64,000 nucleotides of DNA from Ardenticatenales bacterium (GTDB taxonomy: Bacteria > Chloroflexota > Anaerolineae > Epilineales > Epilineaceae), in NCBI GenBank assembly GCA_020853525.1, contig JADYYS010000050.1, positions 18,672-82,671 on the forward strand. Reading direction: 5' to 3'. Below the pieces are notes generated by a model. It did not search any database and was not told where the DNA came from. It saw only the letters and a list, made by a program, of their open reading frames with translations. This document shows, one piece after another, positions 1 to 64,000 of this stretch. The position numbers and the translations under genes are program-made. Every line of letters starts with the position of its first letter. The first letter of the stretch is position 1.

Positions 1-1310
1 CAGGTGTAGTTGCCGTACAGGCCGCGCGTATCGTAGCCGGCCAGGAAGTCCGCCACCCGCCCCCGTCCCTCGCGGCCGAGGTGGGCCGGAAAGACGAAGA
101 AGCGATCGAGCACGTCGACCGGCGCCCGCCGCACGGCTTCGGCCACGATGTGCCGGTTCACGGCGCCCGGCACGAGCCGCCGATAGCGCTCGGTCCACAG
201 AAGCACCTTGTGGAAGCTGTAGCCGCCGAACAGCTCGTCCGCCCCCTCGCCGGCGAGCACGACCTTGACATGACGGCGCGTTTCCTGGGCCAGCAGGTAG
301 TAGGCCAGGATCAGCGCGTCACCGATCGGGCGCTCGAGGTGCCAGATCATCTTGGGCAACAGGTCGAAGTGCTCGGGCCGGCAGATGATCTCGGTGTGCT
401 GGGTTCCCAGCCGATCGGCCAACGCCCGCGCTTGGCCGGTCTCGTCGGTTGCCGTCCCGAACCCGAGGGCGAACGTGCGGACGGTCCCGCCCAGCCGCGC
501 CATCTCGGCCACGATCGCGCTCGAGTCGACGCCGCCGCTCAGGTAGGCTCCGACGGGCACGTCGCTGACGAGGTGGCTGCGCACAGCGCGCGTGAAGCCC
601 TCGTCGAATGCCTCGAGGGCCTCGGCATCCGGCACGTACGGGCCCGTCGTCAGCGGCACGTCCCACCACCGCCTGATCTCGAGCCGGCCGTCCTTCAGGC
701 GCAGGTAGTGCGCCGCGGGCAGGACGTGGATGCCCTCGAAGAGCGTGGCCGGGTTCGGGACGTAGCGCAACGCCAGGAACGCGTCGATTCCGGCCGGATC
801 CACGCGGCGGGGTACGTGGGTGCTTTGCAGGATCGCCTTGATCTCGGAGCCGAAAACGAGCCGCCCGTCCTGCCAGTGGTAGTAGAGCGGCTTCATGCCC
901 ACCCGGTCGCGCACGAGCGTCAGCGAATCGTCCCGACGGTCGTGGACCGCGAAGGCGAACATCCCGTGCAGTCGGGGCAGGCACTGGAGGCCGTCGTCTT
1001 CCCAGGCATGGACGATGACCTCGGTGTCGCAGCGCGATGCAAATCGGTGGCCGCGCTCGGTCAGCTCGGCCATCAGGGGTCGGTGGTTGTAGATCTCGCC
1101 GTTGTAGACGACGACGACGGACCCGTCCTCGCTCACCGCCGGCTGTCGGCCGCCGGCCAGATCGATGATCGCCAGGCGGCGCATGCCCAGGTGGACGCTC
1201 CCACCGTCGTGGAAGCCGTCGTCGTCCGGCCCGCGGTGGCGGATGGCATCGCCCATGCGTGCCAGCGCACCCGGTTCATCGAAGCCGGCGAAGCCGAAGA
1301 TGCCGCACAC
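1..1310 (-). CDS. asnB: Asparagine synthase (glutamine-hydrolysing), N-terminal ~436 aa. The gene runs off the left edge of the window, so the C-terminus is missing. GTG start at 1310 gives MCGIFGF..., the class-II amidotransferase N-terminal Cys.
   Basis: Reverse-complement translation reads MCGIFGFAGFDEP...GPDDDGFH...MRRLAIIDL...YNGEIYNH...SGGVDSS(AIVAEMARL). Both the glutamine amidotransferase and PP-loop synthetase motifs are recognisable. It is absent from the ORF track because no stop codon lies inside the window. The + ORF 81..1319 is its antisense artefact. Confidence 0.85.
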   Translation of the reverse strand, partial: MCGIFGFAGFDEPGALARMGDAIRHRGPDDDGFHDGGSVHLGMRRLAIIDLAGGRQPAVSEDGSVVVVYNGEIYNHRPLMAELTERGHRFASRCDTEVIVHAWEDDGLQCLPRLHGMFAFAVHDRRDDSLTLVRDRVGMKPLYYHWQDGRLVFGSEIKAILQSTHVPRRVDPAGIDAFLALRYVPNPATLFEGIHVLPAAHYLRLKDGRLEIRRWWDVPLTTGPYVPDAEALEAFDEGFTRAVRSHLVSDVPVGAYLSGGVDSSAIVAEMARLGGTVRTFALGFGTATDETGQARALADRLGTQHTEIICRPEHFDLLPKMIWHLERPIGDALILAYYLLAQETRRHVKVVLAGEGADELFGGYSFHKVLLWTERYRRLVPGAVNRHIVAEAVRRAPVDVLDRFFVFPAHLGREGRGRVADFLAGYDTRGLYGNYT

Positions 1311-1319
1311 GATGCCTAG

Positions 1320-1470
1320 TACCCCACCACTGCAGATTCTCCGGGTTCCGTAACTCTGGTAGCCATCACGAGCATGTTCAGTGGTGGGGTACTAGTACAG
1401 CACCACTGTAGATTCTTGGGACTCCCCAATCTGGTCGCCGCCCAAGGCATGTTCAGTGGTGGTGTACTAG
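1320..1470. repeat. Two tandem copies of a ~75-bp palindromic repeat unit (A 1320-1395 diverged, B 1396-1470). Each unit is bounded by 13-bp terminal inverted repeats TAC(a/c)(g/c)CACCACTG ... CAGTGG(t/a)GG(g/t)GTA and ends in CTAG.
   Basis: Read directly from the sequence. Copy B carries a nested inner stem CTTGGG/CCCAAG. A third copy at 46161-46235 differs from B at only 2 of 75 positions. Confidence 0.7.
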
Positions 1471-4400
1471 CGCCGAACCAGCGCCCAGGGGATGAACCGC
1501 ACGCTCAGCTCGCTTGCGCCGATGCCCGGCGATCCGCCGCTCCGCAGAGCGAACCACGACCGCGGGTCGTTGCCCCACCCGGCCGGGAACCGTCGCTCGA
1601 GCGAGGCACCGGTCTGGAACAGCGGAATCTGCCATGGAAGTGCGGAGCGCCACGCCACGCCGTCCACCCGCACCCACGGTCCGAGGAGCGGATCGGCGGT
1701 GCGGCCGGCGCGCGGGCGACCGAGCACCACGGCGCCGCTGTCGGCCGCGACCCGCCCGGCCCACGGGCCGAACAGCGGCACGCCGTCAGGGACGGTCGGG
1801 GCGGCGGCATGGTCGAACGGGTCGACAGCCGCGACGACCGCAAACCCGTTCGCGCTCAACCGTGCGCCCGCGGGAAACACGAACCGGACCTCACCGATCA
1901 ACCCCCATGGCCCGGTGCCGGACGCCGGATCGCCGCCGAGATCGATCGGGCGATCGGTGAGGTTGCGCAGCTCGATCCACGCCGAGCGACCCTTGGGGGG
2001 CGCCGCCAGCATCTCGCTGATGATCACCGGTCCGATCGCGGGCGGCGCGTTCGGCGCGCCCGTACCGGTGCGGAACGCGTCGACATCCGCCGGGTCCGCC
2101 ACGCCGAACGTCGGCCCTGCCAGCGCGGCAACGTCAAGGCCGCCCGGATGGCGATGCGGCCCGAACGACGTGCCGCCGTCCGCCGCGCCGCACGTCAGGC
2201 GCTGCACGAAACCCGTCGGACGACCGGCAGCGTCCGCGGACGAGAGATAGACCGGCTCGCCGTCGCTGTCGAGCCCGAACGCGGTTGCGGCAGGCGCGAG
2301 CGCTTTGAAGTCGCGCTCGTAGATCACGCTGAAGCCGCCGGCCGGGATCGCCAACGGCGCCGGGAGGCGGTACTTCTGGAGCGCGCCGCGGTCATCGGAC
2401 AGGTACCAGCCGCCGATGTCGACGGGTGCGGCCGACGGGTTCGCGAGCTCGACGGCGTCCTCGTATGGCGCGTCACCGGCGCACATCACCTCGGAGAGCG
2501 TGATCCGGCCGTCCCACGGCGGGGCGGGGTCGTCGCGTCCGGGAGAGCCGCCGGAGGCGCGGCTGGCGCGCCACGCCAGCGGGTCGGTCGCGTCGATCGG
2601 GTCGGCGCCCGGGTCGACATCGCGCAGCACGAGGGAGAAGCCGTGGCCGTCCGGGCCGAGCGGCCAGAGATCGCCCTCACGATACGTGACGTCGGCCAGC
2701 ATCTCGCCGCGCGCGTCGAGGAGCGTGATCCGTTCGCCGCCGTCGGCGAGGCGCCCGGTGAACAAGGCGTCGGGCGCGAAGCCGTAGCGCGCCGCGAAGG
2801 CGCTGGAGTTGCGCGCCAGGATGAGCGGCCGGGCGGCGGTCAACCGGGTGGCGGCCGGCAGCGTGGCGGTGATGCCGTGGGTGAACGTCGCACCCGACAG
2901 GTCGACCGGTGTCGTGCCGGCACCGTGCGGCACCGCCAGCTCCACGAACTCCTCGTCGTCGCCCGCTACCGGGTGGTAGTGGATCTCGGAGATCGCGACG
3001 CGCGGCCGGCTGTAGGTCGCATCGGCCATGGCGCTCCACCTGCCGTCCGGCGTCCGCTGGCGGGCGCGCAGGCGCGTGTAGCGGTCACCGATCCGAATCG
3101 CCCGGTCGTAGGGCAAGGCGCTCGGCGACGGATTGGTGGTGTTGGGAGTGCGCGGATCCGTGCCGTCCGTTGTGAACCAGATCGTGCCGTCGGTGGCCTG
3201 GTCGGCACAACCTTGGTCCAGGAGACCAACCGACACCATGCTCACGGACTTGCCGTTGCCGCCGGGCGGGGAGAACCGCGGGCTCGCGACGGCCGGGTAG
3301 AGTCCCTCGGCGCACAGTTGGGCCAACACGTCGGCGGTGCGGCTCGGGTAGAGGTCGCGCAGCAGCCGGTCCCGCTCGGGACGCCAATGGTCGTCGCGGT
3401 TCTGGGGGCGGTTCAGCTTGGCGTTGTCCAGCATCGCGAAGCGGACGAAGCGCCAGTTCTCGCTGCGCGTGCGCTCCTGCCATGGCCCATCCCCCCAGCG
3501 CGCGCTCTCGCCGACGATCGCCCGCTCGATCTCGCCCGCGACGGCGACATACCGCGCGGCAGCGGCGGTCGGCGTCAGGGCGCCGGCCTCGAAGAACTGG
3601 CGGCGGACCCGATCGGCGAACAGCAGGCGGTACTCGGCGCTGCCTTCCGAAAGCCATCGGTGGAGCCCGGCCACACCGTCCAGGTCGATGGTTCGGCCGC
3701 AGCGCTGCGGCTTGCCGATGCAGGTGTCGATATCGAGGCGGTCGTTGCACGGTCCGCAGTAGGTCTCGCCCGGGCTCTGCCGCAGGCCGAGGCTGTGCTC
3801 GATGTCCCAGACGAAGAACTGGAACGGGCCGCCGAGCACGCGGTTGCGGGCGGCGATGAAGTTGTTCGTCGGCCAGTCCCAATTGTCGGCGTAGAGCTCG
3901 AGCAGCGTGTAGTCGGCGTGCTGCGGCAAGTCCATGAGCTGGGCGACCCGGCCGTAGGTGGCCCTGTCGATCTCGACGCCGGCCGGGATGGAGTCGCGGA
4001 CCGCCAGCAGTGCCTTCCAGGCCGCATCGTCGCCGTCCCCGAGATCGTACGCATCGCGATCGCGGAGCGTATCGTGCGCACGGATGACGTCCCAGTTGCC
4101 TTCCTTCCCGCCGAGGTGCGCGGCCATGAAGTCGGCGTCGAGCTCCTCCGTCAGGTTGTAGAGGCCCCAATAGAGCCCGTCGAGGTAGAGATGGACCCAC
4201 GTGCCGCGCGCGCCGGCCCAGCCCATGTCCCGCTGCGTGCGCCGGCCCCACTCGTCGTGGACGTACTGGGCCTTGCCCGGGAAGTAGATGAACGTGTCGG
4301 CCTGGCCGCCGCGCAACCTGAGACTGTCGAAGCGGGCCGGCAGGTCCGGCTGGCCGTCGGGGCCGACGAAGACCGGGTAGTCCAGCTGGCTTGGCCCGTA

Positions 4401-5261
4401 CATGCTGCGAAAACGGACGGAGAACGAGTGCTTGAGCGTCGTATCGGGCTTGCGGCTCCAGCCGCCGGCGATCCGCACGCCCGCGTCCACCTGAAAGCCG
4501 GGGCGTCCGTCGGTGCGCAACATCTCGATGGATGCCGGCCGCTCCCACGCCGTGCCGCGCTCGAGCGGGTGGCTGTAGATGCCGCTGTCGGGATCGAACA
4601 GGTGGTCCGGGTCCGTGACGATCGAAACGCTCGGGATGGCCTTCAGGTCATCGATGATCTCTGCCGCATACCGCGGGTCGTCGACGACGCGGCCATCGAC
4701 GGCGTAATCGGCCGGCACGGGTCGACCTTTCTCGGTGCCCTCGGGATAGGCGCCCCAGGTGGCCGGGAAGCCGGGCGCGCTCACCCCTTGGCGGACGCGG
4801 TCGGCCAGGAAGAGAAAGGTGTGCGTCGCCACGGGCGACGGCGTCCAGCCCGACCGGAATGCCGCGGCGCGCACCGTCGTCGTGCGCTCGATGTGCAACG
4901 GGCCGTCGGCGGTCGCACCATGTTCGAGCGACGGCGGGCTGCCGTCCGTCGTGTAACGGACGATCGCGTCGCGAAGGGGGCTGTGGATGGTGAGATCGAA
5001 CGGTGCGTCGAAGTAACCGCGCTCGACCGAGAAGACGACCGGCGGCACGTCGTGGAGATCGTGGTTGCGCCCGGTGTACGGCAGGTAGATCGCGCCGCTG
5101 CCCGCGGCGGCCGCCGTCGACAGGATCGCCGCGCCGGCGGCAGCTGCAACGAGCAGCAGTGCCACCGGGACGGCGCGGATACGGGCGATCGAACGGCGCA
5201 TGGCGATTGGGCGGCCCTTCCTCCACCCTGGCCGGCGGTTCCCCTGCCCGGCCGAGGGCAT
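1467..5261 (-). CDS. Secreted CotH kinase-family protein with a CHB_HEX_C-like domain and at least two lamin-tail (LTD) domains.
   Basis: N-terminal signal-like segment MRRSIARIRAVPVALLLVAAAAG (an alternative start at 5201 is possible). The chitobiase-C-like motif AIVRYTTDGSPPS is present. The CotH core reads YLDGLYWGLYNLTEELDADFMAAHLG...NWDW. The LTD signatures are ISEIHYHP...EFVEL and ISEMLAAP...AWIELRN. Confidence 0.8.
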   Translation of the reverse strand: MPSAGQGNRRPGWRKGRPIAMRRSIARIRAVPVALLLVAAAAGAAILSTAAAAGSGAIYLPYTGRNHDLHDVPPVVFSVERGYFDAPFDLTIHSPLRDAIVRYTTDGSPPSLEHGATADGPLHIERTTTVRAAAFRSGWTPSPVATHTFLFLADRVRQGVSAPGFPATWGAYPEGTEKGRPVPADYAVDGRVVDDPRYAAEIIDDLKAIPSVSIVTDPDHLFDPDSGIYSHPLERGTAWERPASIEMLRTDGRPGFQVDAGVRIAGGWSRKPDTTLKHSFSVRFRSMYGPSQLDYPVFVGPDGQPDLPARFDSLRLRGGQADTFIYFPGKAQYVHDEWGRRTQRDMGWAGARGTWVHLYLDGLYWGLYNLTEELDADFMAAHLGGKEGNWDVIRAHDTLRDRDAYDLGDGDDAAWKALLAVRDSIPAGVEIDRATYGRVAQLMDLPQHADYTLLELYADNWDWPTNNFIAARNRVLGGPFQFFVWDIEHSLGLRQSPGETYCGPCNDRLDIDTCIGKPQRCGRTIDLDGVAGLHRWLSEGSAEYRLLFADRVRRQFFEAGALTPTAAAARYVAVAGEIERAIVGESARWGDGPWQERTRSENWRFVRFAMLDNAKLNRPQNRDDHWRPERDRLLRDLYPSRTADVLAQLCAEGLYPAVASPRFSPPGGNGKSVSMVSVGLLDQGCADQATDGTIWFTTDGTDPRTPNTTNPSPSALPYDRAIRIGDRYTRLRARQRTPDGRWSAMADATYSRPRVAISEIHYHPVAGDDEEFVELAVPHGAGTTPVDLSGATFTHGITATLPAATRLTAARPLILARNSSAFAARYGFAPDALFTGRLADGGERITLLDARGEMLADVTYREGDLWPLGPDGHGFSLVLRDVDPGADPIDATDPLAWRASRASGGSPGRDDPAPPWDGRITLSEVMCAGDAPYEDAVELANPSAAPVDIGGWYLSDDRGALQKYRLPAPLAIPAGGFSVIYERDFKALAPAATAFGLDSDGEPVYLSSADAAGRPTGFVQRLTCGAADGGTSFGPHRHPGGLDVAALAGPTFGVADPADVDAFRTGTGAPNAPPAIGPVIISEMLAAPPKGRSAWIELRNLTDRPIDLGGDPASGTGPWGLIGEVRFVFPAGARLSANGFAVVAAVDPFDHAAAPTVPDGVPLFGPWAGRVAADSGAVVLGRPRAGRTADPLLGPWVRVDGVAWRSALPWQIPLFQTGASLERRFPAGWGNDPRSWFALRSGGSPGIGASELSVRFIPWALVRR

Positions 5262-5359
5262 TGTACCGTATGGCCGGCAGCACGAATCGCGGTGTTAGGG
5301 CAATGACAGCGCACGGCCGACCGGGGTGTCGGCGGATCCCGGAAAACGGGCGTCTCCCT

Positions 5360-5375
5360 CTCGCGACGTCGCGAG
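5360..5375. promoter_or_regulatory. Perfect 16-bp palindrome CTCGCGACGTCGCGAG, overlapping GTCTAGAC, in the divergent CotH / VTC intergenic region. A second inverted repeat GCGCAT-aac-ATGCGC lies at 5397-5411. Candidate operator sites.
   Basis: Seen in the sequence. The position between two divergently transcribed genes is the only argument for regulatory function. Confidence 0.35.
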
Positions 5376-5506
5376 TCTAGACAGCTGGGGCCCGCGGCGC
5401 ATAACATGCGCTTAACATCCCAATCCTTTCGCGGCCGTGCGTCGTATCTACGATCACACCACCGCTTCGCAGCCGCATCCGGCAGCTGCGCCCAGTTGGT
5501 CAGGTC

Positions 5507-6358
5507 ATGGAAGCCCGCCCGGAAGTCAACCGGTTCGACCGACTAGAGATGAAGTACGTGCTCGACGCGCACCAGCGCCGCGCGATCGAGTCCGTCATCC
5601 GCGCGCGCCTGTCGCCTGACCCGTATGGCGATGCCGAGGGCTGCTACCCGATCATCAGCCTTTATCTGGACGACGCCGAGCTGTCGGCCTTCTGGGACCG
5701 CGAGCGCGGCCTCGCCTCGCGCCGCAAGCTGCGGGCGCGGATCTACGGCGGCGCCGGCACCCGCGCGGCCCCGACGTGCTTCGTCGAGATCAAGCACAAG
5801 TACGGCCGGCGCACCGCCAAGCGCCGGATCGCCTTGCCGGTGGCCGACGCGATGGCGCTCGTCGGCGGTGCGCCGCCGCCGGCCGCGTCGACGCGGATGT
5901 CGACCCTGACGGCACGTGAGACGCTCGTCGTGCTCGAAGCGCAGAAGATGGTCCGCGACCTCCGGCTCGCCCCGCGCTGCATCGTGCGCTACGACCGCCA
6001 CGCCTACCTCGGCGCCGCGGACGCGCCCGACCTGCGGATCACGTTCGACCGCAGCGTGCGCGCCCGCGCCCGCGACCTCGTGCTCCGGACGGACGATGAC
6101 GACTTCGACGTCGATCTCCTGCCGGAGGGCGCCTCGGTCCTCGAGATCAAGGTGGATCACGTCGCACCGTGGTGGCTGGCGTCGGCGGTGGCCGCGCTCG
6201 GCCCAACGGGCCACGCGATCAGCAAGTACGCGCTGGCGGCCGAGAAGCTGCTCGTGCCCACATTCCTCGCCGAATCGCGCGCGGCCGAACGGGCCGCGCC
6301 CGCCCCTTCACGCAACGGACGGACGGCCCATGGACATGCTCAACCAGCTCTTCGGTGA
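5507..6358 (+). CDS. VTC-domain protein (polyphosphate-polymerase-like / CYTH-like domain).
   Basis: Motifs EMKYVL, ISLYLDD, RKLRARIY, FVEIKHKYGRRTAKRRIALP and LEIKV match the VTC family pattern. The 3' end overlaps the start of the next ORF by 29 bp, suggesting translational coupling. Confidence 0.75.
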   Translation: MEARPEVNRFDRLEMKYVLDAHQRRAIESVIRARLSPDPYGDAEGCYPIISLYLDDAELSAFWDRERGLASRRKLRARIYGGAGTRAAPTCFVEIKHKYGRRTAKRRIALPVADAMALVGGAPPPAASTRMSTLTARETLVVLEAQKMVRDLRLAPRCIVRYDRHAYLGAADAPDLRITFDRSVRARARDLVLRTDDDDFDVDLLPEGASVLEIKVDHVAPWWLASAVAALGPTGHAISKYALAAEKLLVPTFLAESRAAERAAPAPSRNGRTAHGHAQPALR

Positions 6359-7049
6359 CTTGCTCCTGCCGCCGGCCGCAGGCGACGCGGTCACGCTCGT
6401 GCAGCTGATGACCGCGCTCGGGCTGTGCTGCGTGCTGATGGTCATCATCGGCTTTGTCTACCAGCGGACGCACCGCGGCACCCTCTACACCCAGGACTTC
6501 GTCCACGCGCTCATCGTCATGGGGGTCGTCGTGACCGCGGTCATCATGGGCATCGGCCAGAGCCCGGTGGCGGCGTTCGGCATCTTCGCCGCGTTCTCGA
6601 TCATCCGCTTCCGGCGCGCGCTGCCCCAAACGCGGGACGTCGCCTTCATCTTCCTGGCGATGGCGATCGGCGTGGCGTGCGGTGCGCACCAGTACGCGCT
6701 GGCCGTTCTGACGACGCTGCTCGTCAGCATCATCGTCGTGGCCCTCGCCACCCTCAACATGTTCGCGCCGGTGCGGCCAAGCCACTTGCTGCGGCTGCGG
6801 GTGCCGCCCGAGGTCGACTTCGACGCAGCGTTCGCCGATGTCTTCCACCGCTTCCTCGACCGCATCCACCTCCAGTCCGTCGAGTCGGTCCAGGCCGGGA
6901 TGCTGACCGAGCTGCGCTACGCCGTCCGCCTGCGCGCCGACGCCCGTCCGCACGACCTCGTCCTCGCGCTGCAGCAAGCGAACGGCAACAACCGCGTCAT
7001 CCTCACGACGGCGGTCTTCGACGGGGACGGCGGCGCGGACGACGACTGA
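6330..7049 (+). CDS. DUF4956-family integral membrane protein. This is the usual genomic partner of bacterial VTC-domain proteins.
   Basis: MDMLNQLFGDLL... followed by hydrophobic helices and the conserved segment FSIIRFRRALPQTRDVAFIFLAMAIGVACG. The call is from pattern recognition, not a search. Confidence 0.7.
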   Translation: MDMLNQLFGDLLLPPAAGDAVTLVQLMTALGLCCVLMVIIGFVYQRTHRGTLYTQDFVHALIVMGVVVTAVIMGIGQSPVAAFGIFAAFSIIRFRRALPQTRDVAFIFLAMAIGVACGAHQYALAVLTTLLVSIIVVALATLNMFAPVRPSHLLRLRVPPEVDFDAAFADVFHRFLDRIHLQSVESVQAGMLTELRYAVRLRADARPHDLVLALQQANGNNRVILTTAVFDGDGGADDD

Positions 7050-7058
7050 CGCGGACGA

Positions 7059-7079
7059 CGACTGAAAGGGCACGGTAAC
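7059..7079. terminator. Hairpin GGGCACGG-taacg-CCGTGCCC between convergent genes. Likely a bidirectional terminator.
   Basis: Perfect 8-bp stem seen in the sequence. Confidence 0.45.
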
Positions 7080-7088
7080 GCCGTGCCC

Positions 7089-8162
7089 CTACCCGAGGAT
7101 CCCGTCGTCCGACCGTGATCGCACCTCCCGCAACCACGCGTACATCAGGATCCCCCCCGCCACCGCCACGTTCAGCGACTCCGCCCGCCCGACGATCGGC
7201 AGCCGCACACGCGCCGCCGCGAGGCCGTCGATGTCCGGCGACAGGCCGCGCGCCTCGTTGCCGAGGACGAGCGCGACGCCGGGCACGCCGGCGCTCCCAA
7301 CACCTTCGCTCCCAACGCCCCCGCTCCCCATGCCCCCGCTCCCCGGTCCGAACACGCCGGCCCCCCACAGCTCGCCCCCGTGCGCGTCCGCCCCGACGAC
7401 GCGATACCCCGCCCCGCGGAGCCACGCCGCGAGCGCGTCGGCGTCGCTCGCCCAGCCGAGCGGCAGCGTGAACAGCGAGCCCATGCTGCCCCGCACCGCC
7501 CGCGGGTCGAACGGGTCGACGCACGGCTCGACGAGGATGACGGCGTCGGCGCCGGCGGCGTCGGCGGTGCGGATGAGCGTGCCGAGGTTGCCGGGGTCCT
7601 GCAGGCGATCGAGCACGAGGACGAGGCCGGGCGCGCCCGGACGGGGCACGAGGCCCTCGGCTTGGCGTCGGGCGATGGCGGCGTCGAATGCCGCTGCATC
7701 GCCATCCGCGCGGCTGCCGGCAGGGGGCAACGCCCAGCCGAACGTGGCGAACGTCGCCACGATGCCCTGCAGCTCGTCCCGCTCGCACAGCGACGCCAGC
7801 ACATCGGCCGTCACGGCGTGCATCCGCGCGCCGGCGCCCGCGAGGCGGTCGGGCAGCGCGCGTGCGGCCGGCGGCGTCGACGGGTCGTCGAGCACGGCCG
7901 GGGCGAAGAAGGCATCGAGCGGGCGGTGGCCGGCCTCGAGCGCCATGTGGAGGAGCTGGAGCCCCTCGACCAGGAACCGCTCCTGCGCGCGCCGGTGCTT
8001 GCGCGCCTCGAGCTTGCGCGCCTCGACGACCGCCGGGTTGCGGCGGCTGGTGACGAGGTCGGTCGCCCGAGGATCCTTCGGCCAAGGTTCCCTCGGCAAG
8101 GGTTCCTTCGGCGAGGGATCCTTCGGCCAAGGATCGGTCGACGCGGTGCGCGGCGTGGACAT
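7089..8162 (-). CDS. SpoU/TrmH-family RNA 2'-O-methyltransferase carrying two low-complexity insertions.
   Basis: SPOUT motifs LVLDRLQDPGNLGTLIRTADAAG, VALVLGNEARGL and SLNVAVAGGILMY are present. The N-terminus contains the repeat PWPKDPSPKEPLPREPWPKDP, encoded by 18-bp DNA repeats at ~8040-8150. A Gly-rich insert GPGSGGMGSGGVGSEGVGSAGVPG is encoded at ~7270-7350. Confidence 0.8.
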   Translation of the reverse strand: MSTPRTASTDPWPKDPSPKEPLPREPWPKDPRATDLVTSRRNPAVVEARKLEARKHRRAQERFLVEGLQLLHMALEAGHRPLDAFFAPAVLDDPSTPPAARALPDRLAGAGARMHAVTADVLASLCERDELQGIVATFATFGWALPPAGSRADGDAAAFDAAIARRQAEGLVPRPGAPGLVLVLDRLQDPGNLGTLIRTADAAGADAVILVEPCVDPFDPRAVRGSMGSLFTLPLGWASDADALAAWLRGAGYRVVGADAHGGELWGAGVFGPGSGGMGSGGVGSEGVGSAGVPGVALVLGNEARGLSPDIDGLAAARVRLPIVGRAESLNVAVAGGILMYAWLREVRSRSDDGILG

Positions 8163-8182
8163 CGGGCGGTACTATACCGGCG

Positions 8183-10657
8183 ATGGACGATTCCGGCGGT
8201 CCGCGCGAACCGATCTCGATGGCCGCGATCCGGGCGTCGCTCGCCGCGCTCGCGGATCGGCTCGGCCCCGGCACGGTGTCAACGGCGCCCGACGTCCTCC
8301 TCGGCGTGTCGCACGATGCCGGCCTCGACCGCGCCACCGCCCTTGCCGTCGTCCGACCATCGACGACCGCCGACGTCGCGACCGCCGTGCGCTGGGCGCG
8401 CGGCGTCGGCGCGCACGTCGTCGCCCGCGGCGCCGGCACGGGCTTGTCGGGCGGGGCGGTACCGGTCGCGACTTCGATCGTCCTGGCACTCGACGGCTTG
8501 GACGGGATCGCCGTCGATCCCGTCGACCGTGTCGCCGTGTGCGGCCCCGGCGCCGTCACGGCGGACGTCGATGCCGCGGCCGCGGCGCACGGCCTGATGT
8601 ACCCGCCCGACCCGGCCAGCTGGCGGCAGTGCACCGTCGGAGGCAACGCAGCGACGAACGCGGGCGGGCCGCGCTGCCTGAAGTACGGCGTGACGGCCGG
8701 CTACGTCCAGGGCCTCACGGCCGTCCTGGCCGACGGGCGGACCGTTCGCCTCGGCGGCCTCGCGCTCGACCCGCCCGGCCCCGATCTCATCGGCCTGCTC
8801 GTCGGCAGCGAAGGGACGCTGGCCGTCGTGACCGAGCTCATCCTGCGCCTCATCCCGCGTCCGCCGGCCGTCGGCACGCTCCTCGCCGCCTTCCCGGACG
8901 CAGCCGCCGCCGGCGCCGCGGTCGCCGCCATCGTCGCCCGCGGCCTCGTCCCGGCCGCGCTGGAGCTGATGGACCGGGCGATGCTCGCGATCCTGGCCGC
9001 GGACCGCGATGGCGACGGCGAGGCCGACCTCGACGATCCACTCAACGGCGGCCCGCCCGCCTGGCCGCCCGACGCCGGTGCGGTGCTGATCGCGGAGGTC
9101 GATGGACATCCGGCGAGCATCGCGCCGCAGCTCGCGGCCGTCGGCGCCGCCGCCGAGGCGCACGGCGGCCGCTGCCGCATCGCCACGGACGACGGCGAGC
9201 GCGCCGCGCTGTGGGCCGGACGTCGCCGCGCCGGACTTGCGGTCCTCCGCCCCACCGGCGCCTACCACACCGCCGACGCCGCCGTACCGCCCAGCCGCCT
9301 GCCGGCCGTCATCGACGCCGTCGCCACGATCTGCGCCGCCCGCGGCCGAACGTACGGCCTCGTGGCCCATGCGGGCGACGGCAACCTGCACCCCCTCGTC
9401 CCGTTCGATCCGGCGTCGCCCGCCGATGCGCACGCCGTCGAGGCCTGCGTGGCCGAGATCGCGGCCGCAGCTGTGGCCGCGGGCGGCACGGTCAGCGGCG
9501 AACACGGCGTCGGCCTCACCAAGCGCCGGTTCCTGCCATGGCTGTTCGATTCAGCGACGCTCGAAGCGATGCGCGACGTCAAGCGCGCGCTCGACCCGCT
9601 GGGCACGCTGAACCCCGGCAAGGTGCTGCCGCCGGCCGGCGATCCGGGCGCGGCCTGGCCGCGCGACGACGTGCCGCCGGGGCGATCGCCCGGACCGTTG
9701 CGGACGTCCTCGATCACCGTCGCCCCCGCCGACCTCGTCCTCACCGCCCCGGCAGCCGCCACCCTCGCCGAAGCAGCCGCCGCCGCGCACGCCGCCGGCT
9801 GCCTGCTCCCCCTCGCCTCGCCGTGGCCTGAATCGACGCTCGGCGACGTCATCGGGCGGCGCCTCGAAGCCCCGTGGCGGACGCGCTACGGGGCGATCGG
9901 CGACCACGTATTGCGCATTGCGGCGACGCTGCCCGACGGCCGCGTGATCCGCGCCGGCTGCGCCGTGCGCAAGCACGTCGCCGGCTACGCGCTGCAGCGT
10001 CTGTTCGTCGGAGCGGGCGGGCGGATGGGGCGGATCGAGGCCGTCTCCCTGCGGCTCGTGCCCGCACCGCCGCGCCGCGCGTCGCTCCTCGTCGGCGCGG
10101 ACGACGTCGATGCGGCCGTCGCCCTCGCCCTCGCCGCGCGCGACGTGACGATCGGCGCGAGCGCTGTCCTGGTCGTCGAGGCGCCCGCGCTCGCGTCGCA
10201 CCCCGGCCTTGCCGCCCACGTCGACGGCCGACCGTGGGCGGTCGTCGTGACGAGCGAGGGCGTTGCGGCGGACGTCGACGCCGATGTGGTGCTGGCGCGC
10301 CGGGCGATCGGCGCACCGCGCGGCCGAGTGCGTCGCATCGATCATGCCGCTGACGACCTCGGGGGCGTCGACGTGTGGGCCGCGGCGGTGGCGGACGCGG
10401 CGCCGATCGTGCGGCTCGGGGTGCCGACCCACTGCCTGACGGCAGCGATCACGGCAACGACGGCATCGGGCTTCCCATGCGTCGTCATCGACGTTCTCGG
10501 CGGCCAGATCTTCGTCCGCGGGCACATCGACGGCGCGCTGGACGCAGCGAAGCCGACGCTGGGCAGGATCGCCGCGGCGTACGGCGGGCATGTCCTGGCC
10601 TGCGGTCCGGCCACGGTCCCTCATTGCGTGGCCGGACCTAGCGTCAGTGCGCAGTGA
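8183..10657 (+). CDS. FAD-linked oxidase: a fusion of a GlcD-like subunit and a GlcE-like second FAD/PCMH domain (glycolate/lactate oxidase family).
   Basis: Residues 1-470 read ...ARGAGTGLSGGAVP...GNAATNAGG...GEHGVG...LDPLGTLNPGKV, the GlcD pattern. The C-terminal ~350 aa read LRIAATLPDGRVIRAGCAVRKHVAGYALQRLFVGAGGRMGRIEAVSLRLVP, GlcE-like. Confidence 0.8.
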   Translation: MDDSGGPREPISMAAIRASLAALADRLGPGTVSTAPDVLLGVSHDAGLDRATALAVVRPSTTADVATAVRWARGVGAHVVARGAGTGLSGGAVPVATSIVLALDGLDGIAVDPVDRVAVCGPGAVTADVDAAAAAHGLMYPPDPASWRQCTVGGNAATNAGGPRCLKYGVTAGYVQGLTAVLADGRTVRLGGLALDPPGPDLIGLLVGSEGTLAVVTELILRLIPRPPAVGTLLAAFPDAAAAGAAVAAIVARGLVPAALELMDRAMLAILAADRDGDGEADLDDPLNGGPPAWPPDAGAVLIAEVDGHPASIAPQLAAVGAAAEAHGGRCRIATDDGERAALWAGRRRAGLAVLRPTGAYHTADAAVPPSRLPAVIDAVATICAARGRTYGLVAHAGDGNLHPLVPFDPASPADAHAVEACVAEIAAAAVAAGGTVSGEHGVGLTKRRFLPWLFDSATLEAMRDVKRALDPLGTLNPGKVLPPAGDPGAAWPRDDVPPGRSPGPLRTSSITVAPADLVLTAPAAATLAEAAAAAHAAGCLLPLASPWPESTLGDVIGRRLEAPWRTRYGAIGDHVLRIAATLPDGRVIRAGCAVRKHVAGYALQRLFVGAGGRMGRIEAVSLRLVPAPPRRASLLVGADDVDAAVALALAARDVTIGASAVLVVEAPALASHPGLAAHVDGRPWAVVVTSEGVAADVDADVVLARRAIGAPRGRVRRIDHAADDLGGVDVWAAAVADAAPIVRLGVPTHCLTAAITATTASGFPCVVIDVLGGQIFVRGHIDGALDAAKPTLGRIAAAYGGHVLACGPATVPHCVAGPSVSAQ

Positions 10658-10685
10658 GGTGCGGGCGGGTTGGGGTTTGGGGGGA

Positions 10686-10707
10686 GGGCAGCCACGGGGG
10701 GCTGCCC
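10686..10707. terminator. Hairpin GGGCAGCC-acgggg-GGCTGCCC between convergent genes.
   Basis: Perfect 8-bp stem seen in the sequence. Confidence 0.45.
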
Positions 10708-13700
10708 CTACTCGCGGGATCCGGGGGTTACTGTCAGCGTGACCCGCTGCCCGTCGCGATCCACGATGACCTTGATCGCCTGTCCGATCTTCAGGGCATC
10801 GAGCGACTTCGTGTAATCGTAGATGTTCTCGACCTTCTGGCCGGCCAGCTCGACGATCACGTCGCCGGCCTTGAGGCCGCCCTGCTCCGCCGGGCCGCCC
10901 TCGGCGACGCCTGACAAGAGGACCCCGGCCACGCCGGTGTCGGCGTAGTCCGGGATCGTGCCGAGGTAGACCCGTCGGCCGCCGCCGGACGGGCTCTGCT
11001 CGGGCGCCTTGGCGGCCACGTAGTCCAGCGGCGCGTCGGCGCGGGCGAGGGAGACCGTGATCCCGCTCATCAGGCGGGCGATCTTGGCCAGCGCATCGTA
11101 ATCCAGGCGCTCCGGCGTGTCGCGGGGCGTGTGGTACTCGGAGTGGGCGCCGGTGAAGGCGGCCAGGATCGGGACGCCCTTCAGGTAGAACGAGGTTGCG
11201 TCCGTCGGCAGGAACGTGTCGTCGGACAGCGTGAGCGGCAGTCCGATGGCGACGTTGCGCTGCTCGATCAGGCGGCGCCAGCCCGTGCTCGAGCCGATGC
11301 CCTGCAGGATCACGCCGTCGTGCAGCCGACCGATCATGTCCATGTTCAGATAGGCCGCCGCCGCCGGGTAGATGGACTCCGCCTTGGGATCGTCGCCATA
11401 TGCCTTCACGAAGTGGCTGGAACCGAGGATCCCGAGCTCCTCCCCCGACCACGCCGCGAAGACGATGTCGCGCCGGGCGTCGGCCAGCCGGCCGTCAGCC
11501 GCCTCGTCGGCCAGGAACTGAGCGATCTCGATCAGGCCCGCGACGCCCGAGGCGTTGTCGTCCGCACCGTAGTGGATCTTGCCCTTCTCTTCGGGCTTGG
11601 CCAGCGAGTCGCCGGCACCGCCGCGACCGAGGTGGTCGACGTGCGCGCCGATGATGACGTGCTCCGCACTCGGCGTCCGGCCGACCTGCAGCCGGCCGAC
11701 GACGTTGCGGCCCTTGCCGGTATCGAACGTCAGCGTGAAGTGCGCGCCGATCTGGTGGCCCGGCAGCGCGAAGCCCGCCACCGCCTCGCCGCCGTCGAGC
11801 GCCGCCTGCGCTGAGGCCAGCGTGTGGCCGCTCTTGCCGAACAGCCCCTCCGCCCACGCATCCGTCACGCTGGCCGCCGCGATGCTCGTTCCGGCCACGG
11901 ACGCATCGAAGCGCAGCTCCACAAGCTGCTCCTTGACGTTGCTCGTCGGACCGCTGACGACGAGCAGGCCGACGGCGCCGCGGTCGCGGGCCTCCATCGC
12001 CTTGTAGCGCAGGGACGCGTAGCGGTTCAGATGCTGCCGTCGCTCGGCATCCACATCCTCGGGCAGGTAGCGCAGGACGACGACCCACTTGCCGTTCACG
12101 TCGAGGTCGCCGTAGCTGTCGTAGGCCGCCTGCTCGCCGTCCTTGGGTGCCACGATGCCGTAGCCGGCAAACGCCACGCCCCCGAAGCCGACCGAGCCCG
12201 TCTTCGAGAACGACAGCGGCCGCCAGTCCGTGTCGACGACCCCTTCCTCCTCCGCCCCCCCCTCGGCCTGGCGCACGAGCATGTTGACGCCGTCGATCCG
12301 GACGCCGGACGTGAAGTCGAACGCCTGGAAGTAGCCGTCGTCGCCGGCCGGCGCGAGGCCGAGCGCTTCGAACGCCTCGGCCACGTACTGCGTGGCCCTG
12401 TGCTCGCCGATCGTGCCGGTCTGCCGACCGTCCATCTCGCCGGCGGCGAGGCGCACGACGTGCCGCTTGGCGTCGGCGGCCGTGATGTCGTCCGTCGTCG
12501 CCGCCATGTCCGGCGGCGCGGCCGGTGCGTCGTCGGCGCCCGCACCGGCCGCCTCCGCGCCGGCGGACGACGACGATGCGGCGCGCGGCGGACTCAGCGC
12601 GAGCAGCGCGCGGGCCTTGGCGTCGTTCCAGTCGGCGACGAAAATCTGGTACTCGCCGCCGGCGGTGCCGCGCTTGTTCGACCACGAGATCGTGGCACCG
12701 CCCGGCGAGAAGACCGGCAGGACGTCCGCATCGGGGGTGAACGTCACCCGCACCGGCTCATGCGCCCCGGCGGCATCGACCATGAACAGCTCGAAGTTGT
12801 CGTAGCCCAGTTTGCTCGACGTGAAGACGATGTAGTCGCCGCTCGGGTGGTAGTACGGTGCCCAACTGAGGGCGCCGAACTCCGTGAGCTGCCGTGCGTC
12901 CGTGCCGTCGGCGTTCATCGTCCAGATCTCGGCCATCGTCCCCTCGGCGTTGAACCGCCGCCAGACGATGCGCCGGCCGTCCGGGCTGAAGAACGGGCCG
13001 CCGTCGTAGCCCTTGACGTCGGTCAGGCGCCGGACGTTGCCCCCGTCGGCATCCATCGTGTAGATGTCCATCATGTAGGCGGGGTCCTGGTCGAACAGCT
13101 TCTGGTCCGCCGCATCCATCGGCTCGCTGTACGCCAGGCGGTTCGAGGCGAACACGATCTGCGACCCGTCGGGCGACAGCGCCCCTTCGGCGTCGTAGCC
13201 GCGGGTGCGGGTAAGGTTGCGGTAGTCGTTGCCGCCGATCGTGACGGCGTAGATCTCGTAATCCTCGTCGTAGTCCCAGCTGTAGCGGCGTGTCTCGCCC
13301 GACGCGCGGAAGTCGAGCTCGGCCTGCATGTCCTTGCGGGCGTCCGGGTCCTCGTGGGTCGAGGCGAAGATCGCCTGCTTGCCGTCGGGTGCGAGCCAGC
13401 CGCACGTCGTCTTGCCCCAGCCGGGCGAGACGCGCCGGCTGTCGCCGGTCTCGAGGTCGAGGACATAGATCTGGTAGAACGGGTTGCCGGGCTCGCGCTC
13501 GCTCTGGAAGATCATCCGCTTGCCGTCGGCGTCGTAGTACCCCTCGCCCGACCGCCGACCCTCGAAGACGAGCTGTCGCACGCCCGTGATCAGATCGGCC
13601 TCGACGTGGCTGGTCGTAACGCCGGTGGACGAGACGGCTTGCGTGGCCGTCAGGTCGTCGTGCGCCCCGAGTGCCGTCGACGTCGTCGCCGCGGTGGTGG

Positions 13701-13896
13701 TCACGCCCGAGGCGGCATCGAGCCCGACGGTCGGCGTGCCGACGCCGGCGGGCGGCTCCGCGGTGGGCCGTGCGCCGCCGCAACCGGCCGCGACGAGCAA
13801 CGCAAGGGCGGCGACGCCGCTGCACGCCGCAGTCGCCATGCCGCGGGCGGCAGCAACGCGCGGTGTTGCGATGGGGGTTCGGGTTCGCTCCGACAT
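10708..13896 (-). CDS. Lipoprotein fusing a TolB-like beta-propeller, a PA domain + M28 zinc aminopeptidase, and a PDZ domain.
   Basis: Probable start MSERTR... with lipobox LLVAAGC. PD40-like repeats read YDADGKRMIFQSE, SPDGSQIVFASNR, SPDGRRIVW and SPGGATISW. The M28 motifs are HVDHLG, GADDNASG and SGEELG. The PDZ domain near the C-terminus reads GGLKAGDVIVELAG. Confidence 0.75.
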   Translation of the reverse strand: MSERTRTPIATPRVAAARGMATAACSGVAALALLVAAGCGGARPTAEPPAGVGTPTVGLDAASGVTTTAATTSTALGAHDDLTATQAVSSTGVTTSHVEADLITGVRQLVFEGRRSGEGYYDADGKRMIFQSEREPGNPFYQIYVLDLETGDSRRVSPGWGKTTCGWLAPDGKQAIFASTHEDPDARKDMQAELDFRASGETRRYSWDYDEDYEIYAVTIGGNDYRNLTRTRGYDAEGALSPDGSQIVFASNRLAYSEPMDAADQKLFDQDPAYMMDIYTMDADGGNVRRLTDVKGYDGGPFFSPDGRRIVWRRFNAEGTMAEIWTMNADGTDARQLTEFGALSWAPYYHPSGDYIVFTSSKLGYDNFELFMVDAAGAHEPVRVTFTPDADVLPVFSPGGATISWSNKRGTAGGEYQIFVADWNDAKARALLALSPPRAASSSSAGAEAAGAGADDAPAAPPDMAATTDDITAADAKRHVVRLAAGEMDGRQTGTIGEHRATQYVAEAFEALGLAPAGDDGYFQAFDFTSGVRIDGVNMLVRQAEGGAEEEGVVDTDWRPLSFSKTGSVGFGGVAFAGYGIVAPKDGEQAAYDSYGDLDVNGKWVVVLRYLPEDVDAERRQHLNRYASLRYKAMEARDRGAVGLLVVSGPTSNVKEQLVELRFDASVAGTSIAAASVTDAWAEGLFGKSGHTLASAQAALDGGEAVAGFALPGHQIGAHFTLTFDTGKGRNVVGRLQVGRTPSAEHVIIGAHVDHLGRGGAGDSLAKPEEKGKIHYGADDNASGVAGLIEIAQFLADEAADGRLADARRDIVFAAWSGEELGILGSSHFVKAYGDDPKAESIYPAAAAYLNMDMIGRLHDGVILQGIGSSTGWRRLIEQRNVAIGLPLTLSDDTFLPTDATSFYLKGVPILAAFTGAHSEYHTPRDTPERLDYDALAKIARLMSGITVSLARADAPLDYVAAKAPEQSPSGGGRRVYLGTIPDYADTGVAGVLLSGVAEGGPAEQGGLKAGDVIVELAGQKVENIYDYTKSLDALKIGQAIKVIVDRDGQRVTLTVTPGSRE

Positions 13897-13999
13897 GACG
13901 GGCTCCTTGGGGGCGACACACGGTCCGATGTCGCCTGTGATGCGCCGGGCGCAGGCGCCAACGCGGTGCCGAACCGTGCGCCGGGCACAGCGCCCGCGC

Positions 14000-16864
14000 T
14001 CATCGACCCAGGTCGGCGATCGTTCGATCGAGGGTTTCGTACTCGCTCGCGACGTCCGCCGCGGATAGTGCCTCACCTACCGGCCGCGTGGCCAGCGCGG
14101 CCAACTCGGCCCCGAAGAGCCGGCGGCGTTTCACCGCCTCGACCTCGTGCGCGCGCTGGCCGGGCCGCCCGGTGTCGCCCTCGGCCGGGGCGGGCTGGGT
14201 GGGCTGCCGATCGTGGCTGAGGTCGACCGCCTTCCGCAACGCGCTGCCCGCCGCCTCCGCGTCGCCCACCCGCCAGGCGATGTAGCCGAGCAGGTAGTGG
14301 ACGATGACGGCCTGCTCGTTCAGCCGACCGGCCTGCCGCAGTGCCTGCTCGGCGGCGGCGATGTCCCCGGCCGCCAGCGCCGTCGCACCGAGCTGCATGA
14401 GCGCCCCGCTCTCCTCAGGGTTGATCGCGACGGCGGTCGCGTAGGCCCGTTCGGCGACCGCGAGGTCGAACAGGTCGCCGGCGTCGGGCGATGCGTGGAT
14501 CGCCCCGATCTGCAGGTGGCCCCGCAGGCTCTGCGGGTTGAGGGCCACGAGCGCCTCGAACGGCTCGAGCGCCGCGGCGTAGTCGCCCAGCTCGCTCAGG
14601 CAGCCGCCGAGCCCGAAGAGGGCATCCTCGTGCAGCGGGTCGAGGGCCAGCGCCTCGCGAAACAGCGCGCTGGCCTTGGCGCAATCGTTCTCGCCCTTCA
14701 TCGCAGCCACGGCGGCGCGCTGCAGCTCCCAGAAGCGGACCCGCGCCTGGGGATCGGACGGGCCGAAGTGGACCGGGGTGCCGCCGGCAAGTTGGGGTAC
14801 GGATTCGCCGCTGGCGATGGCGGTGCCGGAATCCACCGACGTCGGGCCACGGTCATATGCAGTGCCGGCCGTGACGCCATCGACGCCGACGACGGCATTG
14901 CCGCCTGCATCCAGCCTGCGAACCTCCGGCCTGCCCTCGGTCAGCTCGATCCGCTGGTCCGCGGCGACCTCGGCCCACGCCTGCACCTCGCCGCCGGGCC
15001 ACCTGACCTCGACCGTGCTCGACCCGCCCGCCGCCCCGAGCCCGAACTGCGCCTCGGGCGCGTGCTGCGAGAGGTAGGACGAGCCGACGCCGACCTCGCG
15101 GACCTGCCGACGATCGCCGGTGGTCACGATGACCTTGGCACCGATGCCGAAGCGGTTGCGCCGGCCGGCGAGTCGAATGCTGAGCCAGTGGTTCCTCGAG
15201 GCGGCAGGATCGGCCGGATCGGTGCGATCGGCTGGTTCGTCGCGACCTTCGCGACCCCCGTCGTTGCGCAGGAGCGTCGGCGGCGCGCCGTGGTTGGCGA
15301 CGACGATGTCGGGGTCGCCGTCGTGGTCGTAGTCGGCCACGGCGGCGCCGCGCGCGACGTGGGTCTCGGCCCAGGCGTCGCCGCTGGCCGCGCCGACGTC
15401 GAAGAAGCCCTCGCCGTCCGGCCCGCGGTTCCAGAACAGCTGGTTGGCCATCGCGACGAGCTGTGTCGGGTCCGCTTCGTCCTGGAACGTGTGGCCGTTG
15501 GCGACGAACAGGTCTAGCCGCCCGTCGCGGTCGTAGTCCAGGAACGCCGTGCCCCAGCCGACGAAATCGAGCGCGATCTGTCCGACGCCGTATTGATCGG
15601 CCATGTCCGTGAAGCGCATGGGCGGCGCGGCCGGCGCGGTCGCGGGTGCGGCGACGTCGGCCGTGCCGGCCGTCGAATCGGCGACCGCGACATCGGCAGG
15701 CGCCGCATCGGCAGCCGGCGGCGCGGGGAGGTTGCCCCGCAGGTTCACGTACAGCGCGTTCTCCTGGGCGATCCAGTGCGTGACGAAGACGTCCTGGTCG
15801 AGGTCGTTGTCCCAGTCGCCGGTCGCCAGGCCCATCGCGCCGCGCGGATCCGACACCCAGGCCTCGTGGCTGATGTCGGCGAACGTGCCGTCACCGTTGT
15901 TGCGGTAGAGCGCGTTGTCCGAGACATCGTTGGCCACGTACAGGTCCAGCCAGCCGTCGTCGTCGAGGTCGCTCCACGTGGCGGACAGGCTCCGGCCGGT
16001 CGGGTTGTCGACGCCGGCCGCCGCCGCGACCTCGGCGAACGTGCCGTCGCCGTTGTTGTGGTAGAGCAGGTTGCGCTCGGGTTCGAACGAGGACGGGTTC
16101 AGCGACACCGGCGTCAAGGCGCCGTACTGGGCCTCTGTTCGCCCGGCGCCGGCCGGGTCCACGACGTACTGCACGTAGCCGCAGACATACGCATCGAGCG
16201 CGCCGTCCCGGTCGTAGTCCGCCCAGCTCACGCCGGTCCAGAAGCCTTCCGGACCGGCGAAGCCGCCGGCCGCGCCGATATCGCGGAACGTCCCGTCCCC
16301 GTCGTTGCGGTACAGCGCGTTCGTACCGAAGCGCGTGACGGACAGGTCGAGGTCGCCGTCGCCGTCGATGTCGGCCCATGCGGCGCCGAGGCCGAGGTCG
16401 GGGGTCGCCAGGCCGGCACGAGCCGTCACGTCGGCGAACGTGCCGTCGCCTTGATTGCGATAAAGATGACCCGTCGCCGTCGACACCGCGCGCTCGGCCA
16501 CCGAGCGGGAGAGCGCGCCGGCGAAGTTCGGCACGTAGAGGTCGTCCCAGCCGTCGCCGTCGAAATCGCCCCACGCGGCGCCGGGGCCCATGTCCTCGGG
16601 CAGCTGGCTGGAGCGCGGCCCGTCGAAGTGGGGGGCGGTGAGGCCGGCCTCGGCCGCGACGTCCGTGAACCGCACGCGCGCCACATCGTCCGGCAGCGTC
16701 CGGCCGAGCGAGTCCGTGATGCCCGCGACGTCCTCGCCGGGTCGATAGGGCTTGTCGTCGCGACGTGCCACCAGGATGCCGGCGACGGCCAGAGCGACGA
16801 ACGTCGCGCTGCCGCCGAACGTGTAGAGGACGCGGCGGGTCCGGCGTGAGATCGGTCGGCGCAT
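14000..16864 (-). CDS. FG-GAP/VCBS-repeat CRTAC1-family protein with an ASPIC/UnbV domain and C-terminal TPR repeats. An N-terminal TM anchor is present.
   Basis: Repeated motifs DFDGDGWDDLYV, DIDGDGDLDL, DYDRDGALD and DYDHDGDPDIVVAN are FG-GAP-like. The UnbV/ASPIC-like segment reads WLSIRLAGRRNRFGIGAKV...VRWPGGEVQAW. TPR-like helices follow. Confidence 0.75.
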   Translation of the reverse strand: MRRPISRRTRRVLYTFGGSATFVALAVAGILVARRDDKPYRPGEDVAGITDSLGRTLPDDVARVRFTDVAAEAGLTAPHFDGPRSSQLPEDMGPGAAWGDFDGDGWDDLYVPNFAGALSRSVAERAVSTATGHLYRNQGDGTFADVTARAGLATPDLGLGAAWADIDGDGDLDLSVTRFGTNALYRNDGDGTFRDIGAAGGFAGPEGFWTGVSWADYDRDGALDAYVCGYVQYVVDPAGAGRTEAQYGALTPVSLNPSSFEPERNLLYHNNGDGTFAEVAAAAGVDNPTGRSLSATWSDLDDDGWLDLYVANDVSDNALYRNNGDGTFADISHEAWVSDPRGAMGLATGDWDNDLDQDVFVTHWIAQENALYVNLRGNLPAPPAADAAPADVAVADSTAGTADVAAPATAPAAPPMRFTDMADQYGVGQIALDFVGWGTAFLDYDRDGRLDLFVANGHTFQDEADPTQLVAMANQLFWNRGPDGEGFFDVGAASGDAWAETHVARGAAVADYDHDGDPDIVVANHGAPPTLLRNDGGREGRDEPADRTDPADPAASRNHWLSIRLAGRRNRFGIGAKVIVTTGDRRQVREVGVGSSYLSQHAPEAQFGLGAAGGSSTVEVRWPGGEVQAWAEVAADQRIELTEGRPEVRRLDAGGNAVVGVDGVTAGTAYDRGPTSVDSGTAIASGESVPQLAGGTPVHFGPSDPQARVRFWELQRAAVAAMKGENDCAKASALFREALALDPLHEDALFGLGGCLSELGDYAAALEPFEALVALNPQSLRGHLQIGAIHASPDAGDLFDLAVAERAYATAVAINPEESGALMQLGATALAAGDIAAAEQALRQAGRLNEQAVIVHYLLGYIAWRVGDAEAAGSALRKAVDLSHDRQPTQPAPAEGDTGRPGQRAHEVEAVKRRRLFGAELAALATRPVGEALSAADVASEYETLDRTIADLGR

Positions 16865-16870
16865 CGTCCG

Positions 16871-18997
16871 CTACCTCGCCGACGTCGTGCGTTCGACGAT
16901 TCTCACGACGGCCTCCGCCGTGTCGATGTCGGTGATCGGCGCCGTGATGCCGGAGTCGACGCCGAACATGTAGTTCAACAGGAACTGGTCGTACTTGCGG
17001 TAGCGCAGCCGGGCCGTGATGTGCAGCGCGCCGGCGGCGGCGGGCGCGGACGGCAGCTCGAAGGCATGATCGCCCGCGTCCGGCGGCTCGGTCAGGACGG
17101 TCGTCGAGGACGGGCAGCCGAAGGTGTACTCGCTCGAGTCCGAGAAGCCGGGGAAGAGCGAGCGCCGGAAGCGAACGCCCGCCATCTCCCAGAGGTTGTG
17201 GCGGTCGATGAGGTTGCCGTACTGGTCGACACCCTCGGCCTTGAAGATGAACGAGCCCTTCTGGATGAAGTTCGCGTCGTCGACGGCGCCGGACTCGAAG
17301 ACCACCTTGCCGGCATCGTCCTTCACGACGACCTCGACCCAGGACTGGATGATGTCGAGCGGGCCGGTCGGGAAGTCGTGCCCGACCTTGCGCGACGTCG
17401 TGACGGCCTTGATCGACAGCGGCTCGCCGGCCACGGCGGTCTGGGGCACCTCGAGGGCCACCGTCACGACCGGACCCGTCTCCCACTTCGCGGCGATCTC
17501 CGGCACCTCGATCTCGCCGCGCAGCCAGTCCGACACGAGGTCGACCTGCTCCTGGCCGCCGGGCAGCTTGAGCATCGTCGGCATCATCTGGTTGGCGCCG
17601 AGGAAGCGGTGGCTGCGGTGCGCGCCGTCGTCGGGCGTTCGGTTGTAGTCCAGCCCATCGCCCGCCGCCGGGTCCGTCGACGCGATGAGCGGCATATGGC
17701 ACTCCCGGCACTCGACGGTCTTCGTCGGATCGCCCGGCTTGTTCCAGTGGCTCTTGCGCCAGTTGTCGTACTGGTTCTGGAGCTGGACCCAGCCGACCTG
17801 GTTCACCTCCTGGTCGATGAACTGCTTGTGGCACGCCGCGCAGTACTCCGGCGTCTTGAACGCGCGCTTGGCCAGCGCGGTGACGTGGGCGCGCGGGTAG
17901 GCGCGGATCAGGAAGTCCCGGGCGAAGCGCGCCGCATCGTTGTCGGGATCGGCCATCTCGAACAGGTAGCGCGGCGGCTGCTCGACGATGTAGTTCGCGT
18001 TGCCCTTGACGTCCGTCTCACGGATCGAGTGGCATGACAGGCACGACACGCCCTCGTCGAAGCCGTGCTTGCCGGTCAGCTGGTCGGTGAAGATGTTCTT
18101 CGTTCCCTCGAACAGCGAGATCGGGTCGTGGCAGCCGGCACAGTAGCGGGTGGACTCCGTCCCGTTCTGGGTGGCCATGACGGCCTGGATCTTCATGAAG
18201 CCCGGGTCCATGGCCGCCCAGCGGTGCGCGCTGACCTCCCACTCCTTCACGATCTGCTCGTGGCAGCCCGACGTCCCGCATGTCTGAGAGCCGGACAGCC
18301 GCCGGGCATCGTATGCTTCGTTCGTGACGGTCCGCGCCAGGCTCGGGGCGAACGGCTTCTCGGGCCCGTACACGTACTGGTAGTCGGACGGAAATGCGTC
18401 TGTCAGCCGCGGCGCCCGATAGGCCAGCCGCACCGCGCCGACGACGCCGAAGCACAGCGCCGCCACCACGGCCCCGCGGACGAGATAGCGCCACTCGGCC
18501 GCGCGGACCGGCTGGCGCGCCACCACCCCGCTCGCGGCGTCATGCCGCACCGCCCGCGCGTCGCGCCACACGATCCACGCGATATGCGGCACGACGAGGG
18601 CGATGACGACGACCGTCGAGACGATGTGCGCCATGTCCCAGGCGTAATCGATCCGACGGCCGAAGAGCGCCTGAACGGTGAGCACGACCCCGGACACCAG
18701 GCACACCGCCGTCGCGATCAGGCCGGCGTAGCCGGTGAGCGTCGTGTGCGACAGGGCGTAGTGACGATACGTCCGCCAGTGCTGGATCTGGTACCACCCG
18801 AAGGGCAGGATGAACAGGACGCCGAACAGCGTGTGCACGGCGACCATCACCTGGTTCGGGACGCTGAACGGCAGGAGGTAGATCGACAGCCCGGTCAGCG
18901 TCTCGAACAGCAGCACCCCGCCGACCGCGATGGCCAGCGGCGAACGCCATGCGGCGACGCGATCGACCCGTGCAGCTCCGGCGACGGCATTCGACAT
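16871..18997 (-). CDS. Membrane-anchored multihaem cytochrome c: an N-terminal 4-TM His-containing (cytochrome-b-like) domain plus five CxxCH motifs.
   Basis: The haem motifs are CGTSGCH, CAGCH, CLSCH, CAACH and CRECH. Probable start MSNAVAG with a strong GGGGGAGG Shine-Dalgarno. TM helices contain conserved His residues. Confidence 0.75.
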   Translation of the reverse strand: MSNAVAGAARVDRVAAWRSPLAIAVGGVLLFETLTGLSIYLLPFSVPNQVMVAVHTLFGVLFILPFGWYQIQHWRTYRHYALSHTTLTGYAGLIATAVCLVSGVVLTVQALFGRRIDYAWDMAHIVSTVVVIALVVPHIAWIVWRDARAVRHDAASGVVARQPVRAAEWRYLVRGAVVAALCFGVVGAVRLAYRAPRLTDAFPSDYQYVYGPEKPFAPSLARTVTNEAYDARRLSGSQTCGTSGCHEQIVKEWEVSAHRWAAMDPGFMKIQAVMATQNGTESTRYCAGCHDPISLFEGTKNIFTDQLTGKHGFDEGVSCLSCHSIRETDVKGNANYIVEQPPRYLFEMADPDNDAARFARDFLIRAYPRAHVTALAKRAFKTPEYCAACHKQFIDQEVNQVGWVQLQNQYDNWRKSHWNKPGDPTKTVECRECHMPLIASTDPAAGDGLDYNRTPDDGAHRSHRFLGANQMMPTMLKLPGGQEQVDLVSDWLRGEIEVPEIAAKWETGPVVTVALEVPQTAVAGEPLSIKAVTTSRKVGHDFPTGPLDIIQSWVEVVVKDDAGKVVFESGAVDDANFIQKGSFIFKAEGVDQYGNLIDRHNLWEMAGVRFRRSLFPGFSDSSEYTFGCPSSTTVLTEPPDAGDHAFELPSAPAAAGALHITARLRYRKYDQFLLNYMFGVDSGITAPITDIDTAEAVVRIVERTTSAR

Positions 18998-19188
18998 GAC
19001 AGCCTCCCCCACCGGCGCGCATCGACTGGGATGCGCGCGATGACCGGTTCGTCCGTTCGTGGGAGGCTGGTCGGCTGACGGCAAGAAAAACAGCAGCCGC
19101 ACCAGGTCCGACGGATCGGACGGTGCTGCTGCTCTTGGTGAAAATCGTAGCCGAGTGAAATTCGGACGTCAAGGGCTGAATTGCGGCC

Positions 19189-19734
19189 TCAACCGTACAG
19201 CATCGCGTAGATGACGACGCCCGTCGCCGAGACGTACAACCAGATCGGCAGCGTCACCTTGGCGATCCGCCGGTGCCGCGTCACGTCCCACGTCCAGCCG
19301 CGGTACAGCGTGACCAGCGCAAGCGGCACGATGAGCGTCGCCAGGACGATGTGGCTCAGCAGGATCGTCAGGTAGAGGCCGCGGTACGGCCCGCCGTACG
19401 GCGTCGGCGCAGCCTTGAAGGTGTGGTAGACGACGTAGGACACGAGGAACGCCGACGAGCACCCGAACGCCGCCAGCATCGCCCGACGGTGGAGCTCGAT
19501 CCGCTTGCGGCGGATCAGGATGTAGCCGACGATCAGGCACGTGCCCGCCAGACCGTTGAACGTGGCGTTGAAGGCCGGCAGTGCGCTTACGTCGAGCCGC
19601 CCGGCGACGCCGTCGGGGCGCGGGCCGAGGATGAGGAACGCCACGGCTCCGACGACGACGGCGGACAGGATGGCGATGACGGTCAGCCAGAAGCGGTCGG
19701 TGCGGCGGGGCGCGGCGTGGGCGGATGTCGACAT
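19189..19734 (-). CDS. DUF420-family membrane protein (a family often found near haem-copper oxidase / SCO genes).
   Basis: MSTSAHAAP... followed by 4 TM helices. YHTFKAAPTPYGG and LTILLSHI are typical of DUF420. GAGGAA Shine-Dalgarno. Confidence 0.65.
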   Translation of the reverse strand: MSTSAHAAPRRTDRFWLTVIAILSAVVVGAVAFLILGPRPDGVAGRLDVSALPAFNATFNGLAGTCLIVGYILIRRKRIELHRRAMLAAFGCSSAFLVSYVVYHTFKAAPTPYGGPYRGLYLTILLSHIVLATLIVPLALVTLYRGWTWDVTRHRRIAKVTLPIWLYVSATGVVIYAMLYG

Positions 19735-19816
19735 CACGTTCCTCAGCTTGCGGGCACGACGATCGGCCGATATGGTAGACGCCTCCCCCCCGAACGCCAC
19801 GCCCAGGACGCCGCGC

Positions 19817-22800
19817 ATGCTCCGCTCACGCCAGGCCGCCCTCGTCGCGCTCGCCCTTACCGCCGTTGCCGTCGGCACGGCGCTGGCCGCCTCCGACCCT
19901 TCGCGCCGCAGCCCCGACGCGCGCGTTCCCGACGCCCGCGCCGTCCATGCCGCTCAAGGCGTCCGCTCGCCCGTCACCGTCACCCTCGACAGCGGCACCG
20001 TCGAGTGGCGCGCGGCACCGTACGCCGAGGTCGGCGCGTTCTGGTATTCCGGCGAGAGCTTCTACTTCAACGCCTTCGGCTCCGCCGACAGCACCGGCCG
20101 CGTCGTTCTGACCTGGTCCGACCCGACGCCCGAGCGCACGGACAACGACCGGCCGTTCGAAGAACTCGATCGGCTGGTCCTTCGCGCCGGCACGGCCGTC
20201 GATGTCGGCGCCGTCTACACGATCACGCTTCCTGCCCTCGACGCCGAGGTCGACGCGCCCGGCGACCGCATCGCCCTGCGCGGCCCGCCCGGCGCCACGC
20301 TGGCCGTCCGCGTCCGCCGCGCCCTCGACCGCGATGTCCTGGCGCTGACCGGAACGGACGTCGTCCGGCGGGACGCCGGCGACGTCGGCGGCGCCCTCGC
20401 CGGCCAGCGCTCCTCGGGCGAGCCCGGGCGCTCGGTCTGGGCCGGCAACGTCACGGCCGGCGGCGACGGCGCGACGGAGGTCCGGCTCGCCGGGACGGTC
20501 GATGTCCAGCCGGGCGACATCGTCGAGGTGCAGCGCGTCTGGGCGGGCGACACGTTCGTGCTGCGCCGCACGGCCTTCCAGCTCGTCACGGGCGACGGCC
20601 TCCGGCAGCCGGTCGCCTACGGGCGGCCCGGCGAGCGTGTGGCCGTGGATGTCCAAAGCGGCGGGCGGCGGCGGGGCTGCGCGACGACGATCGGCCGGGC
20701 GGGTTGGCGCAGCTGGTCCTGCGGCGAACCGATCGCGGCCGGCGACCGGATCACGGTGTCCCACAGCGGCGGGCTTCTCCCGCTCGTCCGCACCACGGCC
20801 ACCGTCCCTCAGCTCGCATTCCGACCGGGTGCCGGTTCGAAACCCGCGGACCTGACCGGCCCGCCGAACGCCCGCCTGCGCTTTGTCGAGGTCGACGCCC
20901 TCGGCGGTCCGTCGGGCTTCGACGTCGTGCTCGACGCCCAGGGGCAGGCGACGCTGCCTGCCGGACGACCCGCGCGCGGCAGCCGCTACGCGTACGCCTG
21001 GCGCGACGTGAGCGGCATCACGTGGGGCCGCGGCGGCTTCGTGCCGCAGATCCGGCTCGTGCTCGGCGAGCCGCGGCTGCGCGGGGTCTGGCCGGCGGAC
21101 CCGGTAACCGTCACCGTCTCCGGGCACGGCGGGGCGGTCATCGGCCGCTGGTCGCGGGCGCGCACCTCGAGCGGCAGCGCACGATCGATCCCGCTCTACG
21201 ACCCGCGGAGCGGGCCGCAGGAGCCGCTGCACCGCCTCGCCCCGGGCGAACGCATCGAGGTTGTCGTGGGCGGCGACGAGCCTGTGGTCTGGACGGTGCC
21301 GGATCTGGCGCTGCAGTTCGATGCCGACCGCAATCAGCTGGCGGGACGGCTACCGCTCGGCACGCGCGGCACGCTGACCGTCCTCGAGGCCATTGACGGC
21401 GACCCCGACCCGCTCCAGCCCTTGGACGACCTCGCCGACAGCCGGTTCGTGCACCGCGCCACGCTGTCGCTCAGCCCGGCAACCGACGGCGCGTTCGCGG
21501 TCCGGGTCTCCGACTTGCGCACACCCGACGGCTTCCGGCTGCCGGCCCACCGGCTCGTCCTGTACGCCGTCACCGCCGAGCGGGCCGACGGCAACGCGGT
21601 GATGGCCGTCGTCGCGCGGCCGTGGCTCCGGATCGACGCGCAGTCGGTCAGCGCCGAGGGCTTTGGGCCGTCGGGTCAGACGGTCGACATCGAGGTGGCG
21701 GATGCGGCCGGCCGGCCCGTCGTGCGCCGCCGAACCGACGATGCCGTCGCGACGGCGATCGATCGGCCGGTGTGGAGCATCCCGCTCGTCGACGCCGTCG
21801 GCGCGCCCACGGCGCTCCGCCCGGGCGACCGCGTGACCGTCACGATCGGCGCCTCGCGAAGCGCGCTGACCGTCCCGCCGACGGCGGCGCACGTCGACCT
21901 CCCGGGTCGGTCGGTTCGCGGCCGGACGGCACCGAACGCGTCGCTCACCATCGCGTTTTTCGGCGAAGCATGGGGCGAGCGCCGCTGGGTCGTCCGCGCC
22001 GGGCCGGACGGCACGTTCGAGACGCCGCTGCCCGCCGGCGTCCCGCTCCGGCACAACGACCGGGGCGAGATCCTCGGCCGCGTCGGACCGCACGTCGTCA
22101 CCGCGCAGATCGTCGTCCCGTCGATGATCGCCGACCTGAGCGTCGGCCGGATCTGGGGTCGAGGCGCCGCCGGGGCGCCCGTGGACGTGACCGTGCTCCG
22201 ACAGGGTCGTGCGGTCGCGTCGGGTCGACGCCTCGTGGACGACGGGCTGACCTTCGACGTCGACCCGCGCGACGCGGGCGGCCGGCACGTCCGCCCGCTG
22301 GCCGGCGACGTCGTCGTCCAACGCGTCGACGGCCGCCCTGCGATGACCCTCACGGTGCCGGCGCTCGCGGCGCGCTGGGTGCAGGCCGACGGTGCGATCG
22401 CCGGGACGTCGCCGCCCGGCAGCGCCGTGGACATCCAACGCCCGGCCGGCTTCGAGCTGACGGGCGCCGGCTGGGACGTCGGCTACGCCGATGTGGCCGC
22501 CACGGGCGCGTTCACCGCCTCGGCGCGCCATCGGTTCGGTCTGACCACCGGCCTGAGCGCGCTCGTGCAGGCCCGCGTGCCGGACGGCGTGATCGCCTGG
22601 CGCTGGGTCGCCACGCCCGTCCTCAACGTTCCGCACGGCGGCGACAGCGTCTGCGGCCAGGCCATGCCGTGGGCCGTCGTGCACGCCACGGCCACGCTCG
22701 GCGACGGCCGTACGGCGGAAGGCAGCGGCGGCGCGGACCCCAACGGCCGCTTCCGCATCCCGCTGCGTCGCGCCGACGGCCGGCCGGTCGTGCTCGCCGC

Positions 22801-23785
22801 GGGCGACGTCGTACGCGCGGTCGTCGACGGCACGGCGCTCGAGGCCACGTTGCCCGCGCTGACGTTCAAGGTCGACCGGGCCGCCCGCCGCGGCACGGGC
22901 AGCGCGCCGCCGGGCGCCATCGTCTCGATCGAGCACCCGGCCGGCAGTTGCGCCTCCCGCGACAGCGCCGATCCCATCGAGCGGACATCGTTTGCCTATG
23001 CCAGCCAGGCCACCGCCGACGGTCGCGGCGCGTACGATGCCTCGTTGCCGCTCTTGCCGCGCGCGCTCGAATCCGCGCGTCCGCCCGCGTTCGAAGCCGC
23101 CCTCCTCGACGCCGCCGGCCATCGCCACTTCCGCCTCAGCCGGGCGCTGCGCATCACGGCCCTCGTCGACACGGATCGCGTCACCGGGGAGGCCGATGCC
23201 GGCCGCAGCGTCGCCGTGACGCTCGCCCGCCCCGGCGGCCTCACCGCCCGCGGCACCGCCGTCGCCGACGCCCTCGGGCGCTTCACGGCGACGCTCGCCG
23301 CCGATGGCGGCGGTGCCGCGGTACGCCTGCAGGCAGGCGACTCCGTCGCGGCCACCGCGGACGGCGAGGCCCGCGGCCTGACCGTCCCGCCGCTGGCCGT
23401 CGACTGGCACCCCGAGCGGGGCCTCGACGGCCGGACGGATGCCGGCGCGACCATCCACGTCCGGTTCATCCTGCCGCGCGGGCTTGTCTCGGCGCAGGCG
23501 ACGGACTTCACGTTTGCGCTGACCGCCGACGCCACGGGCCGGTTCTCGAGCGCCGCCGCCGCAGCGCGCGGCCACTGGACCGCGGCTGACGTCCGGCGGG
23601 TCGAGGTCTGGCGGTCGTTCGAAGAGGACGATCGGGTGATGGTGGCGTTCGACACCGAGCGCGGCCCGGCACCGCCCACGCCGCCGGGCAGGCCGACGCC
23701 TGTCGCGACGGCGCGGCCACCGGACGGCGTGGACGGCGGGCGGGCGCACCTGCCGTGGGCGGGGCGAGAGGCGGACATGCCCTGA
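19817..23785 (+). CDS. Very large (~1320 aa) secreted protein built of repeated ~100-aa beta-sandwich (Ig-like) modules. Function unknown.
   Basis: Signal-like N-terminus MLRSRQAALVALALTAVAVGTALAAS. Recurring module ends TLTVPALAARW, LEATLPALTFKV, GLTVPPLAVDW and ALTVPPTAAHVD. No catalytic motif recognised. The start position is uncertain. Confidence 0.5.
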   Translation: MLRSRQAALVALALTAVAVGTALAASDPSRRSPDARVPDARAVHAAQGVRSPVTVTLDSGTVEWRAAPYAEVGAFWYSGESFYFNAFGSADSTGRVVLTWSDPTPERTDNDRPFEELDRLVLRAGTAVDVGAVYTITLPALDAEVDAPGDRIALRGPPGATLAVRVRRALDRDVLALTGTDVVRRDAGDVGGALAGQRSSGEPGRSVWAGNVTAGGDGATEVRLAGTVDVQPGDIVEVQRVWAGDTFVLRRTAFQLVTGDGLRQPVAYGRPGERVAVDVQSGGRRRGCATTIGRAGWRSWSCGEPIAAGDRITVSHSGGLLPLVRTTATVPQLAFRPGAGSKPADLTGPPNARLRFVEVDALGGPSGFDVVLDAQGQATLPAGRPARGSRYAYAWRDVSGITWGRGGFVPQIRLVLGEPRLRGVWPADPVTVTVSGHGGAVIGRWSRARTSSGSARSIPLYDPRSGPQEPLHRLAPGERIEVVVGGDEPVVWTVPDLALQFDADRNQLAGRLPLGTRGTLTVLEAIDGDPDPLQPLDDLADSRFVHRATLSLSPATDGAFAVRVSDLRTPDGFRLPAHRLVLYAVTAERADGNAVMAVVARPWLRIDAQSVSAEGFGPSGQTVDIEVADAAGRPVVRRRTDDAVATAIDRPVWSIPLVDAVGAPTALRPGDRVTVTIGASRSALTVPPTAAHVDLPGRSVRGRTAPNASLTIAFFGEAWGERRWVVRAGPDGTFETPLPAGVPLRHNDRGEILGRVGPHVVTAQIVVPSMIADLSVGRIWGRGAAGAPVDVTVLRQGRAVASGRRLVDDGLTFDVDPRDAGGRHVRPLAGDVVVQRVDGRPAMTLTVPALAARWVQADGAIAGTSPPGSAVDIQRPAGFELTGAGWDVGYADVAATGAFTASARHRFGLTTGLSALVQARVPDGVIAWRWVATPVLNVPHGGDSVCGQAMPWAVVHATATLGDGRTAEGSGGADPNGRFRIPLRRADGRPVVLAAGDVVRAVVDGTALEATLPALTFKVDRAARRGTGSAPPGAIVSIEHPAGSCASRDSADPIERTSFAYASQATADGRGAYDASLPLLPRALESARPPAFEAALLDAAGHRHFRLSRALRITALVDTDRVTGEADAGRSVAVTLARPGGLTARGTAVADALGRFTATLAADGGGAAVRLQAGDSVAATADGEARGLTVPPLAVDWHPERGLDGRTDAGATIHVRFILPRGLVSAQATDFTFALTADATGRFSSAAAAARGHWTAADVRRVEVWRSFEEDDRVMVAFDTERGPAPPTPPGRPTPVATARPPDGVDGGRAHLPWAGREADMP

Positions 23786-23883
23786 GGCCGCTCGCTCCCC
23801 CGGCAAGTCCCGCCGCCGCTCCGATCGTCACACCGCCCCCCACCCGCTATCGTTACGCCCTCGCCCATTCCGAGGAGCCGACG

Positions 23884-25005
23884 ATGCCCGTACTTCCGCC
23901 CGCCGGCCGCCCCGCCGTGCTCGCGCTCGTCCTTGGCGCCGCACTTTCGGCCGTCGCCTGCACCGATCGCGCGACGCGGACGCCCGCCCCGCCGACCGCC
24001 ACCCCGTCGCCCGTCGCGACCGCGACGCCGATCGCCTCGGCGACGGCCACCGCCACGGCCACGCCGCCGCCGCACGAGCTGTCCATCGAGTTCCTGCGCC
24101 GCAAGGCCCATCCCGGCGGCCCGCTGACCGTCGTGCGCGAGCTCGGGGCGAAGGGGAACTACACCCAGTCCGTCGTCCGCTACCCGTCGGACGGCCTGGC
24201 GATCCAGGCACTGTTGACCGTGCCGCAGGGCGATCCGCCGCCGACGGGCTGGCCGGCCGTCATCTTCAACCACGGCTACATCCCACCGGCGCAGTACCGC
24301 ACGACGGAGCGCTACGTCGCCTATGTCGACGCGTTCGCCCGCAACGGCTACATCGTCCTCAAGAGCGATTACCGCGGCCACGGTGAGAGCGAGGGCGATC
24401 CGTCCGGCGGCTACGGCAACCAGGGATACACGTCCGATGTCCTGAACGGGCTCGCATCGCTCCGCGCCCGGCCCGATGTCGACCCCGACCGGATCGGGAT
24501 GTGGGGTCACTCGATGGGCGGCTGGATCACGCTGCGGAGCATGGTGACGACGGACACCGTCAAGGCCGGTGTGATCTGGGCCGGCGTCGTGGCCAGCTAC
24601 CCTGATCTCCTGACGCGCTGGCGCCGTCCCGGCGCCCCGACGCAGCCGGCCGCGACCACCGCCGGCGGCCTGAGCGCGTCGTCCTCCGCCGGCCGCCGCT
24701 GGCGCACGGACCTCGTCGCGCGCTTCGGCGAGCCGGAGGCGAACCCCGCCGCGTGGGCACCCCTGTCGGCGAACACCTACCTCGCCGACCTGTCCGGCCC
24801 GATCGAACTCCACCACGGCACGGCGGACAGCAGCGTGCCGTTCGGCTTCTCGGAGACGCTCGTCGAAGAGATCGAGGCCGTCGGCGGCAACGTGGCGCTG
24901 TTCACCTACCCGGGCGACGACCACAACATCAGCGCGAACCTGTCGACGGCGCTGGCGCGGTCGGTGGCGTTCTTCGATGCACACGTGAAGGACATCGCGC
25001 CGTAG
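23884..25005 (+). CDS. Alpha/beta-hydrolase lipoprotein (prolyl-oligopeptidase / dienelactone-hydrolase-like).
   Basis: Lipobox ALSAVAC. Nucleophile elbow GMWGHSMGGW. A Thr/Pro/Ala-rich linker follows the lipobox. Confidence 0.7.
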   Translation: MPVLPPAGRPAVLALVLGAALSAVACTDRATRTPAPPTATPSPVATATPIASATATATATPPPHELSIEFLRRKAHPGGPLTVVRELGAKGNYTQSVVRYPSDGLAIQALLTVPQGDPPPTGWPAVIFNHGYIPPAQYRTTERYVAYVDAFARNGYIVLKSDYRGHGESEGDPSGGYGNQGYTSDVLNGLASLRARPDVDPDRIGMWGHSMGGWITLRSMVTTDTVKAGVIWAGVVASYPDLLTRWRRPGAPTQPAATTAGGLSASSSAGRRWRTDLVARFGEPEANPAAWAPLSANTYLADLSGPIELHHGTADSSVPFGFSETLVEEIEAVGGNVALFTYPGDDHNISANLSTALARSVAFFDAHVKDIAP

Positions 25006-25040
25006 TCGCGGACTCCCCCCATCGGCCCCCCCGGCCGACA

Positions 25041-25093
25041 TTGACACATCGATCGTGGTCGATATAATTGCCGCATCGATCGTCATCGATGTG
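25041..25093. promoter_or_regulatory. Consensus sigma70-type promoter TTGACA (25041-25046), 16-nt spacer, TATAAT (25063-25068), embedded in the inverted repeat CACATCGATCG ... CGATCGTCATCGATGTG. Candidate ArsR-family operator, suggesting autoregulation.
   Basis: Seen in the sequence. The promoter hexamers and spacing are perfect, and the palindrome arms flank and overlap them. Confidence 0.5.
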
Positions 25094-25481
25094 TTGTCTG
25101 GAGTCCGCCGTGACCGCAACCCAACCCACCGCCCTCTTGTTCGCCAAGGTCCTCGCCGACGACACGCGGCAGCGGATCATGACGTGCTGCTGCTGCACGT
25201 GGCGCTCGGTCGGTGACATCGTCGAGGCGCTGGGCGGCGACGTGGGGCAGCCGACGGTCTCGCATCACCTGGCGGTGCTGCGGGACGCGGGGCTGGTGCG
25301 GCTGCGGCGGGACGGTCGGCAGACGTTCTACGCGTTGGACCAGGAGCGCGTGGCGAGCTGCTGCGGTCAGGTGCTGACGTCGTTCGCGCCGCAGACCACG
25401 GCCGCGGCGGCGGTCGTCGCGTGCTGCGAGGACTGCGGCCCGGCGTCGACATCGGCGCCGATCGCGTTGGTCACGCCGTGA
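25089..25481 (+). CDS. ArsR/SmtB-family metal-sensing transcriptional repressor, unusually Cys-rich.
   Basis: Winged-HTH LADDTRQRIM...SVGDIVEALGGDVGQPTVSHHLAVLRDAGLV. It has a CCCC cluster (MTCCCCTW) and a C-terminal CC...CC.DC cluster. The start was chosen downstream of the promoter. The ORF-track start at 25068 would overlap the -10 hexamer. Confidence 0.7.
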   Translation: MCCLESAVTATQPTALLFAKVLADDTRQRIMTCCCCTWRSVGDIVEALGGDVGQPTVSHHLAVLRDAGLVRLRRDGRQTFYALDQERVASCCGQVLTSFAPQTTAAAAVVACCEDCGPASTSAPIALVTP

Positions 25482-25500
25482 CCGAGCGGGCGGGTTTTTT
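25470..25500. terminator. GC-rich stem followed by a T7 run (GGGCGGGTTTTTTTGG). Probable intrinsic terminator after the arsR-like gene.
   Basis: Seen in the sequence. U-tracts are rare in this GC-rich DNA. Confidence 0.4.
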
Positions 25501-25613
25501 TGGGCCAATGCATCGATGGCGATCGATTGGTTTGCCGCGGCGAAGACGTCGCCGCGGCAGCGCACCGAGCCGGACCGCGCTGTGCGTCCGGCCAACAGAT
25601 CCATGGAGGATCG

Positions 25614-25779
25614 CATGAACGATGTGACGGGTTCGCAGATCGAGGATCGGATGACGGCCGGTTGTTGCGACGGTGGGTCGGGGTGCTGCGGCGGCGGTTG
25701 TTGCGGCGGCGGCGGCTGCAGCTGCTGCTGCAGCGACGATTGCGGTTGCGATCCGACGGGCGACACCACGCCCCAGTAA
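25614..25779 (+). CDS. 54-aa Cys/Gly-rich peptide, metallothionein-like: MNDVTGSQIEDRMTAGCCDGGSGCCGGGCCGGGGCSCCCSDDCGCDPTGDTTPQ.
   Basis: It has a strong Shine-Dalgarno (GGAGGA, 4 nt before the ATG), 16 Cys in 54 residues, and sits immediately downstream of the ArsR-type sensor. A second ATCGAT-containing palindrome lies upstream of it at 25520-25545. Low-complexity frame artefacts (poly-Ala in the other frames) cannot be excluded. Confidence 0.45.
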
Positions 25780-25800
25780 GCCGGCACGCCGGTCGGTCGG

Positions 25801-26035
25801 GCCCAACAACCGGTCCCCCCCGGCCCGCACGCAAACGATGCCCGGTAGGGGCAGGTCCCCGTGCCTGCCCCGTAGGCCGTCCCATCACGCACCCCATTCC
25901 AAACCCAACAAGACGCGACGCGTGTCGTGTGGGCCGGGGATGGGGCGGGGTGGGGGGCCTACGGGGCAGGCACGGGGACCTGCCCCTACCGGGCATCGTT
26001 TGCGTGTCGGCCGGGGGTGTCGGTTGTTGGGCGCC
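25801..26035. repeat. Giant imperfect palindrome (~235 bp). Arms 25801-25877 and 25955-26035 carry a perfect 51-bp inverted repeat core. The 77-bp centre is itself quasi-palindromic around ACGCGT.
   Basis: Verified by reverse-complementing. 25826-25877 equals the reverse complement of 25955-26005 exactly. Confidence 0.85.
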
Positions 26036-26177
26036 ATTGCATTCATCGATCAAATGTTCTATTCTCCGATGCGTATAATCCCGATCGATCACCTGCTCGA
26101 GCGCCTGTCGCACGACACCCCGTCCGCCCCCACGCCGCCGACCGCCCGGTCGGCATCGCCCGCGCCCGGAGACCGCC

Positions 26178-28442
26178 ATGACGATCGCCCAGCCTTTGCT
26201 CGACCTCGACGGAACGCGCGATGAGGCGAACGGGCCGGCTGCCGATAGCCATCGCGTGGCCGTCGGCCAGACCGTCGACATCGCCGAGACCGCCGCACTG
26301 CCGCCGAATGCAAAGCCTGCGCCGCGCGCGCGCAAGACGGAAGCCGACGCGGCCGACTACGGCGCATCCTCCATCACCGAGCTTGGCTTCCCCGAGGCCA
26401 TCCAGAAGCGGCCCGGGATGTACATCGGCAGCCGCAGCAACCTCGGGCACCTGCTCGTCGAGATCGTCGACAACAGCATCGACGAGGCGATGGGCGGGCA
26501 CTGCTCGCGGATCGACGTCACGCTGAACGCGGACGGCAGCGCGACGGTGATCGACGACGGGCGCGGCGTGCCGACGGCGATCCATCCGGACAGCGGGCTC
26601 TCGGCGCTGGAGATGGCCTTCACGAAGCTCCATACCGGCGGCAAGTTCAACCAGGACAGCTACAGCACGTCCGGCGGGCTGCACGGCGTCGGGATCAAGG
26701 CGACGAACGCGCTGTCGGCGTGGCTCGTCGTCGAGGTCCGACGGGACGGCGTGAAGTATCGGCAGCGGTACGAGCACGGGTACGTGAAGTCGCCGGTCGA
26801 GATCCTCGACCCGAAGAGCGGCAAGGCCGTCGCGGTCGTCGGTTCGGCGGACGCGGCGGCGGCGACGAAGAAGGCGGCCGATCGCAAGCTCGGCACCGGG
26901 ACGACGATCACGTTCCTGCCGTCGAGCGAGTTCCTCGAGGTCACGCGCTTCGACTTCAGCGCGATCGCCCATCGGCTGCGGATCGCGGCCTATCTCATCC
27001 CGGGCCTCACGCTCACCCTCACGGACCTGCGCGGGCCGGAGACGCGCCGCCGCGAGTACCACGAAGAGGGAGGGTTGCCGGGCTACGTCGGCCACCTGAA
27101 CGAGAGCCGCAAGGTCATCCACGCCGCGCCGATTCGGATCCACGGCAACACCGACTCGGGCGTCGCCGTCGACCTGGCGTTCCAGTACCACACGGACGAC
27201 GACGAGGAGATCCTCAGCTTCGTCAACACGATTCCGACACCCGACGGCGGGACGCACGTCTCGGGCTTCCGCGCCGCGTTGACGAAGGCGATCAACGTCT
27301 TCGGCCAGGAGAAGAAGCTGATCAAGGGCGACGACGACATCACCGGCCGCGACACGACCGCAGGATTGACCGTCGCGCTATCCGTCATGATGCCCGAGCC
27401 CGAGTTCACGTCGCAGACGAAGACCCAGCTCGGCACGCGCGACGTCCACGGTCAGGTGCTCAGCTTGGCATACGAGCAACTCCTCGAGATCTTCCGGTCC
27501 GACTCGGCCCTCGGCCGCAAGATGGTCGATCGCTGTCTGGCCGCGTCCCGCGCCCGCGAAGCCGCCGCCAAGGCACGCAGCCTGGTCATGCGCAAGAGCA
27601 TCCTGGAGGCCGTGGACAGCGGCCTGCCCGGCAAGCTGGCGGACGTCGCCAAGAACGCCGACACGGCGCGGACAGTGCTCTACATCGTCGAGGGCGACTC
27701 GGCCGGCGGCAGCTGCAAGCAGGCGCGCAACAACAGGTTTCACGCGATCCTGCCGCTGCGCGGGAAGATCCTGAATACCGAGCGCGCCCGCCTGAACCGC
27801 GCCCTGTCCAACGCCGAGATCAAGTCGATCGTCTCGGCCGTCGGCGGCGGGATCGCGCGCGACTTCCGGGTCGAGGACATGCGCTACGCCGGCATCGCGA
27901 TCTTCGTCGACGCCGACGTGGACGGCCTGCACATCATGACGCTGCTGCTGACGCTCTTCTGGCGCTTCATGCGCCCCATGATCGACGCCGGCCGGCTGTA
28001 CGTGGCCCGCGCGCCGCTCTACCAGGTGAGCAAGGGCAAGCGCAGCGAGTACGCCTACACGGAGTGGGAGCGCGATCAGGTGATCGCCCGCTTCGGCAAG
28101 CAGGGCACGAGCGTGCAGCGCTACAAGGGCCTGGGCGAGATGAACCCGAGCCAGCTGAAGGAAACGGTCTTCAGCCTGCCCGAGACCGAGGGCGGCCCGA
28201 CGCCGTTCGCCAACCGCAACCTCTTCCGCGTGACCGTCGAGGACGCCCACCAGGCGAACCAGATGGTCCAGCTCTGGATGGGCGCGCACGTCGGCCCCCG
28301 CAAAGCGCGCCTGATGGCGATCTGGGACGGCGAAGCGACGTTCGACGAGCTGGCGGAGGACCTCGTCGCCGGGAGCGTCGACGACGTCGAGTTCACCGGG
28401 TTCGCCGGGTTCGCCGAGTCCGGCGACGACGAGGAAGGCTGA
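26178..28442 (+). CDS. gyrB: Type IIA topoisomerase ATPase subunit (GyrB/ParE family) with a ~55-aa non-conserved N-terminal extension.
   Basis: Motifs RPGMYIGS, LVEIVDNSIDEAMGGHC, GGLHGVG, the Toprim element EGDSAGGS, the QTK loop and KGLGEMNP are present. A TATAAT hexamer at 26073 lies upstream. The gyrB/parE distinction is not certain. Confidence 0.8.
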   Translation: MTIAQPLLDLDGTRDEANGPAADSHRVAVGQTVDIAETAALPPNAKPAPRARKTEADAADYGASSITELGFPEAIQKRPGMYIGSRSNLGHLLVEIVDNSIDEAMGGHCSRIDVTLNADGSATVIDDGRGVPTAIHPDSGLSALEMAFTKLHTGGKFNQDSYSTSGGLHGVGIKATNALSAWLVVEVRRDGVKYRQRYEHGYVKSPVEILDPKSGKAVAVVGSADAAAATKKAADRKLGTGTTITFLPSSEFLEVTRFDFSAIAHRLRIAAYLIPGLTLTLTDLRGPETRRREYHEEGGLPGYVGHLNESRKVIHAAPIRIHGNTDSGVAVDLAFQYHTDDDEEILSFVNTIPTPDGGTHVSGFRAALTKAINVFGQEKKLIKGDDDITGRDTTAGLTVALSVMMPEPEFTSQTKTQLGTRDVHGQVLSLAYEQLLEIFRSDSALGRKMVDRCLAASRAREAAAKARSLVMRKSILEAVDSGLPGKLADVAKNADTARTVLYIVEGDSAGGSCKQARNNRFHAILPLRGKILNTERARLNRALSNAEIKSIVSAVGGGIARDFRVEDMRYAGIAIFVDADVDGLHIMTLLLTLFWRFMRPMIDAGRLYVARAPLYQVSKGKRSEYAYTEWERDQVIARFGKQGTSVQRYKGLGEMNPSQLKETVFSLPETEGGPTPFANRNLFRVTVEDAHQANQMVQLWMGAHVGPRKARLMAIWDGEATFDELAEDLVAGSVDDVEFTGFAGFAESGDDEEG

Positions 28443-28445
28443 TCG

Positions 28446-30938
<2,493 letters not shown>

Positions 30939-30977
30939 GGGATGATTGCCGATGCTATCGCCACGCGATATCATTGA

Positions 30978-31259
30978 ATGATCCGCTCGTTCGCGTCGGC
31001 GGAGACGGAGCGCGTGTTCCTTGGTCGCATGTCGCGACGGCTGCCCACTGACATTCAGCGGGTGGCTCGCCGCAAGCTGCTGGTTCTGGATGCCGCCAGC
31101 TCGCTGAACGATCTGTCGGCACCGCCTGGCAACCGTCTCGAGAGGCTGCGAGGCGTTCGGAGCGAGCAGCACAGCATCCGCATCAACGACCAATGGCGCA
31201 TCTGCTTCCGTTGGGAAGACGGTGGCGCGGACAACGTCGAGATCGTCGACTACCACTGA
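30978..31259 (+). CDS. higB: HigB toxin (RelE/ParE superfamily, 'plasmid maintenance system killer').
   Basis: ...DAASSLNDLSAPPGNRLERLRGVRSEQHSIRINDQWRICFRWEDGGADNVEIVDYH is the characteristic HigB C-terminus. The toxin is encoded upstream of its antitoxin. Confidence 0.85.
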   Translation: MIRSFASAETERVFLGRMSRRLPTDIQRVARRKLLVLDAASSLNDLSAPPGNRLERLRGVRSEQHSIRINDQWRICFRWEDGGADNVEIVDYH

Positions 31260-31276
31260 TGAGAGGAGGCGTTGTA

Positions 31277-31593
31277 TGGACGCCGAAGATCGATTGCCGC
31301 CGGTCCATCCTGGCGAGGTCCTGCTCGAGGACTTCTTGAAGCCGCTCGGCCTCTCGCAGTACCGCTTGGCCGCGGAGATCGGCGTGCCTCCATTGCGGAT
31401 CAGCCAGATCGTTCGCGGTCGACGCGCCGTCACCGCCGACACCGCCATTCGCCTGGCACGCTACTTCAGCACAAGCGCGGAATTGTGGTTGCGGTTGCAG
31501 GCCGGCTACGACCTCGAGGTTGCCGAATTGGCCACCGGCGAGCGCATTCGCCGAGAGGTGCGAGTTCGCGGCGGGCAGCCGGTGGAGCATTAG
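31277..31593 (+). CDS. higA: HigA antitoxin (XRE-family HTH).
   Basis: PVHPGEVLLEDFLKPLGLSQYRLAAEIGVPPLRISQIVRGRRAVTADTAIRLARYFSTSAELWLRLQ. Confidence 0.85.
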
Positions 31594-31597
31594 GGCG

Positions 31598-31819
31598 ATG
31601 GACGCGCAGTTCACCGCCGTCTTCCAGCAGGTCCCCGAGGGCTACATCGCCTGGGTCGATGAGCTGCCGGGGGCGAACACCCAGCGCAACACTCTCGAGG
31701 AGGCCCGCGAAAACCTCGCCGAGGCCGTGATGCTCGTGTTGGAGGCCAACCGCATGCTGGCTGAGGAAGACCTGGCCAGCGCTGACGTGATCCGCGAGCT
31801 GTTGCTGCTGACGGCGTGA
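31598..31819 (+). CDS. HicB-like (UPF0150 family) antitoxin-domain protein with no adjacent HicA.
   Basis: MDAQFTAVFQQVPEGYIAWVDELPGANTQRNTLEEARENLAEAVMLVLEAN matches the HicB/UPF0150 pattern. It starts 4 nt after the higA stop. Confidence 0.55.
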   Translation: MDAQFTAVFQQVPEGYIAWVDELPGANTQRNTLEEARENLAEAVMLVLEANRMLAEEDLASADVIRELLLLTA

Positions 31820-31848
31820 CAGTTCAATGACCTGAACCTGGAGGATCG

Positions 31849-33270
31849 ATGCGAGGATTTGTGCAAACGCCTCCAAATGTCGTGGACCAGATGGTGGCCA
31901 TGCTCTTCCGCGACAGGCGACCTTCTCCCAGTGACCGCCTTCTTGATCCCGGCTGCGGCCCAGGCGCCTTCATCGCTGGCGTGCTGCGCTGGTGCGCGCG
32001 TGAAGGTGTGGAGCCACCGCAGATTGTCGGAATCGAACTCGATCCCGCGCATGTAACGTCGGCACGGGAACGATTCCGGAACGATCCGTGCGTGTGCATT
32101 CGAGGGGCCGACTTCTTGGATTGCCAGAATCAGGATCGATACGACTTCATCATCGGGAATCCGCCCTACGTATCAATCCTGCAGCTCTCCGAACAGGAAC
32201 GGGCTTACTACAAGTCGTCGTTTGTAACCGCAACTGGCAGGTTCGACCTCTACATGCTGTTCTTCGAGCAGGCAATCCGCCTCCTCGATGCAAGAGGCAC
32301 TCTCGTGCTCGTAACACCAGAAAAGTATGCGTATGTTGCCTCTGCGGGCCGTCTCCGCCAGAAGTTGGCCGGGCTCCATGTGACCGACTTCGTGCTCCTC
32401 GATGAGAGCGCGTTTGGCTCTCTTACAACATATCCTGCCATAACGCGCGTTCGCCACTCCCCGCCTGGGCCGTGCAGGATCACAACACGTGGGGGTGCTG
32501 AACGGATCGTAAACCTGCCAAGTGACGGCGCTTCATGGCGCTTCCATCTTCGCGATGGACGACCGTCGTTGCTCACGCCCAGCGGTGAGACGCTGCGGGA
32601 GTTCTGCGATCGCATAAGTTGCGGTATCGCGACAGGTGCGGATCGGGTGTTTGTAATGCCGTCAGATCACGTGCCTGCGCGCCTCGAAAAGTTTGCCTGG
32701 CCGACGATCTCGGGTCGTCAACTCACGATGGCTCCAGAACGCATCGCGACGACCTCGTCGATTCTCGTTCCATACGATAGGCAGGGAGATCTCCTGCCGT
32801 TGGCGGAACTGGAAGAGCTGGGAGAATATCTGCGCACACCCGCGATCGCCCTTCGCCTTCGCGCTCGATCCTGCGTCGCGCGTAAGCCCTGGTATTCCTT
32901 TCACGACTCCGTACCCATGCGTGATCTGGTCCGGCCCAAACTCATCTGCAAGGACATTTGTGCCGAGGCATCTTTCTGGATCGATTCCAAGGGAGAGATC
33001 ATACCCGGGCATTCCGCCTACTACCTCGTGCCGCGTGTCGCCGCGCTGCTCGAGCCCATGGCACACTACCTTAATAGCAGCCTAGTTCGTTCTTGGCTGC
33101 GAGATCACAGCCAGCGTGCGGCAAATGGCTTTCTTCGGAATCAGAGTACAATTCTTAAGCAAGTGCCCATTATATCCGAAGTTGCAAGAGATTGGCGACA
33201 ATTATTAGGTGAACACTCTCTCTCGGCTGATGGTGATAGCTTGGCCGTGCACCTGGAGCCGCTGCCGTGA
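31849..33270 (+). CDS. Gamma-class N6-adenine DNA methyltransferase (TaqI / Eco57I-like). Lies in lower-GC DNA.
   Basis: Motif I LLDPGCGPGAFI. Motif IV FIIGNPPYV. MRGFVQTPPNVVDQMV at the start, with a GGAGGA Shine-Dalgarno. Local GC is roughly 50% against ~70% in the flanks. Confidence 0.8.
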   Translation: MRGFVQTPPNVVDQMVAMLFRDRRPSPSDRLLDPGCGPGAFIAGVLRWCAREGVEPPQIVGIELDPAHVTSARERFRNDPCVCIRGADFLDCQNQDRYDFIIGNPPYVSILQLSEQERAYYKSSFVTATGRFDLYMLFFEQAIRLLDARGTLVLVTPEKYAYVASAGRLRQKLAGLHVTDFVLLDESAFGSLTTYPAITRVRHSPPGPCRITTRGGAERIVNLPSDGASWRFHLRDGRPSLLTPSGETLREFCDRISCGIATGADRVFVMPSDHVPARLEKFAWPTISGRQLTMAPERIATTSSILVPYDRQGDLLPLAELEELGEYLRTPAIALRLRARSCVARKPWYSFHDSVPMRDLVRPKLICKDICAEASFWIDSKGEIIPGHSAYYLVPRVAALLEPMAHYLNSSLVRSWLRDHSQRAANGFLRNQSTILKQVPIISEVARDWRQLLGEHSLSADGDSLAVHLEPLP

Positions 33271-34049
33271 CAACGCCGATAGATCAAGTGATTGCAGAAA
33301 TGACAAGGGTGCGCTTTCATAATCATCGGAGCGAAGCGCACTCAGACATCATTAGTCATGGTATCTGGAATCTTCTCTTGGACCGTTGCCCGGCGATTAG
33401 TACGGACTTTGAGCGAGACAAGATCGACTTTTGGACGAATGTGGAGGTGCCGGGACTGACTCACCGTATTGATATGATGGTTTGCGAGGTTGGCCCGCAT
33501 CCAAGCACTCCATCGCTTGAACGCGCAAGAATCTGCTTAGAGAACAAGACCGTCATAACAGCGCATGGCAAGAATCGTCGCAATCGTCACAGTGACCTCT
33601 CCGACTTTTATCGCCTAGTACAGAGCACGACGCCGGAGGCTATCGTCCTTGGAACCGTTTTGATCGGAACGGCGGAGCAATATCTGAATATTCCGGACAG
33701 CGTGCGACCTGCATGCAAGCTGCTAGATATCAACTTTGAAACAGACGTGCTTCCGCGACTCTCTTCTGGCGATGAGTCGCTATGGGATCAATTCCGAACT
33801 CTAGTTGGACAGAATCGATCATCTGATGCTGCAAAGACCGTCGAGCTTATGCGATCACTTCCGACCAGACCGCGAGGGTTTACACACGAGACGGGGTTTG
33901 ATTATCTCTGGATTGTGCCCCTGCGAATTGACAATGTATCCGCGCCCCGCGTCGTCAGGCAAAACGAGTTTGCCATCGACATCGACGGCGAGTTCGAGGA
34001 AATGATCGATACGATTTGTCGTAGATACACTTCCCGCTGGTCACCCTAG
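33267..34049 (+). CDS. Putative restriction endonuclease partner (candidate PD-(D/E)xK: HRIDMMVCEV ... CLENK). No family recognised.
   Basis: Its GTG start overlaps the MTase TGA stop (GTGA). It shares the low GC of the MTase. The only internal argument is the D...E-x-K spacing. Confidence 0.4.
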   Translation: MTTPIDQVIAEMTRVRFHNHRSEAHSDIISHGIWNLLLDRCPAISTDFERDKIDFWTNVEVPGLTHRIDMMVCEVGPHPSTPSLERARICLENKTVITAHGKNRRNRHSDLSDFYRLVQSTTPEAIVLGTVLIGTAEQYLNIPDSVRPACKLLDINFETDVLPRLSSGDESLWDQFRTLVGQNRSSDAAKTVELMRSLPTRPRGFTHETGFDYLWIVPLRIDNVSAPRVVRQNEFAIDIDGEFEEMIDTICRRYTSRWSP

Positions 34050-34246
34050 ATGATGCCCGGAGCTTCGTTGTCGCGAGTACGCGATTGATCCTTGAATGGT
34101 TCCTGTTCTACCGCAAAGCAGCCGCTCTTGCACTAAGATGTGTCTAGCGCGGCGGCGTCGATCGCCATTTCAGCCAACGTCCGCGAAATCGCAAGACTAC
34201 AAGTATGATTGCCGCCGATTCCATATGTGGACGCACCCCAAACCAC

Positions 34247-35047
34247 CTATGGCCCTGCGTCAAACCACGCATGTAATCGCGCCATTCCTTCTGTGGAATC
34301 GGCCCCGGCGTCCGCCTTCTTGGGTGTCATCGGAGTCGGAGTCGGCGTCGGCCACGCCCTTACCGTCGCCGTCGGTGACGCCGGTGGCCGCGACCCCGTC
34401 ATCGTCGCCGTCCCCGCCGGAACGTCAACCGTCGCCGTCGCCCCCACCCCCGGTGTCCCCTCGTCCTCCCACCAGTACGAGCTCATTCCCCCGATGCAGT
34501 CATCGCACGTCGCGGCCGGGAAGAGTTCCATGCTGCGGTTGATCCGGATCGGTCCGCTGCCGGCCCGTCCGGCCCGCAAGACACCGTCGCCGCGCAGCTC
34601 GATGCGCCAGTAACAGATCCAAGGCGGGCCTGCCGGGAAGATGTCCTCGAGGAGCGACCAGTCCTCCGGAAATCGCTCGTCGTGCTCGGCTGCCGTCATG
34701 CGCAGGGCGGCGACGACCTCGGTGTAGAGATCATGATCGCCCAACCGTCCGTGCAATCCCATCATCGCCGACTGGAGCCGCGCGTGCTCCACCGCGTCAA
34801 AGCGGCTCATCCCACCGCGGCACACCGCCAGCGGATGGCCTTTGCTGAGAAGCGGCAAGTAGATGTGCCCAGGCGCCGCGTGCGCCGCATGCGCCGCCGA
34901 ACCGAGGAGCGGCTGCAGTTCGTCAGGTCGAACCAGCACACGCGCCGACGATCTGCCCAAGATCGTGCCCGCGGCCACGCAGATGGCCAGGCATGCGGCA
35001 CCGACGAGCCTCGCCAAGGCACTTGAACGACGGTTGTGGATCACGGG
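34247..35047 (-). CDS. Hypothetical membrane-anchored protein with a Thr/Pro-rich C-terminal tail. No family recognised.
   Basis: Long ORF on the minus strand. The hydrophobic segment ARLVGAACLAICVAAGTILG is the only recognisable feature. The start position is uncertain. Confidence 0.3.
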   Translation of the reverse strand, partial: PVIHNRRSSALARLVGAACLAICVAAGTILGRSSARVLVRPDELQPLLGSAAHAAHAAPGHIYLPLLSKGHPLAVCRGGMSRFDAVEHARLQSAMMGLHGRLGDHDLYTEVVAALRMTAAEHDERFPEDWSLLEDIFPAGPPWICYWRIELRGDGVLRAGRAGSGPIRINRSMELFPAATCDDCIGGMSSYWWEDEGTPGVGATATVDVPAGTATMTGSRPPASPTATVRAWPTPTPTPMTPKKADAGADSTEGMARLHAWFDAGP

Positions 35048-35275
35048 CACCTCGGGGATCGTCGCGGTCAGCATCGCAAGGTGATCCGAGCTGCCGGGAG
35101 TATCGTCCTCGGCGGGCGCGGAAGCAAAGCGATCGATGGGTCGGTGCGCCGGTCTGCACTTCCGGTAGCGAGCCGTCGGCAGCGGCTCCCGACTTCTGAA
35201 TCGTGTATCTTCCACGGCACGGCTCGAAGTCGCATGAGGCTGCCCCTGTGGCAAAGCGTTGACAAGTACGTGTAA

Positions 35276-35902
35276 GTGGCTACGCTTTGCCACATGATCG
35301 TCGCCGACTCCGCCTCCCGGATCCTTCAGCTGGCGCGCCGCCGCGGCTCGATCACGCGCCGCGAAGTCGCCGCGGCCGGAATCCACAGCCAAGCGCTCAG
35401 CCGGTTGGTGATGTCCGGTCGCCTCGAACGCGTGGGGCGGGGCCACTATCGACTGCCCGACACTCCGATGACGGAGCACCACGGCCTGGCGCTTATCGCA
35501 GCCGCCGCCCCTGGGGCGGTGATCTGCCTGCTCTCAGCGCTCAGCTTCCACCGTGTCGGCACCCAGCTCCCTCATGAGGTCTGGATCGCGCTCGATCGCC
35601 GAAGCCGCCGGCCGGCGATTGCGTATCCGCCGCTCCGCGTCGTGCGCTTCGGAGGTGCAGCGCTGACCGATGGAATCGAGACGCATGTAATCGAAGGACA
35701 AGCTGTCCGCGTCTACTGTGTGGCCAAAACGCTCGCGGACACCTTCAAGTATCGCAACAAGGTCGGCCTCGATGTCGCGATCGAAGCGCTGCGCGACGCT
35801 TGGCAATCGCGCCGGGCCACGATGGCCGAGATCAGCCGTTTCGCACGCATCTGCCGCGTGGAGCAGGTGATGCGACCGTACCTCGAGGCATTGGTCGCAT
35901 GA
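35276..35902 (+). CDS. AbiEi-family antitoxin / transcriptional regulator (type IV TA). No cognate AbiEii (DUF1814) toxin follows it.
   Basis: N-terminal wHTH ARRRGSITRREVAAAGIHSQALSRLVMSGRLERVGRGHYRLPD. The C-terminal part reads CLLSALSFH...VYCVAKTLADTF...GLDVAIEALRDAW. Confidence 0.65.
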   Translation: MATLCHMIVADSASRILQLARRRGSITRREVAAAGIHSQALSRLVMSGRLERVGRGHYRLPDTPMTEHHGLALIAAAAPGAVICLLSALSFHRVGTQLPHEVWIALDRRSRRPAIAYPPLRVVRFGGAALTDGIETHVIEGQAVRVYCVAKTLADTFKYRNKVGLDVAIEALRDAWQSRRATMAEISRFARICRVEQVMRPYLEALVA

Positions 35903-35946
35903 CGCCGGCCAGCGGCGGCCTAGCGTCATCGGTGCACACCCCTCAC

Positions 35947-36768
35947 TCAGCCCTCCGTCGCCGGCCCCCCTGGCACAAACGTGTCGCTGACAGCGATCAC
36001 ATGCCGCATAAACGCCAGCGTCTCCACCACGTCCCCCGGATCGGCCGGCGTTCGCGCCCGCCCGCTCGGGTCCGGCCGGTCGGCGACTGCGCGCTGGATG
36101 AGATCGGTCCATCGGGGGTCCAACTGCGCCTGCGCCCACGCAGCCGCCGCCGGCTTCGAGACGACGGTGCCGGTGGCCAAGGTGTGGAGCATCCGGCAGT
36201 AGGTCAGCACCGCGAAGGGCTGGTAGAACCGGTTGCCGATGTGCTCCGGGTGGGCGAACCAGCCGTCGGCGCGGCTGTGCATAATCGCGCGCACCTCGCG
36301 CCGGAGATCGTCGACCGGCACCGGGTCGAGAAGGGTGCGGATGTCCGGCCCGGCCAGCGTGATCCCCCGTTCGCGCAGCTGCCAGCGGACGACGAACGTG
36401 TTGTCGTGTTGGGAGCGCTCGACCACGCGGCTGCCGTTGTCGAAGTACAGTAGCGGGGCGCTGTCGGGTGCGTAGCGTCGCAGCGCGTGCCGGGTGATGT
36501 ACGAACCCTCGAGGTGCTTCGCCCAGTTGGAGTCGAGCGCCCAGAGCCGCGCCTGCATCGCCTCGATATCCGCCACCTGGTCATCCGCGATGTCGCGCTC
36601 GACCACGATCATGTAGTCCACGTCGCTGGCCTCGTCCGGGTCGCCGACCGCGAAGGAGCCGTGCAGGTAGGCGCCGACGAAGTTGCCGGCCAGGAGCGTC
36701 TTGTTGGCGGCGACGAGCTGGACGAGAATGGCGTTGAGGTCGGTGCAGTCCGTCGAATGAATCGGCAT
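35947..36768 (-). CDS. Nucleotidyltransferase-domain + DUF4111 protein (AadA-like aminoglycoside adenylyltransferase family).
   Basis: GAYLHGSFAVGDPDEASDVDYMIVV is the Pol-beta NTase signature. LLDPVP and VLTYCRMLHTLATG align with the AadA C-terminal domain. Confidence 0.75.
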   Translation of the reverse strand: MPIHSTDCTDLNAILVQLVAANKTLLAGNFVGAYLHGSFAVGDPDEASDVDYMIVVERDIADDQVADIEAMQARLWALDSNWAKHLEGSYITRHALRRYAPDSAPLLYFDNGSRVVERSQHDNTFVVRWQLRERGITLAGPDIRTLLDPVPVDDLRREVRAIMHSRADGWFAHPEHIGNRFYQPFAVLTYCRMLHTLATGTVVSKPAAAAWAQAQLDPRWTDLIQRAVADRPDPSGRARTPADPGDVVETLAFMRHVIAVSDTFVPGGPATEG

Positions 36769-36969
36769 GGCCGGGCATTATGGACCCATCCTCCAGTCGG
36801 CGGGACAACCGCCGGTGGTCGCCCGCCGGTGATCCTGCCCTATCATCTGGGCCATCCGTCCGCGACCGCCCCCGACCCCCACCATGGTCGGCTGGCCACT
36901 ACGATCCCCGATGCCGAGCGGTTGAGCGCCGCCCAGCTTCGCCCGCCTGCCCACAGGGACTCCGCACGA

Positions 36970-38040
36970 ATGGACCTCACCACCTACCGCCAGCGCTTCT
37001 TCGCCGATCCCGCCCCCGCGCCCCGCTTCGCCTATCACGGCGTCCACGGCGTGACGCTCTACTTCGCGGACTACGACGCGGCCGTGGCCTACTACACGCG
37101 CGTCCTCGGCCCGCCGGCCTACGTCGAGGGCGATGGCACCCGCGGCTGGCCGCTGGGCGACACCTGGCTCACGCTGCTGAAGGGCGGCGACGGTGCCCCG
37201 CGAAACGTCGAAGTGGCGATCGTCATGGCGTCGGCGGCAGAGGCGGAGCGCCTGCAGGCGGCGTTCATCGCGGCCGGCGGGACGGGCGACGCGCCGCGCG
37301 ACGATCTGATGTACGAGCCCGTTCGCCTGTGCCCGGCGCGCGATCCGTTCGGCACCGACGTCCTCGTCTACAGCCGCACGGCCCGCAGCGTCCGCGGCGC
37401 GGGCACCGCGCGGCGCCCGCGCCGCGGCGTCTTGCGGCGCGCCGGCTTCGCGCTCCTGACCGCCCTCTCCCTCGCCATCGCCGGCTATGCCGTCTGGGCG
37501 TACGGGTTCCGCCCCATCGGCGCGCTCGTCGATCCGCAGATGCGGGCGACGTTCGAGGCGCACCGTATCGGCTTGTACGCCCATGTGTTCGGGGCCGTGT
37601 TCGCGCTCGCGCTCGGGCCGGCGCAGTTCTCGTCGTGGCTGCACGGCCGGTACCTGGCGGTCCACCGCTGGACGGGGCGGCTCTACCTGGGCCTGGGCGT
37701 CCTTGTGGGCGGATCGGCCGGGTTGTACATGGCGTTCCATGCGTTCGGCGGACCTGTCGCCCGCGCCGGCTTCGCCTGCCTAGCCGTGGCGTGGCTGGCC
37801 AGCGGCCTGCTGGCCTACCGGGCGATCCGCGGCGGCGACGAGCCGGCGCATCGGCGCTGGATGATCCGCAACTTCAGCCTGACGTTCGCCGCGGTGACGC
37901 TGCGGTTGTGGCTGCCGGCGGCGATGGCCGCCGGCGTGCCGTTCGCCACCGCCTATCCCGTCATCGCCTGGCTGTGCTGGGCGCCGAATGTGGCGGTGGC
38001 CGAGGCGCTGTGGAACCGGGGGGTGTGGCGGGCGGCGTAG
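36970..38040 (+). CDS. Fusion of a glyoxalase/VOC domain (N-terminal) and a DUF2306 membrane domain.
   Basis: YHGVHGVTLYFADYDAAVAYYTRVLG is a VOC fold. Multiple TM helices follow (LLTALSLAIAGYAVW, LYLGLGVLVGG...). Confidence 0.65.
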   Translation: MDLTTYRQRFFADPAPAPRFAYHGVHGVTLYFADYDAAVAYYTRVLGPPAYVEGDGTRGWPLGDTWLTLLKGGDGAPRNVEVAIVMASAAEAERLQAAFIAAGGTGDAPRDDLMYEPVRLCPARDPFGTDVLVYSRTARSVRGAGTARRPRRGVLRRAGFALLTALSLAIAGYAVWAYGFRPIGALVDPQMRATFEAHRIGLYAHVFGAVFALALGPAQFSSWLHGRYLAVHRWTGRLYLGLGVLVGGSAGLYMAFHAFGGPVARAGFACLAVAWLASGLLAYRAIRGGDEPAHRRWMIRNFSLTFAAVTLRLWLPAAMAAGVPFATAYPVIAWLCWAPNVAVAEALWNRGVWRAA

Positions 38041-38265
38041 ATCGTCGACGGCGGGCCGATGGACGCCCCGGACACCTGGCGCGCGCCGACGCGGCGGCGT
38101 ACCAGGCGCTCGTCCGTACGAAGCCGGACATGGACTCGATGCTCCTGACGGTCGGCAGCGGCGTCGAGCTGAGCCGGAAGCGCCCTGCACGGCCGGCCGC
38201 GTGACGCCGCTGCACCGACCCGCGCCAGTGAGTCCGCACCCCCGTGGACTTCCGTCCGACGACGG

Positions 38266-38295
38266 AGCGCCCCCGCCGTAGCAGGGGCGCTCCAG
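38266..38295. terminator. Hairpin GGAGCGCCCC-cgccgtagca-GGGGCGCTCC (10-bp perfect stem) between convergent genes.
   Basis: Seen in the sequence. Confidence 0.4.
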
Positions 38296-38355
38296 GACAC
38301 GGACGGCCGATCGCCGGAGCGGCCGGCCCCGCGGGCGCCGGCCGCCGCGAAGGCG

Positions 38356-39513
38356 CTACGGCGTCGTGTCCTTGATCGTCAGCCGGATGTCCGCGTAGTC
38401 CTTGTCGTACGTCTTCGTCGAGCCGCTGCCGGCCGCCGGCGGCTGCGGCGTCGCCGTCGGCTGGGTCGCCGTCGTCGGTTGGGATGCGACCGTCGGTTGG
38501 GATGCGACCGTCGGTTGGGATGCGGTCGTCGGCGCCGGCACCGAGGTCGGCTCGCCCGAGGCAAGCGGAGGGAACGGGTTCACGCCGATGTCGTTGCCCT
38601 TCTGCGCATAGTTGCAGACGACGATGTCGTTGCCCCCGGACGAGACGGCCTTGCCGCAGCCGATCCGCGTCGACGTCGACCAGACCACCTGCGTGAAGTG
38701 GCCGCACACCGCGCCCGGCGTGCAGCACACCGTGAGGCCGCCGCTGCAGCTGACGTCCCAGTCCTTGACCTCGCTGCCCCAGTCGTCCACCACCGCGTCC
38801 GGCCCCCAGTGGCCCGCGGTGCCCATCCATAGGTTCTCGCCGTACAGGCGCTCGGAGCGGTGCTCGAACGCGTTCCGGGCCGCCAGGTCGTCGGCCCACG
38901 CCTGGGCGTAGGACGCGATCGCCGGGTCCCACGACACCGCCGCCGTTCCGTAGTTCGCCCGCCAGCGGTTGTGCGCGTTCACATAGGCGGTGACGTCGGC
39001 CGGTCCGAGCCCGGTCGTCGAGCCCGTGTCGGCGACACTGTCGGCGACACTGTCGGACGACATGCTGTCGGACGACATGCTGTCGGACGGCGCGTCGCTC
39101 TGAGCGGGACCCTTGGGGTCTGCGGCGGCCACGAACCCGCCGGGAAGGATCGGCTCCTGGTCGCCGCCGGGCGAGGGCTTGACCGGCCTGCCGATCGCCT
39201 CGGGCTCGACAGGAACGATGGGCTCGACGGGAACGACCGGCTCAACTGGCTCGACGGCGGCGACCGGTGCGACGTACGTCGAGACCTCGACCGCCGAGCC
39301 GGCCAGGTCGCCCGGCGCCCCCTGGCCACAGGCGGTCAGGGCCAGCAACGGGACGATGAGCACGGTGACGGCTGCGATTCGCGCGGATGACCCTGCGTTT
39401 CCTCGCCTTGTTCCTCGATGGATGACGGCGGCCGCATCGGGAGACGACCTGGATGGCCCGGTGCATCGCACGAAGTCGCCAGTTGGACCGGGAAATCGAC
39501 GTTTCCGAACCAT
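38356..39513 (-). CDS. CAP/SCP/PR-1-domain lipoprotein with three tandem-repeat low-complexity linkers.
   Basis: Lipobox LLALTACG. CAP motifs HNRWRANYGTAAVSWD, GHFTQVVW and IGCG. Repeats VEPVEPVVPVEPIVPVEPE, SDSMSSDSMSSDSVADSVAD and ASQPTVASQPTVASQPTTATQPTATPQP, the last encoded by 15-bp DNA repeats at 38440-38530. Confidence 0.7.
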   Translation of the reverse strand: MVRKRRFPGPTGDFVRCTGPSRSSPDAAAVIHRGTRRGNAGSSARIAAVTVLIVPLLALTACGQGAPGDLAGSAVEVSTYVAPVAAVEPVEPVVPVEPIVPVEPEAIGRPVKPSPGGDQEPILPGGFVAAADPKGPAQSDAPSDSMSSDSMSSDSVADSVADTGSTTGLGPADVTAYVNAHNRWRANYGTAAVSWDPAIASYAQAWADDLAARNAFEHRSERLYGENLWMGTAGHWGPDAVVDDWGSEVKDWDVSCSGGLTVCCTPGAVCGHFTQVVWSTSTRIGCGKAVSSGGNDIVVCNYAQKGNDIGVNPFPPLASGEPTSVPAPTTASQPTVASQPTVASQPTTATQPTATPQPPAAGSGSTKTYDKDYADIRLTIKDTTP

Positions 39514-39692
39514 TCCTACACGGGCACCGCCCAAAAAGTCTCCGCTTCGAACGAGGATGTTTCGTCGTCCGGGTCCGTGCGCCCGGCCGCTCTGCATGGT
39601 ACGCTTGCCTTCGAGGTCGCGCCGTGCAGCGCGCCCCACGGCTGCCCGAGTTCTTTCGGCAACCAATGCCAGGCCGCAGGAGCGGCGATCCG

Positions 39693-39986
39693 ATGAACAT
39701 GGCAACCATCACGTTCAGCGGCGAGATCTGGTCCTGGCGCGGCCCCGCCCCGTTCCACTTCGTGACCGTGCCGGAGAAGGAGTGCGAGGACCTCAAGGCG
39801 ATCTCCGGCGCCGTGACGTACGGCTGGGGCATGATTCCGGTCGCTGTTCAGATCGGCGAAACCCGGTGGACGACCTCGCTGTTCCCCAAGGACGGCCGCT
39901 ACCTCGTGCCGCTCAAGGACGCCGTTCGCAAGGCGGAACGACTGGACGCGGGGGACACGGTGACGGTGCGGCTCGACGTCGGTTGA
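39693..39986 (+). CDS. DUF1905-domain protein.
   Basis: MNMATITFSGEIWSWRGPAPFHFVTVP...YGWGMIPVAVQIGETRWTTSLFPKDGRYLVPLKDAVRKAERLDAGDTVTVRLDV. Confidence 0.65.
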   Translation: MNMATITFSGEIWSWRGPAPFHFVTVPEKECEDLKAISGAVTYGWGMIPVAVQIGETRWTTSLFPKDGRYLVPLKDAVRKAERLDAGDTVTVRLDVG

Positions 39987-40044
39987 GCGCGGCGTGAGCG
40001 AAGATTCGCCCAGCGACTCGCGGCGCCGGCCGTCAATCACTCGC

Positions 40045-40523
40045 TCATCGTCGGCCCGCCCCCGCCGGCTTGACGCGCGGCCAGGCGTGCCAGGCGAAGA
40101 GCGCCACCGCCACGGCTTCCGCCAGGCGGCCCAGCGCAACGGCCGGCGCCTGCACCGGCGACGTCGTCCGCATGCCGGCGACGACCACCACGAGGATGCC
40201 GGCGTTCAACAGGGCGTAGGACCACCACACCGCCCGCTGCCGCCCGCGCGTCGATCGGCCGTCGACCTGCAGGCGCGGCAGGATCCAGTAGGCCACGCCC
40301 ATCGCCAGCTGCAACGTCCAGCCGAGCAGAACGATCTCCATGTGCGCCGGTAGGAGCAGCCATGCCAGCGGCAGCATCCCCGTGCCCTTCTGCCAGAGGA
40401 TGAGCGCCCCGAACGTGAACCCGACGCCGAGGTAGAGCAGCGCGGTACGGACGAACCAGACGCTTTGGCGCGGCACGGTCAACGGCTCCGGACGCGCGGC
40501 CACGTGGCGGCGACGAACAGCCA
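40045..40523 (-). CDS. Small 4-TM membrane protein, paralogue of the adjacent upstream ORF.
   Basis: WFVRTALLYLGVGFTFGALILW...LLPAHMEIVLLGWTLQLAMGVAYWILPR is clearly homologous to 40479..40898. The start is uncertain because the two would overlap by 45 bp. Confidence 0.45.
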
Positions 40524-40898
40524 TCCCGCCAGCAGCTGCAGCACGGCCGACAGCGCCAGAAACCAGGCCGCCGCGCCGCCGGGATGCCCGGCGGCCACCG
40601 GCTCGGCGACGACGCGGAGCGCGAGCCCGGCGTTCACGGTAAGCCACGTCAGCCAGCCCAGCCGCTCCCCCCGTTCCGCCCGGGCCGCGTCCGGCTTCGG
40701 GAACATCCAGTGCGCGATGCCGAAGATGAGCTGCGTCACCCAGCCGACCATCAGCACGTGGACGTACACCGGCCGCAGCGCGGTGAGCACGGGCGGCAGG
40801 CGCAGCAGCGGCGACAGCGCGGCCGCGGCGCCGACGATCCCGGCGGCGGCGAGCCAGACGAGGGCGGACTTGAGGTACCAGCGAGTGAGCGTCGGCAT
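40479..40898 (-). CDS. Small 4-TM membrane protein of unknown family.
   Basis: MPTLTRWYLKSALVWLAAAGIVGAAAAL...LRPVYVHVLMVGWVTQLIFGIAHWMFPK. Confidence 0.5.
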   Translation of the reverse strand: MPTLTRWYLKSALVWLAAAGIVGAAAALSPLLRLPPVLTALRPVYVHVLMVGWVTQLIFGIAHWMFPKPDAARAERGERLGWLTWLTVNAGLALRVVAEPVAAGHPGGAAAWFLALSAVLQLLAGWLFVAATWPRVRSR

Positions 40899-41143
40899 CG
40901 GGATGACCGTCGGGTGCGGATCGGCGTGCGGTGATTGTATCGTGCAGGTCGTCACCAGAGAGGATCGACGGTGCCGACCCGGCGACAGAGGGCCGACGAT
41001 GGCTCGCCTCGGCCCGATGGGGTCCGTCCTGTGCGCCGGCCCACCTTGTCCCAACCACTCGTGGACGATTGCCTCTATCATCCGGGACACCCCCGCCATA
41101 CCCTGTGCCCATCGACGGATCGCACGCTACACAGGGAGAAGTC

Positions 41144-41563
41144 ATGAACGCCGTGAAGCGCTTCCGCCTCGCCGCCGCACTGCTCGTCCTCTCAGCCGTC
41201 GGCGGCGTGCTGTCCGCCGTCCGTATCCTCGCCGCCGGCAGCGCCGGCCTGCCGCCCGTGCAGGGTGCCGAGGAGATGGGCGGTCCGCCGTTCTGGGCAG
41301 GGCTCATGTTCTTCGCGCTGGCCGTCGCCGGCCTGTTCGGCGCGTACGGCCTGTGGAAGGGCCAGCGCTGGGGCAAGGTCGTGGCGATCGTGGCATGCAC
41401 CGTCAACGCCGTGTTCGCGGCGGGCGACGTGCTCGGGGCCGTCATGGTCGGCTCGCTGCCCATGGGAGTCCTCATGACGACGAGCGTGCTCGGGCACTTG
41501 CTCGTCATCGGTCTCGTGCTCTGGCGGGAGCGGGCGGCGGCGCCCGCGACGGTGGTTGCTTGA
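41144..41563 (+). CDS. Small 4-TM membrane protein immediately upstream of the sensor kinase.
   Basis: AGGGAGA Shine-Dalgarno. MNAVKRFRLAAALLVLSAVGGVL..., hydrophobic throughout. Confidence 0.55.
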   Translation: MNAVKRFRLAAALLVLSAVGGVLSAVRILAAGSAGLPPVQGAEEMGGPPFWAGLMFFALAVAGLFGAYGLWKGQRWGKVVAIVACTVNAVFAAGDVLGAVMVGSLPMGVLMTTSVLGHLLVIGLVLWRERAAAPATVVA

Positions 41564-41598
41564 GGAGCGACCGGGCCCCGGGCGAGGGAACGAGCGGC

Positions 41599-43047
41599 AT
41601 GTCGGGCGCGCGTCCGTCCGGCGACGGGTCCGACCTGCCGCCCGCGCCGCAGCGATGGGATTCGGACGCCCTGCTGAGCGGCGGGCTCCTCGCCGGCCTT
41701 CTGACGGGCTACGCCGCACTGGTCTACATCGCCGCGCTCATCGCGGGGACGTGGCTCATGGACCAGCCGCAGGACGCGGCCCGGCCGCCGCTGTGGCTCA
41801 ACCTGTCCGCGCTCGCAGCGGTCGCCGCCACGATCCTGCCCGTGGCGCGCTGGCTGCGCGAAGGCGTGCACGACATCGTCTATGCGCAGCACGACGACCC
41901 GTATGCGCTCATCGGGAAGGTGAACGCCGCGCTGCAGCACATGGTCAAGGAGCAGACGACGCTGCCGGCGGTCGTGCGGATGGTCGCCGCCGATCTGCGC
42001 CTGCCGTACGTCGTCATCGAGACCGCCGCGCGCGGTAGGGCGGCGCGCCCGGCGACGAACGCATCGATCGACGTGGCGATCGACGCAACGCGCGCCACAT
42101 CCCCTGCGACGACGCCTGCGACGACGCCTGCCACGGTCGCCGTCGGCCGGCCGCTCGCCGGTGCGCCGCTCCACCGCATTCCGATCACCTACCTCGACCG
42201 CCCGATGGGCACGCTCCTCGCCGGCGCCCGGGCGGCCGGCAGATCGCTCTCCCCGCGCGACCAGTCGCTCCTCGGCGACATCGCCCGACAGCTCGCGATC
42301 GCGCTGTATGCGGCGCAGCTCACGCAAGACGTCCGGGCCTCCCGCGAACGGATCGTGGCCGCGCGTGAAGAGGAGCGGCGGCGGATCCGCAACGACCTGC
42401 ACGACGGCCTCGCGCCGACGCTGTCGTCCCTGCAACTGCAGCTGGGCGCGATCCAGCGGCTCATGCGCGACCAGCCGGACAAGGCAGAGCGCATCGCCGA
42501 CGACCTGCGCACGAGCTTGCAGGGCGCCACGTCCGAGATCCGCCGCCTGGTCCACGACCTGCGGCCGCCGATGCTGGACGCGTTCGGCCTCGTCGGCGCG
42601 GTCAGGCAACTGTACGACGAGGAAGGCGACATTGCCTTCGACGTCCGCGCCCCGGACCCCATGCCCGCCTTGCCGGCAGCGGTCGAGGTGGCGGCCTACC
42701 GCATCGCCGGCGAGGCGATCCACAACGTGATCCGCCACTCCGGCGCCAAGCGCTGCTGGGTGCGCATCGACGTGGGCGGCGACGGATCCGACGGATCCGA
42801 CAGATCCGACGGCACCGACGGCATCGACGGTGTCGGCGACCTCCGGATCGAGGTGCGCGACGACGGCACGGGCTTCCCGGCCGATCGGCCCATCGGCGTC
42901 GGCACGGTATCCATGATGGAGCGCGCGGCGGAGCTGGGCGGTACGCTGGTGCTCGAGAACGTCGCAGGCGCCGGGGCGCGGGTCGTGGCGCGGCTGCCGA
43001 TCGTCCCCTTGCGGCCGGGAACGGAGCGCGAACCGTGGAGCCCCTGA
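41599..43047 (+). CDS. NarL-type sensor histidine kinase (TM + GAF-like sensor + HisKA_3 + HATPase_c) with an Asp/Gly/Ser repeat insertion in the ATPase domain.
   Basis: H-box EERRRIRNDLHDGLAPTLSSL. N-box AAYRIAGEAIHNVIRH. G-box VRDDGTGF. Insert GGDGSDGSDRSDGTDGIDGVGD, encoded by 9-bp repeats at ~42780-42840. Confidence 0.8.
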   Translation: MSGARPSGDGSDLPPAPQRWDSDALLSGGLLAGLLTGYAALVYIAALIAGTWLMDQPQDAARPPLWLNLSALAAVAATILPVARWLREGVHDIVYAQHDDPYALIGKVNAALQHMVKEQTTLPAVVRMVAADLRLPYVVIETAARGRAARPATNASIDVAIDATRATSPATTPATTPATVAVGRPLAGAPLHRIPITYLDRPMGTLLAGARAAGRSLSPRDQSLLGDIARQLAIALYAAQLTQDVRASRERIVAAREEERRRIRNDLHDGLAPTLSSLQLQLGAIQRLMRDQPDKAERIADDLRTSLQGATSEIRRLVHDLRPPMLDAFGLVGAVRQLYDEEGDIAFDVRAPDPMPALPAAVEVAAYRIAGEAIHNVIRHSGAKRCWVRIDVGGDGSDGSDRSDGTDGIDGVGDLRIEVRDDGTGFPADRPIGVGTVSMMERAAELGGTLVLENVAGAGARVVARLPIVPLRPGTEREPWSP

Positions 43048-43697
43048 CCGTCCTGATCGCCGACGACCATCCCCTCTTCCGCACGGGCCTCCGCGCGCTC
43101 CTGACCTCGATGCCGGAGGTTGCGCTGGCCGGCGAGGCGACGAACGGTGAGGAGGTCGTCCGGATGGCCGAGGATCTCCAGCCGGACGTCATCCTGCTCG
43201 ACCTCCAGATGCCCGGCGGCGGCGGGCTGCCCGCCATCCGCAAGATCGTCCACACCAGCCCGCACATCCGGATTCTCGTCGTCACGATGTTCATGGACGA
43301 CGACAGCGTGTTCGCGGCCATGCGCGCCGGCGCGCGCGGCTACGTCCTAAAGGACACGCACGACGAGGACATCCGGCGCGCGATCCTGGCCGTCGGTCGG
43401 GGCGAGGCGATCTTCAGCCCGGCCATCGCCACGCGCATGATGCGCTTCTTCGCCGCACGCCCGGCCGGCCCGAGCGAGGCCTTCCCCGACCTGACGGACA
43501 GCGAGCTCGCCGTCCTCCGCCTGATGGCCGTGGGCGCGAACAACGACGCGATCGCAGCGCAGCTCGGCTTCAGCCCAAAGACTGTGCGGAACTACGCGTC
43601 GAACATCTTCGGCAAGCTCCAGGTGGCGGATCGGGCACATGCGATCGTGAAGGCGCGAGAGGCGGGGATCGGCGGCGACGGGCGGGTGAGCGGCTGA
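43035..43697 (+). CDS. NarL/LuxR-family response regulator. The GTG start overlaps the kinase's 3' end.
   Basis: REC domain LIADDHPLFRTGL...DVILLDLQMPGGGG. LuxR HTH LTDSELAVLRLMAVGANNDAIAAQLGFSPKTVRNYASNIFGKLQV. Confidence 0.85.
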   Translation: MEPLTVLIADDHPLFRTGLRALLTSMPEVALAGEATNGEEVVRMAEDLQPDVILLDLQMPGGGGLPAIRKIVHTSPHIRILVVTMFMDDDSVFAAMRAGARGYVLKDTHDEDIRRAILAVGRGEAIFSPAIATRMMRFFAARPAGPSEAFPDLTDSELAVLRLMAVGANNDAIAAQLGFSPKTVRNYASNIFGKLQVADRAHAIVKAREAGIGGDGRVSG

Positions 43698-43770
43698 GGT
43701 CCGGCTCGGTGCACGGCGGCGTGTCGGCGCGGACTTGTCCTTCTATTGCCACGCCTGTATAGTTCACCAT

Positions 43771-44217
43771 ATGAAGCAACAAACGGGTCCCAACCCACCC
43801 GAGCCGCATGCCCCTTCCGGCGACGCCCTCATGGCGCTGCTGGGCGCCGCGCATCACATCGAGGCCCAGCTCGAGGCGGCGCTCGGCGTCAACGGGCTGT
43901 CGATGGCGAAGTTCGGCGTCCTCGAGGCGTTGTCGCATGCCTCGGAGCCGCTCACGCTGACCGAGGTCGCCGCCAAGATCAGCTGCGTGCGGTCCAACGT
44001 CACCCAGCTGATCGACCGGCTCGAGGCCGACGGCTTGGTGCGGCGAGTGGCCGACGCGACGGACCGGCGCAGCATCCGCGCCGTGCTCACGCCGCTCGGC
44101 ACCAAGCGCTTCGCGCAAGGTGCGGCTGCGTTCGCCCAGGTGCGAAGCGAGCTTGCGGCACGGTTGCCGGAGTCCGAACGCGCAGACTTCCTGAAGGTGC
44201 TTTCGGGCTTGGTGTAA
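43771..44217 (+). CDS. MarR-family transcriptional regulator. Possibly leaderless, since a TATAGT hexamer directly abuts the ATG.
   Basis: LSMAKFGVLEALSHASEPLTLTEVAAKISCVRSNVTQLIDRLEADGLVRRVADATDRRS. Confidence 0.8.
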   Translation: MKQQTGPNPPEPHAPSGDALMALLGAAHHIEAQLEAALGVNGLSMAKFGVLEALSHASEPLTLTEVAAKISCVRSNVTQLIDRLEADGLVRRVADATDRRSIRAVLTPLGTKRFAQGAAAFAQVRSELAARLPESERADFLKVLSGLV

Positions 44218-44244
44218 CGGACGCGTCTTATTTTGGACCAATGC

Positions 44245-44256
44245 TTCATAGATGAA
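44245..44256. promoter_or_regulatory. Inverted repeat TTCATaGATGAA between marR and doxX. Candidate MarR operator.
   Basis: Seen in the sequence. A related TTCACCATATGAAG lies at the marR promoter. Confidence 0.3.
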
Positions 44257-44364
44257 AGGTCTAGCGGTCGAACTATACAGCCGCGAACAGCCCGCCCGTG
44301 CTCGATCCGCCGCCCGTTCTCCCGTGCTTCGTCACCCGCCCTTCTCACACCAAGGAGTCCACGA

Positions 44365-44892
44365 ATGAACACCGTTCTGCTGATCGCCCGCCTCTTCTTC
44401 GGCCTCGGCCTCGCCGTCCACGGCACCCAGAAGCTCTTCGGTTGGTTCGGAGGCCACGGCCTCGCCGGCACCGGCAGCTTCTTCGAGAGCCACCTCGGCT
44501 ACCGTCCCGGGCGCCTGTTCGCCCTCGCCGCCGGCCTCGGCGAGGCGGGCGGCGGTCTGCTCGTCGCCCTCGGCCTGCTCGGGCCGGTCGGCCCGGCGCT
44601 GATGGTCATGGTGATGATCGTCGCCTCCCTCACCGTCCACATGAAGAGCGGCTTCCTGTCCTCCAACAACGGCATCGAGACCCCGATGCTGTACGCGATG
44701 GGCGGGTTCCTCCTCGCCTTCGTCGGCCCCGGCGCGTACGCGCTCGATGCGCTTCTCGGCTGGACGTCTTTGAGCACGGTGACGAACGCCTCGCTTGCCC
44801 TTGCGATCGCCGTCGTGGCCGGCGCGCTGACCTCGGTCGCCCGCACGGCACCCGCGCCCGTGGGCGCGGCGGTAACGGCCACCGGCAGCTAA
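44365..44892 (+). CDS. DoxX-family membrane protein.
   Basis: AAGGAG Shine-Dalgarno. MNTVLLIARLFFGLGLAVHGTQKLFGWFGGHGLAGTGSFF is the typical DoxX start. Confidence 0.75.
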   Translation: MNTVLLIARLFFGLGLAVHGTQKLFGWFGGHGLAGTGSFFESHLGYRPGRLFALAAGLGEAGGGLLVALGLLGPVGPALMVMVMIVASLTVHMKSGFLSSNNGIETPMLYAMGGFLLAFVGPGAYALDALLGWTSLSTVTNASLALAIAVVAGALTSVARTAPAPVGAAVTATGS

Positions 44893-45025
44893 CGCGCCCT
44901 TCGAGACCACCGGAGTGTCGTGCGGCCGGCGACCTGCGCCGCGCCCGGTACATCCGGGGTGGGCGCATGCGATCACCGGGCGATCGGCACCGATTCCGAT
45001 CGCCCGGTGTTATGCTTGGCCTTGT

Positions 45026-45502
45026 ATGACAGACGATCTCCCCACGGATACGGCGATCCTCTCGCGGCGCCGTCTTGGCCGCGCCGGCACCGCCGCGCTC
45101 AGCATCACCTTCACCGTTGCAGCGCTGGCCAGCTGGACCTACTGGCGCTATACGGCACCGGTCGAGGTTCGGCTTTTGAGCGAGGTCGTCGGGGTACCGC
45201 TAGACGTCCGGCCCGAGCCGGCCGTCATCTCGGCCGAGCCGAATCGGATGCAGCGGGTGGTCTTTCACGTGCACAACCCCGGCCCGGACGTACGCAGGCT
45301 GTCCGGCCGCATCGAGCTGGCGCCGGCGGACGCCGAAACGCAGGTGTCGATCTTCGCCATGCAGTGCGGCGACTACACCGAGATCGAGCCCGGCGCGACC
45401 GATACGTTCGCCGTCGTCTTCAACGTCAAGGCCGCCGGTCTGACCGGCACGCGAGCGATCACGCTCCGGCACGTCTTCGCTCCGGCGACGGCGGGACGAT
45501 GA
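45026..45502 (+). CDS. Hypothetical N-terminally anchored protein with a beta-sandwich-like domain. Its stop overlaps the SCO start (ATGA).
   Basis: TM segment AGTAALSITFTVAALASWTYW. No motif recognised. Position in the Cu-chaperone cluster. Confidence 0.4.
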   Translation: MTDDLPTDTAILSRRRLGRAGTAALSITFTVAALASWTYWRYTAPVEVRLLSEVVGVPLDVRPEPAVISAEPNRMQRVVFHVHNPGPDVRRLSGRIELAPADAETQVSIFAMQCGDYTEIEPGATDTFAVVFNVKAAGLTGTRAITLRHVFAPATAGR

Positions 45503-46119
45503 GGATCGAACGGCGGGCGCGATGGAAGGCAGCCCGATTGTCGGCGCTGACCGTCGGCGCGGTGCTTGCCGCGGCCGCGTGCGCTTCGCCTGCCTTCCAC
45601 GGTGTCGAGGCCGATCCGCCGACGGCGGTGGCCGATGTTGGCCTGTCCAACGGCACAGGCCCGGCGTTCCGTCTGTCCGATCGGAAAGGCATGTGGGTCC
45701 TGCTGTTCTTCGGCTACACGAACTGTCCTGACGTCTGCCCGCTGACGCTGTCCCACATCGGGACGGTCCTGCGCGACCTCGGCCCGACGGCGAATCGCGT
45801 GGCCGTCGTGTTCGTGTCCGTCGACCCCGACCGGGACACGCCCGACCGGCTTGCCCAGTACGCGGCTTCGTTCGGCCCCCAGGTGATCGGCGTCACCGGC
45901 GAGCGGGCCGAGATCGATGCCGCCGTGGAGGCATTCGGCGCACGCTACGAACTCCACACGGACGAGGCCGCGACGTCCGCGGCCGGCTACAGCGTCAGCC
46001 ACTCGGGCGACATCTTCGTCATCGACCCCGAGCAGCGCCTGCGGCTGACGATTCCCTTCGGTGTGGCGCCCGACGCTATCCTCTCCGACCTGCGCCGGCT
46101 CATCGGTCCGTCCGGCTGA
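45499..46119 (+). CDS. SCO1/SenC-family thioredoxin-like copper chaperone.
   Basis: WVLLFFGYTNCPDVCP (CxxxC) and ...SHSGDIFVIDP (conserved His). Confidence 0.8.
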   Translation: MRIERRARWKAARLSALTVGAVLAAAACASPAFHGVEADPPTAVADVGLSNGTGPAFRLSDRKGMWVLLFFGYTNCPDVCPLTLSHIGTVLRDLGPTANRVAVVFVSVDPDRDTPDRLAQYAASFGPQVIGVTGERAEIDAAVEAFGARYELHTDEAATSAAGYSVSHSGDIFVIDPEQRLRLTIPFGVAPDAILSDLRRLIGPSG

Positions 46120-46160
46120 TCCGCACACACAGTCGCGCACACCACGTCCGCCCCGGTTCG

Positions 46161-46235
46161 TACAGCACCACTGTAGATTCTTGGGACTCTCCAATCTGGT
46201 CGCCGCCCAAGGCATGTTCAGTGGAGGTGTACTAG
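46161..46235. repeat. Third copy of the 75-bp palindromic repeat unit (2 mismatches against copy B at 1396-1470). Sits between the SCO and PCu(A)C genes.
   Basis: Direct comparison of the sequences. Confidence 0.75.
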
Positions 46236-46272
46236 TGGTTCCAACCCCGTCACCCAAGGAGACCGTGATCCG

Positions 46273-46773
46273 ATGTCGAACCGAACGTTGCTCACCCTCG
46301 GCACCCTGACGATCCTCGCCCTCACTGCGGCAGCCTGCGGCGGTGGGTCCACGGACGCGCCATCGGCGGGCGAGAGCGCCGCCAACGCCACGGCGCCGGT
46401 AGGCGACAGCGCCGGCATCACCACCGCCGATGTCTGGGCGCGCAAGTCACCGATGGCGGCGACGATGGGCGCCGTGTACCTACGGATCGACAATCACGGC
46501 GCCGTGGACGATGCGCTGATCGGCGCCGCCGCGGCGGTCGCCCACACGGTCGAGATCCACGAGACCACGAACGAGGGCGGCGTCATGAGCATGGCCAAAG
46601 TGGACGCCATCCCCGTGCCCGCCGGCGGCTCGGCCGAACTGAAGCCCGGCGGGTACCACGTCATGCTCATCGACGTCACCGCGCCGCTGAAGCTGGGGGA
46701 GCGCTTTCCGGTTACGCTGCAGTTCGAGAAGGCGGGCATGATCACGGTCGAGGCCGAGGTACGGGAGGAGTAG
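46273..46773 (+). CDS. PCu(A)C (DUF461) periplasmic copper chaperone, lipoprotein.
   Basis: Lipobox LTAAACG. H(x)nM motif AHTVEIHETTNEGGVMSM...GGYHVML. Confidence 0.8.
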   Translation: MSNRTLLTLGTLTILALTAAACGGGSTDAPSAGESAANATAPVGDSAGITTADVWARKSPMAATMGAVYLRIDNHGAVDDALIGAAAAVAHTVEIHETTNEGGVMSMAKVDAIPVPAGGSAELKPGGYHVMLIDVTAPLKLGERFPVTLQFEKAGMITVEAEVREE

Positions 46774-46919
46774 TCCGCGCGCTGCCCTTGACCCCCTTGA
46801 CCTCCCTGATGCGCCGGACATACCCCCGTTGCGTACAGACCGCCAGGTCAAGTCCAGGGTGATCCGGCGGTCTGTGCCGACGGACTGGTTGGTCGGAGTG
46901 ACGTTCCTACGTCTCGACC

Positions 46920-47519
46920 CTATGCCTCGCCCGCCTCGGCCGAGAGCGCATCAGCCAACGCGAGATACCGGTCCTGCGATCCGTCGCACGCCTCGGTTTG
47001 CGCAATGTCCTCGAATGCGGCGGCCACCCGCGCCTGGGCAGCAGGATCGATGACTTGTCGAGCCATGGGAAAGAGCACATGGTCCTCCTTGGCGATGTGC
47101 GATCGCAGCAAGGCCACGTAGTCTCTTGCACACCCCACCAGCTCGGCGCGCACGGTCGCATCGCCCGCGTCCATCGCACGGGCAGCCTCCCGCAGCGCAC
47201 GGATCAGCGATCGTCCCTCATCGTGCTCGTGCAGCATGACGGACACCGGGCCGCCGGCCGGAACGCCGGCGGCCGTGATCGCCGGGAACAGGACATGCTC
47301 CTCCTTGAGGTGGTGGCAGCCATCGGCAAATCCCGCCGCGAAGTCGGCACAGTCCGCGAAGAACCGCGCTGGAACCGGTTCGCCGCGATCCATGCGATCC
47401 GCCGCCAGCGCCAGGGCGTCCAGCACCCGTTCGATCACGCGGTGATCCTGCATGAGCCCGTCGGTAATGTCCACGCACCCCTCCTGTCCAAGATTGTTCT
47501 CGACGGCCGATAACCACAT
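46920..47519 (-). CDS. Hemerythrin-like (HHE cation-binding) domain protein. Last gene of the long minus-strand array.
   Basis: Repeated H...E/HHLKEEH and HIAKEDHVLFP pairs. Confidence 0.7.
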   Translation of the reverse strand: MWLSAVENNLGQEGCVDITDGLMQDHRVIERVLDALALAADRMDRGEPVPARFFADCADFAAGFADGCHHLKEEHVLFPAITAAGVPAGGPVSVMLHEHDEGRSLIRALREAARAMDAGDATVRAELVGCARDYVALLRSHIAKEDHVLFPMARQVIDPAAQARVAAAFEDIAQTEACDGSQDRYLALADALSAEAGEA

Positions 47520-47534
47520 GCCCCGGCTGCGTCG

Positions 47535-48587
47535 TTAGTTCTGCCGCCCCGGGGTCAGCGCTCCGTTTGCGCCTGCCCGGGCGGGAACCTGGCGCAGCGC
47601 ATGTTGGAGCGCCCGCTCCGTAAACACACGGGCGACCTGGCGTCGATAGCCGGGCGGCAGATCCACGTTGTCCATTGGACGAATCGCGCGGTGGACGGCG
47701 TCGGCAGCAGCCGACAGCCGTTCCGCGGTTGGCACATGACCGGTCAGTATGACCTCGGCCTCCGCGATCCGCAGCGGCCGCGATGCCACCGCTCCGACGA
47801 CCACCCGTGCGTTCTCGCATTCGTCCTTGGCCATCCGTAGCGCAACGGCCACACCAAGTGACGGGAAATCGAACGATGCCCGCGGGCGCAGCTTCATGTA
47901 GCTGGCACACACGCCCGTCGGCCGCAGCAGCTGCACGTCCACCACGATCTCACCGGCGCTGAGTGTCAGATGCGACAACCCGTCGTCGCGGTAGAGTGCT
48001 TCGGCCGGGATCACGCGTTCCCCACGCGGTCCGGCGATCCGGATCTGAGCATCGAGGGCGATCATCGCCGGCGCAAGATCCGACGACACGGCCGCCCAAC
48101 ATCGGTCATCCCCCGGCGCAACGCGGCAGACGTCGCCGGTGCACTTGAGGCAATCGCCGGCGGCTTCGCGCCACAGCGGTGAGCGGTTCACATACGTGCA
48201 TCGCGTGTCGAGGCAGAGATTCCCGCCCAACGTACCCATCGAGCGCAGTGTCGGCGTGGCGATAAGGCTGGCCGCGTGCCCGATCACCGGGAAGTGCCGC
48301 CGGAGCACTGGCTGCCTTGTCAGCTCGGCAATGGACGTCAGCGCGCCAAGCGTCAACCCGGAGCCGTCGCGTACTGTGGCTTCCGCGGCGGTCCGAATAC
48401 CGGACAGCTCAGGTACACCCGCCAGGGCAACCAAGTAGCGGGGGCTGAGCTGGCCGCGCTTCAGCAGTGGCAGCAAGTCGGTGCCGCCGGCGAGGAGCTG
48501 CGCCTCGGCGCCAAGTTCAGCCAGCAGCCCGACCGCCTCCGACAGGCTGCGCGGCGCGAGATAGCGGAAGGAGGGCAGGTGCAACAC
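47535..48587 (-). CDS. FAD-binding (medium) subunit of a molybdenum hydroxylase, with an inserted Cys-rich loop (candidate [4Fe-4S] site as in 4-hydroxybenzoyl-CoA reductase HcrB).
   Basis: FAD motifs LLAGGTDLLPL and GTLGGNL. Insert LCLDTRCTYVNRSPLWREAAGDCLKCTGDVCRVAPGDDRCW carrying 6 Cys. Four of them are spaced 16/8/9 apart. Confidence 0.8.
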   Translation of the reverse strand: MLHLPSFRYLAPRSLSEAVGLLAELGAEAQLLAGGTDLLPLLKRGQLSPRYLVALAGVPELSGIRTAAEATVRDGSGLTLGALTSIAELTRQPVLRRHFPVIGHAASLIATPTLRSMGTLGGNLCLDTRCTYVNRSPLWREAAGDCLKCTGDVCRVAPGDDRCWAAVSSDLAPAMIALDAQIRIAGPRGERVIPAEALYRDDGLSHLTLSAGEIVVDVQLLRPTGVCASYMKLRPRASFDFPSLGVAVALRMAKDECENARVVVGAVASRPLRIAEAEVILTGHVPTAERLSAAADAVHRAIRPMDNVDLPPGYRRQVARVFTERALQHALRQVPARAGANGALTPGRQN

Positions 48588-48596
48588 GTGAGCGGC

Positions 48597-50993
48597 CTAG
48601 AGCTGAGGCGCGCCGGCCGGCGGCTCGACGACCGTTAGAGGCGGGTACGCGATGTCGGGGAACCGGCGAGGACCGTGACGGGCCGGCTGCCCGCGGGCCT
48701 GGCGATCGAGCGCGCGCAGAACTTTGTCGGGCGTGATCGGCACCTCGTCCACGCGCACCCCAACCGCATCGTAGACCGCATTGGCCACGGCCGGTGGCAC
48801 CGGCAGCAGCGGTCCCTGGCCCACCTCCTTCGCCCCGAACGGACCCTCTCGGTCGTCCGTTTCCACCAACAGGCAGTGCACGATCGGCATGTCCAGGGCA
48901 GTGGGCGTCTTGTAGTCCAGAGCGGTTGGGCCGGCATGCAGCGGACCGCGGAACGACTGCTCCTCCCACAGCGCCTCTCCAAGACCCATGTATACCCCGC
49001 CTTCGATCTGTCCCTCCACCTGCGTCGGGTTGAGCGCCCGACCGCCGTCGTGGGCCAGCCAGACTTCAGACGGCACCACCTGGCCCGTTTCTGCGTCGAC
49101 GTTCACATGCACCACGCACGCCGAGTAGCTGTAGGCAGGGCTCGGGCCCACACCGGCCCCCTTGTAGGGTCCGGCCAGCGGCGGCGGCGCATAGGTGCCG
49201 CTGGCGGCCAGCACGGCCCCGGATGCCTGGGTCAGCTGCAGCGCATCCGGCCACGACATGATCGGTGATCGCTCATCGCGGAGCGCGACTTGGCCGGAGT
49301 GCAGGATCAGACGGTGGGTCGGCAGGTGCAACTCGCGACCCACCGCGCACAGTACTTGTTCGCGCAGATTCTCGGCGGCGCGCAGCGCGGCATTGCCCAT
49401 CATGAACGTGACCCGACTCGAGTAGCTGCCCAGATCCACGGCCGCCAACGCCGTATCGGCCGTATCAAGCTGGATATCGACCAAGTCGAGACCGAGAACC
49501 TCAGCGACGAGGCTGGCCAGCACCGAGTCCGAGCCCTGGCCGATATCGGTGGCGCCGCAGGCCACGTGAACGGTGCCGGTGCGGTCCGCCTGGATGTGGA
49601 CGGTGGTGTGTGGCAGCCCGTTCCAGTAGATCGGCAGGGCGGCACCCGATAGGTAGCAGCTGGCAGCCAACCCAACGCCTTCGCCCCGAGGCAGCCGGCG
49701 GTGCTTGTCCAGAAAGCCCGAGGCATCCGCGACCCGCTCCAAGCACGCGCGGAGACCACAGCTCGTGACCCGCAGGTGGTTCACCGTCACGCTGTCTTCG
49801 GCAACAAGGTTCTTCAGCCGAATCGCCAATGGGTCGAGCCCAAGGTCCTCGGCCAACTTGTCCAGGAGCACCTCCAGCCCGAATCGCGGCTGGGGCGTGC
49901 CGTGACCGCGCTTCGGGCCGCACGGTGGCTTGTTCGTGAACACCCGCGCGCCCTCGAAACGATATGCCGGCAGGCGATAGGTGGCCGGCGGCAGGGCGCC
50001 ACTGTAGTACGTGGACGCTACCCCGTAACTGCCATATGCTCCACCGTCCAACACCGTGCGTACGTGCAGACCGGTGAGCGTGCCGTCGACACGCGCGGCT
50101 GCGCGCAGCTGCACGTGCATCGGGTGTCGGCCGCGGTGGCTGTAGAAGACCTCCTCGCGGGAAAGTCGGCACTTCACCGGCCGGCCGGTGATCATGGCAA
50201 GCCGGGCCGCGGCCACCTCGTGCGGCAGCGCCTCGGTCTTGCCGCCGAAGCCGCCACCGATGACCGAAGCGACCACCCGCACCCGGCGCTCGGGTAGTTG
50301 GAGGGCCTTGGCCAACGCCCGCTGGACGTAGTGCGGGGTTTGGGTGGACGACCATAGCGTCAGCCGCCCGTCCGGGCTGTACTCGGCCACGGCCGCATGC
50401 TCCTCCAGCGCCAGATGGTTGCTGCCGCCATAGAAGAACAGATCCTCGCGCACATGGGCCGCCGCTTCGAACGCAGCCTCCACTGCACCGAACTCCAGCG
50501 CAACGCGCTTGTGGACGTTGTTGGCCTTGCCGTTGGCGTGGATCGGATCACCCGTGGCCGACAAGGCCTCGTCAACCGTCATGCAGGCCGTGAGCACGTC
50601 GTAGTCGACGACGATCAACCCCATGGCGTGGTCGGCCGTCTCCTCATCCTCTGCAGCAATGGCCGCCACCGGATCGCCGACGAAGCGCACCTTGTCCACA
50701 GCGAGACCGTGCTCGTCCTGGCTGACGGGTAGAATGCCGTACGGCACCGGAAGGTCCGCACCGCTGATCACGGCCGTCACCCCAGGCACGGCCAACGCAC
50801 GGGTCGCGTCGATGGCTCGGATGCGCGCGTGCGCATGCGGACTGCGCAGCAGTCGGGCATAGAGGAGATGGGCGAAGGGCAGATCGTCCGCGTAGTTTGC
50901 CCGGCCCGTCACCTTGGGCCAAGCATCCACCTTCGAACGACGGTGGCCGATGATCGTGAAGTCCGGAGTCCGCGTCGAGCCGGTCGAGCTCAT
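48597..50993 (-). CDS. Molybdopterin-binding large subunit of the xanthine-dehydrogenase / CoxL / HcrA family.
   Basis: MSSTGSTRTPDFTIIGHRRSKVDAWPKVTGRANYADD...GGGFGGK...; it lacks the form-I CODH VAYRCSFR motif. Its ATGA start overlaps the small-subunit stop. Confidence 0.85.
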   Translation of the reverse strand: MSSTGSTRTPDFTIIGHRRSKVDAWPKVTGRANYADDLPFAHLLYARLLRSPHAHARIRAIDATRALAVPGVTAVISGADLPVPYGILPVSQDEHGLAVDKVRFVGDPVAAIAAEDEETADHAMGLIVVDYDVLTACMTVDEALSATGDPIHANGKANNVHKRVALEFGAVEAAFEAAAHVREDLFFYGGSNHLALEEHAAVAEYSPDGRLTLWSSTQTPHYVQRALAKALQLPERRVRVVASVIGGGFGGKTEALPHEVAAARLAMITGRPVKCRLSREEVFYSHRGRHPMHVQLRAAARVDGTLTGLHVRTVLDGGAYGSYGVASTYYSGALPPATYRLPAYRFEGARVFTNKPPCGPKRGHGTPQPRFGLEVLLDKLAEDLGLDPLAIRLKNLVAEDSVTVNHLRVTSCGLRACLERVADASGFLDKHRRLPRGEGVGLAASCYLSGAALPIYWNGLPHTTVHIQADRTGTVHVACGATDIGQGSDSVLASLVAEVLGLDLVDIQLDTADTALAAVDLGSYSSRVTFMMGNAALRAAENLREQVLCAVGRELHLPTHRLILHSGQVALRDERSPIMSWPDALQLTQASGAVLAASGTYAPPPLAGPYKGAGVGPSPAYSYSACVVHVNVDAETGQVVPSEVWLAHDGGRALNPTQVEGQIEGGVYMGLGEALWEEQSFRGPLHAGPTALDYKTPTALDMPIVHCLLVETDDREGPFGAKEVGQGPLLPVPPAVANAVYDAVGVRVDEVPITPDKVLRALDRQARGQPARHGPRRFPDIAYPPLTVVEPPAGAPQL

Positions 50994-51559
50994 CCCTGCG
51001 CCCCACTGCGCGGGTGCGATGCGCCACCCGCGACCATACGAGCAGCCTGCCGCACGGCTGCGACGATGCTGGCATAGCCTGTACATCGGCAGAGATTGCC
51101 GGCTAGCGCAGCGCGAACTTCGGCTTCGGTTGGATCGGCATTGTCGGCCAACAAGGCGGCGGCGGTAAGCAGCATTCCGCCGGTACAGTAGCCGCACTGG
51201 GCAGCACCGCGGTCGACGAAGGCCACCTGCAACGGGTGGGGCTCCGCCGTGGTACCCAACCCTTCCACCGTGGTGACGGTACGTCCCTCGACGGAGGCAA
51301 GGAGCGTAAGACATCCCAGCCGCGGCTGACCATCCACCAGCACGGTGCAGGCACCGCACTCACCCAACTCACAGCCATGCTTGGTGCCGGTCAGGCCTAG
51401 GTCCTCGCGCAGCGCCTCGAGCAACGTGCGGTGCGCCGGCGCACGCAGCATGCGCGGCACCCCATTTACGGTCATGTCGACGGTGAGCCACCGATCGCCT
51501 GGAGCAGAGTCGTCGACCTGCAGAGCGGGTGGCACGGTTGCCACGATCGTGGACTTCAT
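50990..51559 (-). CDS. [2Fe-2S]-binding small subunit (CoxS/HcrC-like) of the molybdenum hydroxylase.
   Basis: CELGECGACTV and QCGYCTGGM...CRCTGY. Confidence 0.85.
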   Translation of the reverse strand: MKSTIVATVPPALQVDDSAPGDRWLTVDMTVNGVPRMLRAPAHRTLLEALREDLGLTGTKHGCELGECGACTVLVDGQPRLGCLTLLASVEGRTVTTVEGLGTTAEPHPLQVAFVDRGAAQCGYCTGGMLLTAAALLADNADPTEAEVRAALAGNLCRCTGYASIVAAVRQAARMVAGGASHPRSGAQG

Positions 51560-52677
51560 CCCGCTTCCCCTGACGCTGTCGTCGCCGGCCGGCGCGTGGC
51601 CCGAATCTGCTCGACCACCAAGTCGCCGGCAGCCGTGGTGGCGAGCCCGCTGTCGCTGTCGACGGATGGAATGCGCCGGCTCACCAGACAGCGCTCGATC
51701 GCACCCTCGATGATCGCCGCTCCATCCTTTTCTCCCAGGTAGTCCAGCATCATGCCGACCGCGGCGATCGCACCCAGAGGGCTGGCCACGTTCTGGCCCG
51801 CGATCGTCGGTGCCGAGCCATGAATGGGCTCGAACATCGCGGTGCGGCCCGGGTGGATGTTGCCCGAGGCGGCGATCCCCATGCCGCCCTGCAGCGCCGC
51901 CCCGAGATCCGTGACGATATCGCCGAAGAGATTCGTCGTGACGATCACATCGAACATCTCGGGCGTCTTGACCATGTACATGCAGCAGGCATCCACGTAC
52001 GCGTGATCCGTGTGCACGTCGGGGAATGCCTCAGCCACCTCGGCAAACACCCGCGTCCAGATGGACTGCGGCCGGATGGCATTGGCCTTGTCCACCAACG
52101 TCACCTGCGGTTGTCGGCCGCCCATGCCGCGCGCCCGCGCGCGCTCTCGAGCCAGCTCGAAGGCATAGCGGATCACGCGTTCGGTGCCCTTGTGCGTGTA
52201 GACGCCCGAAACGATCGCCACCTCATCGGCGGTGCCAACCTTCAGGTGGCCACCGATCTGCGCATAGACATCCTCGGTGTTCTCACGGACCACCACGAAG
52301 TCGATATCACCCACGCGCTTGCCCTTCAACGGGCACAGGTGCTCCGCCAGCAATCGGACCGGCCGCAGGTTGACGTACAGGTCCATGCCGAATCGGAGGC
52401 TGAGGATCACCGAGCGCTCCACCAGGCCGGGTTCGACCGCGGGGTGACCGATCGCGCCGAGTAGCACGGCGTCCAGCGTGCGCCACTCGTCCACGATCCG
52501 CTCTGTCACGAGCTCGCCCGTAGCCAGGTAGTGCGCGCCGCTGTATGGATACTCGAACAGCTGGTAATGAAAGCCCGTCACTTCAGCTGCTGCGGCGAGC
52601 GCCTTCAGGCCTTCCCTGGTCACCTCGGGACCGATGCCGTCCCCGGGGATCACGCCGATCCGGTAGCCCGTCCTCAC
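51556..52677 (-). CDS. Isopropylmalate / homoisocitrate / tartrate dehydrogenase family (beta-decarboxylating dehydrogenase).
   Basis: IGVIPGDGIGPEV, NLFGDIVTDLGAAL...GGMGIAASGN. Confidence 0.85.
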   Translation of the reverse strand: MRTGYRIGVIPGDGIGPEVTREGLKALAAAAEVTGFHYQLFEYPYSGAHYLATGELVTERIVDEWRTLDAVLLGAIGHPAVEPGLVERSVILSLRFGMDLYVNLRPVRLLAEHLCPLKGKRVGDIDFVVVRENTEDVYAQIGGHLKVGTADEVAIVSGVYTHKGTERVIRYAFELARERARARGMGGRQPQVTLVDKANAIRPQSIWTRVFAEVAEAFPDVHTDHAYVDACCMYMVKTPEMFDVIVTTNLFGDIVTDLGAALQGGMGIAASGNIHPGRTAMFEPIHGSAPTIAGQNVASPLGAIAAVGMMLDYLGEKDGAAIIEGAIERCLVSRRIPSVDSDSGLATTAAGDLVVEQIRATRRPATTASGEAG

Positions 52678-53885
52678 GGTGCCTCCGGGCCGGCGATGGC
52701 GGCGTGCTTTGCGGCGGCCGGGGCGTGCGCGCCGGCTCCTGCCAGGAGGCCCCGGGCGATGACCAATCGCTGTATCTGAGCCGTACCCTCATAGATCTGC
52801 ATGATCTTGGCGTCGCGCATCCACTTTTCAACAGGGTACTCTCTGGAGTAGCCATAGCCGCCCAGCACTTGAACAGCATCCGTCGTGACGCGCATGGCGA
52901 CGTCGGCCGCAAAGGCCTTCGCCATGCTGCTCTCGGTCGTATGCGACAGGCCTTGATCGGCCAGCCAGGCAGCGCGCCAAGCCAAGAGTCGAGCCGCCTC
53001 GATGCTGGTCGCCATGTCCGCCAGAAGGGTGCCGATCGCCTGAAACTGACCGATGGGTCGCCCAAATTGACGCCGCTCACCCGCGTACTGGCAGGCGAAC
53101 TCAAAGGCGGCGCGAGCGATCCCCACTGCTCCGGCAGCGATCTGGGCACGGGTACGATCCAGCGTGCGCATTGCGATCCGAAAACCGTCCGCCTCCCCGC
53201 CCAATCGATTGGCCGCCGGAACCCGAACGTCCTCGAGGTACAGCGACGCCGTGTGCGATGCGCGGATGCCCAGCTTGCGTTCGCCTCGACCGGCGGTCAG
53301 CCCGGCGCGGTCGCCGTCCACGATGAATGCGGCGATCCCGTCCGCCCCACGGCCGGGTGCAACGGTGGCAAACAGGACATAGGTGTCGGCAATACCGCCA
53401 TTGGTGATGAAGCACTTGCTGCCGTTGAGCACGTATTCCGCGCCATCGCGCCGCGCCGTCGTGGTCAGGGCGGAAGCATCGGAGCCGGCGGCCGGCTCGG
53501 TCAAGGCGAAGGCGCCCAACCGAACTGCGCGCGGGTCGCAGAAGCGCGGTATGTAGCGTTCCTTTTGCTCCGGTGTGCCTGACAGTAGGATGGGCGTTGC
53601 CGCCAGCAGCGTGCCCCCCAGCACCGTGGCCACGCCGGCACAGCCCCAGTACAGCTCCTCGTCGACGACGCAACGGCCGAACACATCCGCCACTCCGCCG
53701 CCGCCATATGCCTCAGGCAGAGCATACGCGGTGAGCCCGACCTCGGCCGCCTGCCGGAGCACCTCCCAGGGCACGGTTTCTTCCTCGTCGAAGCGCGGCG
53801 CCCCCGGACGGATCACCTCGAGCGCAAACCGGTGCGCCAAGCTGCGCAGGGCGCGGTGCTCATCGGATAGGGCGAACCCGATCAT
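52674..53885 (-). CDS. Acyl-CoA dehydrogenase, embedded inside the chain-elongation module.
   Basis: GAFALTEPAAGSDA, YVLNGSKCFITNG, QVLGGYGYSREYPVEKWMRDAKIMQIYEGT. Confidence 0.85.
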   Translation of the reverse strand: MIGFALSDEHRALRSLAHRFALEVIRPGAPRFDEEETVPWEVLRQAAEVGLTAYALPEAYGGGGVADVFGRCVVDEELYWGCAGVATVLGGTLLAATPILLSGTPEQKERYIPRFCDPRAVRLGAFALTEPAAGSDASALTTTARRDGAEYVLNGSKCFITNGGIADTYVLFATVAPGRGADGIAAFIVDGDRAGLTAGRGERKLGIRASHTASLYLEDVRVPAANRLGGEADGFRIAMRTLDRTRAQIAAGAVGIARAAFEFACQYAGERRQFGRPIGQFQAIGTLLADMATSIEAARLLAWRAAWLADQGLSHTTESSMAKAFAADVAMRVTTDAVQVLGGYGYSREYPVEKWMRDAKIMQIYEGTAQIQRLVIARGLLAGAGAHAPAAAKHAAIAGPEAP

Positions 53886-54396
53886 TCGTGCGCCGCCAGG
53901 CGCGCTTGGACATAGCTGTGCAGTCCACCCAGCGCCATGAGCTGAAGCAGAAACTCCGGGAACGGCTCGGCCTGGTATGTCGCGCCGGTCGTCAGGTCGT
54001 GGATCACGCCGCTGGCTGGTTCGATGGCCACGGTGTCGCCGTCGGCGATGGCGGTGGCAGCAGCCGGGCACTCGAAGATGGGCAAGCCCAGATTGATGGC
54101 GTTGCGGAAGAAGATTCGGGCGAACGACACCGCCACGACGCCGGCGACTCCGGATGCCTGCAGCGCGATGGGTGCCACCTCCCGGGAGCTTCCACACCCA
54201 AAGTTGATGCCGGCTACAACGATATCGCCCGGCGCCACGCGACCGGCGAACGACGGATCGGCATCTTCCATGCAGTGCTCGGCGAGGCGGGCCGGATCAG
54301 CGGTGTTGCAGTGTCGCGCCGGAATGATGGCGTCGGTGTCGATATGGTCACCGAACTTCCAAGCCCGGCCCTGCAGTCTACCCAGCGGCTTAGCCA
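53882..54396 (-). CDS. Aconitase-family small subunit (LeuD / homoaconitase small subunit-like).
   Basis: MAKPLGRLQGRAWKFGDHIDTDAIIPARH...GINFGCGSSREVAPIAL. Confidence 0.8.
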
Positions 54397-55712
54397 TGAG
54401 CGACCTCGCCGGCTCCAGACAGTGCCGCGACGCCCCAGTCGTCCGATTCGGCAATACCGAGCTCCGTCGGTGATGAAATGTGGCCGGAGATGGCAGATGC
54501 TGCCGCCACCGCCGGGCTGGCCAGGTAGACCTCACTTTGAATGTGACCCATGCGTCCCCGAAAGTTGCGATTGCTGGTGGACACGCAGCGCTCGCCGGAG
54601 GCCAGCACGCCCATGTGCCCGCCAAGACAGGGTCCGCAGGTCGGAGTGCTGACAACGCACTCCGCCTCGATGAACGTCTCGACGAGCCCCTCCCGAACCG
54701 CCGCCAAGTACACGGCCTGGCTACCAGGGATGATGATCGTGCGCACCCGCGGATGGGTCTTACGCCCCTTCAGCACATGAGCCGCCTGGCGAAGGTCGGC
54801 CAGGTTGCCGTTGGTGCACATGCCGATCACCACCTGATGGATGTCGATGTCGCCCATGCCCGCCGCATCCTGCGTGTTCTCGGGCAGGAACGGAGCGGCC
54901 ACCTGCGGCTCCAAGTCGCTCACATCCCACTCATACACGGCGGCATAATCGGCATCCGGGTCGCTCGTGAACAAGCGGTCGGTACGGCCGCCGGCACGAC
55001 GCACGAACTCAGTGGTCGTGGCGTCCGGTGCGATCAGGCCGGTCTTGGCTCCGGCCTCGATCGCCATGTTGGCCATGGTCAATCGCCCGGCCATGTCCAA
55101 TCCCTCGATCACCTCCCCCGCAAACTCCAGCGCTTGGTACCGCGCGCCGTCCACCCCGATCCGACCGATGGCGTACAAGGCAAGGTCCTTGCCACTGACC
55201 CACGGCCGAAGCCGGCCCCGGAAGATGATCTTGGTCGATGGCGGCACCTTCAGCCATATCTCACCCAATGCCATGGCGGCGGCGGCATCGGTGGATCCAA
55301 CACCGGTGCCGAACGCACCCAACGCACCGTACGTACACGTGTGCGAGTCCGCACCGGCCACAATGTCGCCCGGCGAAACCAGCCCCTGCTCGGGTAGCAG
55401 GACGTGCTGGATACCGACGCGCCCCACGTCGTAGTACCGAATACCGGTGCGCAGGGCGAACTCCCGGCATTCGCGCACGATCTCGGCGGAGTCAATGTCC
55501 TTATTGGGCGTGAAGTGGTCGAAGACAAACACGACCTTGCGAGGGTCGAATATCCGAGCGTTCGCGAAGCGTTCGAACTCACGCAGCGCCACGATACCCG
55601 ATAGCTCGCTTGCCAGCACGAGATCCACCCGCGCGTTGATGAACTCTCCTGGCCGCACCGTTTCGCGGTCGCAATGGGCAGCCAATATCTTCTCGGCAAT
55701 CGTCTGGCCCAC
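54390..55712 (-). CDS. Aconitase-family large subunit (LeuC / homoaconitase large subunit-like, short ~430-aa type).
   Basis: MGQTIAEKILAAHC...GADSHTCTYGALGAFGTGVG...CGPCLG...NRNFRGRMG. Confidence 0.85.
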   Translation of the reverse strand: MGQTIAEKILAAHCDRETVRPGEFINARVDLVLASELSGIVALREFERFANARIFDPRKVVFVFDHFTPNKDIDSAEIVRECREFALRTGIRYYDVGRVGIQHVLLPEQGLVSPGDIVAGADSHTCTYGALGAFGTGVGSTDAAAAMALGEIWLKVPPSTKIIFRGRLRPWVSGKDLALYAIGRIGVDGARYQALEFAGEVIEGLDMAGRLTMANMAIEAGAKTGLIAPDATTTEFVRRAGGRTDRLFTSDPDADYAAVYEWDVSDLEPQVAAPFLPENTQDAAGMGDIDIHQVVIGMCTNGNLADLRQAAHVLKGRKTHPRVRTIIIPGSQAVYLAAVREGLVETFIEAECVVSTPTCGPCLGGHMGVLASGERCVSTSNRNFRGRMGHIQSEVYLASPAVAAASAISGHISSPTELGIAESDDWGVAALSGAGEVAHG

Positions 55713-57032
55713 TTACTCCTCCCACGCGAACGAGAATGCATAGTCGGTAGAAACCACCGTTTCGGCGACACCGTGGCGGCGGCGCATGACCCGGATCATG
55801 CGCATCAACTCATCCTCCTGAAGCAGCGTATCCGAGCGTTTGGCGGCGGTCAGAATCTTCTCGAAGTACGCCTCCTCCAGCTCGATGCCACGGCTTTCGA
55901 GCCAGTACCGGACGTTGTGCTCGCCGCTCATCGGACCGATCTCGATCCCGTGCTCGCGGCCAACCAGGCTGGCGGGTACACCGCAATAGACCCGCTCGGC
56001 CAGCCAAGCGTCGCCAAGCAGATTGGCCTTGGCGACGGCCGCCGCATGAACGCCGGTCGACGTTCGGAAGGCGTCAGCCCCCACCACCGGGTAGTTGAAG
56101 GGAATGGGAACCGCGCAGGCTTCCGAGGCCACATGACAGTACTCCGGTAGGGCCGTCAGGTTCCGGTCGCCGATTCCAAGCAAGCTGAGGTTGGCCAGGA
56201 GGATCTCCATCGGCGTATTCCCCGAGCGCTCGCCAATGCCCAGCGCGCAGGCGTGCACCCGGCTGGCGCCGGCCTGAATGGCCGCCAGTGAATTGGCGAC
56301 ATCAAGCCCGCGATCCCGGTGGCCGTGAAAGTCGATCGATACCGGGGCACCCGTGTCTGCGACGACCTCCCGGACGAACGAGACAAGTGCGTGCACGCCC
56401 TCGGGCATGGCGTGGCCGACCGTATCGGCAACGCACACCGCGTGCGCACCGCACTCGATAGCGGTGGTGTACAGCCGGCGCAACACCTCGGGCGCGGCAC
56501 GGGTGGTATCCTCGGTGACAAACGTGACGGGGAGTCCATGCGTGACCGCAAACGTGACCGCCGACTGCGTGAGCCGGGAGAGCTGATCGAGGTCCCAGCC
56601 CTCTACCACTTGTCGGATCGGGCTGGAACCCAAGAAGATCGCAGCCTCAATCGGTATGCCGGCGGCCTGGCTGGCGTCGACGATCGGCCGGATGTCCGCT
56701 TCCAGGGTGCGGGCTGCCGCCTGCGCCCGGATGCTGAGCCCCTGATTTGCGATCTCGCGCGCCAGTACGATGACATCCCGGTGGAAGCGTTCGCCTGCAC
56801 CTGGCAGCCCAAGGTCGGCGATATCGATGCCCAACTCATCCATGAGGTAGAGCAGGTACACCTTCTCCTGGATCTGGGGCTGGCGTACGGACGGCGATTG
56901 CAGTCCGTCCCGCAACGTCTCATCCGACAGGGCGACGTTGACCGGCCACTGCAGCAGCGTGCCGGTGCCGTTCCAATCATGAATCAGGTCGTGATGTGAT
57001 GGGTGGCTCATCGCTAAACTCCTTGGGGGCAT
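55713..57032 (-). CDS. 2-isopropylmalate / homocitrate / citramalate synthase family enzyme (HMGL-like TIM barrel, short form without the LeuA regulatory domain).
   Basis: LSDETLRDGLQ and HGHRDRGLDVANSLAAIQAGASRVHACALGIGERSGN. The start may be at 57011. Confidence 0.8.
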   Translation of the reverse strand: MPPRSLAMSHPSHHDLIHDWNGTGTLLQWPVNVALSDETLRDGLQSPSVRQPQIQEKVYLLYLMDELGIDIADLGLPGAGERFHRDVIVLAREIANQGLSIRAQAAARTLEADIRPIVDASQAAGIPIEAAIFLGSSPIRQVVEGWDLDQLSRLTQSAVTFAVTHGLPVTFVTEDTTRAAPEVLRRLYTTAIECGAHAVCVADTVGHAMPEGVHALVSFVREVVADTGAPVSIDFHGHRDRGLDVANSLAAIQAGASRVHACALGIGERSGNTPMEILLANLSLLGIGDRNLTALPEYCHVASEACAVPIPFNYPVVGADAFRTSTGVHAAAVAKANLLGDAWLAERVYCGVPASLVGREHGIEIGPMSGEHNVRYWLESRGIELEEAYFEKILTAAKRSDTLLQEDELMRMIRVMRRRHGVAETVVSTDYAFSFAWEE

Positions 57033-57068
57033 GCGCCCTTCGAAACCGGGCCGTGGTCTGGCCGTGGC

Positions 57069-58154
57069 CTACGAGGGCAACGGCGATTGCCCGTGGCCGG
57101 ACCCGGCCACCAGCCGAGCGGGCAGCGCCGCCGACCCTGCTCCTTCGACGAGGAATGCAACGACGATGCCGTATAAGGCAAGATGCCCGAGCAGCTCCGA
57201 TCCGAAGATGGTCGCTGTCGTGGCGAACAGCAGCGTGAGAACGACGGCCAGCGGTCCCACCAACACGCCGAGGGTGAGCGCAACGCCGACTCCGATCTCC
57301 ACCAATCCAGCCCCGAAAACGTATAACTCACGGGTCACCCAAGACCCCAGCACCGTCCGCACTGGCTCGAAAATGACATCGGCATGGTTGTCGACCACAC
57401 CCATCGCCAACTCCGGATGGATCCACTTTTCGTTGAGCCCGTAGTAGATCAGGCTCAGACCGAGCGCGATCCGGATCATGGCGATGGACTGCGAGCCGGT
57501 GAGCCACCGCGGTCGGAGCCAGCCGTCCGTCCACGCGGATCGACCCATGCGGCGAGCGAGCCAGTGCTCCAGATGCCACCGGGGCCGCCCGCGGACGATG
57601 ACGAAGAGTGCCAGCGGAATGTAGATGAGATAGTCGACCAAGTCCGTTGCCGGGAACCACGCGAACGACAGACCGAACAAGCCGATGACACCCCACGCTG
57701 CCGGTCCGACGCCCAGCCCAACCACCAGCATGGTGCCAAGCACGGCCTCAGCTGCCTGCACGGCCGGCGGCACGGACAGCTCCCGTCCCCAGGCTGTACC
57801 GGTCGCCGCCATGGCCAGCAGCGTCGTACCCAACCCAAGCTCCACGGCCACGGGCGTCCAGTCCATGAGCCGGCCGCGGACAGCGGCCGCGGACTGGCCC
57901 ACACCGCGGGTGCGAGCCATCTTGTCGACGACAACTCCGATGGCCAGCAGGAGTATGGCCGTCACGCCGAGCCCAACGTTGACGCGGTTGAGGGTGGTGA
58001 ACAAGGCCGGATCAAACGGGTCAACCGGTGTGTGTGGAACCCACTTGCTGTGGGCCTCGGCAGTCCGCGAACCAGCCACCAGCGCCACCGAGACCGCGCC
58101 CATGACGCCCGCAAGGCGGACGAGGGAGGGACGACACGCAACTCCGGCCTTCAT
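57069..58154 (-). CDS. Polytopic membrane protein of unknown family, between iorB and the synthase.
   Basis: Signal-like N-terminus and at least 8 hydrophobic helices. Its stop overlaps the iorB start. Confidence 0.5.
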   Translation of the reverse strand: MKAGVACRPSLVRLAGVMGAVSVALVAGSRTAEAHSKWVPHTPVDPFDPALFTTLNRVNVGLGVTAILLLAIGVVVDKMARTRGVGQSAAAVRGRLMDWTPVAVELGLGTTLLAMAATGTAWGRELSVPPAVQAAEAVLGTMLVVGLGVGPAAWGVIGLFGLSFAWFPATDLVDYLIYIPLALFVIVRGRPRWHLEHWLARRMGRSAWTDGWLRPRWLTGSQSIAMIRIALGLSLIYYGLNEKWIHPELAMGVVDNHADVIFEPVRTVLGSWVTRELYVFGAGLVEIGVGVALTLGVLVGPLAVVLTLLFATTATIFGSELLGHLALYGIVVAFLVEGAGSAALPARLVAGSGHGQSPLPS

Positions 58155-58825
58155 AAGACACCCCCGCTGTCTGGCTGGGTGGCGGCACGCATCGCCGGTT
58201 CCCGCCCCAGCGATCCTCCAAGTGCGACCCCCAAGGAAAAGGCACGGCGGTTCAACTCCAGGAAGCGCTCAGGCACCAGCTTCGTCAGGAGATCGGACCA
58301 AAGGTCAACCGGAATGGGAAGGTGGGTGGACAGGAGCCCCAGTACCAGCACGTTCGCCACGCGGCCATTTCCTAACTCTCGCTCCGCGAGGTCGGTCGCC
58401 GGCACCTCGATCACACGCAGCCCATGGCTGCGCAGGACGCTCACCGCATCGTGGGGGTAGCGGGACACGGCGTCCGAGCCGGCGGAGACGGGTGGGATCT
58501 CGTGCGCATTGACAACGATCGCCCCGCCAGGTCGCAGGAAGTGTGCGAACCGCACAGCCTCCAACTTCTCCATCCCGACCACCAGGTCAGCCTGGCCAAC
58601 AGGGATGAGGGGCGAGTGCACTTGGGTTCCGAAGCGGACGTGGCTATGGACGCTGCCGCCCCGCTGTGAGACGCCATGCACTTCCGTCTGGGTGGCATCG
58701 TGACCGGCGGCGATCGCCGCGCGTGCGATGACCTCGCTGACCAAGAGCACTCCCTGACCACCGACACCGGAAACCAGCACGCTGGTGATCGTCGGTTCGG
58801 TCGCATTCGGCACGGCAGTCATCGT
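58151..58825 (-). CDS. iorB: Indolepyruvate:ferredoxin oxidoreductase beta subunit.
   Basis: MTAVPNATEPTITSVLVSGVGGQGVLLVSEVIARAA is the pyruvate/ketoisovalerate oxidoreductase gamma-type domain. Confidence 0.8.
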   Translation of the reverse strand, partial: TMTAVPNATEPTITSVLVSGVGGQGVLLVSEVIARAAIAAGHDATQTEVHGVSQRGGSVHSHVRFGTQVHSPLIPVGQADLVVGMEKLEAVRFAHFLRPGGAIVVNAHEIPPVSAGSDAVSRYPHDAVSVLRSHGLRVIEVPATDLAERELGNGRVANVLVLGLLSTHLPIPVDLWSDLLTKLVPERFLELNRRAFSLGVALGGSLGREPAMRAATQPDSGGVL

Positions 58826-60609
58826 TCTCCACCGTCCGCCGGGTCTGGCATGGACGGTACGGCGTGGCCGTTGCCGACGAGCGGCAGGATGGCATCGTAG
58901 CGGCACAATTGCTGACAGACGGTGCAAGTCACACAGGCGGCGGCATCGATCGTCGGCAATCCGTGCGGTCCCGAAGTAATGGCCGGACACTGGATGCGGT
59001 AGCAGGCGTTGCATTCGGTGCACAGGCTCTCGTCCACCACCAGCGGTTCGAGATCGCGGGCGCGCATCTCGGGTAGCAGCTGACAGGGACCGCGAATGAT
59101 CGCCACGGATGGTCCATCATGGGCCAGCGCGGAGAGCACCGCCCGACGAATGGCGGACCGGTCCCATGTATCCACGACCACGACGTCCTTCACTCCAACA
59201 GCCCTGACCAATGCCTCAAGGTCCAGAACTGGGGCATCGACGCCGGCCATGTCGTAGCCGGCGACTGGGTTGGGCTGTTGGCCAGTCATACCGGTCGTAC
59301 CGTTATCCAGGATCAGTAGCGTGATCGGCGTTCGGGTGTAGACAGCATCGATCAGACTGGGAATGCCCGTGTGAAGAAAGGTCGAATCGCCGATGACTGC
59401 CACGCTCCGCTTCACACCGGCACGAAGGAGGCCGATGGCGTTGCCGATACTGGCGCCCATGCAGAACGTCAGGTGTTCGGCCTCGTAGGGCGGCAGCGCC
59501 CCCATCGTGTAACAGCCGATGTCGCCGGCCACGGTCACCCTCAATTGGCCCAGAGCATCGAATACCGTCCGGTGACCACAGCCGACACAGAACATCGGCG
59601 GACGGGAAGGCGCCGGTATGGACGTATTGAGGGCTCGCGCGAACACACGCCCATCGATCGCCTCGGCCAAGCGCTCGGGGCTATACTCGCCACAGATGCC
59701 GAACAGGTCCTTTCCGATGATGTTGGTAGCTCCCGCAGCCCGCAGCTGCTCCTCGATGAACGGGTCGCCCTCCTCGACCACGTACACCGTTTCGTGGTCA
59801 CGACAGAAGGACAGCAGTCCTACCAGCGGTAGCGGGTACGTGAGTCCCAAGTCGAAGTAGTCGGCCTCGGGCAGTACCTCGCGGGCATAGGCACGCGAGA
59901 TGCCGTTGGCGACGACCCCGATTGGTCGGCCGGTCACCGACACCCGATTGAATGGCGTCGTCTCGGCATAGATCGCCAAGCGGCCCAGTCGATCCTCCAG
60001 AAGCGGCCGCAGCTGCCGACCGTAGATGGGAACCGAGAATCGCCTTGGATCGGGGTCGAACGCCACCGGCGGCACCTCGCGGCGCCCGCCCGTCGAGACG
60101 CGCCCCTTGCAGTGTGCGGTACGCGTCGTCGTCCGAACCATCACCGGCGTACCAAACGCCTCGCTCAACTCGAAGGCCTGCCGCATGAACTCGAGGCACT
60201 CCTGCGGCGTACCTGGTTCGACGATGGGCACCCGTGCCATTCGGGCGAGATAGCGGTTGTCTTGCTCGTTTTGGGAGGAGTGCATGCCAGGGTCGTCCGC
60301 TGAGACGACCACGAAACCGCCGTTCGTTCCGGAATAGGGAAAGACCATGAACGGATCGGCTGCCACATTGAGGCCGACGTGCTTCATGGTCACGAGCGCC
60401 CGCCCGCCGGCAACAGCGAAGCCGATGCCCTCCTCGAAGGCCACCTTCTCATTTGTTGACCAATGGGTGTCCACCTCGGGGTAGCCCACCAGGGACTCGA
60501 GTATCTCGGTGCTGGGGGTACCGGGGTAACCGGTCGCGTAGCGCACACCCGCCTCCCACGCTCCACGCGCCAGCGCTTCGTTTCCACTCAAGAAGTCACG
60601 CATGCCCAT
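58819..60609 (-). CDS. iorA: Indolepyruvate:ferredoxin oxidoreductase alpha subunit (TPP + 2x[4Fe-4S]).
   Basis: MGMRDFLSGNEALARGAWEAGVRYATGYPGTPSTEILE, ...GDSTFLHTG..., the ferredoxin motifs CTECNACYRIQCP and CVTCTVCQQLC. Confidence 0.85.
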   Translation of the reverse strand: MGMRDFLSGNEALARGAWEAGVRYATGYPGTPSTEILESLVGYPEVDTHWSTNEKVAFEEGIGFAVAGGRALVTMKHVGLNVAADPFMVFPYSGTNGGFVVVSADDPGMHSSQNEQDNRYLARMARVPIVEPGTPQECLEFMRQAFELSEAFGTPVMVRTTTRTAHCKGRVSTGGRREVPPVAFDPDPRRFSVPIYGRQLRPLLEDRLGRLAIYAETTPFNRVSVTGRPIGVVANGISRAYAREVLPEADYFDLGLTYPLPLVGLLSFCRDHETVYVVEEGDPFIEEQLRAAGATNIIGKDLFGICGEYSPERLAEAIDGRVFARALNTSIPAPSRPPMFCVGCGHRTVFDALGQLRVTVAGDIGCYTMGALPPYEAEHLTFCMGASIGNAIGLLRAGVKRSVAVIGDSTFLHTGIPSLIDAVYTRTPITLLILDNGTTGMTGQQPNPVAGYDMAGVDAPVLDLEALVRAVGVKDVVVVDTWDRSAIRRAVLSALAHDGPSVAIIRGPCQLLPEMRARDLEPLVVDESLCTECNACYRIQCPAITSGPHGLPTIDAAACVTCTVCQQLCRYDAILPLVGNGHAVPSMPDPADGGER

Positions 60610-60692
60610 GAATCAACCCGCGGTTGGAAGTGGAAGGAGGGCAACCGTCCGTTCGTTTCGCAGCTTACAGAACGGAGGGATCGCCAGAGGTA

Positions 60693-61568
60693 TCACTGGC
60701 TCAGCCCCACGACGACACCGGTGTGCTCGGGCGCATCCATCAAGACGCGATCCACGAATGCACTCGCACTGGGGGTCAGCGCCTCGTGATAGCGCTGGAA
60801 GAGCGTGGTGGCACGGTGGCCAAGCCATCCTTCGGGGAGCAGATCGTTGGGTAGGTGAGGGTCAACGTAGGGGAAGGACAGGAAGCTGAGCGTAAGCTGG
60901 AAACGGCGGACGAACGCAGTCGACGCATCGCTGCCGCCGTCGCGGGGCTGGCCACTGCTGTTGCTCTCGAACTCGGATCCGAACTGGCGGATAAACGTCT
61001 CGTAGGCCGCGTTCAGCTGCTGGAGGTCCCAGGCCCGCGCCACGAGCTGATGCGGTTGTCCGAAGCCGTCATGTTGTGCGGTGAACAGGTCCACGTACTG
61101 CTGAGCGCCCACCGATTCGAGCCAGCCATGTAGCTCCCGAGGTGGCTCGTAGGGCGAGATCCAGGTGCCGGCACTGAGGTGCCCAAAGCCAAGCCACGTC
61201 AGGCGCTGACGCAGACGATCCCGCAATTGGTGGGTTCGCTCGGGGATCGTGTATGTCACCAGGTGCCAGCGCCCGTCCCAGGGCTCACGACGGGGTTGAA
61301 AGAGGTGCTGCGCACCCTCGTCCAGAATCCGGATGCCCTTGTCCGTCAGTCGATAGTAGCTGTGACGACCGGATCGGCGCCCGAGAAGCCACCCGCTTCG
61401 CGACATACGCGATAGGGTCGAGCGTACCGCCTGTGCGCTCAGTCCGAGTGGGGCGAGCAGGCTGATGAGGCTGCCGGTCCACACTTCATCCACTCGATGG
61501 CGCAAATGGTCACCGTAGAGCGTGAACACGAGCTGATGGCTCCGCTTGGAGGGCAATCTGCTTATCAT
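60693..61568 (-). CDS. paaX: PaaX-family transcriptional regulator (phenylacetyl-CoA-responsive repressor family).
   Basis: SKRSHQLVFTLYGDHLRHRVDEVWTGSLISLLAPLGLSAQAVRSTLSRMSRSGWL is the PaaX N-terminal wHTH. C-terminal PaaX_C-like region. Confidence 0.8.
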   Translation of the reverse strand: MISRLPSKRSHQLVFTLYGDHLRHRVDEVWTGSLISLLAPLGLSAQAVRSTLSRMSRSGWLLGRRSGRHSYYRLTDKGIRILDEGAQHLFQPRREPWDGRWHLVTYTIPERTHQLRDRLRQRLTWLGFGHLSAGTWISPYEPPRELHGWLESVGAQQYVDLFTAQHDGFGQPHQLVARAWDLQQLNAAYETFIRQFGSEFESNSSGQPRDGGSDASTAFVRRFQLTLSFLSFPYVDPHLPNDLLPEGWLGHRATTLFQRYHEALTPSASAFVDRVLMDAPEHTGVVVGLSQ

Positions 61569-61581
61569 ATGTCACAGCAAG

Positions 61582-61606
61582 ATGTGCCGTGGCAAAAGCG
61601 GCACAT
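61582..61606. promoter_or_regulatory. Inverted repeat ATGTGCCG-N9-CGGCACAT in the paaX upstream region. Candidate operator.
   Basis: Seen in the sequence. Confidence 0.3.
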
Positions 61607-61689
61607 ATTGAGTATGGAGCACGAGATAGACATTGTCAACCTCCCGTTGGCTCGCTCCGGCGCCTCGCTCCTGGCAAGACCACTCTGGC

Positions 61690-62880
61690 CTACTCCACTT
61701 TGAGGACCAGAGCTGCCGCGCTGTCGCCCGCCGAACAGCCGACGAACAGGCCGTACCCGCCGCCGGACATCGCCAGCGTTTCGATGAGTTCGATCACGGA
61801 ACGCAGTCCCGTCGGCGCCTGCGGGTGGCCCCAGACCAGCGAGGAGCCGAAACGGTTCATCGCGGTCAGATCCAGCCCGAGCGCGCGGCTGAGGTAGATG
61901 TCGTTGACAGCAAACGGGTTGTGGGTGGTAACTGCCGTCAGATCCCCGGCCTTGACGTCGGCCTCAGCAAGAGCGCGGACCGCCGCCGGTACGATGGCCT
62001 GGGGCATGTATCCAGGCTTGGCGCGTGCCTCGGCATAACTCACGAGCTGAACGGTGATGCCGTCGTGACTGAGTTCGGCCGCCCGCGACGCAGTGGTTAC
62101 CACGGCGCCTGCATTGCCATCGGCCGGATGCGTTTGACCGCCTGCGGTCACCGTCCCACCCGGCATCACAGGCTTGAGTTGGTTCAGCCCGTCGACGGTC
62201 GTCGGATGAATACCTTCATCGCCCTCGACCGTGATCGACCGCCGACCGTTGCCGGAAACTTCCAGAGGGATCGGCATGTACCGTCGCTGGAAGGCCCTAT
62301 CATCGGCCAGAGAGTCAAGGTATTGCGCATAGCGCAAGAGCACCACCTCGTGCTGCTCCACCGTGGTGATCCCCGCTTCCCTCGCCACGTTCTCTGCGGT
62401 CTGGAGCATCGTCCCGCCGGTCGACGGGTCGAAGCCGAAGTTGTCCCAGACCCAATCCTCCGCCAACGGCCGTGCCCCGGGTCCCGCATTGGGCCACACC
62501 AAGTGCGGGCCATTGCTTGTGCGATCGGCAGCGATCACGAGCACACAGCGATCTGCAGCCGTCTCGACCTCACCGGCGGCCACGGCCAACGCCCGCGCCG
62601 AGGTGGCGCATGCCTGGCTGACCACCGTCCCTGTGACCTCGCCCGCTCCCAAGAGCCCCGTCAGCCACGGTCCGCCGTAGAAACCGTGCGGCGACGGCAC
62701 CGTCGTACCGAGCACCAGTCCATCAAGCACGCTCGCCGGGATGGCGGACTTGGTGAGAGACTGGCTCGCCACTTCGGCTGCAAGCTGGAGCGGATGAAGA
62801 CCGGCAAAGCTGCCCTGCCAGCGGCAGAACGGGGACGACCAGTACGCGCCGTACGGGATGAACACACGGTCGTAACGCAT
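61690..62880 (-). CDS. Thiolase-family protein (acetyl-CoA C-acyltransferase-like).
   Basis: VSQACATSARAL (Cys nucleophile), GHPQAPTG, and GCSAG near the C-terminus. Confidence 0.8.
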   Translation of the reverse strand: MRYDRVFIPYGAYWSSPFCRWQGSFAGLHPLQLAAEVASQSLTKSAIPASVLDGLVLGTTVPSPHGFYGGPWLTGLLGAGEVTGTVVSQACATSARALAVAAGEVETAADRCVLVIAADRTSNGPHLVWPNAGPGARPLAEDWVWDNFGFDPSTGGTMLQTAENVAREAGITTVEQHEVVLLRYAQYLDSLADDRAFQRRYMPIPLEVSGNGRRSITVEGDEGIHPTTVDGLNQLKPVMPGGTVTAGGQTHPADGNAGAVVTTASRAAELSHDGITVQLVSYAEARAKPGYMPQAIVPAAVRALAEADVKAGDLTAVTTHNPFAVNDIYLSRALGLDLTAMNRFGSSLVWGHPQAPTGLRSVIELIETLAMSGGGYGLFVGCSAGDSAAALVLKVE

Positions 62881-62895
62881 CCGTCCGCGCCCGCT

Positions 62896-63657
62896 TCAGA
62901 TCCGCGCGCCAGCGTCCACGACAAGACACTGGCCGGTGATGTAGCTGGCGTCATCGCTGGCCAGGAACGCATGGACCGCGGCAATCTCGTCCGGTTCGGC
63001 CAGCCGTCCGAACGGGATCTTGGCCACTAGGCCGGCCATGACCGGGTCGGGAATCGCCTCGGTCATGCGTGTACGCACGCCGCCCGGCGCCACGGCATTC
63101 ACGTGGATGCCGTGGCGACCCAGCTCGAGCGCCAAGGTGCGGGTGAGCCCGATGATTCCCGCCTTGCTGGCGGAGTAGTTCGCCTGACCGATGTTGCCGA
63201 AGGCCGAGACCGAGGCAGTGTTGACGATCTTGCCGTACCGTTGGCGGATCATGGGCACGGCTGCCGCCTGGCAGCACAGGAATGTACCCTTGAGGTTGAC
63301 CGCCAAGACGTCGTCCCAGTCGGCTTCGCGCATGCGCTGGGGCTCGCCATCCTTGATGCGAACTGTGATGGCATCACGGATGATTCCGGCGTTGTTGACG
63401 AGGATGTCCAGCCGTCCCCAACCCGCCAGCACTCCGTCAACCATCGCCTCCACCTCACTCCGCGAGGTGACATCGCCCGGAGCAAGGCGTGCCTCACCCC
63501 CTGCTTCACGCACCAACGCCACCGTCTCCTCAGCACCAACGGCGTCCAAATCGTTGACCGCGACATGTGCCCCCTCAGCGGCCAACCGTAGTGCCGTGGA
63601 ACGACCGATACCACCGCCACTGCCCGTGATCAACGCCACCCGATTCTCGAGCCTCAC
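62896..63657 (-). CDS. SDR-family oxidoreductase (3-hydroxyacyl-CoA / 3-oxoacyl reductase-like).
   Basis: TGSGGGIGRS, NNAG, and the YSASKAG catalytic motif. Confidence 0.85.
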   Translation of the reverse strand: MRLENRVALITGSGGGIGRSTALRLAAEGAHVAVNDLDAVGAEETVALVREAGGEARLAPGDVTSRSEVEAMVDGVLAGWGRLDILVNNAGIIRDAITVRIKDGEPQRMREADWDDVLAVNLKGTFLCCQAAAVPMIRQRYGKIVNTASVSAFGNIGQANYSASKAGIIGLTRTLALELGRHGIHVNAVAPGGVRTRMTEAIPDPVMAGLVAKIPFGRLAEPDEIAAVHAFLASDDASYITGQCLVVDAGARI

Positions 63658-64000
63658 CCCGACCTCCTCATCATGAGCAGCCAGTGGCCATCCATGACGG
63701 TCTGGTCGTCCTGGTTCACCACGACAGTGTTCACCGTCACCAGACCGCGACGGCCATCCGACGTCTCCTTCATGGCGGTCACCTCCAACTCCAGATGCAC
63801 GGTGTCGGCCAAGTGCACCGGGCCGCGGTAGTGCAGCATCTGCTCCATGAGCGCCAACGTGGTGCCCTCGAACACGCCCAACTGGTTGGCCAGCCCGGTG
63901 GCGATGGCTGCGATCAACATGCCATGTGCTACACGGCCACCAAAGGGGGTGCTTGAGGCAAAGGATTGGTCCGTATGCAATGGGTTGAAGTCCCCGGACA
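63654..64000 (-). CDS. MaoC-like (R)-specific enoyl-CoA hydratase, C-terminal part. The N-terminus lies beyond the right edge of the window.
   Basis: ...FGGRVAHGMLIAAIATGL... is a hot-dog fold. Its stop overlaps the SDR start. Confidence 0.65.
   Translation of the reverse strand, partial: SGDFNPLHTDQSFASSTPFGGRVAHGMLIAAIATGLANQLGVFEGTTLALMEQMLHYRGPVHLADTVHLELEVTAMKETSDGRRGLVTVNTVVVNQDDQTVMDGHWLLMMRRSG

Follow-up and report, generated by a model that had tools for sequence, protein, structure and literature searches.

Organization of the array

The 64,000-nucleotide stretch analysed here (the window), from an Ardenticatenales (Chloroflexota) MAG, carries an uninterrupted array of 16 genes on the minus strand between positions 46,920 and 64,000. 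All 16 ORFs are present and each gene family named in the original prediction was confirmed by Pfam and NCBIfam profile searches; the observation of a single-strand array with this content holds. With corrected start positions, 4-bp overlaps are found at the MaoC/SDR, IorA/IorB, IorB/membrane protein, LeuD/ACAD, ACAD/LeuB, LeuB/HcrC and HcrC/HcrA junctions, and an 8-bp overlap at LeuC/LeuD (eight overlapping junctions in total), whereas the synthase and LeuC genes are separated by 0 bp. The other spacers measure 9-57 bp, except for the two largest, of 121 bp (thiolase-PaaX) and 83 bp (PaaX-IorA). The next gene downstream (PCuAC, 46177-46773) lies on the plus strand, so that 46920 is a true boundary.

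The array begins with a MaoC-type (R)-specific enoyl-CoA hydratase (63654->64000; PF01575, 66 bits), whose 5' end lies outside the window and whose orthologs, at 54-85% identity, occupy the same position in the related loci (numbered with the prefix L) L005, L009, L012, L017, L018 and L020-L022. It is followed by a short-chain dehydrogenase (SDR; 62896-63657; adh_short_C2, 226 bits), which resembles FabG and 3-hydroxyacyl-CoA dehydrogenases but is below the equivalog cut-offs, and by a divergent thiolase (61690-62880) with Thiolase_N and Thiolase_C domains, which scores 168 bits to TIGR01930 (cut-off 240) and only 107 bits to the best PDB thiolase. Both genes are syntenic in relatives. The PaaX-family regulator (60693-61568) contains all three PaaX Pfam domains and scores 229 bits to TIGR02277 (cut-off 264.5); PaaX-like genes are also present in L005, L006, L009, L011, L015, L017 and L021. 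Upstream of paaX, in the largest intergenic gap (61583-61639, minus strand), we found a promoter-like site, TTGACA-17-CATACT (61639-61611), followed by a perfect inverted repeat, ATGTGCCG-N9-CGGCACAT (61605-61583). Although this is the only sigma-70-like match in 46-64 kb, one match is no more than chance expectation (1.8 expected), the repeat is not conserved in 89 related loci, and no canonical PaaX operator is present.

Downstream of paaX lie the alpha subunit of an indolepyruvate (arylpyruvate):ferredoxin oxidoreductase (IOR) (IorA, 58819-60609; TIGR03336, 605 bits against a cut-off of 651) and its beta subunit (IorB, 58151-58822; PF01558, and NF005322 at 217 bits against a cut-off of 237). 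The following gene (57069-58154) encodes an orphan DoxX-like membrane protein without Pfam or NCBIfam hits. Its GC3 of 0.80 and its overlap with IorB suggest a real gene, but it is absent from all 89 related loci, and a search of 5.8 billion proteins returned only the protein itself and three weak hits, two of them DoxX-family; it is a lineage-specific insertion and not part of the conserved unit. The last gene of the array encodes a hemerythrin-domain protein (46920-47519; PF01814, 88 bits) with only weak matches to the Fe-S repair proteins DnrN and YtfE; a hemerythrin occupies the same position in L006, L007 and L009 and is also present in L018.

The chain-elongation module and its embedded acyl-CoA dehydrogenase

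The synthase (55713-57011), which is 100% identical to an Ardenticatenales MAG protein, is a LeuA/HCS-like 2-oxoacid:acetyl-CoA Claisen synthase of a distinct family and a candidate arylmethyl-malate synthase. It had been stipulated in advance that firm clustering with the citramalate or homocitrate synthases of Ile/Lys biosynthesis, with the module as the organism's only Leu/Ile/Lys set, would count against the original prediction. Instead, the protein is neither LeuA nor a homocitrate synthase: it has only an HMGL-like domain and, at about 200 bits, falls below every LeuA, CimA, NifV and HCS cut-off. Its catalytic residues are conserved and its motif is RDGLQ, but it lacks both the HCS and the IPMS pocket residues, carrying A99, T163 (Met in other family members), V165, C193 and H253, and it has no Arg or His to bind a distal carboxylate. 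Ala99 replaces the His of HCS and the Leu of IPMS and is shared with Ala73 of the cyanobacterial benzylmalate synthase HphA, the specificity-determining residue in PMC12961565. The pocket residues are only suggestive, however; four of the five HphA specificity positions differ.

The LeuC-like isomerase large subunit (54390-55712) scores 611.3 bits to TIGR02083 (cut-off 610.65) and is syntenic in L005-L009, L013, L018, L019, L021 and L087. The LeuD-like small subunit (53882-54397; TIGR02084, 209 bits against a cut-off of 246) has a non-canonical specificity loop (ARHCNT), reading HCNT against YLVY in the M. jannaschii isopropylmalate/citramalate isomerase (IPMI) small subunit (3VBA) and YLRT in the homoaconitase small subunit (2PKP). 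The ARHC motif is kept in synthase-linked LeuD of Chloroflexota and Gemmatimonadota. The LeuB-like 3-alkyl/aryl-malate dehydrogenase (decarboxylating; 51556-52677) scores 408.8 bits to NF002898 (cut-off 393), and its substrate loop, VERSVILSLR, compared with the T. thermophilus IPMDH, keeps the Glu and two hydrophobic residues of isopropylmalate dehydrogenases.

Between LeuD and LeuB lies an acyl-CoA dehydrogenase (ACAD; 52674-53885) with all three ACAD domains. It is closest to medium-chain ACADs, the best PDB matches being 1UKW (383 bits) and mammalian MCAD (about 336 bits), compared with 251 and 181 bits for glutaryl-CoA dehydrogenases and 254 bits for isovaleryl-CoA dehydrogenase (IVD). 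Phenylpropionyl-CoA is used as a substrate in published MCAD activity assays. The position of the ACAD gene is kept in L005-L009, and in L087 it lies beside the synthase.

A 4-hydroxybenzoyl-CoA-reductase-type Mo enzyme

The three genes downstream of LeuB encode a Mo enzyme of the 4-hydroxybenzoyl-CoA reductase (4-HBCR) type. The HcrC-like [2Fe-2S] small subunit (50990-51559) contains Fer2 and Fer2_2 domains and has its best NCBIfam match to TIGR03193 (169 bits against a cut-off of 258). The HcrA-like molybdopterin large subunit (48597-50993) scores 824 bits to TIGR03194 (cut-off 995) and 620 bits to 1RM6_A, against 272 bits for the next family. The HcrB-like FAD subunit (47535-48587) scores 204 bits to 1RM6_B; its [4Fe-4S] insertion aligns, all five cysteines of the Thauera loop are conserved, and the FAD_binding_5 match is stretched by the insert, covering 215 residues for 166 profile positions. 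The enzyme groups with 4-hydroxybenzoyl-CoA reductase and does not group with CO or nicotinate dehydrogenases, an outcome singled out beforehand as contrary to the original prediction.

Conservation of the gene order

The core order PaaX-IorA-IorB-synthase-LeuC-LeuD-ACAD-LeuB-HcrCAB recurs in three other genomes (L005, L006/L007 and L009) at 74-87% synthase identity; the array is not a chance arrangement. In L005 and L009, BcrBC/AD-like genes of an MBR-type class I benzoyl-CoA reductase lie directly upstream of MaoC-SDR-thiolase, one L009 subunit scoring 488 bits to the 3-methylbenzoyl-CoA reductase subunit MbdO against 114 bits to a 2-hydroxyacyl-CoA dehydratase. The benzoyl-CoA reductase itself is not visible in our window, which also holds no aminotransferase and no aryl-CoA ligase. 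IorAB sits directly upstream of the synthase in 15 of 15 Chloroflexota loci, always among benzoyl-CoA or arylacetate genes; these loci also hold Dch-, Had- and Oah-like genes, PaaK-like ligases, an aldehyde:ferredoxin oxidoreductase (AOR), PaaX and, in L001, phenylphosphate synthase and UbiD genes. However, ACAD and HcrCAB are missing from most Anaerolineae versions of the cluster. A Methylomirabilota locus keeps LeuB-LeuC-LeuD-synthase-ACAD-IorA-IorB.

Discussion

As a tentative interpretation, we propose that this is a PaaX-regulated catabolic operon of a facultatively anaerobic Ardenticatenales bacterium, which appears to convert aryl-C3 and aryl-C2 acids derived from tyrosine or phenylalanine into benzoyl-CoA without alpha-oxidation. 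In this model, the synthase condenses acetyl-CoA with (4-hydroxy)phenylpyruvate to give a 2-(arylmethyl)malate, which the LeuCD-like isomerase and the LeuB-like dehydrogenase would convert to 2-oxo-4-arylbutyrate plus CO2. The adjacent IorAB would then oxidatively decarboxylate this acid to 3-arylpropionyl-CoA, from which the embedded medium-chain-type ACAD would form (4-hydroxy)cinnamoyl-CoA, and MaoC hydratase, SDR and thiolase would release acetyl-CoA and (4-hydroxy)benzoyl-CoA, acetyl-CoA therefore acting catalytically. Finally, the HcrCAB-type Mo/FAD/Fe-S enzyme would remove the para-hydroxyl, and in close relatives the MBR-type class I aryl-CoA reductase, encoded immediately upstream and just beyond this window, would dearomatise benzoyl-CoA. 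Arylacetates could enter through CoA ligation and reductive carboxylation by an IOR; related Anaerolineae loci carry a second IorAB with PaaK-like ligases and a transporter. The proposed route needs nine functions and all nine are encoded, leaving only the hemerythrin and the lineage-specific membrane gene unassigned.

Whereas the gene identities, overlaps, conserved order, signature residues and genomic context are direct observations, every substrate (none was assayed), the direction of IOR, the effector of the regulator and the assignment of the MaoC-SDR-thiolase trio to the side chain are inferences. The interpretation originally put forward, namely elongation of an arylpyruvate, conversion to 3-arylpropionyl-CoA by IOR, beta-oxidation to (4-hydroxy)benzoyl-CoA and removal of the hydroxyl, agrees with our best reading and is supported in part. 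Conserved synteny, the class I aryl-CoA reductase genes of close relatives, the LeuD loop and the ACAD type favor a single functional unit.

Two caveats apply. First, synthase homologs at 56-61% identity and with an identical pocket are common in Acidobacteriota and Gemmatimonadota, where they mostly stand alone beside unrelated genes (FHA/PP2C, gltA, M28 peptidase) outside any aromatic context and none of 51 has IorAB directly upstream; the 2-oxoacid of the family may therefore be a general metabolite. LeuC and LeuB, moreover, reach the NCBIfam isopropylmalate cut-offs. Second, in relatives the MaoC-SDR-thiolase trio lies between the ring-pathway genes Dch/Oah and Had, and could instead oxidise 3-hydroxypimelyl-CoA rather than the side chain. 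The suggestion that the opposite, biosynthetic direction is equally possible is argued against by the irreversibility of the synthase reaction, which fixes the elongation direction.

Literature searches for this combination of enzymes found no description of such a route, from phenylalanine- or tyrosine-derived keto acids to benzoyl-CoA. In sulfate reducers, the route to benzoyl-CoA is stated to be unclear: these organisms lack PadB and PadEFGHI, and induce IorAB plus a hydratase/dehydrogenase/thiolase set on phenylacetate and phenylpyruvate (PMC5109826).

Organization of the gene array

The region 46920-64000 contains 16 consecutive ORFs on the minus strand, and profile searches against Pfam and NCBIfam confirm every gene family named in the original prediction. 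In order, these are a MaoC hydratase (cut by the window end), an SDR and a thiolase; a PaaX-family regulator; IorA and IorB; a membrane protein with no family match; an HMGL-like LeuA/HCS-type synthase (55713-57011); LeuC-like and LeuD-like subunits; an acyl-CoA dehydrogenase (ACAD); a LeuB-like dehydrogenase; the 2Fe-2S, Mo-pterin and FAD subunits of a xanthine-oxidase-family enzyme; and a hemerythrin-domain protein. The observation of a single-strand array therefore holds. With the starts of LeuD, ACAD and HcrA corrected to 54397, 53885 and 50993, seven junctions are 4-bp overlaps, one is an 8-bp overlap and one is 0 bp, while the two largest spacers are 121 bp (thiolase-PaaX) and 83 bp (PaaX-IorA). 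The next gene downstream is on the other strand.

The only sigma-70-like match in 46-64 kb lies in the 121-bp spacer upstream of paaX, although one match is no more than chance would give, and no intergenic terminator-like site was found. Between this promoter-like site and the paaX start, a perfect 8-bp inverted repeat, ATGTGCCG-N9-CGGCACAT (61583-61605, minus strand), may be an operator, but it is not conserved in the 89 related loci compared. The regulator contains all three PaaX domains but scores 228.9 bits against the curated cut-off of 264.55, and no canonical PaaX operator (TGATTC-N-GAATCA) is present in the window; taken together these features do not settle whether it is a PaaX repressor in the strict sense, and its effector was not examined. 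Scans of the window against Rfam and for tRNAs found nothing relevant.

The rest of the window is unrelated housekeeping. SCO1/SenC and PCuAC copper chaperones and a DUF420 protein (44920-46773 and 19189-19953) lie next to the operon and point to a cytochrome oxidase, so the host is probably a facultative aerobe despite carrying oxygen-sensitive aryl-CoA enzymes; the terminal hemerythrin may relate to this. The operon has lower G+C (64-69%) and lower GC3 (0.73-0.83) than most of the left half of the window (1-30000; 68-77% G+C, GC3 around 0.9), which is compatible with acquisition by horizontal transfer. A separate low-GC island at 31200-36800 (55% against about 70%) carries an HTH antitoxin-like ORF (31222-31593), an Eco57I/TaqI-type DNA methyltransferase (31849-33270) overlapping a 260-aa ORF with no family match (33267-34049, possibly the endonuclease), an AbiEi antitoxin-like ORF (35276-35902) and a nucleotidyltransferase with an AadA_C domain (35947-36768), and looks like a small mobile defence or toxin-antitoxin island.

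Conservation of the array in other genomes

The synthase is 100% identical to a protein of an Ardenticatenales (Chloroflexota) MAG. The order PaaX-IorA-IorB-synthase-LeuC-LeuD-ACAD-LeuB-HcrC-HcrA-HcrB recurs in three other genomes, represented by locus L009 (87% synthase identity), locus L005 (74%) and loci L006/L007 (74%), and a hemerythrin ends the array in L006/L007 and L009. In L005 and L009, the MaoC-SDR-thiolase trio is preceded by two HGD-D and two BcrAD genes, and this four-gene set is also present in two further loci, L001 and L090. One L009 subunit scores 488 bits to the 3-methylbenzoyl-CoA reductase subunit MbdO (PDB 9G87), against 114 bits to a 2-hydroxyacyl-CoA dehydratase, and this is therefore a class I (ATP-dependent) aryl-CoA reductase of MBR/Bcr type; the same scores led us to reject the reading of these upstream genes as a phenyllactyl-CoA dehydratase, which would make cinnamoyl-CoA without elongation. 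The comparison was made in L009 and not in the window, which most likely stops just short of the same genes. A search for sequence of this genome beyond 64000 found no record of the thiolase, and only a 4.5-kb Logan contig carries the identical synthase, so close relatives were used instead. The membrane gene (57069-58154, minus strand), inserted between IorB and the synthase with a 4-bp overlap, is absent from every related locus; a homolog search found only the protein itself and three weak hits at 26-34% identity, two of them DoxX-family, and we regard it as a lineage-specific insertion.

A scan of species-representative genomes found at least 561 loci for this synthase family, of which 80 were retrieved. 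The 16 window proteins were compared with 89 loci by tblastn and non-redundant cases were counted. IorAB lies directly upstream of the synthase in 15 of 15 Chloroflexota loci and in 0 of 51 loci of other phyla; SDR and thiolase lie within 10 kb upstream in 8 of 12 and 0 of 42, respectively; and LeuC lies downstream in 5 of 12 and 1 of 34, respectively. The Chloroflexota loci also carry Oah-, Dch- and Had-like genes, the class I reductase, PaaX, an aldehyde:ferredoxin oxidoreductase, an ABC transporter, PaaK-like ligases, a second IorAB about 45% identical to the window IorA and, in L001, phenylphosphate synthase and UbiD genes. Two IorAB pairs occur in the Anaerolineae loci L003, L011, L017, L024, L090 and L091, one always adjoining the synthase (60-64% identity to the window IorA) and the second (about 45% in L024) next to PaaK-like ligases and an ABC transporter, which suggests two IOR specificities. 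A Zn-ADH (best match Had) and an Amidohydro_2 protein with no NCBIfam match almost always precede IorAB-synthase in Anaerolineae (L012, L017, L018, L021, L022, L090, L091, L001 and L003) but are missing from the window's version; we have no explanation for the amidohydrolase. In two groundwater or reactor Chloroflexota (L018, 15292-17361; L021, 14728-16821), one uninterrupted ORF joins an AMP-binding acyl-CoA ligase to a LeuD (Aconitase_C) domain and lies between LeuC and LeuB, where the window has LeuD followed by the ACAD; it may be a true fusion.

Outside Chloroflexota, a Methylomirabilota locus keeps LeuB-LeuC-LeuD-synthase-ACAD-IorA-IorB. Two Gemmatimonadota loci have LeuC-LeuD with the synthase; LeuB precedes LeuC in one of them (L045), and tblastn also places a LeuB match just upstream in the other (L042). 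In one unclassified MAG (L047, 3525-6793) the synthase is followed directly by HcrC- and HcrA-like matches (50-52% identity) without LeuCD, the ACAD or LeuB in between, although ORF calling did not resolve these genes cleanly. In contrast, the homologs of Acidobacteriota, Gemmatimonadota and others (L026-L089), at 56-61% identity and with identical pocket residues, mostly stand alone; the family is common in these aerobic soil phyla. Annotation of the Acidobacteriota and Gemmatimonadota neighbourhoods gave heterogeneous, mostly unrelated genes and no functional clue, the neighbours including FHA/PP2C, citrate synthase, an M28 peptidase and a rhomboid protease; the synthase lies near a divergently oriented citrate synthase gene in 11 loci and behind an FHA/PP2C gene in 21. 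No function is assigned to the family there, which is the main caveat for the substrate assignment, and the Acidobacteriota genomes with a stand-alone synthase were not examined for a LeuD of the type found here. The ACAD and HcrCAB are confined to the Ardenticatenales-like loci, plus one Methylomirabilota locus for the ACAD.

Signatures of the individual enzymes

The three Mo-enzyme subunits have the Pfam domain sets of the xanthine-oxidase family and are encoded in the order S-L-M with 4-bp and 9-bp junctions. In the comparison with PDB 1RM6 that had been proposed in advance as a test, the large subunit scores 620 bits to 1RM6_A against 272 for the next family, and the FAD subunit aligns with 1RM6_B through the 4-HBCR-specific Cys-rich insertion that binds an extra [4Fe-4S] cluster, with all five cysteines of the Thauera loop conserved. 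All three subunits fall below the curated NCBIfam equivalog cut-offs (TIGR03194, 824 against 994.55; TIGR03195, 283.7 against 404.55; TIGR03193, 168.9 against 257.8), although these are still the best matches by a wide margin. It is a 4-hydroxybenzoyl-CoA-reductase-type dehydroxylase, whose exact substrate is not proven.

The synthase, whose comparison with the LeuA and NifV families had likewise been named beforehand, has only an HMGL-like domain, without the C-terminal LeuA_dimer regulatory domain. It scores 200.8 bits to the best LeuA model (cut-off 517) and 189 and 185 bits to homocitrate synthase models of the LysS/NifV/AksA kind (cut-offs 413 and 463). The catalytic residues of the Claisen-condensing LeuA/HCS superfamily, namely the Arg/Asp plus two His metal and oxoacid site, the Glu base, the Thr and the second-subunit His of the G-x-H motif (R34, D35, H229, H231, E167, T197 and the GVH His), are invariant in 120 homologs, and RDGEQ is replaced by RDGLQ. 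Of the five specificity positions listed in PMC12961565, HphA has Ala, Asp, Ala, Met and Ser (Ala73, Asp157, Ala159, Met186 and Ser242), HCS has His, Arg, Thr, Ser and His, and IPMS has Leu, Glu, Ser, Asn and Glu, while this family has Ala99, Met163 (Thr in the window protein), Val165, Cys193 and His253. The His and Arg that bind the distal carboxylate of 2-oxoglutarate (TtHCS His72 and Arg133) are thus Ala99 and Thr163, leaving no partner for a distal carboxylate, and the IPMS residues are all replaced. Ala99, invariant in 120 of 120 and 81 of 81 homologs, matches HphA Ala73, which the paper identifies as the key determinant; the position was mapped through the HCS and IPMS alignments given there, and relatedness to HphA itself was not tested by direct sequence comparison. 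The other four HphA specificity residues are not shared, and the same pocket is kept in the homologs from other phyla.

The LeuD specificity loop reads ARHCNT, against ARYLVY in the M. jannaschii isopropylmalate/citramalate isomerase and GPYLRT in the homoaconitase, and ARHC is conserved in synthase-linked LeuDs of Chloroflexota and Gemmatimonadota. LeuC just passes its curated cut-off (611.3 bits against 610.65) but LeuD does not (209 against 245.85), so that these scores and the unusual loop neither place LeuCD among the isopropylmalate isomerases nor exclude it from them. LeuB passes an isopropylmalate dehydrogenase cut-off (NF002898, 408.8 bits against 393), and its loop VERSVILSLR keeps the Glu and hydrophobic residues of the Thermus enzyme, although family membership does not fix the alkyl or aryl group. 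IorAB has the expected two-subunit architecture, with TPP and Fe-S domains in alpha and a POR domain in beta, but scores just below the cut-offs (605.4 against 650.9 and 216.8 against 237); assignment to indolepyruvate:ferredoxin oxidoreductase is thereby neither secured nor contradicted, and the substrate range was not measured. The ACAD is closest to Thermus ACAD 1UKW (383 bits) and mammalian medium-chain ACAD (about 336 bits), compared with 251 and 181 bits for glutaryl-CoA dehydrogenases and 254 bits for isovaleryl-CoA dehydrogenase, and phenylpropionyl-CoA has been used as a substrate in published MCAD activity assays. The thiolase is very divergent.

Proposed pathway and its significance

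The module appears to handle a 2-oxoacid with an uncharged, probably bulky substituent. In Chloroflexota it is inseparable from an arylpyruvate-type oxidoreductase and lies within gene sets for arylacetate uptake and activation and for benzoyl-CoA dearomatisation, under a PaaX-type regulator, and none of these loci shows Pad-type alpha-oxidation genes. The simplest pathway that uses every enzyme once is the one originally predicted: arylpyruvate plus acetyl-CoA gives arylmethyl-malate, which is converted to 2-oxo-4-arylbutyrate; IOR gives 3-arylpropionyl-CoA; the ACAD, MaoC, SDR and thiolase give (4-hydroxy)benzoyl-CoA plus acetyl-CoA; and the Hcr-type enzyme gives benzoyl-CoA, which passes to the class I reductase. 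The families, gene order and residue patterns were read from the sequences, whereas the substrates in this scheme are inferred, as no enzyme was assayed. In relatives the MaoC-SDR-thiolase trio sits between ring-pathway genes and may act on 3-hydroxypimelyl-CoA; the rest of the genome was not examined for a separate canonical leuA/leuCD/leuB or for padBCD/padEFGHI. Because the Claisen synthase step is effectively irreversible, the elongation direction is fixed, which makes the catabolic reading more coherent than the reverse, biosynthetic one that the original prediction had held equally possible. The predicted interpretation is supported in part. Arylacetates could enter by ligation and reductive carboxylation through an IOR, a direction that occurs in methanogens and rumen bacteria and is consistent with the second IorAB and PaaK sets in related loci. 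We hold the specific mechanism of the pathway as a whole only tentatively.

All the enzyme families involved are known; their arrangement and the implied pathway, an anaerobic peripheral aromatic pathway feeding benzoyl-CoA, are not described in the literature that was searched. Literature searches on benzylmalate in anaerobic metabolism, on Hcr together with IOR and IPMS, on phenylpyruvate with benzoyl-CoA and IPMS, and on IOR with IPMS and PaaK returned no relevant description. In its boldest form, a catabolic "arylmethyl-malate shunt" may be the missing link between arylacetyl-CoA or arylpyruvate and benzoyl-CoA in anaerobes that lack the Pad alpha-oxidation enzymes. In this view, a dedicated LeuA-like synthase, a LeuCD-like isomerase with an HC-type loop and a LeuB-like dehydrogenase would add one carbon to (4-hydroxy)phenylpyruvate, a synthase-linked IOR would then make 3-arylpropionyl-CoA, and ordinary beta-oxidation would yield (4-hydroxy)benzoyl-CoA while regenerating the acetyl-CoA. 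Such a pathway has a substantial chance of being real, although we rate that chance as somewhat less than even. The route appears widespread in Anaerolineae, where IorAB and the synthase are always adjacent, and it would be the first example of 2-oxoacid chain elongation used for degradation of an aromatic compound.

How strict and facultative anaerobes without the Pad enzymes turn phenylacetate, phenylalanine or tyrosine into benzoyl-CoA is an acknowledged gap, and the step is called unclear in PMC5109826. The conserved operon offers a concrete and testable answer built entirely from known enzyme chemistries, and would extend 2-oxoacid chain elongation, known so far from biosynthesis (Leu, Lys, coenzyme B, glucosinolates, homophenylalanine), to catabolism. 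Anaerolineae and Ardenticatenales are abundant in sediments, aquifers and digesters, so the route could matter for protein and lignin-derived aromatic turnover. It also points to a large unannotated LeuA-like family (more than 560 loci in species-representative genomes) and a matching LeuD variant with new specificities, which could be useful for making homo-aromatic keto acids.

Alternative readings

The alternative that survives best, although we consider it unlikely, is that the elongation module works on a small aliphatic 2-oxoacid, e.g., pyruvate to citramalate to 2-oxobutyrate, followed by IOR-type oxidation to propionyl-CoA and ACAD action to acryloyl-CoA, or 2-oxoisovalerate to 2-oxoisocaproate to isovaleryl-CoA; its position beside aromatic genes would then reflect co-regulation or shared cofactors and not a shared pathway. 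An aliphatic substrate cannot be excluded. Family members with the same pocket stand alone in housekeeping-like contexts in other phyla, and the substrate may therefore be a general metabolite; LeuC and LeuB pass the isopropylmalate-type cut-offs; the best NCBIfam hit of the ACAD is acryloyl-CoA reductase AcrC, at 399 bits and below its cut-off; and the pocket residue at position 163 is a bulky Met in 119 of 120 homologs. However, Ala99 and Val165 are smaller than the Leu and Tyr that restrict citramalate synthase (LiCMS), the LeuD loop replaces Tyr-Leu with the smaller His-Cys, the partner oxidoreductase is IOR-type and not VOR or PFOR, the regulator is PaaX-type, and the synthase is tightly and exclusively linked with arylacetate and benzoyl-CoA genes in 15 of 15 Chloroflexota loci.

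Slightly less likely is a mosaic, in which IorAB plus the synthase module forms one unit of unknown role, MaoC-SDR-thiolase and the ACAD belong to the lower benzoyl-CoA pathway (3-hydroxypimelyl-CoA to glutaryl-CoA to crotonyl-CoA), HcrCAB serves 4-hydroxybenzoate or phenol catabolism, and no single linear pathway links them. In L018, L021 and L090 the trio or its neighbours are interleaved with Oah-, Dch- and Had-like genes; L001 joins the IorAB-synthase block to phenol genes; and HcrCAB and the ACAD are present in only a subset of loci. Against this, the ACAD sits between LeuD and LeuB with 4-bp overlaps on both sides, keeps that place in four genomes and lies next to the synthase in a fifth phylum, and it resembles medium-chain ACADs more than glutaryl-CoA dehydrogenases.

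A homocitrate-type or Re-citrate-type synthase acting on 2-oxoglutarate or oxaloacetate, with the module supplying 2-oxoadipate and glutaryl-CoA or 2-oxoglutarate, is improbable. The best PDB match is a homocitrate synthase (6KTQ, 124 bits), and His253 is shared with Sulfolobus HCS. The size of about 430 aa without a regulatory domain resembles that of Re-citrate synthases; such enzymes are reported in Chloroflexi (PMC3971608). We rejected for this cluster both the Re-citrate or TCA-branch reading (synthase, aconitase-like, IDH-like and OGOR) and the homocitrate/2-oxoadipate/glutaryl-CoA reading, because the synthase lacks the His/Arg pair, LeuD lacks the carboxylate-binding Arg of homoaconitase, and LeuB keeps the hydrophobic loop and the Glu that excludes carboxylate substrates in isopropylmalate dehydrogenases; no characterised Re-citrate synthase sequence was compared directly, and these readings are disfavoured by the residues but not excluded. 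The ACAD scores speak further against the glutaryl-CoA version, and Acidobacteriota homologs often lie next to a normal citrate synthase gene. A biosynthetic role in making homophenylalanine, homotyrosine or another homo-amino acid, suggested by the Hph-like enzyme trio and the shared Ala, is very unlikely, as no NRPS or aminotransferase is nearby and the trio is interleaved with an ACAD, an IOR and a beta-oxidation set and linked to aryl-CoA reductases and PaaX in several genomes.

Comparison with known systems

The Mo enzyme has the same three subunits and gene order as the 4-hydroxybenzoyl-CoA reductase HcrCAB of Thauera aromatica (PDB 1RM6), with matches of 620 and 204 bits and conserved [4Fe-4S] loop cysteines, but its sub-cut-off scores leave the exact phenolic acyl-CoA substrate unassigned. 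The step logic of ACAD, hydratase, dehydrogenase and thiolase, giving (4-hydroxy)benzoyl-CoA plus acetyl-CoA, is that of 3-phenylpropanoid beta-oxidation in Aromatoleum aromaticum EbN1, D. multivorans and Rhodopseudomonas palustris. Those systems start from free phenylpropanoate through a CoA ligase, whereas here the acyl-CoA would come from a 2-oxoacid:ferredoxin oxidoreductase, the hydratase is MaoC-type and the thiolase is very divergent.

The HphA/HphCD/HphB homophenylalanine-homotyrosine pathway of cyanobacteria (PMC12961565) uses a LeuA-like synthase without a regulatory domain, a LeuCD-like isomerase and a LeuB-like dehydrogenase to elongate an arylpyruvate by one carbon. Hph is anabolic and linked to NRPS products; here the trio is fused into a catabolic operon with IOR, an ACAD, a beta-oxidation set and an aryl-CoA dehydroxylase. 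The anaerobic phenylalanine/phenylacetate (Pad) pathway of Thauera and Aromatoleum (PadJ, PadBCD alpha-oxidation, PadEFGHI) shares the proposed start and end points, from arylpyruvate or arylacetyl-CoA to benzoyl-CoA, and a similar neighbourhood of benzoyl-CoA pathway genes. However, no Pad-type Mo enzyme or phenylglyoxylate oxidoreductase is found in the window or in the related loci, and the alpha-carbon problem would be bypassed by adding a carbon and then using beta-oxidation.

The need for such a route is supported by the sulfate reducers Desulfococcus multivorans and Desulfobacula toluolica (PMC5109826), which lack PadB and PadEFGHI and, on phenylacetate or phenylpyruvate, induce IorAB and a hydratase/dehydrogenase/thiolase set, the conversion to benzoyl-CoA being described by the authors as unresolved. 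Their clusters carry a phenylpyruvate reductase and a phenyllactate-dehydratase-like pair instead of a LeuA/LeuCD/LeuB module, which suggests a different way to reach cinnamoyl-CoA and two alternative ways to reach an aryl-C3-CoA.

Follow-up and report, generated by a model that had tools for sequence, protein, structure and literature searches.

A molybdenum enzyme with an HcrB-type cysteine insert in a conserved Chloroflexi gene cluster for oxygen-free aromatic breakdown

Three consecutive genes in the window, the 64,000-nucleotide stretch of Ardenticatenales DNA analysed here, probably specify an enzyme with molybdenum cofactor, FAD and iron-sulfur clusters, of the same type as HcrCAB, the 4-hydroxybenzoyl-CoA reductase (HBCR) of Thauera aromatica. 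The FAD subunit carries a cysteine loop that, judged from sequence comparison, is homologous to the extra iron-sulfur site of HcrB, and the genes lie in a conserved Chloroflexi cluster for oxygen-free breakdown of aromatic compounds. The best explanation of these data, and a likely one, is that the enzyme is a ferredoxin-driven hydroxyaryl-CoA dehydroxylase feeding benzoyl-CoA reductase (BCR). The three genes and the insert that holds the loop are:

47535..48587, minus strand: medium (FAD) subunit, HcrB-like, 350 aa (Pfam FAD_binding_5 and CO_deh_flav_C)
48096..48218, minus strand: insert of 41 residues in the medium subunit, with putative [4Fe-4S] ligands C130/C146/C154/C163, plus C125 and the clade-specific C149 (translation, alignment to HcrB)
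48597..50993, minus strand: large molybdopterin subunit, HcrA-like, 798 aa (Pfam Ald_Xan_dh_C, MoCoBD_1 and MoCoBD_2)
50990..51559, minus strand: small subunit with two [2Fe-2S] domains, HcrC-like, 189 aa (Pfam Fer2 and Fer2_2)

The medium-subunit reading frame (47535-48587, minus strand, 350 aa) opens with a GTG start codon, and the minus-strand translation of 48096-48218 is exactly LCLDTRCTYVNRSPLWREAAGDCLKCTGDVCRVAPGDDRCW. The six cysteines of this insert are protein residues 125, 130, 146, 149, 154 and 163. A phmmer search of the PDB returned HcrB (1RM6_B) as the top match to the FAD subunit (E = 2.7e-59), in an alignment that is gap-free across the whole insert. By 1RM6_B chain numbering the HcrB cysteines are residues 117, 122, 138, 146 and 155, and C122/C138/C146/C155 pair one-to-one with C130/C146/C154/C163 of the window protein. 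We take these four HcrB residues to be the ligands of its [4Fe-4S] cluster, an assignment reportedly made by Unciuleac et al. in 2004. A preliminary description of this DNA, made from the sequence alone, had counted a 16/8/9 spacing between cysteines 2, 3, 5 and 6 of the insert and had given the same spacing for HcrB residues 122/138/146/155. Both the counted positions and the quoted numbering agree with our alignment, which also upholds the proposed homology of the loop to the HcrB insertion, with all four ligand positions kept and no gap between them.

The exact pattern C-x15-C-x7-C-x8-C was found in 118 of the 120 closest database proteins, and C130, C146, C154 and C163 are invariant in a 38-sequence alignment of homologues. 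Because of this conservation the resemblance of the loop to the HcrB site can be ascribed to homology, and chance is excluded. The additional C149, part of a CLKC motif, was found in the closest four homologues. The 41-residue insert most likely binds a [4Fe-4S] cluster through C130, C146, C154 and C163. The insert is also reflected in the Pfam match, as FAD_binding_5 spans 215 residues of the FAD subunit against a profile of 170 positions, and a Foldseek search with the AF2 model of the subunit gave 1rm6_B as the best match (TM 0.86/0.93).

Further, the loop distinguishes the window protein from other FAD subunits of the same fold. The medium subunits CoxM/CutM, XdhB, QorM, NdhF and KdhM of aerobic molybdenum hydroxylases share the FAD_binding_5 and CO_deh_flav_C domains but lack the insert entirely: CutM, CoxM, QorM, NdhF and KdhM match in two stretches that skip query residues ~126-172 (phmmer), and a CoxM-like protein shows a gap at the insert in the multiple alignment. 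The earlier statement that canonical CoxM/XdhB subunits are without the loop is thus correct, their alignments breaking at those residues. A closer comparison is Escherichia coli PaoB (PDB 5G5G), which is annotated in RefSeq as 'FAD-binding Fe-S subunit' and carries a homologous four-cysteine insertion at the same position of the FAD domain; its first, third and last cysteines align with C122, C138 and C155 of HcrB. However, the PaoB pattern is C-x12-C-x9-C-x18-C, with one ligand shifted upstream, indels of 3 and 2 residues and an identity of only ~27%, whereas the window protein has the HcrB-type spacing in the multiple alignment. PaoC is likewise ~29% identical to the window large subunit. 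PaoABC is a periplasmic aldehyde oxidoreductase that oxidises its substrates and does not act on CoA esters.

The likeness to Thauera HcrCAB (PDB 1RM6/1SB3) extends to the three-subunit composition, the gene order and the domain set, as well as to an insert of 41 residues at the same place with four identically spaced cysteines and strong flanking identity (GNLCxDTRC...WR...C.K..GD.C.V....RC). HcrCAB provides the best sequence match of each subunit and the best fold match of the medium subunit, and in both systems the genes are linked to BCR genes. The window genes run small-large-medium on the minus strand (51559-50990, 50993-48597, 48587-47535), the stop codon of the small subunit overlapping the start of the large one; this is presumably also the order of hcrCAB, as the preliminary description had pointed out. 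By Pfam domains the heterotrimer set of the xanthine oxidase family is complete, and the PDB matches are full-length for the subunits. The best PDB match of the large subunit was 1RM6_A (E = 1.1e-185, residues 7-765), with a score of 622 bits where the next PDB family reached 272, and in this alignment the family-wide GAKE glutamate and TQxP glutamine are kept. The HBCR models TIGR03193, TIGR03194 and TIGR03195 were by wide margins the best NCBIfam matches of the small, large and medium subunits, respectively, the large subunit reaching 824 bits against 535 for the next model. All three nevertheless score below the equivalog cut-offs (small, 168.9 against 257.8 bits; large, 823.9 against 994.55; medium, 283.7 against 404.55), as do eight other members of the clade. 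The window enzyme further differs from that of Thauera in its identity of 38% (medium) and 42% (large, HcrA), its sister-clade position, its origin in a Chloroflexota (Ardenticatenales) MAG, the extra Cys149, a conserved hemerythrin gene downstream, and its embedding in an operon with IorAB, Leu-like and acyl-CoA dehydrogenase (ACAD) genes.

Neighbour-joining trees of the medium and large subunits, drawn without support values and with Thauera as the sole characterised sequence, placed HcrB and HcrA as sister to the whole clade holding the window proteins. This clade is large and mostly soil-derived, and the wider clade carries the JGI label 'HBCR'. Among 38 sampled wider-clade loci of at least 8 kb, none had homologues of BCR, IOR (indolepyruvate:ferredoxin oxidoreductase), Had or Dch, and 5 had a gene of the benzoate-CoA-ligase family. 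Because BCR genes are missing from these 38 loci, the loop and family membership alone do not define the reaction; the cysteine insert is the mark of a very large clade, mostly uncharacterised, and gene context backs a function for only some of its sub-lineages. L020, a more distant member, is flanked by a chorismate-lyase-like gene on one side and a gene of the benzoate-CoA-ligase family on the other, and the relative L015 adjoins PaaA/PaaC-like epoxidase genes. A contig search with query-specific peptides back-translated from the single protein returned only distant CoxM-like loci (L005-L011).

In this lineage the molybdenum enzyme forms the distal part of a conserved cluster headed by class-I BCR genes, and in the window its genes are translationally packed with a Leu-like module for 2-oxoacid elongation. 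The neighbouring genes are:

46920..47474, minus strand: hemerythrin-like di-iron protein, directly downstream of the molybdenum enzyme genes (Pfam Hemerythrin, E = 6.8e-25)
51556..52677, minus strand: LeuB-like 3-alkylmalate dehydrogenase (Pfam Iso_dh)
52674..53885, minus strand: acyl-CoA dehydrogenase, medium/short-chain type (Pfam ACAD N, M and C domains)
53882..54397, minus strand: LeuD-like isomerase small subunit (Pfam Aconitase_C)
54390..55712, minus strand: LeuC-like isomerase large subunit (Pfam Aconitase)
55713..57032, minus strand: LeuA/HphA-like 2-alkylmalate synthase, short, without regulatory domain (Pfam HMGL-like)
57069..58154, minus strand: 361-aa protein of no assigned family, with a weak DoxX-like stretch (DoxX, E = 0.002)
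58151..58822, minus strand: IorB, indolepyruvate:ferredoxin oxidoreductase beta-like (Pfam POR)
58819..60609, minus strand: IorA, indolepyruvate:ferredoxin oxidoreductase alpha-like (Pfam POR_N, TPP_enzyme_C and Fer4)
60693..61568, minus strand: PaaX-family (aryl-CoA-responsive) regulator (Pfam PaaX, PaaX_M and PaaX_C; same place in L024)
61690..62880, minus strand: thiolase (Pfam Thiolase_N and Thiolase_C; collinear in L024 and L012)
62896..63657, minus strand: SDR, candidate 3-hydroxyacyl-CoA dehydrogenase (Pfam adh_short; collinear in L024 and L012)
63654..64000, minus strand: MaoC-type enoyl-CoA hydratase, C-terminal part, running off the window end (continuation in L017)

The MaoC gene continues in the contig L017, which overlaps the window by 1186 bp at 100% identity and reaches 877 bp further; encoded there are MaoC (159 aa), a 105-aa protein and, as its C-terminal part, a BcrAD_BadFG ATPase. 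A collinear relative, L024, whose medium subunit is 75% identical, has the order HGD-D (two genes), BcrAD (two genes), 105-aa protein, MaoC, SDR, thiolase, PaaX, IorA, IorB, synthase, LeuC-like, LeuD-like, ACAD, LeuB-like, small, large and medium subunits, and hemerythrin. In L012 (53% identical) the molybdenum enzyme genes are followed by genes with best NCBIfam matches to Had, Oah, Dch, BcrC, BcrB and BcrA/BcrD, those to Had, Oah and Dch all being under the equivalog cut-offs. BCR-like genes (two HGD-D and two BcrAD) were found in the molybdenum enzyme cluster of both L024 and L012. We did not identify a 4-hydroxybenzoate-CoA ligase or an obvious ferredoxin gene in the window cluster.

IorA scored 605.4 bits against TIGR03336 (IOR_alpha; cut-off 650.9), and the top NCBIfam matches of IorB were IOR beta models, one of them at 216.8 bits (cut-off 237). 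The ACAD, whose gene boundaries (52674..53885) were set after the L003 calls, had its best PDB matches in 1UKW (383 bits) and MCADs; we rejected a role as the glutaryl-CoA dehydrogenase of the lower benzoyl-CoA pathway, as structures of that enzyme gave only 181-251 bits. The hemerythrin-like protein matches the Fe-S repair families DnrN, YtfE and RIC weakly; its gene has this position in L003, L012, L014 and L024 too and was found beside none of the 38 loci of the wider clade. The gene for the 361-aa protein, which had no significant Pfam or NCBIfam family, is an insertion, as L001, L012 and L024 have no such gene between IorB and the synthase. The sole ARAGORN hit in the window, at 2508-2609 with a four-base anticodon, lies inside a long open reading frame and is probably spurious.

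From the directly observed homology of the loop and of all subunits, the conservation of the four cysteines and the conserved neighbourhood, we infer the following picture of cluster binding, of the direction in which electrons flow, of the substrate and of ferredoxin as the donor. By analogy with the Thauera enzyme, the [4Fe-4S] cluster would take low-potential electrons from ferredoxin and hand them on by way of FAD and both [2Fe-2S] clusters to molybdenum, so that they run opposite to the usual direction. At the molybdenum site a hydroxyaryl-CoA, most likely 4-hydroxybenzoyl-CoA, would lose its para-hydroxyl as water, and the benzoyl-CoA product would be dearomatised by the ATP-dependent class-I BCR encoded at the head of the cluster. 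Reductive dehydroxylation of an aryl-CoA had been implied by the preliminary description. That reading gains from the gene context (BCR, PaaX, IorAB and beta-oxidation genes), which supports it independently in this lineage, but the loop alone is no proof of it, because PaoB, an aldehyde oxidiser, has a homologous insertion and because the subunits fall below the HBCR equivalog cut-offs.

A reductase of the HBCR type could instead act on another hydroxyaryl-CoA, such as 3-(4-hydroxyphenyl)propionyl-CoA, p-coumaroyl-CoA or 4-hydroxyphenylacetyl-CoA. The sister-clade position, the 38-42% identity and the scores under the equivalog cut-offs would all accommodate a change of substrate, as would the packing with IorAB, ACAD and Leu-like genes where no 4-hydroxybenzoate-CoA ligase adjoins; the PaaA/PaaC-like neighbours of L015 also suggest arylacetyl-CoA chemistry in part of the family. 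In the accepted HBCR mechanism, however, conjugation is required between the thioester carbonyl and the ring at the position para to the hydroxyl. 4-Hydroxybenzoyl-CoA has this feature and p-coumaroyl-CoA may have it, whereas the saturated propionyl and acetyl thioesters do not, and the BCR genes of the cluster need an input of benzoyl-CoA, so we regard another substrate as unlikely.

An oxidative hydroxylase or dehydrogenase of a (hetero)aromatic acid or CoA ester, in which the extra cluster would conduct electrons out to an acceptor in the manner of PaoABC, seems to us likewise unlikely. It would agree with the homologous cysteine insert in an oxidising enzyme, with the unmet NCBIfam equivalog thresholds and with the origin of most wider-clade members in soil metagenomes, where no anaerobic aromatic genes lie nearby (e.g., L018 and L019). 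Yet the cysteine spacing and flanks are of the HcrB type rather than the PaoB type, the window clade is joined to BCR, IOR and PaaX genes in three lineages, and no other characterised large subunit comes nearly as close as HcrA. Finally, the insert might have arisen by chance, or serve structure only, and bind no cluster. The AF2 model has low confidence in the loop (pLDDT 43-58 across residues 130-165), and no cysteine geometry could be derived from it. Low pLDDT is, however, expected where a loop folds around a cofactor missing from the model, and the four invariant cysteines fall without gaps on positions of the solved HBCR structure, which makes this explanation highly improbable.

The Leu-like genes between the ferredoxin oxidoreductase and the molybdenum enzyme resemble leucine biosynthesis genes. 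The LeuB-like dehydrogenase exceeded the cut-off of the 3-isopropylmalate dehydrogenase model NF002898 (408.8 bits against 393), had its best PDB match in Mycobacterium tuberculosis LeuB (1W0D) and has a hydrophobic substrate-loop motif, ERSVILSLRF compared with ERGLLLRLRF. The LeuC-like subunit scored 611.3 bits against TIGR02083 (LEU2; cut-off 610.65). The best PDB match of the LeuD-like subunit was 3VBA, the small subunit of an isopropylmalate/citramalate isomerase, but its specificity loop, ARHCNTADP, conserved in L001 and L012, differs from those of IPMI (ARYLVYT) and homoaconitase (GPYLRTT). The synthase fell far under all IPMS, HCS and CimA cut-offs, and its identity to solved HCS and IPMS structures was low (best 124 bits).

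HphA/HphCD/HphB form the phenylalanine and tyrosine homologation pathway of cyanobacteria, and the window likewise encodes a LeuA-like synthase, a LeuCD-like isomerase and a LeuB-like dehydrogenase together, although here they stand in a catabolic cluster (IorAB, ACAD, beta-oxidation and BCR genes) and not with a peptide synthetase. The five-residue specificity signature of the window synthase is A/T/V/C/H, against A/D/A/M/S in HphA (A73, D157, A159, M186 and S242), H/R/T/S/H in HCS and L/E/S/N/E in IPMS (PMC12961565). Its gatekeeper alanine is that of HphA (Ala73), at a position taken by His in HCS and by Leu in IPMS, and the synthase lacks an Arg that could bind a carboxylate side chain. The remaining T/V/C/H differ from the D/A/M/S of HphA and fit neither HCS nor IPMS.

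Two other roles for the Leu-like genes were considered. In Thauera, korAB regenerates ferredoxin, and the Leu-like genes could represent a Re-citrate synthase, aconitase and isocitrate dehydrogenase that feed a ferredoxin-regenerating 2-oxoglutarate:ferredoxin oxidoreductase. This reading is disfavoured by the LeuB-like character and hydrophobic substrate loop of the dehydrogenase, a LeuD-like loop without Arg, a synthase without the carboxylate-binding His, Arg and Thr of HCS, and an oxidoreductase of the IOR type. The genes may also serve a citramalate route from pyruvate by way of 2-oxobutyrate to propionyl-CoA, but a gatekeeper Ala in place of the bulkier Leu of IPMS points to a larger substrate, not a smaller one.

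Rather, we tentatively propose, as a possibility that we hold less probable than its opposite, that the molybdenum enzyme completes an anaerobic route by which tyrosine and phenylalanine are turned into benzoyl-CoA, with the side chain first lengthened by one carbon and then shortened. The LeuA/HphA-like synthase would join (4-hydroxy)phenylpyruvate and acetyl-CoA, and the LeuCD-like isomerase and LeuB-like dehydrogenase would yield 2-oxo-4-arylbutyrate, which IorAB would convert to 3-arylpropionyl-CoA and reduced ferredoxin. Beta-oxidation by the MCAD-like ACAD, MaoC, SDR and thiolase would give (4-hydroxy)benzoyl-CoA and acetyl-CoA; the HBCR-type enzyme would then remove the hydroxyl with ferredoxin derived from IorAB, and BCR would follow. 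We found no description in the literature of a benzylmalate- or homologation-based catabolic route, and no paper on furoyl-CoA dehydrogenase together with HBCR.

The loop result is itself confirmatory, and the enzyme is of a known kind with unusual neighbouring genes. The range of the HcrB-type [4Fe-4S] insertion, and probably that of reverse-flow molybdenum chemistry, now takes in the Ardenticatenales and other Chloroflexota. Of greater interest is the fixed arrangement of 20 genes that unites BCR, an aryl-CoA regulator, an aromatic 2-oxoacid:ferredoxin oxidoreductase, a Leu-like elongation module, an ACAD and the reductase. Thauera and Aromatoleum use an oxygen-independent alpha-oxidation of phenylacetyl-CoA, which the homologation route, if true, would bypass. 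Homologation followed by beta-oxidation would then be a new solution to anaerobic catabolism of aromatic amino acids, and a catabolic use of 2-oxoacid elongation chemistry that, to our knowledge, has so far been known from biosynthesis.

The molybdenum enzyme is encoded on the minus strand, and the ORF coordinates and Pfam domains of its genes bear out the proposed order small-large-medium, as in hcrCAB of the Thauera 4-hydroxybenzoyl-CoA reductase (HBCR):

50990-51559, minus strand: small subunit, 189 aa, two [2Fe-2S] domains
48597-50993, minus strand: large molybdopterin subunit, 798 aa, upstream of the medium subunit
47535-48587, minus strand: medium (FAD) subunit, 350 aa, GTG start, both domains of the Mo-hydroxylase FAD subunit
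46920-47474, minus strand: hemerythrin-like di-iron protein, directly downstream of the FAD subunit

The small-gene stop overlaps the large-gene start. The FAD domain of the medium subunit occupies 215 residues on a 170-position Pfam profile and so carries an insertion. This 41-residue insert (48096-48218, minus strand) has six cysteines, at residues 125, 130, 146, 149, 154 and 163, and its translation confirms the 16/8/9 spacing claimed for the second, third, fifth and sixth. HcrB (1RM6_B) is the top PDB match of the medium subunit (E = 2.7e-59), and the alignment with it runs as one continuous stretch, gapless through the insert. HcrB has cysteines at 117, 122, 138, 146 and 155 in this region (chain numbering of the alignment output), and the last four pair with C130, C146, C154 and C163 of the window protein, so the HcrB positions given in the preliminary description, C122/C138/C146/C155, agree with the deposited sequence numbering. 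We take these four HcrB residues to be [4Fe-4S] ligands. The title of the 2004 HBCR structure paper reports an additional [4Fe-4S] cluster.

The exact pattern C-x15-C-x7-C-x8-C occurs in 118 of the 120 nearest database proteins and the four cysteines are invariant in a 38-sequence alignment; judged from these sequences, the pattern is not due to chance. With all four cysteines kept in a gapless alignment, the loop is homologous to the HcrB insertion. CutM, CoxM, the nicotine- and quinoline-enzyme subunits and NdhF align only in two pieces, leaving out query residues ~126-172, and the aligned sequence of a CoxM-like protein shows a clean gap at the insert site, in line with the earlier statement that CoxM-type subunits lack the loop. 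The AlphaFold model of the medium subunit (pLDDT 84) best matches 1rm6_B (TM 0.86/0.93) but is unreliable within the loop (pLDDT 43-58), as expected because the cofactor is absent from the model. The additional C149 (48141-48143, minus strand) creates a C-L-K-C-x4-C motif limited to the four closest homologues (P0001-P0004); the position is Tyr in HcrB and Lys or His in most clade members. E. coli PaoB, annotated in RefSeq as "FAD-binding Fe-S subunit", carries a homologous insertion here, again with four cysteines, so such an insert is not exclusive to reductive dehydroxylases. The PaoB insertion has one displaced ligand and two small indels, whereas the window loop has HcrB-type spacing and flanks (GNLCxDTRC...WR...C.K..GD.C.V....RC).

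The large subunit matches HcrA (1RM6_A) over residues 7-765 (E = 1.1e-185), the next PDB family scoring 272 bits, and keeps the family's catalytic Glu (GAKE) and Gln (TQxP). The top NCBIfam match of each subunit is the HBCR model, yet below its curated equivalog cut-off (small, TIGR03193, 169 bits, cut-off 258; large, TIGR03194, 824 bits, cut-off 995; medium, TIGR03195, 284 bits, cut-off 405), and the medium and large subunits share 38% and 42% identity, respectively, with their Thauera counterparts. The window protein is recorded from an Ardenticatenales (Chloroflexota) MAG. In neighbour-joining trees, including the large-subunit phylogeny proposed in the preliminary description, the Thauera proteins fall outside a large clade of the window proteins and all 119 metagenomic matches. 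Here the window medium subunit groups with five close relatives (P0002-P0006) and the large subunit with loci L001, L012 and L014. All clade members tested score 789-899 bits with TIGR03194, so this score cannot discriminate between them.

The gene neighbourhood is displayed by locus L024, whose medium subunit is 75% identical to that of the window. On one strand it encodes HGD-D, HGD-D, BcrAD, BcrAD, a 105-aa protein, MaoC, SDR, thiolase and PaaX, followed by IorA, IorB, LeuA-like, LeuC-like and LeuD-like proteins, ACAD, a LeuB-like protein, the small, large and medium subunits and hemerythrin. The window is collinear with L024 from MaoC, which is cut by the window end, through hemerythrin. 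Sequence beyond position 64000 comes from a Logan contig (L017) that is 100% identical to the window over 1186 bp and extends it by 877 bp; this contig encodes MaoC, the 105-aa protein and the C-terminal end of a BcrAD_BadFG ATPase. The more distant L012 (a Chloroflexi CFX genome, 53% identical) has the same IorAB-to-hemerythrin block, then Rrf2, genes with best NCBIfam matches to Had, Oah, Dch, BcrC, BcrB and BcrA/BcrD, and MaoC, SDR and thiolase. Its Had/Oah/Dch/Bcr-like genes all score below equivalog cut-offs, so the sub-threshold HBCR scores look like lineage divergence, not functional change.

The conserved protein of 105-118 aa between the last BcrAD and MaoC (L017:444-761, just beyond window 64000; L024:3743-4060; L012:19413-19769) had no family match; it keeps the motifs AEGW..RFL, LGF, C-x2-C-x4-C and YTRR and may be an accessory to the reductase. 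Between IorB and the LeuA-like synthase the window has an extra gene for a 361-aa protein (57069-58154, minus strand) whose only similarity is a weak DoxX-like stretch; the clusters of L001/L024 and L012, collinear in other respects, lack it. The hemerythrin-like protein, weakly similar to the Fe-S repair proteins DnrN, YtfE and RIC, is encoded at the same position in every sub-clade member examined (L003, L012, L014, L024) and was found in none of 38 wider-clade loci; it could be a sensor of oxygen or NO, or could repair the clusters of an oxygen-sensitive enzyme. At its distal end the operon is bounded by unrelated plus-strand genes at 43035-46773 (a LuxR-type response regulator, MarR, DoxX and a SCO1/SenC and PCuAC copper-chaperone pair). 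Elsewhere, 32001-36000 could be mobile or foreign DNA (GC 0.55 at 32-34 kb, ~0.70 elsewhere; AbiEi-type antitoxin gene at 35276-35902), and an ARAGORN "tRNA-???" with a four-base anticodon (2508-2609, plus strand), lying within a long minus-strand ORF, is probably spurious.

Gene context varies across the wider clade. In 38 of its metagenomic loci, each of at least 8 kb, no homologue of BCR, IOR, Had or Dch occurs, and 5 of the loci have a benzoate-CoA-ligase-family gene. In L020 (4473-10886), an HBCR-like small/large/medium trio stands directly between a chorismate-lyase-like (Rv2949c-like) gene and a gene of the benzoate-CoA-ligase family, suggesting a route from chorismate via 4-hydroxybenzoate and 4-hydroxybenzoyl-CoA to benzoyl-CoA. 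In L015 (618-10990), the trio directly follows genes for PaaA/PaaC-like and PaaD-like proteins, an enoyl-CoA hydratase and an aldehyde dehydrogenase, and a TetR regulator is also encoded; this arrangement suggests a connection with an aerobic pathway of the CoA-epoxidase (paa/box) type. No aromatic genes were found near the HBCR-like genes of L018 and L019.

The Leu-like genes separate IorAB from the Mo enzyme, and ACAD is placed between LeuD-like and LeuB-like, an arrangement conserved in three lineages. They might lengthen an arylpyruvate as in HphABCD, IorAB then yielding an arylpropionyl-CoA that ACAD, MaoC, SDR and thiolase would convert to (4-hydroxy)benzoyl-CoA, a proposal we consider tentative. 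Alternatively, Re-citrate synthase, aconitase and isocitrate dehydrogenase could regenerate ferredoxin by feeding a 2-oxoglutarate:ferredoxin oxidoreductase, which the residue evidence favours less. The LeuB-like dehydrogenase passes the NCBIfam LeuB model, is closest to M. tuberculosis LeuB and has a hydrophobic substrate loop (ERSVILSLRF). The LeuD-like specificity loop, ARHCNTADP in all three lineages, lacks the homoaconitase Arg (YLRT) and also the VY of isopropylmalate isomerase. At five specificity positions taken from a 2026 HphA study (PMC12961565), the window synthase reads A/T/V/C/H, compared with A/D/A/M/S in HphA, H/R/T/S/H in HCS and L/E/S/N/E in IPMS; its gatekeeper Ala is that of the arylpyruvate enzyme HphA, and it lacks a carboxylate-binding Arg. 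The oxidoreductase is IOR-type (605 bits, cut-off 651), and the ACAD is MCAD-like, not a glutaryl-CoA dehydrogenase; MCAD accepts 3-phenylpropionyl-CoA. This residue-level evidence favours a substrate with an uncharged, bulky side chain and thus supports elongation. Caution on elongation comes from the synthase family, whose members are very common in Anaerolineae (identity of 63% or above), and from L021 and L022, where only the trio IorA-IorB-synthase is conserved, with no Leu-like partners nearby. In the literature searched we found no description of a homologation-based catabolic route. The L022 trio (L022:1-21332) adjoins BCR-, Dch- and Had-like genes, Amidohydro_2 and a tungsten-type aldehyde:ferredoxin oxidoreductase (AOR); with its phenol-type UbiD, UbiX and PEP-utilising (phenylphosphate-synthase-like, Pps-like) genes, this locus of another Chloroflexi MAG looks like an anaerobic phenol and aromatic-acid island.

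By analogy with the Thauera enzyme, we infer cluster binding, the direction of electron flow and the substrate. The insert would bind a [4Fe-4S] cluster accepting electrons from a low-potential ferredoxin, plausibly reduced by IorAB of the same operon; these would pass via FAD and two [2Fe-2S] clusters to the Mo cofactor, where dehydroxylation of 4-hydroxybenzoyl-CoA would supply benzoyl-CoA to the adjacent ATP-dependent reductase. The HBCR-type function read from the loop in the preliminary description is supported, but it is gene context and not the loop that carries it. The window enzyme is probably a hydroxyaryl-CoA dehydroxylating reductase; that its substrate is specifically 4-hydroxybenzoyl-CoA is somewhat less probable. 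It is a divergent new HBCR-type enzyme of a kind already known, and what deserves attention is its conserved fusion with the putative 2-oxoacid elongation module and the clade-specific hemerythrin.
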